Origin: Leucoraja ocellata
Lineage: Eukaryota
DNA length: 64,000 nucleotides
Direction of reading: 5' to 3'
NCBI GenBank assembly: GCA_036785375.1
Contig: JAWMAR010000115.1
Span: forward strand, 4,712,001 to 4,776,000
Shown here: one piece after another, positions 1 through 64,000 of the stretch
Layout: each line of letters begins with the position of its first letter
Numbering within the stretch: the stretch's first letter is position 1
Program-made: the position numbers and the translations under genes
The notes under the pieces: generated by a model
Told to the model about the DNA's origin: nothing
Database searches by the model: none
The model's input: only the letters and a program-made list of their open reading frames with translations

Positions 1-519
1 ATGAAAATATTTCAATTTCCAACCTGGTTTGGTGTTTCCGGGTTCCAAAACAGTGTTTGGATATTTAACAATAATTTATGCGATAAGACAATGTCTTTTT
101 GAATTTATGTAAGCAAAATCATGGCAAACAAATCTATTGGAGATCATTGTGATGTACCATGTAGAATAGATAAGGGAGAAGATGTGGTGACCAAAGAGTT
201 TGCAGATGCTGGAAACACGAGCAAAGAGCAAACTGCTGGAGGGAATTTGTGGATCAGGAATCATCAGTGGAAGTAAATGGACAGATGATCATTCACAACT
301 AAAGAAGGGCCACGATACAGGGTCACCTGCACATTTTCCTCGATGAATGCTGCCTGACCCACTGAATTCCCCCCCAGCAGATAGTTTTTGTTTGTTTCAG
401 GGCGAGCAAATGGATGTGTTGAATTTTCAGAAGGTCTTTGAATGTTAAAATATGTGGATTAGGCAACAGGTTTGAATTGAAAAGTATTTGGCAGACAGGA
501 AACAGAGAGGAGACTTCTT

Positions 520-3470
520 TAGGATGCCCAATTCATACATATCCCCTACTTTCCTAATCCCCAGTCTATCCAATTGTTGATATGTGTTGTCGATGAGAGA
601 AGGTTTGAATGCGGGGTTGTTCAATAGTGGGGTTAGTACTGATAAATTATTTAATTTCAAGGATATTTTTAGTTGTTTCCAAATTCTTATTATATTATGA
701 ATAATTGGGTTCTTCTTATATATTATACTATTCAATTTTATCCGTGAGAGCAGGATCGTTCCTATATCGTGCGGATAGCACTCCTCTTTCTCCATTCTTA
801 TCCACTAAAACTGCTGAGTGGAACTATCCAGCCAGTATATTATGTTCTTAATATGCACTGCCCAGTAGTAATACATAAAGTTAGGTAATGATAAACCCCA
901 ACTTCTTTAGATTTGCACAAATGCTTTCGTTGAATTCTGTGTGTTCTGTAGTCCCATATAAAATTAGTGATAGTGGAATCTAGTTTTTTGAAAAAATATT
1001 TTGGAATATATATTGGGATCGCTTGAAACAAATATATTAATTGTGGTAAGAAAGTCATTTTTATAGCGTTAATTCTACCTAACAATGCGAGCGGAAGCGG
1101 TTTCCAAATTTTAATCGTATCATTCAATTTATTTAATAGTAGTATACAATTGGCACTAAATAATGATTTGTGTATTCTCGTAATTTCAATACTTAGATAC
1201 TTGAATTTTTCTGTTGCAATTTTGAAGGTGAATTTTAGTAAGTGTCTCGAATCCTGTGGTTTTAAAGACATAATTTTGCTTTTATTCCAATATATTCTAT
1301 ATCCTGAAAAAGAGCCGAATTCCTCAATTAGTGTTAATAAGGTGGGTATACTCGTTTGTGTATTAGTAATATATAAAAGGATATCATCAGCATTTAATGA
1401 AATTTTATTCTTTGAGTCCTTAGTGTTATATCCGTGAATATTCGGGTGATTTCTAATCTTTTTGGCCAGCGGTCCTATCATAAGGGCAAATAGCAACGGT
1501 GATAAGGCACACCCTTGCCTATTACCCTTTGATAAGTAAAATTTTGGAGATAACGTATTGTTAGTTAATATTCTTGCCGTAGGTCTATCGTAAAGTAGTT
1601 TAACCCATCTAATAAAATTCTCTCCCATATTACATTTTTGGAGTACCTTGTATAAATACTGCCATTCTACTTGATCAAATGCCTTCTCTGCATCCAGCGT
1701 GACAACTGAAATATCTTCATTGTCCTCATAATGAGAGTACATTATATTGAAAAGCCTCCTCAAATTATGAAATGATTGTCTTTTGGGTATAAATCCCGTT
1801 TGATCCATATTTATTAAATTGTTAATATAATTATTTAGCCTTCTAGCTAGAATCTTTGCTAAAATTTTCTGATCCGTATTTAAAAGAAAATGGCTCTATA
1901 AGAACCTGGTTCATCTAAATCTTTATCTTTTTTTGGTATAAGCGTTATTGTTGCTTCTGCTAGGGTTTCTGGTAGTTTATTTTCAGTATAAGCCTGCGTG
2001 TATAAATTGAATAATCTTGGTACAATTGACTCCTGAAATCTTTTATAAAATTCATTACTAAAACCGTCTGGACCTGGGGTCTTCCCATTTTTCAGTGAGT
2101 TTATTATTTGTTTTATTTCTTCACTAGTAATCCGTGCTCCTAATTGCTCTTGTTCTAAACTATCCAATTTTGGGAGCTTGCAATTATCTAAAAAATTTGT
2201 AATTTTACTTACATCTGTATTTATTTTAGATGTATATAAATTATGATAAAATTGGGCAAACCTCTTATTAATATCCTTAGGCAATGTTAGAAACTCACCC
2301 TTATCCGATTTAATTTTAGTAATAGTTTTTTTCCTTTTCTCGCTGCTTCAGTTGCCTCGCAAGTAGTTTATGTCGCTTATCCCCAAATTCGAAGTGTGCT
2401 TGTTTTGTAATTTGGAATAATCTTATCACTCTAGCCGATAGTATTCTATTGACTTTATATTTCAATAAAGTTATCTTATTATGGTTATTTATGGTTGGGT
2501 CAGTTGCATTGTCCAGTTCTAGTAATTTTATTTTCTGTTCTATCTGCTGAAGTTCTATTTTATTTTCCTTATTTTGAAAACTTTGGTAAGCGATTATGAC
2601 ACCGCGAATATATGCCTTGAAGGTTTCCCATAATAGCGGTGCAGAAATACCCGGCGTGTCATTTATTTCGAAAAAAAGTTTTGTTTGTTCTTTTATATAC
2701 TCATAACCCTGCGGGTTATTTAATATGTGTGCATTGAATCTCCAAAAAGGTTTTATACTCGGCATTCCCTCAATTTTAAGTATAAAAGTCAATGGTGAAT
2801 GAACAGAAATAATACTATTATGATATGATGGTTTATTCGTATACAGGATTAATTTTGTGTCCAATAAGAAATAGTCAATTTGCGAATAATTTTTGTGAAC
2901 TGATGAATAAAATGAGTATTCCCTACCACTTGGATTTGCTATTCTCCAAACATCAGCTATGTTATTATTTTTTATATAAGTATTTAAAAATTCACAGGTC
3001 TTAGTTTTAACAAGACGCTTCCCTAGCTTTATTGATTTATCTAAGTATGGGTCTATAACACAGTTGAAATCTCCCCCCATTATTATATTTTGAAAATTAT
3101 GCTCTGCGATTAAATCTATTATTTTCCTAAAAAATTGTAGGTTATCAAAATTAGGCGCGTAAATATTTATCATAGTTAATGGTGTATTGTAAATTTCTCC
3201 CGTGACTATAACATATCTTCCCTCTTTATCAGATATGGATTTCTTTAATTTAAAAGGTATACCCTTCCGAATTATAATGGCCGTGCCTCTTGCTTTAGAG
3301 GTGAATGAGAAGTAATAGGTTTGACCTATCCAATTTGCCCTTAATCTGATCTGAGTTTGTTGTTTCAAATGTGTCTCTTGTAGGAAAGCAATATCCATAT
3401 TTAATGATTTTAATGTGCCAGAATTTTACCCCTCTTAATCGGCTCATTCGCACCTATGATGTTCCAACTA
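520..3470 (-). pseudogene. L1 ORF2 (endonuclease-RT), disrupted
   Basis: Split across ORFs 2316-3398, 1880-2284, 840-1808 and 445-795 by frameshifts and stops. The C-terminal Zn knuckle and polyA are absent. Confidence 0.92.
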
Positions 3471-4449
3471 CAGAAGGTGAGACCTCCAACATTTATTCGA
3501 CTATTATCTTGCATTGGCTATTATTACCAGACAGTATGATTCATGTGATGCAGCCAAGTACCTCGGAATCCCGAATCCAGAGTTGTCCTTCATAATTTCT
3601 ACAGTAGTTTTACATCTCCTGAAACTATTAAACATAATTAAGGGAAAGAGAAAAACATAAAATAAAGTGTACATAAAAATTATTAAGTCATACAACACAT
3701 TATTGTGAATAAACAAAAAAGTGAATGTAATTTATCAAAAAAGTGATAAATTACAAAAAAGTCACCTACGGTAGCTAGATTTGTTTTTAAATTGACCTCT
3801 GTCGATGAGATTATGTACTGGGCCTTATCCCCCTATTAGAATTTGACCCGACGTTAGTCGGTTCCCTCTAATTGTTACCCAAATTATCATATCAGATCAA
3901 TTAATCGTTGAACAGTTTAAAATAGAATAAAAGAAAAGGGAGGGTAGAAGATTTGGATTAAAATAAAAGTAATTATAGGTTAAAGTACCTCGTCAATAAT
4001 TACACTTTTCATTTACATGTATGTTAGTTAATTCATAATTAGTATTTAGTATTTAAAATATATGTCTAACCTCCCCCATCCGTCCTACTATATAGTTAGT
4101 CGTGTTAGTATAGGACATTATGCCTTTAACGTTGGATGAGTTTATTGCGCGTAATTGGTTAATTAGTTAGTTAGTTATATATGTAAATAATAGGACATAT
4201 AGTGTGGAACAGATGCCTCATATCATGGCCATTTCAAAAGGAGACGGTCTCATAGTTCTCCGTGCTGAAGGGTTTGGTGACGAGCTTGCGACCTTGAGCT
4301 TTCATATGTGCTTTCAGTTCGGGAGTTTAATTTGGCCTATGTTATTGAACAACACATTCTTGCCAGATAAGCCTGTCTGGTAACCGTCTGAAGCATTCTA
4401 GTGTCTTAATTGAAACAGAAAAAACAAAGTTCCACAGATAAAATGGCTA

Positions 4450-5532
4450 TTATTCTGTTCCTCCTTGAATTTTGTTTAAAATCTCCTGAGCGTATTTGCA
4501 AGCAGAGTCCGGGTCCGTGAATGAGCGTTGCTTGCCCTTAAACGAAATTAGCATTTTCGCTGGATAGATCACGCCATAACGAACTTCAGAATGTCCATAT
4601 AAAATACTGCTTGCCCTTTTAAACTCGCGTCTTTTTGCCAGAATTTCCCGAGGATAATCCCTGTAGAATCTTACGATATTATCAGCGAATATAAGATTTT
4701 CTCCATAGGTTATCTTCTTTAATAGAGTTTGCACAGTTGAAATATCTAGGAACTTTAAAATAATTTGCCTTGGTGTAGCATTATCATGTTTTTGGAAGCG
4801 ACCCACTCGATGAGCCAGATCTATCTTTGGTTTTTCTGGAAGTTTGAAAAAGTAGATTAGTAATAAAATCACGCATTTGAAGGCAGTGTTCAGCACCGTC
4901 TTTAACTCCAACTATTCTCAGATTTTGCCTCCTTGACATGGCCTCTAAATCTTGATATTTCGCTTTCAATTTATTCGTTAGCTCCCAATTTGTATCGTGT
5001 TGTTTTTTCAGACCTGTTATTTCTTGGCTCATCTGTTCCATTCCACCCTCCATCTCTTCCATCAATTTTTCCGTGTCTGTTAATTGCTTCAACAGGGTGT
5101 CATGTTTATTGTTATAATCTCTCTGCATACTTTCCAATTCCTTCGCAGTCCTGGACTCCAAAGCTTTAAACTGCTGGTTCAGGGCTACATAAAGCTCTTT
5201 TATTTCGCCGCAGCTATTTTCTTAGAAAGATTGCCCTCCATAGTGGAGAAGTTGTTCTGAATTGTAGAATTCATTTTGGCAAATTGCTTCTGAAGATCTT
5301 TAGTAATGTCTTTAAGAATATTAGCTCTTACCGTTTCTTCCCAGCTTTTAATTTATTTCTCCTTTGTATCACTTCTTGCAGCCATATCGCTTGTAGGTTG
5401 TTGAGGTTCCGGCTCCTCTTCCAAACTTTCAAAAGTGGGTTCAGGGGTGGTTTCAAGCTCATCCAGAGCTTTTTGGAGCTGGAAACTGATTGTAGTCTTC
5501 TTGGGCCCTCTCTGACCTCTTCTCTTTCTCAT
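4450..5532 (-). pseudogene. L1 ORF1, disrupted
   Basis: ORFs 5353-5613, 4784-5161 and 4450-4911 carry L1 ORF1 coiled-coil, RRM and CTD motifs in different frames. Confidence 0.88.
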
Positions 5533-6601
5533 CCAGTTTTTACGATAAGATCGTTTAAAATCCCAAATCCACCAGTACCGTTTGATGGAGTCAGTACCCT
5601 CGACGTTCAGCAAACCTGATAAGAATTTTTAACTCGATCCTGGCATGGGAGTCGACTTTAAACACGATTTGTCTGGAGGAGAGCTCAGTGCAGCTGCCTT
5701 CACTGCTTCATAGCAGCCACCGGAAGTCGAGTCCATTATTTTCAATGTTCATCAATGGTATTGACAAGGAAACAAACTTAATGTTTCTAAGTTTGATGAC
5801 ATGAAACATAGAATAAATAGAAGCAAAGAGGATGCAAAGAGGTTTCCAGATGCTCAGCCAGTCGAGTTACTTGTCAAATATACACAGATATTGCAGCAGA
5901 GAGTCATAGAGCTGTACAGCATGGAAATAGACACATTGACCCAACACACACATGCTGACCAACATGTCCAACTGACCCCATCACAATTGTCTGCACCTGG
6001 CCCATGTCTCTCCAGACATGTCTTTGTGCTCTCCTTACGAGAGAACGGGTTTTTCAGCCACAAAAGGAATACAGCCAAGGCTGACTAGACTGATTCCTGG
6101 AATGGCAGGACTAATGTGTAAGGAGAGGAAGAGCTAACTGAGCCAGTAGTTACTGGAGTTTGGAAGACTTAACAGGACCTCTCTAAACTAAACAAAATTC
6201 AAAGCAGAGCTAGACAGAGCTAGACAGACTCGATACGTAAGGAAATTTCCAGTGACTAGGATCTGGAACAAGGGGTTTTGGACTCAAGATAAGGTGAGAC
6301 ATTTAGGGCTGAGAAATGTCTTCATTGTGAAAATGCCGAGCCATTTAAATTCACCCCACAGAAAATGGTGGATGGCAGGTCACTGAATCTTGTTAAGTAG
6401 GGGATAGATTTATTTGACATAAAATGCATCAAAATTTATCGGGAGAGAATTGGAATATGATATTGTTTTGAATGATTAAACAGGCTCAAAGTGACAAATA
6501 ATCCACCCCTGATTCTCTTTTGCTTGTTTCAATACGTTTGGGGATGGTTTGATGTTTTCTTTGTCCTTCACACTTCTGATGTTTATTGTGCAATTTAGTC
6601 G

Positions 6602-6659
6602 AGATAAAAAACAGGAAGCGAAACAGCCCAGAGCACAGAATAGACGAATCATTGTGGTT
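6602..6659 (+). promoter_or_regulatory. Candidate haematopoietic promoter/enhancer module: GATA, ETS-IRF composite element and RUNX
   Basis: AGATAA at 6602-6607, GGAAGCGAAA (GGAAnnGAAA) at 6614-6623 and TGTGGTT at 6653-6659, about 1.2 kb upstream of the ATG. Confidence 0.5.
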
Positions 6660-7821
6660 AAATTGCAAGACAGCTCTTCATGCAGCCTAACCATTGCTCT
6701 GAATTTTGCATCAGGTCCTGAATGTGATATGGGGAAATGCAGAATCCTTGCTCCCTTAAAACCTCACATTTTTTTATATTCAAAAATAAACTTTATTTCA
6801 GAATAAAACATATATACGAAACTAGTCTGAAGGGTCCCGACTTGAAACTATCCTTGTCCTCCAGGAGTGCTGCCTGACACTGAGTTACTCCAGTATTTTA
6901 TGTATTTCTTTGGTAAACCAGCATCTGCAGTTCCACATTTCTATACAAAACTAACACACTCTTGGTGTCTATACATTCAATAGTGTCACACTCAGTAGTG
7001 TTTGCACCCATCTTTACACAATACGCCATTGACTGTTATTTGCCACTCCTGGGGTGATATCCCTTCCCTTGTATGGGTGACCCACCAGTTCTCAATGACC
7101 AGCAGGGGAAGGACCCAAGACAGTGATCCTCCCTAACAGAGTCTATAAGTTGTTTGTACAGAGCTTCAGTGCGTCCCTCGGCACGTTATACTGCAGTCTG
7201 GAATGGGTCAATCAGCCTCATTCCTAGATGGACCTCTCTTTGTCATATCGTTGTTTTATTCCTCAGCACAGTAACAGTGTATGGGACATGGGGCAATGTT
7301 CCTGTCCTCAAAATCTAGACTTTGACCCACAGTGGGCAGCACCAGAACAAAAATAATGCATTTGAAGATTTGTCTTAAGAAACAAGTAAACAGATTCCTG
7401 TCTCTGTATCACCAGCGTCCTCAAGGAGAGACAACCTGCAATCCTTATACAGTGTGTGCTGTACATGACCACGGGGCACAATAACGTGGGTGACTGTGCA
7501 GTGGCTCAGAATTGGGTCAGTTGAAGGATAATTCAGGATGGCATGAAAGTGTCCACATTTAATGGAAACATTAAAAATGAGAAATGTTCAACTGCTTTTT
7601 CCTTCACCAGTCCTATAGAGCTGCCTCATGACCTCCTGACTCTGATGTTCAATGGCCTTAGCATTGAAGGCAAGCATACCATACACATTCTTTTCTACCC
7701 TATCTACTTGTGCTGCCACCTTCAGTGTCCGATTAACTTGTAGCCCAAATGTGCTGAAGATATGTGCCTCAGATAAGCTCAGTCTAAAACTGCACATTAT
7801 TTCTCACAGGGAATCCACAAA

Positions 7822-7909
7822 ATGAGGCCAAAGTTTCTCTGCAGCGGTTTTCCAGATGGTTTGATGTTCGGTGTCTTTGTTTTCCTGCTTCGATCTGTTT
7901 CCACACAGA
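7822..7909 (+). CDS. Signal-peptide exon ([29 protein letters not shown])
   Basis: ATG in context aaaATG, hydrophobic core, VST-Q cleavage-like site, donor CAGA|GTAAGT in phase 1. A possible acceptor ttctcacag ending at 7809 suggests an upstream 5'UTR exon. Confidence 0.8.
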
Positions 7910-10900
7910 GTAAGTGCTTTCACTTCACCGGTCACAATCACCTTGCTGTACTTTATCATTGTCCGTGTAAACCCGCACCCTTTTGTCAATCTCACTTTCC
8001 TCTACACATCCCTGAATGTGCTGCTGCTCACAAATCCATGCCATCCTTTATGGAGCTCCATTCCTGAGCCCCTCGCATCAACTGCCTCCCCTCAGGAAGA
8101 TATTCCCACCTGTGAGCTTGTTGCACAGGTCGCTGCCCAAGAATCACCCGCAATATCTTCACTTCACGCTCCCGCACAGTTCCGTCGTGCTGCCACAAAC
8201 AATAAGTGAGTTCTGTATTCTGAATAACGCAAGGAATCATGGGATTTTTCAAAGTTAGTAAGCTATAACAGTAAATAGATCTCAGCGTTATAGATACAAT
8301 GAGTATACTTTTGGTCCGATTTTTTGTCTTTTGTCATGGTTGATTCAAAGTTCCAAGATATGAAGCTGGAAGATTTTATGTCATGGAAACTCGAAGCTTT
8401 GAAGATTTTCTTAGCAGAGAGGGGTTAAAAAATATGGGACGAAAAGCTGTACTTGTAGCTCTTGCTGTAGCTACAGCAATTTAAATCAGTCCAAAGAACT
8501 CCTTAAAGTCTATTGAAAGTTATAGAAATCAAACATTTAATTTCACTCCCCCCACCCTCAAGAAAAAAAAAAAAGCGTATCATTTATCTTGGCGATCTCG
8601 CTCACTCATGGAGGCATGAACCAATAAAAACGAGAAAAATATCGCAGCTTTTTACAAAGGAAAATAAATGCAACAAATTAATAGTTTTAAACGGTATTTC
8701 CTTACTATAGTACTATCGAAACCACAGAGGAAATAAAGCCCTGTTTACACAAATCAGCTCAGCGCCCCTCGAGAGATCGGGGTGGGGGAGAGACCGGGGG
8801 GGGGGGGGGGGGGGGGGTGGGGTGGATGGGTGGGGGGGGGGGGGGGGTGGATGGGGGGGGGGGGGGGACCGGGCGGGAGAACCCCTGGTTCTCTTTGCAT
8901 GTTTCAATAGGTTTTGGGATGGTTTGATGTTTATTTGTCCTTCACACTTCTGATATTTATTTACACATTGTGAAATTTAGTTGAGATAAAAAATCAGGAA
9001 GAGAAACAGCCCAGAGCTCAGAATAGACGAATCATTGTGGTTAAATGGCAAGACAGCTCTTCATGCAGCCTTGACCATTTCTCTGAATTTTGCATCAGGT
9101 CCTGAATGTGATATTGGGAAATGCAGAATCCTTGCACCCTTCAAACCTCACATTTTTTAATATTCAAAAATAAACTTTATTTCAGAATAATAAAGACCGG
9201 GCGAGGGGGAGACCAGGCCGGGGGGGGGGGGAGACTGGACCGGCTCTCATCCGGAGAACCGCGTCTCGTTTGCAGTCAGGATCGGACCCGTGTCCCCGCA
9301 ACTACAAATGCTGCCGAACCGCAAGCGTTGCATAACCGTCACTGGACCGTCCCCCGGTAACCCCCCCCCCCCCCACCACAACATCCCCTCCCCCCACCAC
9401 TCCCCCCCCCCCCCTAAATTCCATCATTGCTCCTCTTTCCAACAGAAATCAGAAATCTGGTTTATTTCTTGGATAATGGAGGCAACATTACGTTAAAAGG
9501 ACCGGACAATCCTGGGAGTGACGTTGTTTGGGAATGGAAACCACACTCAGGGCATGGAATCCAGACAGTGTTAACTGGCAGCAGAGCGGACAAGCATTGG
9601 ACCATCCAGTGGGGCGATGGCTGGAGAGAGAGACACAAGAACCAGGAGGTGGATGTGGATGCCAGTACTTGTAATCTGACAATAAAAAACAACGCATTTA
9701 AATGGGCGGGATTTTTCACTTTGTCTAAAACACAACCGAGGAAGCAAATCCTGAAACAATATGAAATATTTGGGATCAAAGGTGAGTGGGCGATACACGG
9801 ATCAATAATGTGTTTCTCTGTATGTAAAGTCACATGTAAATCTATGTTTTGATGTTAATACTCCAGTCACTCTGGGCTGTGGGTAATAATTGGGCTACAG
9901 TTAAGGGCCTGTCCCCCTTACATAACATTGTCACGCAAATTGCACGACCTCGTGGTCGTGTTGAGGCGCACGGGCATCCTATGGCCACGTGGGGCCGGTC
10001 CCACTGAGAGGAGGGGTATGTAGTTGTGCGTGACATCGCGCGGGGCCCCAAAATTTCTGTAGCGAGCAAAATCTTTGCGCACCAACGGCTTGTCGCATAA
10101 CTGACGGCCAAAGTGGGACCGGCCCAAGACGCTGAAGCGATGCAATTTCTCACCTGCAACAGCAGCAGAAGCAGGCAAACGATCGCCGAGCTCGGCCTGG
10201 GGCTCACGCCGTTGCAGTCCGGTTCCGCCCCCACTTCTACTCCCAGAGCGGGGCCAAGAAAATTGAAGGTAGACACAAAATGCAGGAGTAACTCAGCGGG
10301 ACCGGCATAATCTCTGGAGAGAAGCAATGGGTGATGTTTCGGGTCAAGAGCCTTCTTTTCAGATTGAAGAACAGAATCTGTCATCTGTCATGTAAAACGA
10401 AACGTCACCCATTCCTTCTCTCCAGAGTTGCTGCCATTCCCACAGAGTTACTTTGTGTCCATCTTCAAATGACGTCACGCGCTCCAGACGGTAGTGTGTA
10501 CGCATTAAATCGTGCGTGACCCTCGTGGGACCGTCACGGCTCAACGTTACCATGAGGTCGCGTAATTTGCGGGCCAAGGACAAGTAAGTGGGACAGGCCC
10601 TTTAGTTTCTTCACTTTTCTTTGATCACAGACAATCGCAGTAGCAGGTAACTCAACATGTCCACCAGGGGACTTTTATACGCTCCACAAATTAATTCCCC
10701 AATACAACAGTAGGAACCAAATGACTAACTCATAAGATTAACATAAATATCTGATACAATAATTATAATATAATTCGTAGCCTTATAATGACAACAATAG
10801 AAATAATTATAATATCATTAGTAGCCATATAATGACTTNNNNNNNNNNNNNNNNNNNNNNNNNNNNNNNNNNNNNNNNNNNNNNNNNNNNNNNNNNNNNN

Positions 10901-13900
10901 NNNNNNNNNNNNNNNNNNNNNNNNNNNNNNNNNNNNNNNNNNNNNNNNNNNNNNNNNNNNNNNNNNNNNNNNNNAATGCAATACAATACAACTTAGATTA
11001 CAATCTTCCCTTGCTACAAAAAGAAATGTCCTTATTTAAACAGTGACCAACAAGCCACAGCACTGGCAATAGACACAACAAGTGTCTGGAGGAACTCAAC
11101 AGGACAGGCAGCATCTCTGGAAAGAAGGAATGGGTGACGTTTCGGGTTGAGATCCTTCTTCTTCAGACTGGTTAGGAATAAGGGAAACGAGAGATATAGA
11201 CAGTGATGTGGAGAGATAAAGAATAATGAATGAAAGATATACACAAAAGTGACGATGGTAAAAGAAACAGGCTGTTTGTAACGTGAAAATGAGAAGCTAG
11301 TGTGAATAGGGTGGGGGAGGGATGGAGAGCGAGGGAATGCAGGGGCTACCTGAACTGAGAGAAATCAATATTCATACAACAGAGCTGTAAGCTGCCCCAG
11401 TGAAATATGAGATGCTGTTCCTCCAATTTGCATTTAGCCTCACTCTGACAATGAAGGAGAACGAGGACAGAAAGGTCTGTGTAGGAATGGGTATGTCAAT
11501 TGAAGTGTCCAGCAACTGGGAGATCATGTTGGTTCACGTGGGCTGAACGATGGTGTTCCGTGAAACAATCGACCAGTCTGCCTTTGGTCTTGCCGATGTA
11601 AAATAGTCCAAATCTTGAACAACGAATACAGTAGATTAGGTTGAAGGAGGTGCAAGAAAACCTCTGCCTCACCTGAAATAGCTTTCTGGGTCCCTGCACA
11701 GAGCCAAGGGAGGAGGTATAGTAACAGGTGTTGCATCTTCGGCGGTTGCAGGGGAAGGTATCTGGGGAGTGGGTGGTTTGGGTGGGAAGGAATGAGTTAA
11801 CCAGGGAGTTGCGGAGGGAACGGTCTCTGCGGAAGGTGGGAAGGGTTGGAGATGGGGAAATGTGGCTAGTGGTGGGATCCCGTGGCAAAATTTTGGAGGA
11901 TTATATGTTGTGTACAACTGCTGATGGGACTAGGGGGACTCTGTCTCTGTTGTGACTAGGGTGGAGAGGACGCAAGGGCAGAGCTGTGGAGTACCGAGGA
12001 GACAAGAGTGAGGGCCTCATGAATGATGGGAGAGGGGAACCACGTTGCCTAAAGAATGAGGACATCTCATATGTTGTGGTATGGAATACCTCATCTAGAG
12101 TGCAGATGTGGTGTAAAAGGAGGAATTGAAAGTAGGGGATAGAGTCTTTGCAGGAAGCAGCGTGGGAAAAAGTGTAGTTGAGATAGTTTTGGGAGCAGGG
12201 GGTTTGTAATTGATATCAGTCAATAGTGTATTTCTTGTGATGGAGACTGTGATATCAAGAAAGGGAAGGGAGGTGTCAGAGATGGTCCAAGAAAATGTGA
12301 AAGCAGGATGAAAATTGGTGGTGAAGTGGATGTTCCATGAGTTCTGCATGGGTGCATGAGTTAGCAACGATGCAGCATCAATGTAATGAAGATAGAGTTT
12401 GGGGATATGGCCAGTGTATGCCTGAAACAGGGATTGTTCAACATACCGAACCAATAGGGAGTCATAGCTGGGGCCAATGCGGGTGCCCATTGCTACGCCT
12501 GGAACATGGAGGAAGTGAAATGAGTCAAAGGAGAAGTTTTTGAGGGTGTGGACCAGCACCGCTAACACCATCACTAATTTCATCACTTCTGGCTATGTGC
12601 CTTCCACAGCCTCCAACCATATAGTTTCCCAGCCCCGCAAAGCCAGTTTTTACCTTCTCTCATAGGCCTGGCCAAGTTGGCCACCTGTGAGTCATGGCAC
12701 CAGGTGGATGAGGGCTCTGCCCGAGCCAGCTGCCTGCCGCTTTTCCGGGATTACGTCCATGCCCGGGTGGTTTTGGAGAGGGACTATGAACTCTGGGGGA
12801 ATTCCGGGACCATTGGGCTCCGCAGGGGGTTGAATGCATCCTTGACAAGGACTGTAAGATAGTTGTATAATAGTTTATTGTTTGGCTTGTATTATGGTGG
12901 TGGGTTGTGTTGTGTTTTATTGTCTTCTAAATATTACTTTAATATTTGAATAAATGTATTGAACAGCAACAATGTAACTGTGTAGACCGATACTGGTTCA
13001 GATGAGTTTATTGTCATAAACACCAGGATGAAAATACATTTTTGTTCACATGAAGCTCATTGAGTAAAAGTTAATGATGGATAAAATTATAAACACAATA
13101 AATGCAACACAGCAGAATGGTGTAGAGTTTTCAGAGCTATCTGAATGAACGCAAAATAAAACTAAGGTACAATAACTGCAAGAACATGTGACAGCACCAC
13201 CAGGAAGTGCGAGTGAAGGTGATGTCAAGAGTCTGAAATCACTGGGAAATCACTGGGAAAGAAGTTGTTCTTCAGTCTTTATGTCTACGTTATCAGTTGA
13301 GGTGAGATTGAGCCCAGTCATTGGACTGTCCACACCACTACCCACTCTGAATCTCATTGATCTGTTTTTCACAGTTGAAGCAACTCCACAGAGCCCTCTG
13401 CTGGGCAGTGACGTCACACTCAGCTGCACCATCTCCAGACTGTCAGATACAGTCAGTCTTCACTGGAGACCAATGGACTCATCCCAGCAGAACAGGTGCA
13501 ACACTGATCAGATCCGCCTGAATAACACGGTCTATCTGATGGTTCGACATGTTACAGTGGAGGATGGGAAGCTGTATGTGTGTGAAGTGCAGGAAAATGG
13601 AAAAATCGTTCATACAAGTAACGCCAATTTTAATGTTATTGAGGGTGAGTGTCAATACCTCATACTAGATATTGAACATACACTTGTACCATTGGTGCTC
13701 ATTATAATATCATGTGTGCACCCCGTAAAGAATTGTAGTTTGTGTCCGAAATCTAATTTGTACAAAATGCTTCAGTGTTCAGGGAGAAGCTTCCAGAAAG
13801 TCTCCCTGTGGAGCAGCTGCCTGTTCATCTCTGTTTGACAGATACACAATATTGAAAGAATGAATTCTAATATGTTTAGTAAGAGTAACTCAGTGGGGCA

Positions 13901-16900
13901 TTACTGGAGAACATTAATAAGTGACGTTTTGGGTCAGAACGTTTCTTCAGATTGAAATGATTCCAGCTGCTCCAGACTCGGGCTTCAGATCAGCATTCAG
14001 CTAGGAGCAGGACCCAGGGAGAGGGAAGGGTTGGGAATCAATGGGTGTGAATGGGAGAGGGATGGTGGGAATAATGGGAATGAAGTGAAGGTTGGGATTG
14101 GATGCAAAGAGAGGTAGCAGGCAGCTGATGTGAAAGAGAGTGGGGTAGGGCTGATGTTTGCAACATGCTGGTTCTGTATGAGGGTGAGCGAGAGGGTCAG
14201 GACACGTTCAGCATTCCCACGGGGGAGTCACTAAGATGCCAGACCAGCTCATAATTGTGTAAAACCCACCCCATGAAGAAGTCAGTCCTCCTGTGATTCC
14301 AGGTTAATGTGTTCACACCATCTTGTTCTGTAACCTGGTCACCCTGTGCTCTTCATCTCTCCCCCAAGCTCCCTGTAGAACTGTCTCTGCTGTGTAGACA
14401 TTAACACGGACACGAGTGTTGCAAACTCTGCCGGGGTCTAACGTGGAAGGGTCACCATCCAATATATTGTAGACATGAAGAACTGCAGATACTGATTTAC
14501 AAAAAAGAGACAAAGTGCTGAATAATGGTGAATCGGGCAATATCTCAGGATGCTGCCTGGCCCACGTTTTGGGTCGAGACCTTTCTTCAGACTGATTGTA
14601 AAAGGGGTAGAAAGCTGGAAGAGGGTTGGGGGTGTGACAAGGCCTGCAAGTGATAGGGGGACATAGGTGATGGGGGGGGGGGGGGTTGTTGATTAACAAA
14701 TGGTCGGACAAAGGCCAGACATAAAATTGTGAACCAGTGTGATATGATAACGATAGAAGACATGTGGGGGGAGGGGGATGCCTACATGTTAGTAACCAAA
14801 CACTGGATAATTCAATGTTTGTATCATTGGGTTGCAAGCTATTCCAGCAGAATATGAGTTGCTGTTGCTCCAGTTCAGAACTCCGCGACTGGACAAGAGG
14901 AGGAAATGATTTATGTGGGGCAGGGGTAGGCAGAACCAATGGGTCTGCCAGGGCTGCCCTGTTTGTGGTGTTTCAGAAGGAGATAGATAGGGGCTGGTGG
15001 ACGATTAGGTTGGAGACTGTGGATGGGTGATCGCCAGAGATGATGAAATCAGTGACATTCTGGGAGATGGTGGCCTGGTGCCTGTATTGTAGTGGGCATC
15101 TGTTTTATATTTAGAAAAAAACCTGAAGTGTTTTGGTGTGGAATTCATGCAAGAAGTCACATTTTGAAACTTATCAGATGAACAAAACACAAAGAATTTT
15201 AATAAAAACCTGGTTGGGAATTTTTACCTGATTACCCCTGTGCCTCAGTAACTGTGATGCTGAAAGGAGTTCTATTCTTTTGTCTCTCTGCTATAGACAT
15301 ATACAGCAAACGTCACACACTTTACCGCACCAGCACAGATCACAGTGAAGTCCAGCTGGTTTGCTATTTTCTTCCTGTTTTCAACATTGCTTCTGGCGTG
15401 TGGACCTGGACATCTAGTCGCCTAAATGACGAGGACAAAGTAATAGCATCAGCAACATTCTCTCAACCCATCAATGTCGCCAATACAGCTTTTAAGAATC
15501 GACTGATGACCTCAGTGAAACACTTCAAAGGCGAGGATTTTAGTGTGCGGATTGTCCCAGTTTTGTTTGAAGATGCTGGAGTTTACAAATGTTCAGCAGG
15601 AACATATCTATATATCACCATTGATCTAATCACAGTGAAAGGTAGGAGACAGAATGCTGCCAGTGTTTTCACTGATGAACTAATTGTTTAAAATATAAAC
15701 AACCTGCTTGTTTCCACAGTCACAGCTGAACCGTCCGATGCAGTGACTGAGGGAGACAACGTTACCCTGACCTGCTCTGTGTCTCACGTCACTGAGTCAA
15801 TGAGACTGGTTTGGATCAATGGCGATGACAAATGTGTTGGAGAAAAGACACTGACCGTGGAAGAGAAATCACTGAGTCTGGTTATTCAGAAAGTTGAGAG
15901 GGGCAGAGGGAATTGGAGATGTGGTTTGTTTCATCAAGACCTGCCCCGGCTTTTAGTCCCATACTATCAGGAGACCAGTGGTAAGTGACTCAGGATTTGC
16001 TCTTCATACTTAGAATCAGGATCACATTTTGATGTCACTTATTGCACTATTTGCCAGTATTCACTCCTCCTTTGCAGCCTATGTGGGATGATTTGCTGTG
16101 GTGTAGTCCCTGGGAATATGGACCATGGGATAACTCCGTGCCCCTGGGTTAATATTGAAACTTCACCTTTCTATGTGTCACTGATGGGAAAGTGGGATAG
16201 TGACAGAGCTGGGACAAGCATTGGGTCCTGTCAGCAAAACAGAGCCTTTCCATTTGACCCTGAACCAATTCCACTGCCAGAATCACTGTCCAAAGTCCAT
16301 CATGCCCATACTGACCGATGTTGAACACAAAGAGACCATCTCACTGATCCTCCTCACTCGGAGCACAGCTGGACCCTGGAGTGTTCAGGATATCTGGATG
16401 GAGAACGCTGTTTACATAAGCAGTCCTGCCACCTGTGGTACTATAAACTGTGCAATCATAGAATCATGCAGCATTGGAATGGGCTGCTTACCCATTTCAT
16501 CCATGTTCACCAGTTATACATGTCAATAATGTCCCGTCAGAGACCTCAACTCCATGGCAAATAGATTTTGCTTATCTAATCTCTTCTCAAGTAGCATCCT
16601 GTCAATCTCCTCTATACCTTCTCCAGTGCTACCACATCCTTCCTGTCATTTGGTGACCAGACTGCATACAGTACTCCAGCTGAGGTCTGACCAAAATTTA
16701 CACATCTGCCGCATAACTTCCCTACTTCTGTGATCTATGTCCTGACTGATGAACACACTATCCCGTGTGCCTTTCCAACCACATTATCTATTTGTGTGTC
16801 CACGTTCAAGGATCAATGGACGTACTCCAATGTCCCTCTGTTTCTCAATAATTTGTCAGACCTTGTAATTCATGGTGTATGTCCTAGCCCCATTTGTGCC

Positions 16901-19900
16901 CCTAGGACACATCACCTCACAAATTCTGGATTAAGATCCATCTTTCATTTCCCAGCACATTTCACCAACACATTGACATCTCTCTGCAGAATAAGACCAC
17001 TGTCCACACTATCAACAACTTCACTAATCGTGCCTGCCAAATCCACTGCTATCTACTGCAAGACATTTGTGTACATTAGATTCAACAAGGTCCCAGGACC
17101 AATCCTTGTGGAACACCATTCGTCACCGTTAGTAACAGGCATCCAGGTGTAAAAACAACTCTCTGTCATCGCCTTCTGTCTCCTGTTGCCATCGATGATT
17201 GGACATGGCTGCTGGCTGTTTGCAAATAAACCTGCCCTCCTCTGCCCCATCTCCATTGGTCATTGTTGGGTCACCCAGCCCTCCCTCCACTTTTCTCATA
17301 GAAGACTTGATTAGACTGGGAGACTGTGAAATGTCCATACAATCTCCCCACACCATCATGTATCTCAGCTCCTCTCAAAATCTTCCCCCAAACCATATGT
17401 TCAATAATCTGAATTCACACATTCACAAGGGCTGGTGAACAGTGCCAGAGACCTGGGTTCAATCCTGACCAAGGGTGCTGTCTGTATGGTGTTAGTACAT
17501 TCTCCCTGTGATCGTATGGCTTTTCTCCAGATCCTCCGGTTTCCTCCCACATTGCAAAGATTTGCAGGATTGTAGGTTAAGCGGTCTCTGTAAATTATCT
17601 CTTGTGTGTAGGATAGAACTATTGTGTGGGGTGATCAGTGGCCATCATGCACCCGGTGGGACAAAGGACGTGTTTCCACACTGCATCTTGAAACTAACTA
17701 AACAAAACTAAACCAAACATCATTACTTGTGGTAACTGTGTACCATTTCTGCTCTCCTCTGATGCCAATCTCATGTGCTTATCAAATTATAAAACGTCTA
17801 TCTTAACTGTGATGTATTGTTACATTAGTGATGCAATGGTAAGCTGTTCTATGGATGTACTTCACTGCTTGTTGTAAAATATAGTTGTATTTAAAACTGC
17901 TGGGCAAATCACACTTGAATCACATTGGCATTGCGGACAATTGACAAAACAGATGGGACAAATATGGAAGAGTGCACTGGTCGACATCGCTGGTCTGGGT
18001 TAGAGGGTCTGTTTCACTGCTATAAAATTCTATCATTCTATAAACTATAACTAACAACCTTTTTAAAGAAAACAATTTCACAGTATTCAGTACGACATAG
18101 ATCAGACTGAGAAGTTATCGTCTGATATTAAAACAATATTTTGCTTTTCTGGCAGGGACTACTATTTACCTTTTCCACCAGGAAGGCAACTATGTGTTGA
18201 AAGGACCAGACAGTCCTGGAAATGGCCCCATTGACTTGGAATGGAGTCCACACTTAGGGCAACAAACCACAAAGCAATTGGCTACATTTCACAGAGAAGA
18301 TCAGCAGTGGGCCGTAAAATGGAGTGATGAGTACAATCAAATACCAGGCATTTCCCAGAGTATGCATATGGACTGGGGTACCCTTGATCTGAGGATCAGG
18401 AAACCCATCTTTGAACTTGCAGGGCTCTTCACCTGGAATGAGGCACAGCCCAGTGGGAAAATCCTGAGACAGTGGGAACTATTTGTGATCAAAGGTATGT
18501 CGGACAAGGAACAGAAAGGGTAAACAAATGTATTTTTCTGTAATGTTTTCCACAAATTTGTGACAGATTGTTGGAATTAGGTCAGTTATTTGATGAGTTT
18601 TGTATAAACAATGCTGCAGAGTTAATGAATTGATGAATATCCACACAATTTGGAAATGGCCAAGACTGACAGATGTGGAATCATCAATGTTTTAATGACA
18701 TGTTTAGCCATTTTACTGCTCTGTTACCCCCACACCTCCACCCCACCATTCATTCTAATTCAATAACAGAAATGGCTGGAAAATTTCACAGCAAGTCAGG
18801 CAGCATTTGCGGAAAGAGAAACAGTCAAAATTTCTGGGAAAGACTTGAGGAAGACAGCAGCCCAGGCAGCATTGAAATGTGGTAAAACCAGGGAATTTCT
18901 CCTGATAGAGAGAAGACCTGTGGCAGGTGGGATAAGATCAAGTCACTGTAGCTGAGTAATTTGTCGATGATGTGGTTCTGGTCGACTGTGACACACTCTC
19001 TACACAGAGAGGAAACGGAAAACAATGATGCCTGACGGTAATAATCCTTATGTAGATGGAAGTTCCATATTGACAATAGAAGGTAGCAACTTGCCCAGAC
19101 CAAAGATGAGGTGTGGCTCTTGGAGCATGTTGTCAAAAATGCTTATATTTTAGTCCATCAATATCTAAGATCTGTGTTCCAACATATTGGATTCTGTAAA
19201 TTGTTAAAACATTAACATTAACTTTCAGTTTTCCCTTCTTCATTTTCCGTCACTGGGGAGGGTTTAATATGAATGTCAGCTCTGGTAATATGATGGCCAT
19301 ATTTAGGACAGATATTCCCATAAACTGGCCCTGACACTGGGAAAGTGAAGTCCTGGCCACAGAGAGGGCCCAACCTCTGTAGCAGCTTCCTCAAGGTCAG
19401 CAGCAGTGACCTTGCTTCACCAGGCCATTGTTAGCCAAGTCATCGACAGCACAGAGACCATGGGAGGGTTGCGAGAGGTGGCAGGAGGCAGAGCTGGTGC
19501 TGGGAACCTACCTGTGGAAGCTGCTCAATGTCTTTGGATGATGTCGATCGGGAGCAGTGGGTAGATGTGGGAGACGAGGGGGACGAGGGGGACAGGTGGT
19601 CACTACCAGGAAGTGTGGATGACATCACTGAGCACGGATGCTCAACATTCGGCCGACTCTCTGTTTGCAGGAAAGAGACAATTCTGCCCGCAGTCGTTCA
19701 GAATGCTGGACTGAACCACACGTCATGTGTCTGTTTCCACAGTTGAGGCAGACTCACCGAGGCCAGTAATGGGCAGTGACATCACCCTCAGCTGTACCAT
19801 CTCCAGACTCCCAGATACCGTCAGTCTTCGCTGGAAACCAAGAGGCTCATCTCAGCAGAACAGGAGAAACAACACTGATCAGATCCATCTGAATAACACC

Positions 19901-22900
19901 ATCTATCTGATGATCCAACACGTTGGAGCAGGAAATCCCAATCTGTACACATGGGAAGTGCTGGAAAATGATTCCATTGTTCTCACTGGAGACACCAATG
20001 TTGAAGTGGATCAGGGTGAGTCCAAAGCTGCCTTGCAGCAGGTATTAAATAGTTCCTGATATCAAACTGTTCCACATATTGTACAGTGAGCTCTGACTTC
20101 ACCGTGGGCTTTCACTGCAGGATATTGGCATTGCCTTTAACCTGGGACACGGTGTAAATATAAAATGGTGGCACTAAGATTGATGGAGCTACACAGGAGA
20201 ACCAAGGGATTAATTTCAATTCTCCTGCATGAATCAAAGGGGATAACATCAATCAATGGAGAGAAACAAGTTGTCTTCTGTCCAGAGTAGATGGGAATAT
20301 TAACTTATTCAAGATAATGTACAGCTGCACCAAAATTCAGTTGTTGGCTGAGCCATTTCCTTGGGTTGGGTGTTGTTCATCACTCACTCCAGTGATCTTA
20401 GTGTCTGACATTCAGTGGCACTCTCATCTTCCAAATAATGTTCCTTCATGTCCCTCTCACTGTATGACTCGCCTTGTGTAACAACCTGATGCCCAGTTCA
20501 ATGTGTGATAAATATTTCACTGTAATCGATTTCTGAGACTGGGTAACAGATTGTTTATTATCTCCAGTCCACCGGCATCACTTTGCTGGGTGTGTGTCTG
20601 GGGAAGATGGACTTTGGTGCACAGCCCGGCGTTTGAACAATGGGCACCTGGACCGGCAGCCAGCGTATTGCAGCTCCCAGCCGACTTTCCTGTCTCAGTG
20701 CGGCCCTCCCAGCTGACATTCCAGAGCTGGGGGTTTGTCCCTGTGGAAATTCAGATTATCTGTATCTCACTATCTGTGGAAATCTAATTCTTTGTTCCCT
20801 GTCCCTCTCTTGCAGATTTATATAACAAGACGTACACAGTTTATCGTTCCGTCACAGATCACAGTGAACTCGACCTGATTTGTGAAGCTTCTCTTGCGCT
20901 CAATGAAACCAAATGGACTTGGAGATCACACCTTGTCCAAAATCAAGAGAAGGAAATAGATTCTTCTCACAGGTCTGAGCCGATCCATGTCGACATGAGT
21001 TACTTTGGGAATCGACTGAAAACCACAGAGGGAAATGTGAATGGCACGAATTTCCGTGTGCGGATTGTCCCCGTGCAGTTTGCAGATGCTGGAGTTTACA
21101 CATGCTACATAGGATCAAATAAATATGTCACCATTGATCTAATCACAGTTACAGGTAGGAGACTGAATATTGGAATATGAATGGTAAAGTCATTGGGCTA
21201 AAGTACTCACTTTCATGCAGACTTTGATTTCAGCACATGTTTCTCCAAATATTTTACTCTGAAAAAAGATTTAAATCCCTGTCCCACGGTACAAGTTCAT
21301 TCCAAGAGTTCTCCCTAGTTTGCCTTCAATCGAACTCGGAGATATACGGTAATGGCCACTCGTCAGTACTCGGGGCTCTCATGGACATTTTTCATCATGT
21401 TGACAAATCTTCATGAGTCTTCCCGTGCTACCTGCCATTAGCGAGTTTTCCCGAGTACCTGCCGTCAGCACTAAGAGATGAGCTCCGACGTACCCGCTAT
21501 GTTCATTCTCCGTGCTTACCACGAGTTTGATTTTTTAAAACTCGGGAGAGCTCTTGGAATGAACTTCCACTGTGGGACAGGGCTATAATTTCAATAGAAC
21601 TGCTACTCAAATATAGTTGTATTTTACTCATTAAAAAATTGCCCTGATAAAACACATGTTAATTCACAATTTAAAAAAAAAATCCCTTTGCCACTCCACC
21701 ACCTGTGCATTCCCTGAGTTTGAAGCACCATCACAATGTGTTGGGGGTTGGGTCATTAATGGGAAGTAGACTCGGGGTGAGGGTCGCTGCCAACAGTCGT
21801 GGTGGTGGGAAGTGGGTGGTGTCTTGGACTGGTCGTCTGTCTTTTATTTGATTGGTGGGAGTGGGTTGTGTCGACTGATTGTTGGATGTATACTGTCCGA
21901 TCATGTGATCAATGGGTGGAGAGGCTGTTGCGTGATGGGTGTGTGGGGTTCTTGATTGGGTGAAAGTGATGAGGTCTGGAGGAGGGTGGAGGTTGCACTC
22001 CACCCTCCTTGGGGGGGGGGGGGTTGAGGGGGAGCAGAGAGGCTCACGTGAGAACCACTAATTAAATAAATTAAAGGGAACCCGCCTACATTTGGTGCTG
22101 ATCATTTGCTTATTTACTGCTCAATCCCTTTAAATTGTGAAGAAACATTTTTGAAGCTTGCCCAAGCAGACTACCAATCCCAATATAAATCCAAGAAGTC
22201 TGTAACTTGGGTCCACTGTGTGTACATGGTTGGTTTTAAATTGAATAAGGGGGGTGGGGTGTCAAATGGGATAGTCGAGGACGGAGTTAAAGGGAAAGAG
22301 AGTAAAGGGAGAGTTAATGCCCCTAGAATTAACGGGAAAGGAAGCTCACAAAGGAATAGGAGAGTATGGCCAAGTGTAATAGGGATCGATGTGAAAGGTG
22401 AGATGCGTAAGGAATTAAAAGCATTGTATATGAATGCGCAAAGTATAAGAAGTAAAGTAGATGAGCTTGAGGCTCAGTTAGAGGCTGGCAGACATGACAT
22501 TGTGGGGATTACTGAAATGTGGCTGCAGGGGGATCGGGCCTGGGAACTTAATATTCAGGGTTATACATCCTATAGAATGGACAGGCAAGGTGGGCAGAGG
22601 AGGAGGGGTAGCTCTGCTGGTGAGGGCTGGAATTCAGTCCCTTGCAAGGGAAGACATAGGGACTGACGAGGTAGAGTCACTGTGGATTGAGTTGAGGAAT
22701 TGTAAAGTCAAGAAGACACTAATTGGTGTTATTTACAGACCCCCAAATAGTAGCCCTGATGTAGGGTGTAAGGAGTTAAAACTGGCATGTAACAAAGGTA
22801 ATGCCACTATGGTGATGAGGGATTTCAATATGCAGGTAGACTGGGAAAATCAGGTTGGTTCAGGACCCCAAGAAAGAGAGTTTGTGGAATGCCTCCGAGA

Positions 22901-25900
22901 TGGATTCTTAGAACAGCTTGTAATGGAGCCGACCAGAGAAAAGGCAATGCTGGATTTAATGTTGTCCAATGAACCAGATATGATAAGAGAATTTGAGGTA
23001 AAGGAACCGCTTGGAGGTAGTGATCATAATATGATTACTTTTAATCTGCAATTTGAGAAGGAGAAGGTTAAATCGGAAGTGTCAGTAATGCAGTTGAACA
23101 AAGGGGACTATGAAGGCATGAGAGGGAAGCTGGCCAAGGTAGACTGGAAAGGGATCCAAGCAGGAATGACGGTGGAACAGCAATGGCAGGAATTTCTGGG
23201 CATACTCCGGAAGAATCAGGATCATTTCATTCCACAAAGGAAGAAAGATTCTAAGGGGAGTAGGAGGCAATCGTGGCTGACAAGAGAAGTTAGGAATAGA
23301 ATAAAACTAAAAGAAAAGATGTATAACACAGCAAAGAGTAGCCGGAAGCCAGAGGATTGGGAAACTTTCATAGGACAACAGAAGTAAACTAAACGGGTAA
23401 TACGGCTGAAAAGATGACGTACGAGGAGAAGCTGGCCAAGAATATAAAGAAGGACAGTAAAAGCTTCTTCAGATATGTTAAGGGAAAAAGAGTAGCAAAG
23501 TCAAATGTGGGTCCCTTGAAGGCAGACATGGGTGAAATTATTATGGGCAACAAGGAAATGGCAGAAGAGTTGAATAGATACTTCGGATCTGTCTTCACTA
23601 AGGAAGACACAAACAATCTCCCTGATGTACTGGAGGACAGAGCATCTAAGGGGGTAGGGGAACTGAAATAAATTTTAATTAGGTGAGAAATATTATTGGG
23701 TAGGCTAATGGGATTGAAGGATGATAAATCCCCTGGTGGTCTGATGGTCTGCATCCCAGGGTCCTCAGGGAGGTGGCTCTAGAAATAGTGGACGCATTGG
23801 TGATCATTTTCCAATGTTCAATAAATTCAAGATCAGTTCCTATGGATTGGAGGATAGCTAATGTTATCCCACTTTTCAAGAAAAGAGCAAGAGAGAAAAT
23901 GGGGAATTACAGACCAGTTAGTCTGCCTTCGGTGGTGGGAAAGTCAATTATTGAAGAGATAATAATGGGGTATTTGGATAGCAGTAAAAGGATTAGTCCA
24001 AGTCACCATGGATTTATGAAAGGGAAATCATGCTTGACTAATCTTTTGCAATTTTTTGAGGATGTGACAAGTAAAATGGATGAAGGGGTGCCAGTGGATG
24101 TAGCGTATGTAGACTTTCATAAAGCCTTTGATAAGGTCCCGCACGGGAGACTGGAGACCAACATTAGAGCATATGGTATTGGATGTAGGGTGTTGACATG
24201 GATAGAAAATTGGTTGGCAGACTGGAAGCAAAGAGTAGGAGTGAACGGGTCCTTTTCAGAATGGCAGGCAGTGGCGCGTGGAGTGCCGCAAGGCTCGGTG
24301 ATGGGGCCGCAACTGTTTAACAAATATATTCATGATTTGGAAGAGTGAATTAGGAGCAACACCAGCAAGTTTGTGGATGACACAAAGCTGGGTGGCAGTG
24401 TGAACTGTGCAGAGGATGTTAGGAGGTTGCAGGGTGACCTGGACAGGTTGAGTGAGTGGGCAGATGTGTGGCAGATGCAGTTTAATTCAGATAAATGTGA
24501 GGTTATACACTTTGGTGACAAAAACAAGGGGGCAGATTATTATCTCAATGGGGTTAGGTTAGGTAAGGGGGAGGTGCAGCGAGACCTGGGCGTCCTTGTA
24601 TACCGGTCACTGAAAGTGGGCTGGCGGGTACAGCAGGCAGTGAAGAAAGCTAATGGAATGTAGGCCTTCATAACAAGAGGATTTCAGTATAGGAGTAAAG
24701 AGGTTCTTCTGCATTTGTATAGGGCTCTGGTGAGACCACATCTGGAGTATTGTGTACAGTTTTGGTCTCCTAATTTTAGGAAGGACATCCTTGTGATTGA
24801 GGCGGTGCAGCGTAGGTTCACGAGATTGATCCCTGGGATGGTGGGACTGTCATATGAGGAAAGATTGAAAAGGCTAGGTTTGTACTCACTGGAGTTTAGA
24901 AGGATGAGGGGGTTCTTATAGAAACATATATAATAGTAAGATGAAGTGAGAACTTACCAGTTTGATCTATATTTTATGAGGAGTGACAATGAGCGATTAC
25001 GCGAAGAAGGCCGTCAGAACGCATGCGCGTCAACTTTCAAAGCAGCGGTGTGAAATCACAGATAACAGTAGTTGAACTGAACATAGTAAGATTGGAGAGA
25101 ACTACAACCTACCAGATGACCTTTATAATATGAGGGTGGGAGCGGTAGGCACGTAATCGCTCATCGTAACTCCGCATAAAATAAAGATCAAACTTCAAAC
25201 TGGTAAGCTCATTTAATCTTACTATTTTACTTCGGAGTCACGCGAATGACTACGTGAAGATTTTAAAGCTGTGATTTCATGCCGTGTACACGAGTCGACA
25301 CAAGCACAACCGCAACCGTTGACCACAGATAAGGGAAACATTCATAATGCATACAGACATGACATAGATTTGAAACATGCTGATGCTTTTGAAATGAACA
25401 AATAATAATTATAGCAACCCCTCTCTTCTGGGAGGAAATTATAAAATAGAACCTAAGAAAGAGTTGGGAAATACCCCTGGTCTGGCAATGGGTTACTATA
25501 AAATGTTTGGAGTTCGTTTATTAAACTATCCTGCAGCCGCTAGGATGTGGTCCAGCGGAACGTACATAACCCTTGCTGCTGATGTTGTAGTAGCCCGGGT
25601 GGAGTGAGATTAGAAAATATTCGAATCTACTCCTGCATGAGCCAAAACTCCGTTTTAACCACCTGGAGATGGTCTGAATTGATACCTTCTTATTTGGTTA
25701 TTGTAACTATAAAATACTGCTAGTATCAAAGCCTCTAATGCTCTAGGTGACCTAACATATTGTAGTAAATGTGTGACCACACATAACCGTAGATCCATAG
25801 GGTATGCCATGAGAATTGGTTTGAGACCTGACACCCCTGGGCTGGTCTGCTTAACTGAGTCATAAACATAAAATATTGTATTATTTGCAGATGTAACCAT

Positions 25901-28900
25901 CCTGTCCAGTCGCAATTTATGTAGTGACTGGACCCGTTGCGCTAAGACCAGCACCATGAGGATAGCCACCTTTAGAGAGCTGGGCCAAAGATGAGGATAT
26001 AGCTGGAGCCCCCTGTTGAAGTAGTGTTAATACAAAGTCAATATCCCATACGTCCGTGTACTTGGGCCTGGGAGAACTTGTGTTAAAGATATCCTTTATA
26101 AACTGGATATCAGTGGGTGAGACCCAACCGTGTGGGTCCCGCTTGCTGCAGCAAATATGATGAGAAGGCACGTTTGGCACAGTAAATGGCACTATAACTT
26201 AATTTATTGTCAAATACCCATTTGCAAATGAACGCCACGACGTCAGTAGTCCGTGCTGTATTACATGTAACATTAGCATTTAAAAAAAACCACTTCCCAT
26301 CTCCTGAAGAGGAAATGTAATGCTTTTTGGGGGCTATCCCTGCACTCTGCAGTGAGAACTTACATGGATCGGTCTGAAAACCCGAGCCGCAGGAGCAGTT
26401 TACTCAGAATCTGCAAGACAATAATTTGATTTTATCATGCAGAGGCTGGTTTCCCCAGCCACAGGCAGAACCAGCAACGTTTTATGTTTAGAATAACCAT
26501 ATAAGTTTGTATTATTATTCCCGACAAATGCGGGAACCATGGTTGCATAGGCCAGTCAGACAGTATGAAAGCCTGAAGCGGGATTGCTGACTTTATTGCA
26601 AGACCCGACTGATGAGGCAAAATGGAGAAAAGACATAAAAGAACATTCCTCCTCCGAGTAGCGAGAATGTATCTCTCGCCACTGTTATGCCCCATATTTT
26701 TGCAACCGATGAATGAGCCTGGATGAATACACATCGATATTTGGTGTTCCATCGAGCCATAATTTCATAAAATACCTTGTGATCCAACACCCATTCTGTG
26801 TTGTCATTGATTTTACGTGATGATACACCAGTGCCAAATGAGATAAGGTAAATTATTACAGGATACTATGACTTGATTGCACCCATGTGACTAACATATG
26901 CCACCACCATAGTAGAGCATGCAGATTATGCATATTCGCACAATAACCCTTTTTTTTAATCAAAATCTTTTAATTTAGTTTTCAAGACATAACAAGGTTC
27001 AACGTTGTCCATTTGTTACAGACAGAGTGTACGAAAAGAATAAATAAAAAACAACTTATGCCAACATATAACAAGAAAACGACAATAAAAGAAAAATGAG
27101 ATACCAAAAATAATCCCTCCCCAGTCACTGCCAGTGAGCATTTGCAAATATCAGCCTGTCACAGCAATAATCCCCGATAAATGAATGGGTAGCCTGTTAA
27201 TGTTAAACTGTACTTGATGATCAAGCATTTACAAAGTCTGGAATGCATTTAAAAAAGGTCCCCACGCTTTCTGAAACCTTCCATTTGAATGTTGAAGTGA
27301 GTACCTAATTTTTTCGAGCTTTAGGCAGGACATAATATCTGTCAGCCATTGTGTATGAGTGGGCACAATAACCCTTTAACCCATAGAATGCACCCAGTGT
27401 CTATAGGTAGTTGATACCAATAACTGAAGAATTGGTAACTCATGCAAATATCATTTGTCACCGAACTAGAGATGGCATTCGTAATTTTCCATCTTTGAGC
27501 ACTAGCAGCAGTTTGTGATATAACTGACGATTTACTGACCAAAACTACTGGAGCAATGCTGAATACTGTTTGTCCACCATTGTGACTTTGGTTGCTTCAG
27601 CTGGTAATATCATAGGTCAGTGAACAATGGCCTACATGGCACTTGAGAGGTTTCTACTTTGCATGATGTAAGTTCTGATCATGCAAAAGCCCCACTTACA
27701 CAGCTGAATCACAGCTACGATATTGCCAATTACACTTGATGAATAGAAAGCTGTTTTATAACAACAAGGTTGTTACAAGGTTCTATCAATTCCAATCTCT
27801 TGCCCCAGGGCGGAATCACAAGCAAATTAATAGTTAAAGGTAAATCCCAATAATCAATAAGTCTAGTTGTTATCAACTTAAATTTAACTGGATGGATGAG
27901 GAACCCCAATTTCTCAAATATAGTTTGAGGCTGAAACAGTTAATTTTAGCAAAATACAGTGTTAAAATTTCATCCAGAAGATATAACATGTGTTTTTAAG
28001 CTCTGAGCAGTCCAAGTTACAAGATTTTAGTAAATCACTTGGGAGCTGAAGTTAGCCCATTTTGCAATGCTTTAACTGTTATCATTGCCTCATCCAGATA
28101 AATTTCAAATGTCTCTGGTGATCCCTGTGAATGGGAACTGAATATAATGTATCTTTGAGATCGAAGCATGCCATAAAGATCCTATTGAAATCAGTTGTTA
28201 GTCAGTAACAAAGTTTCCTATTCTGAAGTTTATACTGCACATGCGAGTTAAACGACAATCTCCATCTTTCACAATGAACAGGTCACGCCTGCCATAATTC
28301 CGTGCCTGCCTCGAATGACAATGGCCATAATTCTGAGCCTGCCTCGAAAGACAACTCTGGCTATATTTCCGAGCCTGTCTCGAAAGGCAATCCTGGCCAT
28401 AATACAGAGGCTGACTCGAAAAACAACTCTGGCCCCAATTCCAAGCCAGCTTGGAACCCTAGTATTGTTCAGTTTAAAGGTTATATGCCACCAAGTAGAT
28501 GGCAATGCCTTAACCATTTGTATGTTGTAAGGCCACTAGGGCCCCTTCCATCCTTATCAAGGGCAGTGCTTTCATACAACACATAAACTAATCACATGTT
28601 ATCATTATCATTTGTACAAAAAACAAGTGTAAATTTTACCAACTTGTAAGTGGTCCACATACCCCATGTTTTGGAAGTGCCAGACCTGCCTTCCTGCATG
28701 GTTACCTTGGTTGGAGAGTAGGACTGGTAGGGTGCGTGAATTCCATATTTTTCCTGAGACCGACTTGGGCCTTTGCTTAAAAGGCCACTGCCCAGCTTTC
28801 ACGCTGCCACCAGCTTCAGTGAACCGCTTACTGCCGATGGAGGTGTGGGGTGTGTTGTCACCAAAACGATGAAGCTTTGCTCGTCGTTGGTACCTTAATT

Positions 28901-31900
28901 GGTCCGACAGCTTTTCTTTCCTCATCCAGGTCTTACCTGTTGAATAGGTCTTACCTGAAGAGAAGATTCGGCGGCTACTCTAATGTCACCCCTGATAGCA
29001 CTGTTCACTGCCGGCACTTGTAGCGTGAGGGGAACTCTGGCCCCTTCCGGGTATTCTGCCAATGGCTGGTAACCGACTCTTCTGGCAGCAACACCTTCGT
29101 TTGCGAGGATTCCCAAGAAGACATGCGCATGTGCTCCAGTACGACATACTTTAGAATTTAAAGTCAGTTACACACTGACCACTTGCACTCCCCTCCACAG
29201 AGAAGGAGATTCATAGGCAGCCCTGAAACAGGTGCTGCCGCAGGCCCCTGAGGATACCTGCGCTGATATGGCCCCTCCTATGGACCTATACCAGGATGGG
29301 ACATCACATTTGTGAGATAAACGCCTGAGGGCGCTATCCATGCTCCATTTTACCCATAGATCATGAGTCAGAAAACTGACCCCGAATGCTCCCCTTCTCA
29401 GAGAGGGAGACATTGTGCAGCCCTGTAACAGGTGGCTGCTGCCGCGGGCTCCCGAGGAGTCCCGGAATGATAGCTCCCTCCATTGGAGCATATCATTGTG
29501 GAGCAAACTCTCCATTAGGTACTCCATGTGGGTTAGACGTCCGAAGACACTATCCATTGAAGGAGGGGAACCCTCATGGCCTGACTTGCCCGAGTCCAAA
29601 GGCCTGACCTGCATTGTTGGTTTTACCCCCTTTCAAGGGTACCACAGCAGTCTGGGAGCCGCTGATCATACTGTCAGCGACTGGTGTGACTTCTCCGGGA
29701 TTTACTCCCTCCATGGGAACCATAGCGTCTGGGAACCACTGACCGCATGTCAGCGACTGGGGTAGCGAACCCGCACTTCCGCGGTCCGGACCGGAGTCTA
29801 CCCACGGCCCATAACCGGTTTTCCCGCAGCCCGTCCGGACTTCGCCCCGAAAATATCCAGCAGGAAACCTCTGTAAAAAGAAGTTCCTGCAAGAAAAAAC
29901 AGAACCTGGTAAGGAATACAAAACTTACCTGCAGGTTTAAACTTACCGCTGGCAGGAGAGAAGTACCTGCCAGTCAGTCGTTGCATAATGCGTCTGCGTA
30001 ATTGACGCGCATGCGTTCTGACGACCTTCTTCACGTAGTCACTCACGTGACTCCGAAGTAAAATAATAAAAAGGACTGGACAAGCTAGATGCAGTAAAAA
30101 TGTTCCCAATGTGGGGCGAGTCCAGAACCAGGGGCCACAGTCTTAGAATAAAGGGGAGGTCATTTAAGACTGAGGTGAGAAAATTTTTTTTCGCCCAGAG
30201 AGTTGTGAATTTATGGAATTCCCTGCCACAGAGGGCAGTGGAGGCCAAGCCACTGGATGGATATAAGAGAGAGTTAGATAGAGCTCTAGGGTCTAGTGGA
30301 GTCAAGGGATATGGGGAGAAGGCAGGCAAGGGTTATTGATAGGGGACGATCAGCCATGATCACGATGAATGGCGGGGCTGGCTCAAAGTGCCGAATGTCC
30401 TCCTCCTGCACCTATTTTCTATGTTTCTATGTTTCTATATGCTGCTTGCAGAGTAACCTGTTACAACAATAGTGGTCACTATTCTGAACGTCTCACTCAG
30501 ATGCTCCTCAAATAATGTCCATATTCCTCTTTACCACCGGAAGTTGCTGATTAATCTTTGGAGTCATCTTGAAATATGAAAAAGCCTACAATTCATGGAG
30601 GGTGTTGTGTCCAGCACTGTGGGCAGTGGGAGCGTTGTGGGAATTGGTGCTTATTCTCAAAGTTGGTGTTCTCAACGTTGGTGCAAAAGCTTGTCAGTGA
30701 TCCTTTGGATTAGTTCTACAGGCATCAGGTTTAATAAAAAACATTGGGCAGAAACTCCAGCTGTTGTTTTAATTCTCAGTGAATTTCTTGTTTCCCAGCT
30801 GAACAATCTAATGCAGCGACTGAGGGAGACAACGTTACCCTGACCTGCTCTGTGTCAAAGGTCACTGAGGCAATGACACTTGTTTGCATCAATGGTGATG
30901 GCAAAATAGTGGGAGAGAAAATTTTCAAGGAGCCAAGGCAGGAAGAGACATCTTTACAGCTGATCATTCCAAAAGCTGTTGCAGACAAAAGGAATCATCG
31001 CTGCGGTTTGTTTCTTCACAATACTCCCAAGGTTTTAATTCCATATGGTAAGAATTCATTGCAACCCAATGGTAAGTGTCTTGTCTTCTGCTCTTTGTAA
31101 TTTCCACAGAAACGTAATATTATTTATTTCTTCTAACATATCATATTTCATAACCCACTGCGGTTAGTATCTCTGGTAACTCCTGCCCACTCTGTGGAAG
31201 GGTCTGTGGATCCCACATTATCATCAACAGTAACATCTGAATCCGCAAAACTGGAGAATTAAAAAAAAACATTCTCAGGACTATACGTAGATGTCAGTAG
31301 CATGCTGTTACTGTAGATAAATGTGACACATTTGTCCAGAAATTGGATATCACCTATTCCTTGGGCATTAAGTGTGTGGCGTAGTTACTCCTAGTATCCA
31401 ATGACTGCCTCCTCAAGATCACAAATGGGATGAGAATTAATTTCAAAATTAGCTTTTGGACATTTTTGTCCTGAAACAACAGAGGAGTTGTGTCATTATC
31501 ATTGGGGCGATGGGTGTGTCCTATCACACACAGACATTAATTCAAGACAACGCTCAGACACACAATGAGCACTGTTGCATTTGAGATATATTTTATCAAG
31601 CCCTTCCTCATGTCTCCATCTGCACTTTCATTCAATGATTCAGAAGTCAAGTGAACTCAATAAATATCCAACAATATTTAATGCTTTCTGCTTTAACACT
31701 TCTTCGGGAAAGCTTTGTTTTGCCGACCCTGCAGTTTCAATACACCAACACATGTAAAACTCTCCTGGCAACAGCAACTTTCTTCATGATGGTAACTGTG
31801 AGCTTTTGGTTGCTGTTTATTTTCTCCTGCAGAGCAGCAGTCTCCCTCTGGGTGAGGACAATAGGGCTCTGACTACAGTCGGCTGAGAGTCCACCGAGGA

Positions 31901-34900
31901 ATGAAGACTTTGTTTGTGCTCTGCCTGTGCCTCAGTGACAGTAGAACCCTGCTCCAGCAGCCGCTGCACCAGGGGAGAGGCCACCCCCACACCCACTCCC
32001 ACTGTTGTGTCCCCAACCCTTTGATTGGAAACCTGTGCTCATGGCTCTACAGAAAGCCGTGCAGAAGGTTGGAGATGGGATCTCTGACACTCCTTGACAT
32101 CTCTTCCATGCTGTAAGGCAGAGAAACCTTCCCATGTACTCATCCTCATCACAGTTTCCATCAGACTCCTCTGGGGCAGATCTGAATTTGAACCCTGACC
32201 TCCAAGGAGTTGCTATACAAGCCTCCCAATCCTTTGGTCTAACTACAGCCGACTGCTGCCCAGTCTGAAGTGTCCAGCAAGTGATGGAGCCTTAAACTAC
32301 ATGGGTTTGTGAACAGATTGGCAGGTGTGCAGCATTGATGAACTGGTCAACCTTACTAGAAGAAATGAAAGATTATGCACAAAAATGCACAGAAGAATTT
32401 TCTGCTGCATTGCAATAGAATAGCAATAGGTTGGTCTAGTTCTTGATCAAAAGAAAAAGAAGTACATCTGATTAAATATGAAATAAAATCAGAGAATGCT
32501 GGAAGCATTCATCAGGTCAGAAAGCATCTGTAGAAAGATGAATATAATGAAGGTTGCTGATTGAAAATGTTTTGTGAGAATCCGTCAAAGTATTTTCAGA
32601 CAAAAAAAATAAATTTACACTACTTCAATCTGCACTACAATCTGTGCACCATTCTGCTATTTTGGGCATTCCTTGTAGGAATCCTTATAGCATTTGTCAC
32701 GCATACTGTCAAAAAGGCTTTCAGTACATTCGCCTTGATCAGTCAAAGGATTGTGTATAGAAGTTGGGATGTTATGTTACAGTGTACAAGACGTTGATGA
32801 GGCCGCATTTAGAATATTGTGCTCAGTTTTGGTCACCCTGCTATAGGAAAGATTTTGTTAAACTGGAAGGAATCAGAGAAAATTTATGAGGACATTGCCA
32901 GCACCTGAGGGCCTGAGCTATAGGGAGAAGTTACCAGGCTTGGACATTATTCCGTGGACGGCAGGAAAGTGAGGAATGATATTATAAAGATGTTTAAGAT
33001 TATATGGGGAATAAATGGGGTAAATGCACAGTCTTTTAACCAGAGTAAGGGAATTAAGCTGAGAAGGGAAAGATTAATAGGATATTGAGGCAACATTTTC
33101 ACACAGAGGGAGCTGGGTATATACATTAATAGACATTAGCCAATAGGTGCAGGAGTAGGCCATTCAGCCCTTTGAGCCAGCACTGCCATTCAATGTGATC
33201 ATGGCTGATCATACCCCATCAGTACCCCGTTCCTGCCTTCTCCCCATATTCCCCAACTCCGCTATCTTTAAGAGCCCTATCTTGCTCTCTCTTGAAAGTA
33301 TCCAGAGAACCGGCCTCCACCGCCCTCACAACTCTCTGTGAGATAAAGTGTTTCCTCGTCTCCTTATTCTTAAACTGTGACCTCTGGTTCCGGACTCCCC
33401 CAAAATTGGGAACATGTTTCCTGCCTCTAGCATGTCCAAACCCTTAACAACCTTCTATGTTTCAATAAGATCCCCTCTCATCCATCTAAATTCCAGAGTG
33501 TACAAGCCCAGCCGCTCCATTCTCTCAGCATATGACAGTCCCGTCATCCCAGGATTTAACCTTGTATTAGCTGCCAGAGGAGTTAGATGAGGCATGTATG
33601 ATAACAACATTTAAAAGACATTTTGGGAAGTGCATGGATAATGAAGGTTTAGAGCAGTGGTTCTTAACATTTTTGGCAACAAATTGATATGTTATTTATG
33701 ACCCCTTCATGACCCCTTGCAAAGCCCCAAACGACCCCCCACCCCCGCCCACCCCCCCCCCCCCCCCACCCCCACAGGGGGTCATCACCCCCACGTTAAG
33801 AACCACTGGTTTAGAGGGATATGTGCCAAATGGGTCCAAGTAGGACTCGAGTGGATGGGGCAGCTTAGTTGGCATAGGCAAGTAACGGGGAAGATCCTGT
33901 TTCCCTGCAGTTTGAATTTATCATTATAGAACCCTTGGACAATGGGCAGCATCACAGCTGACTTGGATCCAGCTATCTGCACATATCTCACGCCAGACAG
34001 GGTCGCCGAATTGAAAGCAGGAACAATAACCTGGTGTCATTTGTTTCCTGTTGTTAACTGATGGGTACTGAGGTCAGTTATAGCTCTCAGATCTTCCTGA
34101 GCGAGGTCTGCTAACCTGGATCAGGAAGTAAGTCCAGGACCTCTGGACTCTGCTGGTTAATTATAAACTAGACCACATGATTACAGCTGGAAGATTGGAA
34201 ATGCTTTGGAATGATGGTTTAGAAACTCAAAGTAACATCTGTGCTTATTCTTCTGACAGATTCTTCCCCTCCAAAGGAAATTATTAATATCATTATTATT
34301 AGCATCGTGGCTTCTCTGCTCTTCATTATCCTGACGGTGGTAGTGTTTTGGGGAATTCGTAAGTGGAGAGGTAAGGTGCAATTTTTTTTCTCAATGTGCT
34401 ATAGAGAAAAGAACAGTTACTGGAATTAAATGAATGAATGAATAAATGTATTGGCCAAGTATATTCACATACAACGAATTTGCCTTGGTGGTCCGCCAAG
34501 TGACAACATGACATACAGTGACAGTTAGGAATGACACATAAAACTTTAAACATTAATAAACGAACATTATCGATTAAACATGAATGAAATAAAATACCAG
34601 AGCAAAAGGAGGCTACAGATTTTTGGATACTGAGTAGAGCTGCTACTCGTGTATAAAAGCTGTGTTTATGTCTGTCTGTGGCAGCTTTGACAGTTCGGAG
34701 TCGCCTTCCAGAAGAAGTTATTCAAAGAGTTTATGGCCAGGGTGAGAGGGGCCAGAGTGAGAGATCCTGGCCCTTGCATTGTACAATTTGTCAATGGAGG
34801 GAAGGTTGCAGCCAATTACCTTCTCAGCTAATCGGACGATTAGCTGCAGCCTCTGGATGTCGTGCTTGGTGGCTGAGCCAAACCAAACCATGATGTAGAA

Positions 34901-36437
34901 TGTGAGGACAAACTCTCCGATGAACATCTACGAATTGGACCATGTGCCTGTGGTAGATTGTGCTTCCTCAGCTGCCGCAGGAAGTTCATCCTCTGTTGTG
35001 CCTTTTTGAATGTGGAGTCGATGGTGCCTCCCCCCCCCCCCCCCCATTTAAGTTACTTGGAAACTATGGTTCCCAGAAACTTAAAAGATGCCACAGATGT
35101 GACTGTGGTATTGTTGATGGTGAGTGGGGTGAGGGGAGGGGGTGCTCTCCTAAAGTCTGCAATCAATTCCACTGTCTTAAGAGCATTGAGCTCCAGGTTG
35201 TTACGATGGCACCAGGATGCCAGCTGTGTCACTTCCTGTCTGTAGGCAGATTCCTCCACATCCTGCATCAGTCCATAAATGTGTTTGTGTTTCTGTTGTT
35301 GAGAAGGTGGATTTCACTTTTTTCAGTTCGCTAAAACATTATTATGTCTGAGCTATCAATGTTGTCATGACCAATCTCCTTTGCCTTCAGATCACTTGTG
35401 TCCAACTGAGAGGGCAGAAAGATCTTAGTTTTACAAATAATCACAATGATAATCTCTGATCAGGTGGTACTTCCAATACGGCAGCAATCCCATAATACGG
35501 CAGTAGAGTGTCAGTTTCTATTGTATGATCAGATACTCTTCCAATCTGGTGTGCGTCTTTCTATGTTATGGCACATGGAGTCTATCAGAGAGATACCAGG
35601 GTATGAACAGAACATTCTTTACTGAAAGCAGTAGCTCGCAACTAAACAGCAGTGCCTGGAGCACTGATCATGTGCATGGTGCCGCCCCTCCATTGGTCTG
35701 GCCACTCCTGTGATGCTGACCATCAAACAGCCTGATTGATGTTGCCCTTATGTTAGATTGGTTGCTGCCTCAGTGCTGAATCTCCATGGGCCTGGCCATT
35801 TCCCTCAACATCATCCTCCACAAACCTAAGTGTTGAAAATTCTGCTCCAAAGTTCCCAGCAACAAAAGAGACACATTTATTGGAACAATATTCAATGTTA
35901 ATTTAATTTAGAAGTAATCCCATTCTTATTTTGCTCTATGTAATCAGACTTTATCGGATTTCAATATTCCATATATCCCTAAATGTTGTCCCTGTTTTCC
36001 TTGATCTATGCACTGTGGAAAGCTTGATTGTATTCATGTATTATACTTTTCCTTGACTGGAAAGCACACAAACAATAATGTATTTCAGTGGTCTAGTCTA
36101 GTCTAGTCTAGTCAACACGAAGGTCTCAAAAAGCTGGAGTAACTCAGCGGGACAGGCAGCATCTCTGGAAAGAAGGAATGAGTGACGTTTCAAGTCGAGA
36201 CTCTTCTTCAGATCCAAAACGTGACCCATTTCTTCTCTCCAGAGATGCTGCCTGCCTGCCTCGCTGAATTACTCCAGCATTTTGAGTCCATCTTCGGTTT
36301 AAACCAGCATCTGCAGTTCCTTCCTATACTAAACGAAGGCCTTGACACTTATATAAATTGATTCTTCATTTCAGTCTCTGCAGAAACAGAAGATATCCAT
36401 TATGGATCTATCACCTTCCAGAAAAAAGCGGCAACAG
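7822..36437 (+). CDS. Multi-exon IgSF type I membrane receptor: signal peptide, 8 Ig domains ((V-C2-V-C2)x2), TM and ITIM-like tail; CD4/LAG-3/G6F/DICP-like architecture; at least about 900 aa, last exon not located
   Basis: Eleven exons joined by hand at canonical AG/GT sites: 7822-7909, 9446-9781, 13375-13644, 15297-15641, 15720-15980, 18156-18494, 19743-20015, 20816-21154, 30799-31071, 34260-34370, 36375-36437. All introns are phase 1, every internal exon length is a multiple of 3, and there are no in-frame stops (2698 nt, 899 codons plus 1 nt). Confidence 0.88.
8891..9191 (+). repeat. Direct duplicate of 6518-6805 (regulatory module) inside intron 1
   Basis: Long colinear match with scattered substitutions and small indels. 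AGATAA (8984-8989), GGAAGAGAAA (8997-9006) and TGTGGTT (9036-9042) are retained. Confidence 0.92.
9446..9781 (+). CDS. Ig domain D1 exon (V-like, no canonical disulfide)
   Basis: ctctttccaacag acceptor and AAAG|GTGAGT donor. Translation ...GNITLKGP...VVWEWKP...CNLTIKN...AGFFTL...YEIFGIK. Paralogous to D5. Confidence 0.85.
9904..10601. mobile_element. PIF/Harbinger-type MITE
   Basis: TIRs AGGGCCTGTCCC(C/A)CTTAC and GTAAGTGGGACAGGCCCT, flanked by TTA at 9901-9903 and 10602-10604. Confidence 0.85.
10263..10468. repeat. Fold-back element made of two inverted Penelope-terminus copies, inserted in the MITE
   Basis: Arm ttgaaggtagacacaaa...gggtgatgtttcg is the reverse complement of cgaaacgtcaccc...ttgtgtccatcttcaa. 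Confidence 0.75.
11069..12660 (-). mobile_element. Penelope-like element (RT and GIY-YIG endonuclease), 5'-truncated and decayed
   Basis: [12 protein letters not shown] and LPFLDI RT motifs; CNRRRCNTC...LIYCIRC...YIGKT...RL...EH GIY-YIG region; terminal repeat with hammerhead-like core. Confidence 0.93.
12661..12960 (+). mobile_element. Tx1/L1-type LINE 3' fragment
   Basis: [17 protein letters not shown] resembles a Tx1 ORF2 C-terminus, followed by a T-rich UTR and AATAAA. Confidence 0.55.
13375..13644 (+). CDS. Ig domain D2 exon (C2-like)
   Basis: tttttcacag acceptor and GAGG|GTGAGT donor. GSDVTLSC...LHW...DGKLYVCEV has canonical C-W-C. Confidence 0.92.
14470..14890 (-). mobile_element. 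Penelope-like 3' fragment
   Basis: [23 protein letters not shown] resembles the PLE C-terminus, and the terminus is similar to 11069-11450. Confidence 0.7.
15297..15641 (+). CDS. Ig domain D3 exon (V-set)
   Basis: ctctctgctatag acceptor and AAAG|GTAGGA donor. QLVC...WTW...NRL...DFSVRI...EDAGVYKC is the V-set signature. Confidence 0.93.
15720..15980 (+). CDS. Ig domain D4 exon (C2-like, WxC motif)
   Basis: tttccacag acceptor after a 78-nt intron and AGTG|GTAAGT donor. EGDNVTLTC...LVW...NWRC. Confidence 0.92.
16470..17170 (-). mobile_element. Old CR1 LINE fragment
   Basis: Degenerate CR1 RT sequence (PQGLVLGP-like and EYAVW-like). Confidence 0.6.
17440..17715 (+). mobile_element. tRNA-derived V-SINE-like element
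   Basis: B-box gggttcaatcc and central domain ctccggtttcctcccacat. Related copies at about 41465-41580 (+), 46950-47277 (-) and 48860-49170 (+). Confidence 0.7.
18156..18494 (+). CDS. Ig domain D5 exon (paralog of D1, cysteine-free)
   Basis: ttttctggcag acceptor and AAAG|GTATGT donor. LKGPDSPG...LEWSPH...LDLRI...AGLFTW...WELFVIK. Confidence 0.87.
19743..20015 (+). CDS. Ig domain D6 exon (paralog of D2; F-strand Cys replaced by Trp)
   Basis: gtttccacag acceptor and CAGG|GTGAGT donor. [13 protein letters not shown]...LYTWEV. Confidence 0.9.
20816..21154 (+). CDS. Ig domain D7 exon (paralog of D3, V-set)
   Basis: ctctcttgcag acceptor and ACAG|GTAGGA donor. DLIC...WTW...FADAGVYTC...TIDLITV. 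Confidence 0.92.
21274..21585. mobile_element. Harbinger-type MITE
   Basis: Imperfect TIRs ccctgtcccacggt...gttcattccaagag and ctcttggaatgaac...tgtgggacaggg, in a TWA context. Confidence 0.7.
26950..27362 (-). mobile_element. 5'-truncated L1 insertion inside DIRS
   Basis: Poly(T) on the + strand, ORF2 C-terminus [17 protein letters not shown]...WGPF, and TSD GCACAATAACCC(TTT) at 26938-26952 and 27363-27377. Confidence 0.9.
28287..28452. repeat. Tandem repeat of about 36 nt (about 4.5 copies) within DIRS
   Basis: Unit approximately ctggccataattctgagcctgcctcgaaagacaact, with diverged copies. Confidence 0.8.
30799..31071 (+). CDS. Ig domain D8 exon (paralog of D4); alternative in-frame donor after 31047
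   Basis: ttgtttcccag acceptor. [20 protein letters not shown]...LVCING...NHRCGLF. Donors G|GTAAGA (31048) and G|GTAAGT (31072). Confidence 0.85.
32705..33910 (+). mobile_element. CR1 3' fragment with a nested antisense CR1 3' fragment (about 33126-33566) and a hAT MITE
   Basis: [11 protein letters not shown]-type remnant on +, and a CR1 3'UTR on -. Confidence 0.8.
33655..33808. mobile_element. hAT (Charlie-type) MITE
   Basis: 14-bp TIRs CAGTGGTTCTTAAC and GTTAAGAACCACTG. 8-bp TSD GTTTAGAG at 33647-33654 and 33809-33816. Confidence 0.92.
34260..34370 (+). CDS. Transmembrane exon ([37 protein letters not shown])
   Basis: ttcttctgacag acceptor and AGAG|GTAAGG donor. Hydrophobic stretch of about 23 residues with no charged residue, followed by the stop-transfer RKWR. 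Confidence 0.88.
34428..35275 (-). mobile_element. Rex1/Babar-type LINE 3' fragment
   Basis: [32 protein letters not shown]...FKFLG and a (TTCA)n tail. Confidence 0.85.
36125..36286. repeat. Fold-back inverted Penelope-terminus element
   Basis: 36125-36191 is the approximate reverse complement of 36216-36286. Confidence 0.8.
36375..36437 (+). CDS. Cytoplasmic mini-exon with ITIM-like motif ([21 protein letters not shown])
   Basis: ttcatttcag acceptor, with a second in-frame cag ending at 36383, and ACAG|GTAAAT donor. 63 nt, phase 1-1. I-x-Y-x-x-I preceded by acidic residues. Confidence 0.78.
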
Positions 36438-38691
36438 GTAAATCACTATTTTTCTTTTATTTAAATCATTTTTTAGTTCTTTTTATCAACTGATTGTTGG
36501 CACTGGGTCTGAAATCTTGAATGTTTGTGCATCTTAGAAACACATTCAGCATTCCAGGACCCTCACGCTGCCCATTGACATGTTCTAGGACAGTCAGTTG
36601 AGACTTCGTTGATACTTCAATATTCTCTGAGTGGGTTCAGGACCCCTCCAGAGATCTGAGCACTGACATCCGAGCTGATGTCACAACGACAGATTGCAAA
36701 TGAGATTTCTGAACATCAATGTCTAGCTGGCCCTTTATAATTAAGTGGAAAGCTGTACGTTTCAGACATTTGTATTCCATCATCACGTCCTTTGTCAGTG
36801 TGATCCACCAGAGTCATCGTTTAATTGTGATGTTTCCAATTATCACAGGGCACCGTGATGGAAAATCACCCTCCAACCAAGAGATAGATATGGTCAGTAC
36901 ATTCATTCCTTGTTTGAATATGGCCAGAGGGATCATTTTAGATGTGAATGCAAACAATCCAAAGGAAAAGGAGGACAGGGTGGATATTCTGAACTTTTTT
37001 CCCAGGATGGAAATACTGGAGGGTTTAGCCTTAAGATGGGTGTGGGGAGCGTTCGGGGGAGGGGTGGGGGGGGGGGGGGGGGGGGATGTGGGGTGCAAAG
37101 TTTAAAGGAGATGTGTGAGGCTACTTTTTTCACAAGAGTGTGGGTGCCACGAACGCGCTGACGAGGGTGGTGATGGGGGCAGATAGAATAGTGATATTCA
37201 AAAGAAATTTGGATAGGCAAAGGGATATGCAGATTATGGAGGGTTATAATGACAGGCAGTTAAAGGTTGGTCTTGGCATCATGTTTGGTAGTGCTTAAGG
37301 AAATGCACGGGGCAACTGTTTTACACAAGGGTGCTGAGTGCCGCTAATCTATTAACAAATATCACAAACACAAGCATGATTTAAAAGAAAAAATATGTTT
37401 CTCTCCAACATAGCAGTGTAGAATGTAGACTTTTGTGAACTGAATTCTTCGTTTTTCAATAACATAGAAAGCAGTTAAATAGCTTTTATATTTTGTTAAT
37501 GCTCTGATTTAACATTGCACCAAGCTTACAATGGATCAATGCTGTTCCTGACGAATGACTTACAAATCAGTACCAGTTTTCTTAATATTGATTCAACATC
37601 TGTATTCAGCGTCTGAAGATGTTCTGTCAAAGATTGCAGATGCATTAATCAAAATAAATGCACCATTGCAGGTGATGTTAGTGTCCTTACAGCTTGTATC
37701 TCTGAATTATAATTAGTAAAAGTAATGATTTAACTGAAACACAAAAATCCTAGTTATCAGCCAGATGTAAGAGTGCGAGAGAACTGGACTGTCAGAGGAT
37801 TGGACAGACACTACTATTTTGTCTGCTCTCTTAACAGATCACCTGACTCTGCTCAATGGGCTTTGTGGCCATTTCTGGGACTGACCTTGGCACAATGGGC
37901 TTTGTGACCATTTCTGGGACTACTGCGGGAAGGTTGTGCAAGGTTATGCTGCAGCAGGCTGGCACCTTCGCTGAGATTGTGCAGGAAGGAGCAGAATGGG
38001 AGTGGGATGAGGCTGCAAGGAAGCTGACGTGAAACTCAGACAAGACCAAAGAGCCAGACAGACAGGGGAAGGAAGAGTTTGTGTTGAATTCATAATTTGG
38101 CCAGGAGAAGGTTGAATGCACAATGGAGTTTAAGATCAAAGGGGACCTGCAGTTACTGCTGATAACATCCACTCAAGATCTACCTGAATGTGAATTATCT
38201 TAGCTACAAGACCACTGCCATTGGGAAGGATGAACTAATCTGTTACAAGAAGTTGTACCTCAAAGGACTGACAGAGATTGACCCTAAAGTTGATTTCCTC
38301 ACATTGCTATCACTGTGAATCATGGACAGAGTATCTCATCCTTAGGTAAATCTTGTTATATTGCTGTTTAATAATTTTGCAATAACGTGGTGGCGGCTTT
38401 TCTCATTCATCTCGAATAATTTATTTTCACTATTCATGGGAAGGTCTGAAAGACAATGGATCAGAGCACAACTCCTGGATTCAAAGAGATTGCAGACACT
38501 GTAATCTAGAGTAACAACCCATCTACTGGATGAAACCAGACAACACGACAACATGGCTGGGAAAAACCTGCGATTATTCTCAATCTAACTTTCAGTTTTG
38601 GCACCAGCTTCTCACTTTCATCATCAAGGTTTGTATGGAGACATCTCCTCTCAATCTCCATTCATTGGCCTCTTGTCTTGCAGGAGGCCAA

Positions 38692-41258
38692 TGAATGCAT
38701 TAGTGATAATTTTTCAAAACTCTTTAGATTCTGGAGTAGTTCCTGAGGATTGGAGGGTAGCTAATGTAACCCGCTTTTTAAAAAAAGGAGGGAGAGAGAA
38801 AACGGGGAATTACAGACCAGTTAATCTTAACCTTGGTTGTGGCAGTCAGTTATTAAAGATGGGATAGCAGCACATTTGGAAAGTGGTGAAATCATTGGAC
38901 AAAATCTGCATGGATTTACGAAAGGTATATCATGTCTGATGAACCTTATAGAATTTTTCGAGGATGTAACTAGTACAGTGGATGAGGGTGAACCAGTGGA
39001 TGTGTTATATCTGGACTTTCAGAAAGCTTTCTACAAGGTCCCACATAAGAGATTAGTATACAAACTTAAAGCACACGGTATTGGGGGTCCAGTATTGATG
39101 TGGATAGAGAACTGGCTAGCAAACAGGAAGCAAAGAATAGGAGTAAACGGGTTTTTTTCAGAATGGCAGGGAGTAACTAGTGGGGTACCGCAAGGCTCAG
39201 TGCTGGGACCCCAGCTATTTACAATATATATTAATGATTTGGATGANNNNNNNNNNNNNNNNNNNNNNNNNNNNNNNNNNNNNNNNNNNNNNNNNNNNNN
39301 NNNNNNNNNNNNNNNNNNNNNNNNNNNNNNNNNNNNNNNNNNNNNNNNNNNNNNNNNNNNNNNNNNNNNNNNNNNNNNAGACCGTAGTCTGAACGAAATT
39401 GCAGCAGTCATACATATAATACAATACAATAAAACAACAATAAACACATATTAACATCCATCACAGTGAGTCCACCCAGCATCTCCTCACTGTGATGGAG
39501 GCAAAAGTCTTAGGTCTGCAGTCTCTTCCCTCCTCTTCCCCCTCTGCGCTGGGGCGATACCCCCCCCCCTGGGCGATGTTAATAACAGTCCTGCGGCTCA
39601 AACACCGCGGCCAGGGGTGGTTGAAGCTGCCACCCACCAGTCCTGCAGACGCAGCCGCTGGCCTGCGGCCGAACCCCGGACTCAGGCCACCACCGCCAGA
39701 ACACCGTCCCAGCCACCCTCACGTGAGTACTGCGCCGTCTTCAGCCTCATGCTGGGCCGCCCCGAATTGGGCGCCGAACCTCCCCCGGACTGGGCCGCCC
39801 CGACATGGGCGTCGATTCTCCCCCGGACCGGGCCGCCCCGGCTTGGGCGTCGCTTCTTCCCCGGGCTGGGCTGCCCCGACTTGGGCGCCGAACCTCCCTC
39901 TGGCTGCCAGCGCCGCACCTTCCCGAGCTCGGCCGCTCCGACGGGAGCCTCGTTCCACCCTCGGGCTGGCCGTCCTCACGGGAGCGTCCCAACCTCTACC
40001 AGCCCTGAGCCGGACCACCCTCACGGGAGCGAGCTCAGGGCGAGTCCTGACGGTGCACTGCCTCTGGAGCCTCGAGGTCGTCAGCTCCATTAGGCCTCAG
40101 CACAGACGGAGGCAGAGAAGGGGAATACGACAAAAAGGTCGTATTCCCCCGCAGGGAGAGACTGCAAACCCCGTTTCAACCCCCCCCCCCCCCAAAAACA
40201 CAAACTAAAACCAAAAAACTAGACTAACCAAACAAAATAAACAACATAAAAAACACAAAACAACGGGACTGCCGGTAAGCCGCTGCAGCCAGAGCCGCGC
40301 ACGCCACTCCGAACATCTCCAAGTATGCGGATGACACAAAGCTGGGAGGCAGTGTTAGCTGTGCGGAGGATGCTAGGAGGCTGCAAGGTAACTTGGATAG
40401 GCTGGGTGAGTGGGCAAATGCATGGCAGATGCAGTATAATGTGGATAAATGTGAGGTTATCCACTTTGGTGGCAAAAACAGGAAAGTAGACTATTATTAA
40501 AATGGTGGCCGATTAGGAAATGGGGAGATGCAACGAGACCTGGATGTCATGGTACACCAGTCATTGAAAGTAGGCGTGCAGGTGCAGAAGGCAGTGAAGA
40601 ACGCGAATGGTATGTTATCATTCATAGCAAATGGATTTGAATATAGGAGCAGGGAGTATTGGAGCATTTGTATTGCATATTGGTGAGACCACACCTGGAG
40701 TATTGTGTACAGTTTTGGTCTCTAAATCTGAGGAAAGATATTCTTGCCATAGAGGGAGTACAGAGAACGTTCATCAAACTGAGTCCTGGGATGTCAGGAC
40801 TTTCATATAAAGAAAGACTGGATAGACTCGGCTTGTACTCGCTAGAATTTAGAAGATTGGGGGGGATCTTATAGAAACTTACAAAATTCTTAAGGGGTTG
40901 GACAGGCTGGATGCAGGAAGATTGTTCCCGATGTTGGGGAAGTCCAGGACAAGGGGTCACAGTTTAAGGATAAAGGGGGAAATCCTTTAGGACCGAGATG
41001 AGAAAAATATTTTTCACACAGAGAGTGGTGAATCTCTGGAACTCTCTGCCACAGAAGATAGTTGAGGCCAGTTCATGGGCTATATTTAGATGTGGCCCTT
41101 GTGGGTAAAGGGATCAGGGGGTATGCAGAGAAGGCAGGTTCAGGATACTGAGTTGGATGATCAGCCATGATCATATTGAATGTCGGTGCAGGCTCGAAGG
41201 GCCAAATGGCCTACTCCTTCACCTATTTTCTATGTTTCTATGTTTCTATGTTTCTATG
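38692..41258 (+). mobile_element. CR1 LINE (RT and 3' end), interrupted by a gap and a GC-rich element
   Basis: [37 protein letters not shown] and a (TTTCTATG)n tail. Confidence 0.92.
39378..40312 (-). mobile_element. GC-rich non-autonomous retroelement (SINE-like) with an internal tandem repeat of about 38 nt
   Basis: Inserted into the CR1 RT. A structurally similar element lies at about 63185-64000 (+). Unit ctgggccgccccgacttgggcgccgaacctcccccgga x4 at about 39752-39900. Confidence 0.6.
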
Positions 41259-44200
41259 TCTTGGTGAGTGGAGTACTGAGGTCACTCCTGCAGCAGATCT
41301 CCATTGGCAGCTTTGTGTGATATTTTCCAGGAGTTGGATTCATGGCCACAACCTCACACCAGATTGTGCAACAGATGTCCATGCCCCGTGTTGGGTTGGT
41401 CAAGCACCAAAACATTGATGAATTCCCCATCAACAAGCTCTTGTGGGTGGCAAGTGGTGCAGTAGATGGCTCGGTGGCTGGTAGAGCTGCTGCCTCAACA
41501 CACCAGAGACCGGGTTCAATCATGACCTCGGGTGCTGTCTGTGTGGAGTTTGCATGTTCTGCCTATGACCGCGTGGGTTTCAGAAACATTTCTGGAAATG
41601 ATTAAGGTTTGACTGAGCAAATTAATGAATCAAGCCTGCCGCAAAGGAAGTGGGTGTCATCCGAGATGTCCTATTTCTTTGGTAAATATGGTTTCTGTCC
41701 TGCAGTTGTAGATGGATCCCTCACACACATCTCCTCTGTGTCCAGTAGTTCTGCTCTCACTCCCGCTCAGTCCAGACAGAACCAGGACAAAGTTACCTTT
41801 CACTCCACCAGCCACCACATCCAACATTATTCTGATATTTCTGCTACCTTCAACGTGATCCCACCACCGGTCACATCTTCCCATCACCACCACTTTCAGC
41901 ACCTGGCTGCTGGAAAACACCGGCACCCGATACTGAGCTGTAGCCACAGTCATGTGAGCCACGGCTGTGTCCAATTCGCCAGAAATGGATCAACTCACCT
42001 GCACCTCAGCCTCCTCTTTATAAACCCAGGCAGTTCCAGCCAGAGGGATGGCGATGCTTTCCTTAAAGCAAGTGGGCATCTTAGATAGGATGAGCAAGAG
42101 GTTAAAGATGTCTCCAAATACTCCTGTCACCTAGTCTTTATTGGTCCAGAGGACACAGCTGGGGACTCCATCTGGGCCAGGTGCTTTCAGCGTGTTTGTG
42201 ATGATTCCATTTGCAAGGGAGTGGTCAAGGTGTATGAGGGGAAGTTTATAGTAAATGACAGAATAAAATCTGAAATACTAGAAGATAAGAATGCAAACAA
42301 CTGAATACTAGAAATGTAAGAGGCATGGGTGAAGTAGCTCACTACCTAAAATGATTACATTTGAACCTGAGTCCTGATGGCCACAATGTGCTGTGTTAAA
42401 AGCTGAGGCGATTTCCTTCCTTCACTTTGTGGAGCTACAAGGATGGCAGATGCTGGAATCTGGATTAAAGCACCAACTGCTAGAGTTGTTATCTTCTGGT
42501 TCAGGATCTCAGCCTAAAACGTGACAATCCCTCTCTCACCACAGATGCTGCTTGATCCGATGGGTTCCTCCAATAGTTTGTTTTTATTCCTTTGTTATGT
42601 TGGGTTTCCATGGGAACAATGTGGGAAACATAAGAGGAGGCAGACTTGGGGAGGGAGAAGTAAAATCACCCTTGAAGCACCCTGCACAATCTTGACTACA
42701 ACCCTGACAGCAACAAACTACTTACGGACGTTGCAGTAATAATGTTGCACTAGATACTTTAGCTTGCACTATCATGGTCTGGTTTTCCTGCAATAATTAA
42801 TAATATTATAGGGACAGCAGTTCGCAGGACGACCAAAATGACGGCAATGGCTGCAACAGGCCTTTGTGGCCAGCTATAGCTGGGACTGCAAAATGGTGCC
42901 AAAATGTTGCCCCTTGCATTTGGTCTCAGGGGGCTATTGTGAACATTCTGTACTTACTGGGGGATTGTGCTCATATCCGGAGATAGTCTTACTGAGCTGT
43001 ATGTTAAAAAAAAGTATTTCACTGTACCTTGGTACACGTGATAATAAAGAAACCATTGAACCAGTGACCTTATTATAGATTTATTTGTGTGATTGTTATG
43101 TTTAATGTGTCTATAAAGCAGCAGCAAGTAAGATTTTCATTGTTTTGGTCTGGTCATATAACATTTAAACATTCCCGACTTTTGGTAATTCAGTTAGTAA
43201 CCCATCGTAAACATTAGTTGTCAGGAGGAGATGCCAGAGCCACAGACTGAAGCATCGCACCACAACCGAATGGGAAGTTTGGGGTTTCCCACAATGTGTT
43301 TGCCAGCTTCCTATCGGTGGGCTAGTGGTGAAAATCAGAAGTCTATTGAGTTGATCACATCCACTCTGTGTGATGCACTGTGGTGAATGGAATTCAAGAG
43401 CAGGTGCCATGTGAAGTGCAGAACTACTATTCATGTCATTTATTCCCATTCTGTTCTCCTGTTGATGGCACAGCCTCAGCCTTTGAAATGGTTGGAGAAC
43501 ACTTTGGGCCTGGGCTGTTTTCTCACATCTTGGAGGAATGCGAGGTTAATGTGCCAAAGGTCATAGGGTGTTTCTGGGTTATAGTTTTAGCCAGTGATTT
43601 GCCACATGTACACAAACCATAGCATAAAAGAATGGGTCAGGCAGCATCTCTGGAGAACATGCATAGGTGATGTTTCAGTCGGGGTCTTTCCTCAGAGTTA
43701 GGTAGCAGAATTAATCCAAGGATAAATCCCGACCAAATATATTAATTTAAATTCCCCTAGTTTTGACAAACTGACCTCACTTCAGGTCATATGATGAACC
43801 GTAAAGCAGCCGATGTTGGTTTTAGAGTCACAGCTTGGGCAGTTTGCTGCAGGATAATGAATAATGTGGTTCATCACAGACCGTGACATGGTGAGAATTA
43901 CAGTACGTGACCTTAGAAAAGAGCAGTTATTGTTCAGCATGGGTTTTGTAGTTATAGTTTAACTTTTAAACATATCAGTGACTGAACACTTATGTTTCAG
44001 AGATGCTTGAATTTGTTTTTAATTTTAATTTAAAACTGATGAAAAGGGTGTCGTGTTTGGATTGGAAATCAGTTACTGGTGTGGTCTCAGTGGGATCAAC
44101 TATTTACACTGAACATTAACAGTGCACTGTAGATACATGTGTAAATGACTCATATGTTATGGATGAGGACACCAACAGTAAGTAAAGCATGGGTCGCGGA

Positions 44201-45711
44201 TCTGGGGATGGGGGCCGCAGCCCCTCCACATTTTTGGGGAGAGACGATTCATAACCCGAAATTATCCCGCCCGCAGGTGTATTTTTCTCGTCTTCTGAGG
44301 ACCTCCGACATCCAGAATCACAGAACAAGTGCAATGATCATTGTTCTTGAGGGAAGGGCACATCTTTAGGTGTTGGGTGATTATTGTCCTGTACTGCAGT
44401 ACAGTGCTAATATCAGTTTTACATGCTATCCAATCAAATCAGATACTACTATAAAATAAAACAATCAAGCCAAATTCAAGTACAATAAGAAGAAAAGAGG
44501 GTTAAAACATTGGGGCGATTATATTGAATGATAGTAGGTCCTCCTCTGTGACCAACACACAAAGACTTGCCACTCTCCGGTGCCATCTTGCATCTCTATG
44601 ATTCCAGAGGGCAGTCAGAGTTAACTACTTTGTGTGGATCACGACCCCCTTTTAAGACTCTTCTCTGGCTATCGGATTTTACCCTTTTTTGGTTCAATGA
44701 ATATGTGCGACATTTCACACTGATGGAATCTCCATTAAAAATTGTGAAATGAGCAAAGATACCTTGCAAGCAGCAACACTAGACTTTAGACATAGAGACA
44801 CTCAATACAGGAAACCCGCGAGGTTCCCATCGGCAGTTGCATCAGAATCTTGTAAATGTTACGTATTTGCTAGGGTGATCACTGGGAAGGGCATCAAACC
44901 CTCCCCATGATGGATAAGCAGCGCTAAATCCAGCTCAACTCTTCCTGTTAACCCACCAGCCCTATCTGGACTTACGGAATGACAACACAGGTTTATTAAT
45001 TACCATCCACAGGGCCCACGTGAAGCCTCCGAAGCCTCGCGTGTGTGTAAGTGTTCGCATGCGCATGCGGCCGCCAAGACATTGTGTCCCCCCTCCCCCC
45101 CCCCCCTCAGTCCTCCGGTCCCCCCCATGTTTTGATAGCTATTTCCGTGCCTGGTGAATGACCAATATACTGTGCACTTCTTACCCAGGCACGTGCCGTG
45201 AGTAATTACTCAGGGTCTGCAGTCAGTCGGCTTTTAAAAAAATCTTAAACTTTGCATGTGTAGATTGCTCACCTCTCCGTAAAAATAAAAAATAAAAATA
45301 AAGAAAGTAACAATTCAATTTGTCCAAGGCTTCCAAATCCCCTTCATTCTGAATGACTGAATAGGTGAGGGGTGGAGGGTGACGGCAGGTGGAGAGATGG
45401 TGAGAAAAACAGGAGCACACCGGGACAAGTTGAATCAGTTGTGATCTTATTGAATGACAATACTAGTTCAAGGGACCTATTGGGGGTGAGTTCCATGTGG
45501 GGAGTCTGGCCATGGGTAAAGTTGCGGGGAGGGCAGCAGTGTTGAGAAGAAGGGGGTCGGGGATCATGCCAGTAACCCACTCACTCACCGCTGCCATGGC
45601 GCTCCGGGCGCAGAGCCACCGCATTGTGGCAGGGAAGGGAAGTAGCTTGTGTGGCTGCGAGTGGCTGCCGAGACCTCAGCGCCTTCTGCTGATCGGCTCA
45701 CCTCTGCCAGT

Positions 45712-45879
45712 CTCTCATACACTCACACTCATACATTCACACTCAAACTCACACTCACACATACACTCACACATACACTCACACATACACTTACACATAC
45801 AATCACACCCTACACTCACACACACATATACACTCACATACACTCACATACAGTCACACACATTCACACACACAGATAT

Positions 45880-45918
<39 letters not shown>

Positions 45919-46385
45919 CGCATATACTCTCTCACACACACACACATGTACACACTAAAAACTCACACTCATACATACACTCACACATACACTCAAACAT
46001 ACACTCACACATACACTTACACATANNNNNNNNNNNNNNNNNNNNNNNNNNNNNNNNNNNNNNNNNNNNNNNNNNNNNNNNNNNNNNNNNNNNNNNNNNN
46101 NNNNNNNNNNNNNNNNNNNNNNNNNNNNNNNNNNNNNNNNNNNNNNNNNNNNNNNNNNNNNNNNNNNNNNNNNNNNNNNNNNNNNNNNNNNNNNNNNNNN
46201 NNNNNNNNNNNNNNNNNNNNNNNNNNNNNNNNCAAACGCAGACACACAGACACACATTCACACAGACACACACACACAGACACACACTTACATAGACACA
46301 CAGACACTCACACACACAGAAACTCACACACAGACATACACACACACAGACACTCACACACACACTCACACAAACACTCACATAC
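45712..46385. repeat. Degenerate (CA)n microsatellite spanning an assembly gap
   Basis: CA-rich low-complexity sequence with an N run at about 46026-46232. Confidence 0.95.
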
Positions 46386-47754
46386 CATATATATGACAGT
46401 AAACTTTCTTGAATTTGCTCACACGACCTCTGCACTCATCGGAAATTTACGCAATCAGCGAGACCTGTCCACCAAGCGGAAAGCACGAAATGAGAGGGAC
46501 TTTTGGAGTAAACACTGTCGGACCTAATAACCCATTTATTCCTTCCAAACAGAGTTCCATATAAAGCACATAACCACATAAACCACATAAACCACATAAA
46601 AGGTAGACTCACATTTCAGTAGACTCACAATGCTCTGTAGATTCACAGCAGAATGAGTGTCGTGGCCCTTCCCTCGCGATCTTGCAGAGAGACTGAGTAC
46701 GTCCAGGCAACCGGGTTTTTATAGTCCTGCCCCCTCCCCCTCCCCCCCCCGCTTCAATCGTGAATTTACTGAGCTAAAAAATGCATTGGATGTGTTTTGA
46801 CGTAACCTCGTCATTTTAAAGGTTTTTGGAAGGAAGCAAAATGTCTACGACTATGGGAAATTAGATCATTTACTGTTATGCACAGTTAATGTGTCAATGT
46901 TCTTGCATTGCAGCAAAGTTATTGATTTGGTTCACTTTGGTTTAAGTTAGTTTATTTCAGTTTAGAGATACAACAGGGAAATAGGCGCTTCGGGCCTCCA
47001 ATCCTCGCCGACCATAGGTCACCTGTAACTGGACACACTAGTTTTGTGTTATCACACTTCCTACTTCACTCCTTACACATTGCTGGGAACATATGGAGGC
47101 CAATTAAGCCACAACCCCACACAACTTTGGGATGTGGGAGAAAAAGAGGAGCACCCGGAGGAAATCCACTCGGTCATGGAGAGAATGTGTAAACTCCATA
47201 CAGATAGTACCCAAGGTCAGGATTGAACCTGGGTCTCTCGCCCCGTGAGGCAGCAGCTCTTCCAAATGTGCCACTGTGATATGGGTGGTTCATGGTGAAT
47301 TATTGGTTTAGGAGATGTGCTGGAATTGATAATAAAAATACCGTATTTTGTTTAGTAAGTCCAAGATTGAATGTAAGTTTCTCCTGAGTTCCCATTTTCT
47401 TCATTAAACCTTCAGCCACCATCTTCATAATCATCCAATTTTTCCGGCATCTTTCTCCAAGTCTAACCTCACAGATTGCACCAAGACCTTTGCAGTCTCA
47501 ACGAATAACTCACGTGACCTCTCAGTTATCCAAAGCAAATTTCTCTACTTGAAGCGATTTTGGTTTGTAATATCGTTTTCAGCTATTTGAGCCTACATTA
47601 TTCCCAAGTAAATACAATCAAAACCATTCCACTTGCATAGTGTTCAAGAAGGAACTGCAGATGCAGGAATAGTGATTATGTTTATTCATTGGTAGGCAAA
47701 AATGCTGGAGAAACTCAGCGGTGAGGCATCATCTATGGAGCGAAGGAAATAGCC

Positions 47755-47782
47755 GACGTTTCGGGTTGAGACCCTTCTTCAG
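47755..47782 (-). ncRNA. Minimal type-I hammerhead ribozyme core in a Penelope terminus
   Basis: Minus strand reads CUGAAGA-A-GGGU-CUCA-ACCC-GAAAC-GUC: conserved core, stem II and palindromic ACGU stem III. Confidence 0.6.
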
Positions 47783-50700
47783 ACTGATCTGAGGGTGGGA
47801 AGGGGGGGAGGGTGGGGGAGGGGGGGGGGGCGGGAAGAAGAAAGAAAGAGAATCAATAAGCAAAATGGGAGAGTGTGCTATTGCTTGCTGACAAACATAT
47901 ATCAATTGTCAAAGATAGAGCAGTGTTTTTGGCCACAAACGAAGGAAACGAACACGACTGTATAGAAGTATGTACTGGGGAGAGTGACAGGATTGTAGAT
48001 GTACCTTTGGAAGGACCAAATGTACAGGGACTGTAGGTGGATGGAACAAGGAAATATTATAATGGTGGGCAATCTGTCAAGATCTAAATAACCCAACTTG
48101 TTTGAGAAACTCAGTACAACTGCCTGAAATTTACTTTGTGTGTTGTCCTGATCTGAGCCATGATCAAGAGAGCAAATAGACCCCAGGTGAAAACCAGATT
48201 CAAAACACATATCCCTCCAACATCTCCCTCATTTGTGAGTGCCCACTGAATTAAGTGAGTGACTTTGTGAGTGCCCACATGCCCCCTGAAATCTGGTGTC
48301 TTGAGTAACCACGTACCACATGTAGTGACCCAATCTCATGAAAAAAAACTAGCACTGTCTGCAAACTGGTCCCTAACACATAAACACTGTCACACACTTC
48401 TTACATCAAACCCTACAACTCTCCACAGTGTTTATTAGCACCTCCCTTGGTTGTTTGTCTGAACAGATCTAAGCATGTAGATCTAAGATCTACATATAAA
48501 AATACTCATCCCTTAGTCTGCTGAAGCTGCTGGTCTTATAGTGGGTCACAACTGTATTACAGCCGGCATGTATTCTGGTTGAGCCCCAAATGTTGTGATG
48601 ACAACAGGCCTTCTTTTGCCACACTGTCAGTAGAAGCTCCCTGAACTCAAAGACATTTAGTTTATTTACTCTGATGAACAAAGAAAACAGCAAATGATTC
48701 ATTACAGTTTCAAAGGTGACAAAGACGTTGTTTACTTCAATATTTTGAGTCTGACAAATGGTTCAAATGAAAGACGTACTTGCAATGGAAGCACAATGTA
48801 ACTGACAAGATATTTCTTAACGTTCAGCCATGTTTGCTGGGTAAAAGTAATTAACTGTGGGCAGCACGGCAGTTAAGCGGTGGAGCTGCTGCTTCATAAT
48901 GCAAGAGACTCGTGTTCAAAGCTGATCTCGGGTGCTGCCTATGTGGCGTTTTTATATTCTCCTTTTGACTGAACGGGTTTCCTCCAAGTGCTTTGGTTCC
49001 CTCCCATATCCCAAAGATATGCTGGTTTGTAGATCAATTAGTCTCTTTTGAGTAAATTGCCCCAAACATGTAAGGAGCAGATGGGAAAATGGGATAACAA
49101 AGAACATTGATCAATAATCAGTGTGGACTCGATGGACCGAAGGGATTGGTTCAGTGAATTATCTCTAAAATAAAAAATGACTTCTGAGGTCAGAGAGTCC
49201 AGACATGCAGAATTGTGAGGACTGACAATTTGGGAACACAAAAATCCCAATTATTGAAGAATTAATCCTGTGGCCATGTTTGATGTGCTCAGTGACAAAA
49301 TAAGTCTGTTTTGGAAGCTTTCTTGATCTCATTAACCATAGTGAAATAAAAGCTCATTAAAAATGGCTGATGCTAGGTATGATGTGTTAACCTTACCATA
49401 TTGTCTTACTTTTGCTTGAAACATCAAATCAAATAAGATCGAGTAGAACAAGTTGTCCTACAACTTTAGGCTGTGCATGCCATACGCAAGAAGAAGAAGG
49501 CTGCAACATCTCATGGTCAAGTTGGTTTGCAAACCAACTCTCCCGAGCAGTCTCCTGCTGTGGGGCTGTGACTTGTGCTCTGCAGACAGCACAGTTTGTT
49601 TACAAAATTATCCTTTTCAATTCAAAACTAATTACTGCATGTAGCCTACATTTGAATTACATTTGAAAACTGTTTTTCATTTGTACTAATGCTTACTTAC
49701 CACAATAACTTAAAGAATAACTTTGTCGAACAACCTCTATAATGTGTTCACTGCATTGAACTGGGACTGGAGTTGGGGCTGCAGAAAGGCAGGGAGCAGT
49801 AGGGGGAGGAGTGGGGTTCAAGCGTTGAATGGTGGACCTCAGTCACCATGGCAACGGGTTCATGTGAGAAACTGAATCATTTAACTATTGCAAAAGTATG
49901 TGGCTTTTATTTCCTTTAAAAATATATTGGGTAATATTCCTGAAAGCATAAACATTATCTTTATTAATTTAAGTGTGTCCAACTGAGCTGGTCCAAGGCA
50001 TGTTTTGGGGTCAGTGACATTCCAATAAGTTTGGGTAGAATTTGGATAAATGCAGTTTTGAAACTCTTTGATATTGGGCGTTGTTTTCTTTGAACTGCCG
50101 ATTACATACAAAGCTGAAAAAATTGACCGCACAGTTCAATCATTATTTGCTCTTTGCTTTTAACATAACAGTGAACAGCCAAACTTTCACGGCTTTTGCA
50201 AATGACCCATGTGATATTCCACTTATATCAATGTCACTTCATCAACCACACAGTTACTGTTCTTTCTCAGAAATCTATTTACGGCAAAATCGCACTGAAC
50301 AAACATCCTTACCTGCTCCTGAACATACTGGAGGGCGGGACCGTCTCACATGGCAGTTCAGAGCCAACCACATTGCTATGGGCCTGGAATCATGTGGATG
50401 TCAATTCAGGTGAGTTTTCCTCACCAGAAGGGCATTGTGATCTGGTTGGGTTTGCCAGCAATCTGGTGTCTTCACAATCACCATCATTGAATCTGGATTC
50501 ATGAAATAATTATTCATTTTTATTTCAATGCCTGAGATTCCAAAGCAATATTTGGATTCATATCTCCAGATCGAGAATCAAGCTCTCTTCATATTGAAGC
50601 ACCAGGACACTACACTGTTGTCTCTATAGACTCTCTATTATTTTCTCACTGAGCTGTGTTTTTCCAAGGTAATACTCTTTGCAAACTGGTGGATAAATTG

Positions 50701-51589
50701 CTCCCAGTGTCTCAGTAAACAAATGTGCATGTGGAATGGTATAGAAGCTATATAGAATGTATATAGAAGAAACACGTTATTCTTAAATTTTGCCAATATG
50801 TTAAAACATTTAGTAAAGCTCGCAGATGTCAGCTATTTTTATGTGATCAGAAGTCAAGGCCCAAAAACATGTTATTGCTTAGTTTATTTTGCTTTAGCTT
50901 AAGAACAGCATGGCAACTCAGAGATTGGAGATAAAGGGCAAGGACAGTGAGAGGTTAAAGTTAGTAAAAACATGCATGCTAAGCAGCCAAAGATAAGAAC
51001 TGAAATTGTAATAAAACGCTGCTTGAAATTATGGATCAGAGAACATTTGGAGAGTGGGCAAGCTGTACTATCTCTGAATGTTCCAGGCCCAGGTTTGTGC
51101 AAATTAAAGGCTTCTCGTCTTCTTGAAGAATTCTCCGTGTCTGTGTCATCTTATCATTAATTTGAGTCTTGTAAACCATGACAATGGCCACAATGTTTGT
51201 GTGTCCAATCCAGAAAATACATGCCCTTTCTGCAAGGACAATCCGCACCCAGAAATGCTCGGTCACGTTAGCAGAGTGGCACAAATAGACCCGTAAACTC
51301 GTTATAATCCTGTTCAATCCTTACAAATGGTTTTATAAAATGTGAAAGTGCTCAGGAATATGATTGATTTTCACAATGCAAACTGCTTGATCATTGATCA
51401 TTAAGTTCCAAATTGTATACGGGTTATGAAAATATAAACAAACTTGGCTGGAGATGGCAAGCGAAGCTACAGTATGTGTCCTTACTGCAGCATGTGGGAG
51501 TTAGTGATCAGTGCAACTCTCTTCGGGATGTCCATGTCTGCATGAAAGGATTCTCGCTTCACTCGCTTGGGCTCCACATCAGTGATGTA

Positions 51590-54015
51590 GTCAACTATTT
51601 ACAATATATATTAATGATTTAGATGATGGAATTAAAAATAGCATTATCAAATTTGCAGATGACACAAAGCTGGGTGGCAGTGTGAACTGTGAAGAGGATG
51701 CTACAGTTGAGTGAATGGCAGATGCATGGCAGATGCAGTATAATGTAGATAAATGTGAGATTATCATGGTGGCAAGAACAAGGAGGCAGATTATTATCTC
51801 AATGGTGTCAGATTAGGAAAAAGAGAAGTGCAATGAGACCTGGGTGCCCTGTCCAAAACTCCCTGGAGGCAGGAACGGTCCCAGTGGATTGGAAAATGGC
51901 CAATGTAACACCTATATTTAAAAAAGGAAGTAAACAGAAGGCGGGTAACTATAGACCGGTTAGTCTAACATCGGTGGTGGGTAAAATGTTAGAGACAATT
52001 ATTAAAGAAACACTAACGGGGCACTTGGATAAACATGACTTCATCGGACAGAACCAGCATGGTTTTGTGAAGGGGAAGTCCTGTTTAACGAATCTGCTCG
52101 AATTCTTTGAGGAAGTAACAACCCGGGTGGATAAAGGGGAACCGGTGGATGTGGTATACTTGGACTTCCAAAAGGCTTTTGACAAGGTGCCACATAAGAG
52201 ACTATTGCTAAAAATAAAAAAAATATGGGATTGGGGGTAATATATTAGCATGGGTAGAGGATTGGCTAACAAATAGGAAGCAGAGAGTGGGGATAAATGG
52301 TTCATACTCGGGATGGCAACCGGTAACTAGCGGGGTTCCGCAAGGGTCGGTGCTGGGACCCCAGTTGTTCACAATTTATATAAATGATTTGGAGGAGGGA
52401 ACCAAGTGTAATATATCAAAATTTGCGGACGATACAAAAATGGGAGGAAAAGTAGGGGATGAGGAGGATAGGAAGAGTCTGCAAAAGGATATAGATAAGC
52501 TAGGTGAGTGGGCAACAACTTGGCAGATGAAATTTAATACTAATAAATGTGAAGTCATTCACTTTGGGAAAAAAAATGATAGGGCAAGTTATTTTCTAAA
52601 TGAGGAGGAGCTGCGTTGTAATGCAACGCAAAGGGATCTAGGGGTATTAGTACATGAATCACTGAAAGTTAGTATGCAGGTGCAGCAAGCAATCAGGAAG
52701 GCCAATGGAGTTTTGGCCTTTATTGCTGGGGGGATTGAGTATAAAAACACGGAGGTCTTGCTGCAGCTGTACACAGTATTAGTGAGACCACATTTGGAAT
52801 ACTGTGTACAGTTCTGGGGTCCTTGAGAAAGGATGTACTAGCCCTGGAGGCAGTGCAGCGAAGGTTTACAAGATTAATTCCTGCAATGAGGGGATTGACA
52901 TATGAGGAAAGGTTAAGTAGGCTGGAACTCTACTCTTTGGAGTTTAGAAGAATGAGAGGCGATCTCATTGAAACATATAAGATCGTGAGGGGCCTTGATC
53001 GGGTGGATGCACCGAGGATGTTCCCAATGATCGGGGAAACTAGAACTAGGGGACATAGTTGCAGAATAAGGGGGGGCTCTTTTAAAACTGAGATGAGGAA
53101 GAACTTCTTCACCCAGAGGGTGGTTAATTTATGGAATTCACTGCCCCAGGGAGCAGTGGAAGCAGAAACTTTAAATATATTTAAGACTAAAATAGATGTT
53201 TTTTTAGCTGCCAAGGGGATAAGGGGCTACGGGGAGAGGGCAGGGATATGGACCTAGGTATGGTTAGTATAGTAAGACCTGAGTGATCTCCTGGACAAGT
53301 GTCGATCGCCTGGATTGGGGTCGGAGAGGAATTTCCCGGATTTTTTTCCCGAATTGGACCTGGGTTTTTATCCGTTTTTTTGCCTCCCCCAGGAGATCAC
53401 GAGGTTCTTGGGGTGGAGAGGGGTGATAGCGGTATAAAGGGGAGGGTAGTGTCTTGTGTTCTGTGTCTTGTGTCTACTGTTTGTGGGTAAGTGTGTCTGT
53501 TTAGTGTTCAGCCATGAGCGAGTGGCGGTGCGGGCTCGACGGACCTGGTGGTCTACTCTCGCACCTACTTTCTATGTTTATGTTTCTATGTTTCTATGTA
53601 CACCAGTCACTGAAAGTAAACATGCAGGTACAGCAGGCAGTGAAGAAAGCTAATGGCAAGTTGGCCTTCATAATGAGATGATTTGAGTATAGGTCCCTTC
53701 TGCAGTTTTTTTTGCACAGTCTAAAAATAAAGGGGAGGCCATTTAAAACTGAGATTAGAAACAACTTTTTCACCCAGAGAGTTGTGAATCTGTGAAATTC
53801 TTTGCCACTGAAAGCAGTGGAGGCCAATTCACAGGACATTTTCAAGAGAGAGTTAGATTTAGCTCTTAGGGCTAACAGAGTCAATGGATATGGGGAGAAA
53901 GCAGGCACGGACTACTGATTGTGGATGATCAGCCATGATCACAATGAATGGCGGTGCGGGCTCGAAGGGCCAAATGGCCTCCTTCTTCCCTATTTTCTAT
54001 GTTTCTCTGTTTCTA
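51590..54015 (+). mobile_element. Older CR1 with a younger CR1 (about 51851-53598) inserted
   Basis: The inner copy has nearly continuous RT (51755-52240, 52287-52826, 52823-53257) and its own tail. The outer copy resumes at tacaccagtcactgaaag. Confidence 0.92.
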
Positions 54016-54332
54016 TGTCAGGTGAGATATGGGAACATGAGGTTAGTCACAAGAGGGAGAGGAGAAACTTGGATCATTTTAAACTGAACAATTTCACTCT
54101 GTGGATTTGACAAAAGTAAAGAAAAGAAGGTTGAGGTTGTTAGGAAGCTGGGTAGTAGGGATTTAAGAGAGATGGGAAGAGTTTCAATTGACACTGCTCC
54201 CTTTACAAGTATTGTGGTACGTCCAAAATTATAAAGTATTTGTAAGTATTTGAATATCATTAATCAAGCTGTACTTGATTTTACTTGTGTAGCATTTCTT
54301 TACTCATTCAGATATTCTCGACAATTTGAGCA

Positions 54333-54983
54333 TCATAGAAACATAAAAAAATATGTGCAGGAGGAGGCCATTCAGCCCTTCGAACCAGCACAGCCATTCA
54401 TTGTGATCATGGCTGGTCGTCCCCAATCAATAACCCGTGCCTGCCTTTTCCCCATATCACTTGATTCCACTAGCCCCAAGAGCTCAATCTAACTCTCTCT
54501 TAAATCCATCCAGTGATTTGGCCTCCACTGTCCTCTGTGGCAGGGAATTCCACAAGATCATAACTCTCTGGGTGAAAACGTTTTTTCTCACCTCAGTCTT
54601 AAATGGCCTCCCCTTTATTCTAAGTGTGGCCCCTCATCCTTCTAAACTCCAGTGAATACAAGCCTAGTATTTCAATCTTTCCTCAAATGACAGCCCCGCC
54701 ATCCCAGGGATCAATCTCGTGAACCTACGCTGCACTGCCTCAATCAAAACGATATCTTTCCTCAAATTATGAGACCAAAACTGTACACAATACTCCTGAT
54801 GTGGTCTTACCAGAGGCCTATACAACTGTAGAAGAATCTCCCTACTCTGATACTGAAATCCTTTTGTTATGAAGGCCAACAATCCATTAGCTTTCTTCAC
54901 TGCCTGCTGTACCTGCACACCAACTTTCAGTGACCAGTGCACAAGGACATCCAGGCCTCGCTGTACCTCCCCCTTACCTAACT
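54333..54983 (-). mobile_element. CR1 3' fragment
   Basis: [12 protein letters not shown]...[12 protein letters not shown] and a CR1 3'UTR. Confidence 0.88.
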
Positions 54984-56599
54984 GTCAAGGTTAGTGATTT
55001 CCCCCTCAAGACAATGCTTTCCTAAACCTTTCCGTTCCTTCCGGTGAAAGTACTCCAACAGTTATACTAGGTGGGGAGTTGCAGCATCAAGAAGCAGTAT
55101 CTATAAAGGAAAGGTGATTCATTTCTTGTTATCATGGGGCAAGCAATTCCTGACACCACAAAACCTCTCCATCAGTGGCAAGGCCCAATTCAGGAGTGTG
55201 CAATGCCTTGATGAATGAACCTCCAGCGATACTGAAGAAGCTCAACATCGTCCAGGACATAGCATGTCCCCATCTACTACTGTAATCTTCGTTGTTTCCA
55301 CCACTTGTGTACCGTGTCTTCGGTCTGAATCAACCACCGCAAGGTGTCTCAATGTTCATTGCCAAGTCCACTTCAATAACACCTCTCATATCAGTGATCC
55401 CATAAACCAAGAAAGACAATGTCAACAGGCCCATGGGATCACCACATGCTGTGGGTGCCTCTCCGGTCATGACTTGGAAATCCATTGCTGTTCCTTCATT
55501 CTTCTCAAGAGCACAGTGGGAGCATCGTTCACCGGCTAAATAAGGATGTTCACATCCTCATGGGCTAAAAATGGAAGCCTGAGCAGTGAGTCCCACATGT
55601 TAAACAATTGATTTCTAAGCAAACAATCTGGGTGGAATCAGAAAGGGCACCTCATCATCAGCTCAGCACTTAGTCTTGTCCGCATCGTGAGAAGAAATCT
55701 AATCAGTCTACTTCCTTGATCAGTGTTCACAACTCATTGCCCCCCATATTGTGTGCATTCTGCAGAGAAATAAAGTTCCTTTTTATTGCTGCTTCACCCT
55801 CTGTTTTGGTATTTTTCCCAGCTCCTGAATCTTTCTCTTCGTAATTAATTTCATCGCCCCTTGAAACTCACACAGTCGTCACTCTCACATTCTAAACACT
55901 GGGATCACCAACTGTCTACTCTAGTGCAAATGTCTCTGTTGGGGCACTTGCTGAGTTTCACAGCAGAAGTGAAAACTGGATGTAACACAGATCCTTCCTC
56001 TTTTACACTGACCTTATCTTCAGAAATACTTCTGTATTTCCCCTTTTCATTTAAAAATAATTCCTTATAATTCTATTTGTGTACTTTAAAAAAAATACTT
56101 TGAGAACTGACCATATCTGTGTGTGCTGAGGATGTATTTATTATAATGATAGTAACTAACAGAAAGAGTAATTCAAGTATCTTTGTCAGTGATTGGGATA
56201 AATTGTGGCAGATAATCTACAGTGTGGTACAAAAGAGAAGGTTTATTCCAAATAGTTTTTACTTAGTATTCAGCATTAAAGTCAATATTTATTATCCATC
56301 CCTAACTGCTTTGGAGAAGATGGTGGTGAGCTGCCTTCTTGAAGTTCTGCAATACTTTTGGTGAAGATGCACTCACACAGCTATCAGGACTTAGTCAGAG
56401 TCATGGAACCATAGAGTCGTACAGCACAGCTGCAACTCGTCCATGCTGATCAAGTTTCCTCATCAAATTTAATTCCATTTGCCGCTTATCGCTCTAAAAT
56501 GTTCCTTTCCATGAACCTGTCCAAGTGTCTTTTAATTGAAATTTTAGTATCTGCTTCAACTACCTTCTCTGGCAGCTCATCACATATACCTACTTCCCT

Positions 56600-58990
56600 T
56601 TATAGACAATAGGTGCAGGAGTAGCCCTTCAAGCCAGCACCTCCATTCAATATGATCATGGCTGATCATCTACAATCTGTACCCCGTTCCTGCCTTCTCC
56701 CCATATCCTCTGACTCCGCTATTTTTAAGCGCCCTATCTAGCTCTCTCTTGAAAGCATCCAGAGAACCTGCCTCCACCACCCTCTGAGGCAGAGAATTCC
56801 ACAGACTCACCACTGTGAGAAAAAGTGTTTCCTCGTCTCCATTCTAAATGACTTACTCCTTATTCTTAAACTGTGGCCCCTGGTTCTGGACTCCCCCAAC
56901 ATCGGGAACATGTTTCCTACCTCCAGCATGTCCAAACCCTTAACAAACCTATATGTTTCAATGTGATATACTCTCATCCTTCTAAACTCCAGAGTGTACA
57001 GGTCCCGCTGCTCCATTCTCTCAGCATATGACAGTCCCGCCATCCCGGGAATTAATCTTGTAAACCTACGCTGCACTCCCTCAATAGCAAGAATGTCCTT
57101 CCTGAAATTAGGGGACCAAAACTGCACACAATACTCCAGGTGTGGTCTCACTACGGCTCTGTGCAACTGCAGAAGGACCTATATTCGATTCCTCTTGTTT
57201 TAAAGGCCAACATTCCATTTGCTTTATTCACTTCCTGCTATACCTGCATGCTTACTCATAGACTGATGTATAAGGACCCCCAGATCCCGTTGTACTTCCA
57301 TTTTCCCAACGACGCCATTAAGATAGTAAACTGCTTTCCTGCTTTTGCTACCAAAGTGGATATCCTCACATTTATCCGCATTAAACTTCATCTGCCATGC
57401 ATCTGCCCACTCCCCCAACCTGTCCAAGCCACCCTGTATTCTCAAATTTGCTAATGTTACTTTGAATCCCTTCATCCAAATAATTGACGTATATTGTAAA
57501 TAGCTGCGTTCCAAGTACCGAGCCTTGCGGTACCCCACTAGTCACTGCCTGCCATTCTGAAAGGGACCCGTTAATCCCTACTCTTTGTTTCCTGTCTGCC
57601 AACCACTTATCTATCCATGTCAGCACTCTACCCCCGATACCATGTGCCCTAATTTTTCCCACTGATCTCCTATGTGGGACCTTATCAAATGTTTTCTGAA
57701 AGTCCAGGTACACTACATCTACTGGCTCTCCCTTGTCCATTTTCCTAGTTACATCTTCAAAAAATTCCAGAAGATTAGTCAAGCATGAATTCCCCTTCGT
57801 AAATCCATGCTGACTCAGACCGATCCTGTTACTGCTATCCAAATGTTCGGCTATCTCATCTTTTATAATTGACTCCAACATCTTCCCCACCACCAATGTC
57901 AGGCTAACTGGTTTTCTCTCTCCCACCTTTCTTAAAAAGTGGGATAACATTAGCTACCCTCCAATCCACACAAACTGATCCTGAGTCAATAGAACATTGG
58001 AAAATTATCACCAATACATCCACGATTTCTAGAGCCACTTCCTTAAGTACCCTGGGATGCAGACCATCAGGCTCTGGGGATTCATCAGCCTTCAGTCCCA
58101 TCAGTCTATCCAACACCATTTCCTGCCTAATGTGGATTTCCTTCAGTTCCTCCGTTACCCCGTTACCAGATTCTCTGGCCACTGCTATATCAGGAAGATT
58201 TTTTGTGTCCTCCTTAATGAAGACAGATCAAAAGTACCTGTTCAACTCATCTGCCATTTTCTTGTTCCCCAAAATAAATTCACCTTTTTCGGTCTTCAAG
58301 GGTCCAACTTTGGTGTTAACTAATTTTCTCTTCTTCACATACCTAAAGTAGCATTTACTACCCTGCTCTATATTCTTGGCTAGCTTACCTTCGTACGTCA
58401 TCTTTTCTTCCCGTATTGCCTTTTTGGTTATCTTCTGTTGTTCTTTAAACATTACCCAATCCTCTTGCTTCCCGCTCATCTTTGCTATGTTGTGCTTCTT
58501 CGGTTTAATTTTTATACTGTCCCTGATGTCCCTTGTCAGCCATGGTCATCCCTTTCTCCCCTTGGAATATTTCTTCCTCCTAGGAATGAACTGATCCTGC
58601 ACCTTCTGTATTATTCCTAGAAATACCTGCCATTTTTGTTCCACTGTTATCCCTGCTAGTGTATCTTTCCAGTCAACTTTGGCCAGCTCCTCCGTCATGG
58701 CCCCATAGCCCCCTTTATTCAACTGCAACACTGACGCCTCTGATCCATCCCTCTCCCTTTCCAATTGTAGATTAAACCTGGCCATGTTATGATCACTGCC
58801 TCCTAATGGATCATTATCCTCGAGGTCCTTTATCAAATCCGGTTCATTACATAACACTAAATCTAGAATTGTCTTATCCCTGGTAGGCTCCAATACAAGC
58901 TGTTCTAAGAATCTATCACAAAGGCACTCTTCAAAGTTCCCTTTCTTGGGGTCCAGTACCAATCTAATTTTCCCAGTCTACCTGCATACC
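56600..58990 (-). mobile_element. CR1 LINE (EN C-terminus, RT, 3'UTR), decayed
   Basis: [34 protein letters not shown] and HLEYCVQFW on -. Confidence 0.93.
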
Positions 58991-59142
58991 TACCCAGTTT
59001 CCTCATCAAACTTAGCTCCATTTGCCCCATATCTCTCTGAACCTTTCCTTTCCATGTACCTGTCCGTGTCTTTTAATGGAAAATTTAGTACCTGCTTCAA
59101 CTACCTCCTCTGGCAGCACATCACATATAACTACTACCCTTT

Positions 59143-59752
59143 ATAGACAAAAAGTGCATGAGTAGGCCATATGGCTCTTCAAGTCAGCACCGCCATTGTA
59201 TGTGATCATGGCTGATCATCCACAATCAGCACACCGTTCCTGCCTTCTCCCAATACCCCCTGACTCCGCTATCTTCGAGACTCTATCTAGCTCTCTCTTG
59301 AAAGCATCCAGCGAAGCGGCCTCCATCACCCTCTGAGGCAGAAAATTCCTCATATTCACAACCATCTCTGTGAAAATGTTTTCCTCATCTCCGTTCTCAA
59401 TGTCTTACCCCTTATTCTTAAACTGTGGTCCCTGGTTCTAGACTCTCCCAACATCGGGAACATGTTTCCTGCCTCTAGCGTGTCCAAACCCTTAATAATC
59501 TTATATGTTTCAATAAGATCGCCTCTCATCCTTCTAAATTCCAGAGTATACAAGCCCAGCTGCTCCATTCTCACAGCATATGACAGTCCCGCCATCCTGG
59601 GAATTAACCTTGTAAGCTGTACTCTCAATAGCAAGAATGTCCTTCCTCAAATTTGCAGACCAAAACTGCACACAATACTCCAGGTTTGGTCTCACAAGGG
59701 CCCTGCACAACTGCCGAAGGACCACTTTGCTTCTATTCTCAACTCCTCTTGT
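59143..59752 (-). mobile_element. CR1 3' fragment
   Basis: [12 protein letters not shown] and [13 protein letters not shown]. Confidence 0.88.
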
Positions 59753-61359
59753 TTGAATCCTTTACCCTTTGAATGTAAAGGATGCCCTTTGCGTTTATAT
59801 TAAACCTTATCCTCTCACTTCAAACCTGTGTCCACTGGTTCTTGATACCCCCACATTGGATAAAAGGCTCTGTTCATTCAGCATATCTATTCCCCTCAAT
59901 AATTCAACCATCTGGTATTAATCACCCCTCAGCCTCCTGCACTCCAAGGAATAAAGTCTGAGGGAGCACAATTTTTCAGGCCCATACAGTTGATCCAATA
60001 TTGGTCTCAAAAACACTTTCCCACTTTCCCCACATCTCCTGACTTCTGTAGAGATATAGTCAATCATCCTCTACCTTGAACGATGTCAATGTCTCAGCCT
60101 CTGCAGCTCCAAAAACTGTTTTGCCAGTCAGAGCAATATGGGATGACTTTGGTGTAATGACAAAAAATGGTCTTCAATGAGAACTGTGCAATGGTCTTCT
60201 GATTTCTGCCAAAGCCATGGTCAAAAGATTCACCTGTTGCAGGTGGACAGGAGAGGAGGAGGTCAAGTAGGCCAATCCCTTGTGTTGGCTCATTCTCTAC
60301 CTGCTGTAGAAAGAGCCTGGCAGACACATCCTTCAGGGTTTGGCCATCTCAGTGAGTGGTCGAGTGACCAAGCCACTCCCAATGATGGATCCCGAGATCC
60401 ACGCTCAGTGTACACTCTGTACTCGTTTTTTAATGTCATTCGAGATTTTGTTCAGCTGACCAATAATTCTGGGCATTTATTAGGACAGTGAAAGCCTCCC
60501 ATGGTGAAATCTGTGGGCTCGTTCCCATGAAGGGGCAAGTGAGGAAACATTATGTTCTTTCTCCTTTCACCAGGGCTAGTCCTCTCTCCGGGAATGGTTC
60601 AGTTTATCCTAATGGGTGCAATGGAATTGCCAGCATGTTTAATGAACACAACCCTCTATGGAGGTTTTTTCATCATAAAATGGCAGGACCTCGCTGGACT
60701 GCTTGTACTCTCTCGTGGAACATCAGGCCCACCAGAATTCAGCAAAGCACCTGGAGCTCTCCCATTTGAGATCCATTCGAAATGTTCAAAATCACAAAGG
60801 TGCAAGTTTGATTCCAGATGAAATGTCCTTGAGCTCAGAACTTTCCCATTTTAAACGTCTTTCTCTTTATTAGTTGTATAATTCTATATCTTAACCCATT
60901 TGTATCAACACCAGTGGTGCTGGAACCCTGAGCTGGAGGGGGAGTGCCATTTGGTTTGACAAGAGGCAGCGTCAGTTACTGTGCAGAGTGAGGGAACCTC
61001 AGCTTGTCCTGTGCTGGCTCAAAGCCACGTTGCTGCTTCTCCAGAATTCCAAACAAATTCCTCTGCAGAAGGTCGGTAAACTTCAGACATTATTCTTCAT
61101 TAGTAATAATAGATTAAATGAACGGGATTAAATGAATGAAATGTAGTTTGCAAATCTGATGTACTTGTTCAAATTTTATTTTTAAATGTGTTCTCCTATT
61201 GCAATGATGGTGTCTTGACTAAAAAGGGAACAAATTTTATTATTTTTGCTACATCCGACTGATTAAAATCTAAAATGGCGGTGTTTCTCTTGACTATTCG
61301 CATGCATTTTATTCTTTCCCACATTTCAAATTTCCTGTTTTCTACCTGCTGTAAGAAAC

Positions 61360-62784
61360 GATTTCAATATCTAACCTTGTTTGGTGTTTCTGTTTTCCAA
61401 AACAATGTTTTGATCTTTAAAAAAAAGTAATTGTTGGATTAATAATATTCATCTACAGACGCTGCCTGAGCCGCTAGTTCCTCCAGGAGTTTTTTTTTGC
61501 TTCTGGGACAAAAAGTGGATGTGTTGAATTTTCAGAAAGTCTTTGATAAAGTTGTGCATAAAAGATCAACAAGGAATATTAAAATATGTGAATTTGGCAA
61601 TGTTCCACTGGGATGGATTGAAAATTCTTTGGCAGGCTGGGTACCGAGACTTCTTTTGGGCAGCACATGGTGACTAATGAGCCGTCATTGAAACCTTTGT
61701 ATGAACTTGTTATTTTCAATGTACATTAATGATTTTGACAAGGAAGTAAATTTAAAATTTCAAAGTTTGATTACATGAAACTGAGAGTAATTAGGAGAAG
61801 CAAAGGATACAAAGAGATTTCTAGGTGATCTCAATCATTTGAGCTTGTGTCTAAATATACACACAGATGCGGCATAGAGTCATAGAGCTGTACAGCATGG
61901 AAATAGGCCCATCTGCCCAATGCATACATGCTGACCAAGTTATCTATCTGAGCCAGTCCCAACAGCCTGCACCTAACCAATGCCCCTCCATACATTTCCG
62001 ATCCATAATATTGTGGATAAACATGATGTTTTGTTGAAAAAGCTGAAAGACAGAACTATATGAATTGTGATCGATTCAGAAATATTGATAAAGGTATCTG
62101 AAGATATCTGCGTCTTTGTGCACTAGTCACTGAAAGCAGACATGTGATGCAGCACGCAGTATGTGGGCAAGTGATTTTTGTTTGTCTTCTCTTCTGGAGG
62201 TTTTGAGCACAGTAACAAGATGTCTTGTTGCCATATTACAGGATATTCTTGAGACCACCCCTTTGGTGTACTGTTTTGTTTTCCTTACCCGATAAAGGGT
62301 TTTCCTGCCACAGAAGGAATTCAGCCAAAGCTGACCAGACTGATTCTTGGAATGTCAAGGCTAACGTGTGAGGAGAGGAGGAGCCACTGGGCCAGTAGTC
62401 ACTGGCATTTCGTAGACATAAATGGGACCTCACTAAATCCAACAACATTCAGGCAGAGCTAGACAAACTCCATATGTAAGGATTTTTTTCAGCGACTGGA
62501 GGATCTAGAACAAGGGGTCGCAGACTTCAGACCTGAAGGGCTGAGATGTGGAAACATTTCATCATTCTGTATATAGTAAGCCTTTAAAATTCACCCCACG
62601 GAAAAAATGGTTGATGACAAGTAACTGAATCCAGGGAAATCTAGGGGATAGATTTTTTATTTTGACACAAATGGCATCAATGATTATAGGCACAGAATTG
62701 TAATATGTGATTGACAGAGAAGATTGTGTTGAATGACAGAACAGGCTTTAAGTGCCAAATAATCCACTCCTGCATGTTTCAATA
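61360..62784 (+). repeat. Diverged segmental duplicate of 9-520 plus 5730-6534 (upstream flank of the receptor gene)
   Basis: Colinear matches such as atttcaat..aacc..gtttggtgtttc..ttccaaaaca, gatgtgttgaattttcagaa, the shared embedded gtcatagagctgtacagcatggaaatag, ttcaccccac and caaataatccac. Confidence 0.85.
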
Positions 62785-63180
62785 AGTACGTAAGTAAGTT
62801 TATTGGCCAAGTATTTACATACAAGGAATTTGCCTTGGTACTCCACCCACAAGTAACAACATGACATACAGTGACAGTTACAAATGACTCAGGAAACAGT
62901 AAACATTAATAATAATTAAACATTAATGATAAAACACCATTGATCAAGCATATGGACCAACAAAATACCAGATCAAAGGCAGGCTAAAGATTTATGGCAG
63001 TTGAGTAGAGCAACTACTCGTGGATAAAAACTGTTTTTATATCAGGCTGTGGCAGCATTGCCAGTCCGGAGTAGCCTTCCAGAGGGAAGTGATTCAAAGA
63101 GTTTGTGGCCAGGTTGAGAGGGGTCAGAGATTATCTTGCCCGCAAACTTCCTGGCTCTTGCAGTGTACAGTTCAATAATC
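62785..63180 (-). mobile_element. Rex1/Babar-type LINE 3' fragment
   Basis: Same 3'UTR family as 34428-34790, with a (TTAC)n tail. Confidence 0.8.
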
Positions 63181-63184
63181 CACT

Positions 63185-64000
63185 AGGGGTGCCGCATTGA
63201 AGGCAGCCTCTGCCTACAGTCCATTTGTTTTTCAATCTTTTTAAAAAATGTTATTCAGTTTACAGTTTGTTTTGGGGAATCTTTAAATTTTCTATGCAGG
63301 GGAGGAGGGAAGGGTAAGGGGGGAACTGTTCCCCAGTCGCTTCCTGGCAAGGATCCAACTATTTCTCCGAGTCGCGTCCTCGCCCACCCCCCCCCCCCCC
63401 CCATCCCCCCTCCTCGTGGCCTACAACTACCTTTCCTGCTGGGGACCAGGAACCGGACCAGAGCTTCAACAGCGGTGGCGCAGAGCTGGATTCACTGCGG
63501 AGCAGGCGATGCCTACGTGGAACGCAGTTTGAAGCTCCGGAGCGTTGGGCCGCTACTCCAACATCGCTGAGTTGTGGTTTGGGAGAGCTTCCAGCGCGGG
63601 CGGTGCTGAACAACGTCGCAGAGTCCCTGTAGTCCTTTGCCAAGGGCCACCAGCGTTGCATCTCCGCCCAGCATGGCCTGAGGACTTTGGGAGCCGCGAA
63701 CTCCGGTAGAAGGTGCCCGACTCGGATGTCCAGGCCGCTGAGGAGTTCCTCCAGTCCCGATGTCGGAATGCCAACATCCCGGTGAGCGAGCCTGAATATC
63801 GGGCCGCCCGGAGCGGCGACAGCGGAGGCCCTGACCACGGGTGAACATCAGGAACACTAGAGGAAGATAACTGACTTTGGTCCCTTCCCTCACAGTGGGA
63901 AACATTTGATTCTGCTGGGTGGGGACGTTTTATGTTGAACTCTATCGTGTGTTGTATTCTTTATTTTTATTGTATGACTGTATGGCAATCACATTTCACT
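63185..64000 (+). mobile_element. GC-rich non-autonomous retroelement
   Basis: Short GC head, T-rich segment, GC-rich body and 3' tgtatgactg...caat..atttc tail, similar to the element at 39378-40312. Confidence 0.55.

Follow-up and report, generated by a model that had tools for sequence, protein, structure and literature searches.

Does the forward strand of a 64,000-nucleotide stretch of Leucoraja ocellata DNA, hereafter the window, encode a single receptor with eight Ig-like domains, and, if so, which receptors are its relatives? The initial annotation had answered that eleven exons splice into one open frame for a (V-C2-V-C2)x2 ectodomain, an uncharged transmembrane (TM) segment and a tail with IHYGSI. 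Our exon-by-exon check of the window recovered all eleven on the + strand with AG acceptors and GT donors and added a twelfth, giving twelve exons with GT..AG borders and 0 stops in frame, which encode a signal peptide, eight Ig domains arranged as (V-like, C2, V, C2)x2, a neutral TM segment, the IHYGSI mini-exon and one further cytoplasmic mini-exon. The gene thus described probably encodes a type I membrane protein with signal peptide, eight Ig-like domains, uncharged TM and mini-exon tail, and would be the orthologue of two skate gene models, LOC129701496 and LOC116978604, within a family apparently of paired receptors.

Exon structure and the joining of two four-domain units

Exon 1 (7822-7909) supplies the start codon and a signal peptide of 29 aa and ends in a phase-1 GTAAGT donor; 29 of 29 signal-peptide residues are the same in little skate LOC129701496 and thorny skate LOC116978604, and it is the sole signal-peptide-like match within the window. 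D1, a V-like domain without canonical cysteines and with an LKGPDNPG motif, is contained in a single exon (exon 2, 9446-9781) and is followed by D2 (exon 3, 13375-13644), a C2/I-type Ig domain with LYVCEV in its F strand (Pfam Ig_3 E 9.7e-7, ig E 3.7e-5), by D3 (exon 4, 15297-15641), a V-set domain with canonical cysteines (GVYKC; Pfam V-set E 1.9e-5), and by D4 (exon 5, 15720-15980), a C2 domain whose F strand reads WRC (Pfam ig E 2.7e-6). The second unit begins with D5 (exon 6, 18156-18494), again of D1 type, and continues with D6 (exon 7, 19743-20015), a C2 domain identified by its tblastn match to D2 and its splice borders, in which Trp replaces the F-strand Cys (LYTWEV). It is completed by D7 (exon 8, 20816-21154), a V-set domain (GVYTC) that passes the Pfam cut-off (V-set E 1.7e-6), and D8 (exon 9, 30799-31071), a C2 domain with HRC in place of WxC and Cys for the C-strand Trp. 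All junctions from the signal-peptide exon to the ITIM exon are in phase 1. The WxC motif ascribed to the ectodomain earlier is therefore confined to D4 (WRC), D2 having YVC and D6 and D8 the residues just given.

Per-domain HMM searches gave Pfam Ig matches for D2, D3, D4 and D7, whereas D1 and D5 had no Pfam match at E<=1, save one chance-level match for D1, and a profile built on both had no PDB match. We call D1 and D5 V-like by profile-profile comparison with D3 only, the family's D1 columns aligning with its D3 columns at 95.2% probability (hhalign, E 2.6e-8). D2 resembles D4 at about 95% probability by the same method, as if the four-domain unit had arisen by duplication of a V-C2 pair. 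PDB matches of D3 itself were weak (MXRA8 and pIgR, E about 1e-3) and covered the generic E-F strand region only. As for the doubling of this unit, searching the whole window with D1-D4 (tblastn) recovered D5-D8 in the same order with identities of 37%, 61%, 47% and 59% (E 3e-20 to 9e-31) and nothing comparable elsewhere, and this collinearity, together with the exon order, bears out the proposed (V-C2-V-C2)x2 ectodomain.

The orthologues provide a second view of the junctions. LOC129701496 (Leucoraja erinacea, XP model, 851 aa) and LOC116978604 (Amblyraja radiata, 532 aa) are computational gene models, nameless and with no paper or function attached; per-exon identity is 90-100% to little skate and, for the exons that its model contains, 89-100% to thorny skate. 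Identity to LOC129701496 is 97% for D1, 95% for D2, 90% for D3 (the lowest of the eight domains) and 99% for D4. Neither model holds all twelve exons, as LOC129701496 ends by read-through after D8 and LOC116978604 skips D2-D5. However, all eight junctions from the signal peptide to D8 have the same predicted residues in LOC129701496, and those joining D8, TM, ITIM and the second mini-exon equal LOC116978604, so that taken together the predicted orthologues support every junction.

Two adjoining genes, one for a secreted D1-D4 protein and another for D5-D8 with TM and tail, might instead meet between D4 and D5. Read-through from D4 meets a stop after two codons, a little-skate paralogue model (P0129) does end by read-through after D4, and four-domain members of the family exist. 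Yet the 2175-bp D4-D5 interval contained no signal-peptide exon and no TM-like stretch, D4 ends in a consensus phase-1 donor (GTAAGT), and D5 is preceded by a strong phase-1 acceptor (ttttctggcag). Furthermore, LOC129701496 has the identical residues YYQETS-G-TTIYLF across this junction, D4 is linked to D5 by the residues predicted here in the thorny-skate models P0055 and P0011 as well, and the two D1-type domains lie one four-domain unit apart in 36 of the 42 family proteins that have two. We regard a pair of separate genes as highly improbable and conclude that the locus has the extent of one gene, with just one signal-peptide exon and just one homologous TM exon.

Assembly features and repeats leave this reading frame intact. 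An assembly gap (N, 10839-10974) falls within the AT-rich D1-D2 intron and leaves all coding frames untouched; as the little-skate orthologue has only the junction codon between D1 and D2, the gap should hide no exon, and the frame is independent of it, while the length of the D1-D2 intron is an assembly value only. A high-copy short repeat (17439-17637) in the D4-D5 intron, where many DNA contigs break, reached a summed DNA contig depth of 117,241 vs about 80 in adjacent bins (run X6), and the bin of the D4 exon had about 50x the summed depth of its neighbours. The 9.6-kb D7-D8 intron harbors a LINE fragment on the + strand (22106-24663) with endonuclease and reverse transcriptase domains (Exo_endo_phos_2 1.2e-7; RVT_1 8.1e-19), and outside the receptor gene the window holds LINE fragments only and no recognisable gene.

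Membrane anchor, tail and the last exon

D8 can be spliced from either of two phase-1 donors, one after 31047 and one after 31071, of which the distal one is used in the thorny-skate orthologue. Exon 10 (34260-34370) encodes a stalk, an uncharged TM helix and an RKWR stop-transfer signal. It is one of two TM-like segments between 31050 and 37000, the other (32639) having neither splice context nor homologue. Exon 11 (36375-36437), the ITIM mini-exon of 21 aa with IHYGSI, is in phase 1 at both ends and has homologues in the first ITIM exons of many relatives, and with it the uncharged TM and IHYGSI tail proposed earlier hold. Matches of the ITIM exon to the tails of five relatives gave E 0.01-0.05, the queries being short, and the same cassette is the difference between Mobula isoforms X1 and X2. 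The exon absent from the earlier list, exon 12 (36849-36892), encodes the cytoplasmic peptide HRDGKSPSNQEIDM and ends in phase 0 at a GTCAGT donor. In LOC116978604, 31 of 35 aligned residues of the TM exon, 20 of 20 residues of the ITIM exon and 12 of 13 aligned residues of exon 12 are the same.

IHYGSI, with Ile at +3, fits the broad ITIM consensus. It falls outside the narrower consensus (I/V/L)xYxx(L/V) quoted in PMC10768021. The thorny-skate orthologue continues into a last exon (YLASS...VIYAQIAQTKM) that carries a second ITIM and whose counterpart would be expected on the + strand at 36893-64000, but tblastn with relatives' tails did not find it in the readable window, and motif scans of 34370-50000 and 36893-50000 returned nothing convincing. 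A weak match at 37344 was rejected on account of a stop codon and the lack of flanking similarity. N gaps at 39247-39378 and 46026-46232 fall within the region expected to hold this exon, which may sit in one of them. The earlier designation of the receptor as inhibitory is an inference: the second ITIM exon is not in the readable window, and the little-skate model would be secreted.

This last point admits a different reading, according to which a secreted eight-domain protein is the main or only product and the TM and ITIM exons are little used or relics. LOC129701496 ends in 17 read-through residues that match the window, where read-through from D8 likewise reaches a stop 17 codons past PY, the terminal exon was not found in the window, and TM is absent in 10 of the 42 two-D1-type proteins, several of these ten being partial models. 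Read-through ends are, on the other hand, a common artefact of gene prediction made without evidence. The TM, ITIM and mini-exons of the window have open frames and proper splice sites, and their identity to the spliced LOC116978604 is 89-100%; such conservation between skate genera is unexpected for unused sequence. We thus consider a mainly secreted product rather unlikely, albeit with some weight, and favor the membrane protein as the principal form. Since all Ig exons are in phase 1, the gene could also yield shorter products, among them secreted ones through read-through after D4 or D8, and shorter or secreted forms are predicted in relatives.

The missing exon also bears on whether the gene is decaying, its 3' end lost and D8 degenerating. 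D8 has lost two otherwise conserved tryptophans, and the combination of a core Trp changed to Cys with WxC changed to HRC occurs in 1 of 33 eight-domain relatives (HRC and LVCIN each in little-skate LOC129701496 only), while the introns are full of LINE fragments. However, none of the twelve exons has a broken frame or splice site, and an unread N gap may contain the missing exon. The D8 changes, like the Trp-for-Cys change in D6, the TM and the ITIM exon, are common to the window gene and its orthologues, and since the little and thorny skate genes carry them in frames that are also open, the D8 changes must be old and tolerated. A pseudogene is therefore very unlikely, and the D6 change is characteristic of the relatives at large (LYTWEV in 25 of 33 eight-domain proteins, W at that position in 30 of 33).

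A chondrichthyan receptor family

By sequence similarity, the gene belongs to a large chondrichthyan family represented in sharks, rays and chimaeras and entered as 'uncharacterized' in databases. At E<=1e-50, a search with LOC129701496 returned 88 protein clusters, none of them bearing a curated name or one that denotes a function, and a profile seeded by D1 and D5 of the window picked out, at E<=1e-3, only 37 of 1.84 billion representatives. Names obtained for 30 of these 37 comprised 21 chondrichthyan and 7 ray-finned entries and 2 without a name. Our literature search found no paper describing the family, and the suggestion of a multigene, possibly undescribed family thus holds. Its supposed confinement to cartilaginous fish was contradicted by collinear four-domain homologues in sturgeon, paddlefish and bichir, the sturgeon protein showing 26% identity over the four collinear domains (E 3e-52).

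Nor is the doubled ectodomain the peculiarity it had been taken for. Members carry one, two or more four-domain units, and 42 of 150 retrieved proteins have two D1-type domains, the spacing in the 36 regular cases being 397-417 residues. Twenty-six of the 42 possess a TM followed by a tail of 90 aa or more, and both family ITIMs (IHYxSI and VIYAQI) are present in 23 of these 26. Of the 42, 21 have Y[SA]N (YxN) in the tail. Eight domains with two ITIMs are thus the family norm in sharks, rays and a chimaera, and such proteins already exist as RefSeq/UniProt predictions. In a tree of the domains, shark and ray domains separated into a D5-type clade (support 96) and a D1-type clade (support 98), within which D5 and D1 of the window, respectively, were nested. 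Mean pairwise identity among the 33 eight-domain proteins was lowest in D1 (50.6%) and highest in D6 (77.3%).

Most members have a neutral TM and a two-ITIM tail. A lysine-containing TM (GYLxVKL) without ITIM is found in 14 of the 150 retrieved proteins, and the coexistence of ITIM-tailed and tail-less lysine-TM forms looks like that of a paired receptor family. In this respect the family resembles other paired receptors (CEACAM, LILR/KIR, SIRP and Siglec; NITR, LITR and MDIR in fish), with which it has in common a clustered multigene organisation, ITIM-tailed beside short-tailed lysine-TM members, a variable distal domain and alternative tail cassettes, but from which it differs in the types and order of its domains. 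Passages of PMC3031540 describe MDIRs as composed of CD300-, TREM- and pIgR-like domains; no MDIR-named protein appeared among the named matches, and we set MDIRs apart by this description only.

Relation to known receptors and proposed function

Profile and language-model comparisons hint at G6F-like, LAG-3 and CD4 as the nearest known families, and we claim membership in none. With LAG-3 and CD4 the gene has in common the V-C2-V-C2 order and WxC in the D4 F strand, the unit here being doubled, and with LAG-3 in addition a tail of inhibitory type. In a PDB search with the family profile, LAG-3 came first (E 2.7e-12), its alignment spanning both V-C2 halves and keeping WxC in register, and CD4 reached 1e-8; LAG-3 led by only about 3 bits, the scores being 49.1 for LAG-3, 46.3 for CEA, 45.6 for pIgR and 45.2 for NCAM. 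A profile of D4 alone was unspecific (LAG-3 E 6e-3, CD4 E 1.7e-4, both after DIP-alpha and CEA), and the domains had no Pfam C2-set or CD4-extracel matches. Several hallmarks also fail: CD4 and LAG-3 have an intron within the D1 coding region, whereas D1 of the window is one exon (9446-9781). For CD4/LAG-3, a duplicated V-C2 pair has been proposed, with a WxC motif in the F strands of D2 and D4 alike and with the tail motifs Cx(C/H) in CD4 and (F/Y)xxL(D/E) in LAG-3 (PMC10768021); in contrast, WxC is missing from D2, D6 and D8 of the window and D1 is without disulfide, and neither tail motif occurs in the tail exons found so far, namely the translated TM, ITIM and mini-exon. The proposed CD4/LAG-3 link is thus weak.

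G6F-like proteins may be at least as close, a lead that comes from language-model scores only. Clusters named 'g6f-like' were the two best language-model look-alikes of the sturgeon homologue and took ranks 3 and 6 for a nurse-shark family member, scores that are to be read as leads. Passages of PMC3528668 describe teleost G6fL as a thrombocyte collagen receptor with four Ig-like domains, a TM, a tail with YxN and an ITAM split over two exons. A tail YxN is frequent in relatives of the window gene as well, but the gene itself has eight domains and an ITIM, and its tail exons found so far contain neither ITAM nor YxN. CD2/SLAM receptors combine a V domain without disulfide with a C2 domain and carry the ITSM TxYxx(V/I) in the tail. 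Membership there was rejected, as IHYGSI has Ile, not Thr, at -2, and the only trace of that family was a Pfam Receptor_2B4 match of D2 (E 0.051).

The family might instead be the cartilaginous-fish branch of CEACAM and no kin of G6F-like, CD4 or LAG-3. CEACAMs start with a V-like domain without disulfide, followed by C2-type domains only, and are not known to have internal V-set domains. D1 is likewise an N-terminal V-like domain without disulfide with C2 domains after it, the tail in the family has two ITIM-type motifs, CEA was the fourth-best PDB profile match (E 1.9e-11 vs 2.7e-12 for LAG-3), and one isoform is auto-named 'CEACAM5-like' in RefSeq. Passages of PMC3628338 and PMC4079198 report a CEACAM homologue among little-skate ESTs. 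However, D3 and D7, which occupy internal positions, are genuine cysteine-bearing V-set domains, and the language-model look-alikes of the family member and of the sturgeon homologue were g6f-like, CD4 and LAG-3, with no CEACAM name among the matches listed. A CEACAM origin thus appears unlikely to us.

In the membrane receptor that we favor, a repeat unit of a V-like domain without disulfide, C2, V and C2 with WxC is present twice. The distal variable domains, D1 and then D3, would bind ligand, and the conserved D5-D8 unit may serve as a stalk. Upon phosphorylation, the ITIM tyrosine would recruit SH2 phosphatases and dampen activation, and an ITAM adaptor would be the partner of the lysine-TM paralogues.

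Gene structure in the window and its skate orthologues

Splice-site and frame reading revealed a gene of twelve exons on the + strand (7822–36892), with AG acceptors and GT donors throughout and no internal stop codon. The eleven exons that the initial annotation had joined into one open frame are all present with these borders, and a twelfth, absent from its list, is added here. Exon 1 (7822–7909) encodes the signal peptide and is followed by the exons for D1 (exon 2, 9446–9781), D2 (exon 3, 13375–13644), D3 (exon 4, 15297–15641), D4 (exon 5, 15720–15980), D5 (exon 6, 18156–18494), D6 (exon 7, 19743–20015), D7 (exon 8, 20816–21154) and D8 (exon 9, 30799–31071, with a second possible donor after 31047), the transmembrane exon 10 (34260–34370), an ITIM mini-exon (exon 11, 36375–36437) and a further mini-exon (exon 12, 36849–36892). 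All junctions from exon 1 through exon 12 are in phase 1, while exon 12 ends in phase 0. A run of N (10839–10974) sits within the AT-rich D1–D2 intron; because D1 passes directly to D2 via the predicted junction codon in P0088, the predicted little-skate orthologue, no exon is expected in this run and the frame is independent of the gap.

Window-derived queries were single exons, each searched separately. Pfam assigned D2, D4, D6 and D8 to generic Ig families and D3 and D7 to the V-set, with no real match for D1 and D5; all families returned were generic Ig families. In tblastn against the whole window, D1–D4 matched D5–D8 with the order kept (identities of 37, 61, 47 and 59%), and no other comparable matches were obtained there.

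Several observations bear on whether D1–D4 and D5–D8 belong to one gene or to two. The D4–D5 interval of 2175 bp contains neither a transmembrane-like stretch nor a match to leader peptides of the family; the donor of D4 is a phase-1 consensus site, and the acceptor in front of D5 is strong. The closest database protein, P0088 (LOC129701496, 851 aa), shares 100% identity in the signal peptide and 97, 95, 90, 99, 96, 97, 95 and 91% in D1 to D8, respectively, and at all eight junctions from signal peptide to D8 this computational model carries the residues predicted by the window splice sites, including ...YYQETS-G-TTIYLF... at D4/D5. D4 likewise continues into D5 in two thorny-skate paralogues, P0011 and P0055, which are also computational models. 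Judged from its sequence, the locus is a real receptor gene, well conserved among skates, and its orthologues are already present in public annotation.

No run recorded as RNA was found for the stretch. Over 5,951 nucleotides, run X1 gave no coverage, and the sequencing runs X6–X8 are DNA, because their reads cover introns like exons. At 95% likeness in X6, the summed contig depth over the D4 exon (15648–15846) exceeds that of the bins around it about 50-fold (4327 versus about 80), and D5, D6, D7 and the end of D3 stand 2–6 times above the bins next to them. Even proteins of distantly related sharks and rays share an almost identical first half of D4. These observations suggest that the D4 exon either exists in numerous near-identical paralogous copies or has undergone gene conversion. 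Within the D4–D5 intron, a very high-copy short repeat, probably a SINE, occupies 17439–17637 (summed depth 117,241 in X6) and interrupts the contigs in each of the three DNA runs. When compared with the little skate, D3 (C–C' region, 15299–15640) is the least conserved domain (90%), with the differences bunched in one 17-residue stretch of the window that corresponds to FLPGSDISSDVCTWTYS in the little skate and could be a diversification hot spot.

A 312-bp stretch 5' of exon 1 (6505–6806) recurs in intron 1 (8881–9190) with 90.7% identity. The window end (61710–62707) resembles the upstream flank of the gene (5736–6459) at 74–78% over about 290 and 440 bp, which would fit either the next family member starting just past the window or a shared repeat. 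Besides the receptor gene, no recognisable genes were found in the window; fragments of LINEs, carrying domains of the reverse transcriptase and the endonuclease, lie at 840–3398 (−), 22106–24663 (+), 51755–52826 (+) and 57381–57950 (−). Long G or C homopolymer-like tracts occur in introns and flanks (8796–8867, 9366–9413, 33735–33773 and 37038–37083), some matching one another on opposite strands.

Membrane anchor and cytoplasmic tail

The C-terminus of P0088 consists of 17 residues past D8 that are read into the intron, and the same read-through would be possible in the window, where 17 residues are followed by a stop. The predicted thorny-skate orthologue P0128 (LOC116978604, 532 aa) comprises the signal peptide, D1, D6, D7 and D8, with D2–D5 skipped, and uses the distal D8 donor. 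Beyond D8 it is identical to the window in 31 of 35 aligned residues of the transmembrane exon, in all 20 of the ITIM exon and in 12 of 13 of the mini-exon, after which its last exon runs YLASS...VIYAQIAQTKM. This last tail exon was not found by tblastn in the readable window (two downstream N gaps being unread), using the tails of eight relatives and that of the thorny skate, and motif scans for it over 34370–50000 and 36893–50000 returned nothing. A weak match at 37344 was rejected owing to an internal stop codon and absent flanking similarity, as was a second transmembrane-like stretch at 32639 that had neither splice context nor a homologue.

The inhibitory tail proposed in the initial annotation is overstated, being incomplete in the window: the IHYGSI exon is present, but the last exon with the second ITIM was not found in the readable window. 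At the level of predicted sequence there is good ground for the neutral transmembrane segment and the first ITIM, though not for the full tail, and the 3' end of the gene is incomplete in the assembly. Among relatives, the difference between two Mobula isoforms, X1 and X2, is the ITIM cassette.

Size, architecture and history of the family

Searching 1.84 billion representatives with a profile of D1 and D5 retrieved 37 proteins (E ≤ 1e-3). Names were looked up for 30 of them: 21 came from sharks, rays and chimaera, seven from sturgeon, eel and cypriniforms, and two were nameless. Word-index searches yielded 62 matches at E ≤ 1e-5 with the Mobula protein P0002 and 88 protein clusters at E ≤ 1e-50 with P0088, and source names place the family in about twenty species. 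Almost all matches are labelled uncharacterized or hypothetical, with a few automatic names (obscurin-like, VCAM1-like, CEACAM5-like); in the literature searched, we found neither a description of a LOC129701496-like family nor the published source of the nurse-shark 'obscurin-like' record. The gene belongs to a large multigene family without a published description that we could find, and the earlier view of it as an ITIM-bearing eight-Ig receptor gene of such a family was right in outline.

Domain architecture was surveyed in 150 fetched proteins; the sampling is biased, and isoforms and partial models are among them. D1-type domains were counted at a threshold of 40 bits, since D3-type domains also score 13–19 bits against the D1 profile. 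One, two and three D1-type domains all occur. Two were present in 42 of the 150 proteins, spaced by 397–417 residues, i.e. one four-domain unit, in 36 of these 42. The eight-domain form is not special to this gene, a point that the initial annotation overstated. Three were counted in four proteins. These models with at least 12 Ig domains, P0001 (Scyliorhinus canicula, 1710 aa), P0064, P0067 and P0068, stem from catshark, sevengill shark, red stingray and white shark and could represent either genuine additional rounds of unit multiplication or gene models that were fused.

A transmembrane segment with a tail of at least 90 residues was found in 26 of the 42 proteins with two D1-type domains, and 23 of these 26 carry both IHYxSI-type and VIYxxI-type ITIMs. 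In 14 of the 150 proteins (e.g. P0063, P0010, P0059 and P0133–P0135) the transmembrane segment contains a conserved lysine (GYLxVKL...GLI), the tail is short and ITIMs are absent; these proteins are candidates for the activating counterparts of the ITIM forms. Because two-ITIM members and lysine-bearing, ITIM-less members both occur, the family looks like a paired inhibitory/activating system.

The four-domain unit appears to have arisen by an old V-C2 duplication, because hhalign pairs D1 with D3 (95.2%, E 2.6e-8) and D2 with D4 (95.6%, E 1.1e-8). A quick maximum-likelihood tree was calculated from 156 D1-type domains after removal of 27 identical rows and exclusion of domain matches below 40 bits or 95 profile positions. 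Inner (D5-type) domains of sharks and rays grouped in one clade (support 96), in which 49 of 51 rows are internal, and outer (D1-type) domains in a separate clade (support 98), in which 76 of 77 rows are N-terminal. Because inner and outer domains form separate clades, this tree dates the doubling of the unit to before the shark/ray split. The chimaera pair and one Heterodontus subfamily fall apart from the main clades and may have doubled independently.

Across 33 eight-domain proteins, D1 and D3 varied most (mean pairwise identity of 50.6% and 55.5%) and D5 and D6 least (71.4% and 77.3%), a pattern consistent with an outer tip that varies and an inner unit that is conserved. The replacement of Cys by Trp in D6 (LYTWEV) is shared by 25 of the 33 and, by this distribution, is old. 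The D8 changes HRC and LVCIN each occur in one of the 33 as well as in the thorny skate and are limited, among these 33 proteins, to the orthologue group of the gene.

Relationship to known receptors and implications

A profile of 26 four-domain members gave LAG-3 as best PDB match (E 2.7e-12), followed by CD4 (1e-8), and both V-C2 halves of LAG-3 align onto D3–D4 with WxC in register. The tie to CD4 and LAG-3 drawn in the initial annotation is nevertheless weak and was overstated: CEA, pIgR and NCAM follow LAG-3 within about 3–4 bits, and several hallmarks of the two receptors fail. WxC in D2, named as a hallmark of CD4 and LAG-3 in one account, and, in the tail exons found, the motifs Cx(C/H) or (F/Y)xxL(D/E) listed there (PMC10768021) are missing in the window gene. 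Against PDB, a D4-only profile was not specific, the D1 and D5 profile gave no match, and single exons D1–D4 gave generic Ig matches or none. CEACAM would be an alternative home for the family. Two reports mention a CEACAM homologue among little-skate ESTs (PMC3628338, PMC4079198); the internal V-set domains of the window gene argue against this home.

Among language-model look-alikes of a nurse-shark member, g6f-like clusters ranked third and sixth and CD4 clusters fourth and fifth. A sturgeon homologue, which aligns with four domains of a sawfish member in the same order (26% identity, E 3e-52), had g6f-like clusters as its top two look-alikes, with CD4 and LAG-3 lower and mammalian G6F lower still; both rankings serve as leads only. 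G6F-like proteins, LAG-3 and CD4 appear to be the nearest known relatives. G6fL is described in one report as a thrombocyte receptor with four Ig domains, a YxN motif and an ITAM (PMC3528668), while MDIRs are characterized elsewhere as CD300-, TREM- and pIgR-like (PMC3031540). No MDIR-named protein occurred among the family matches, MDIRs being compared by description only.

As a single gene the locus is smaller news, being conserved in skates, with orthologues already annotated and an incomplete 3' end. No living lineage that has an adaptive immune system of the human type is older than sharks and rays, yet to our knowledge few inhibitory or activating Ig receptor families have been described in them. 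We propose tentatively, and with less than even confidence, that the family is an ancient, undescribed paired-receptor family of cartilaginous fish with ITIM-tailed and lysine-transmembrane forms, sister to G6F-like/CD4/LAG-3, in which a V-C2-V-C2 unit was multiplied, its doubling preceding the shark/ray split, and the outer unit diversifies while the inner one is conserved. If true, sharks and rays would gain a functional counterpart of LILR, KIR or CEACAM, and the family would show the receptor pool that gave rise to the MHC class II co-receptors. Should the kinship with G6F-like proteins, LAG-3 and CD4 hold, the family would bear on the origin of V-C2-V-C2 co-receptors and on the multiplication of domain units.
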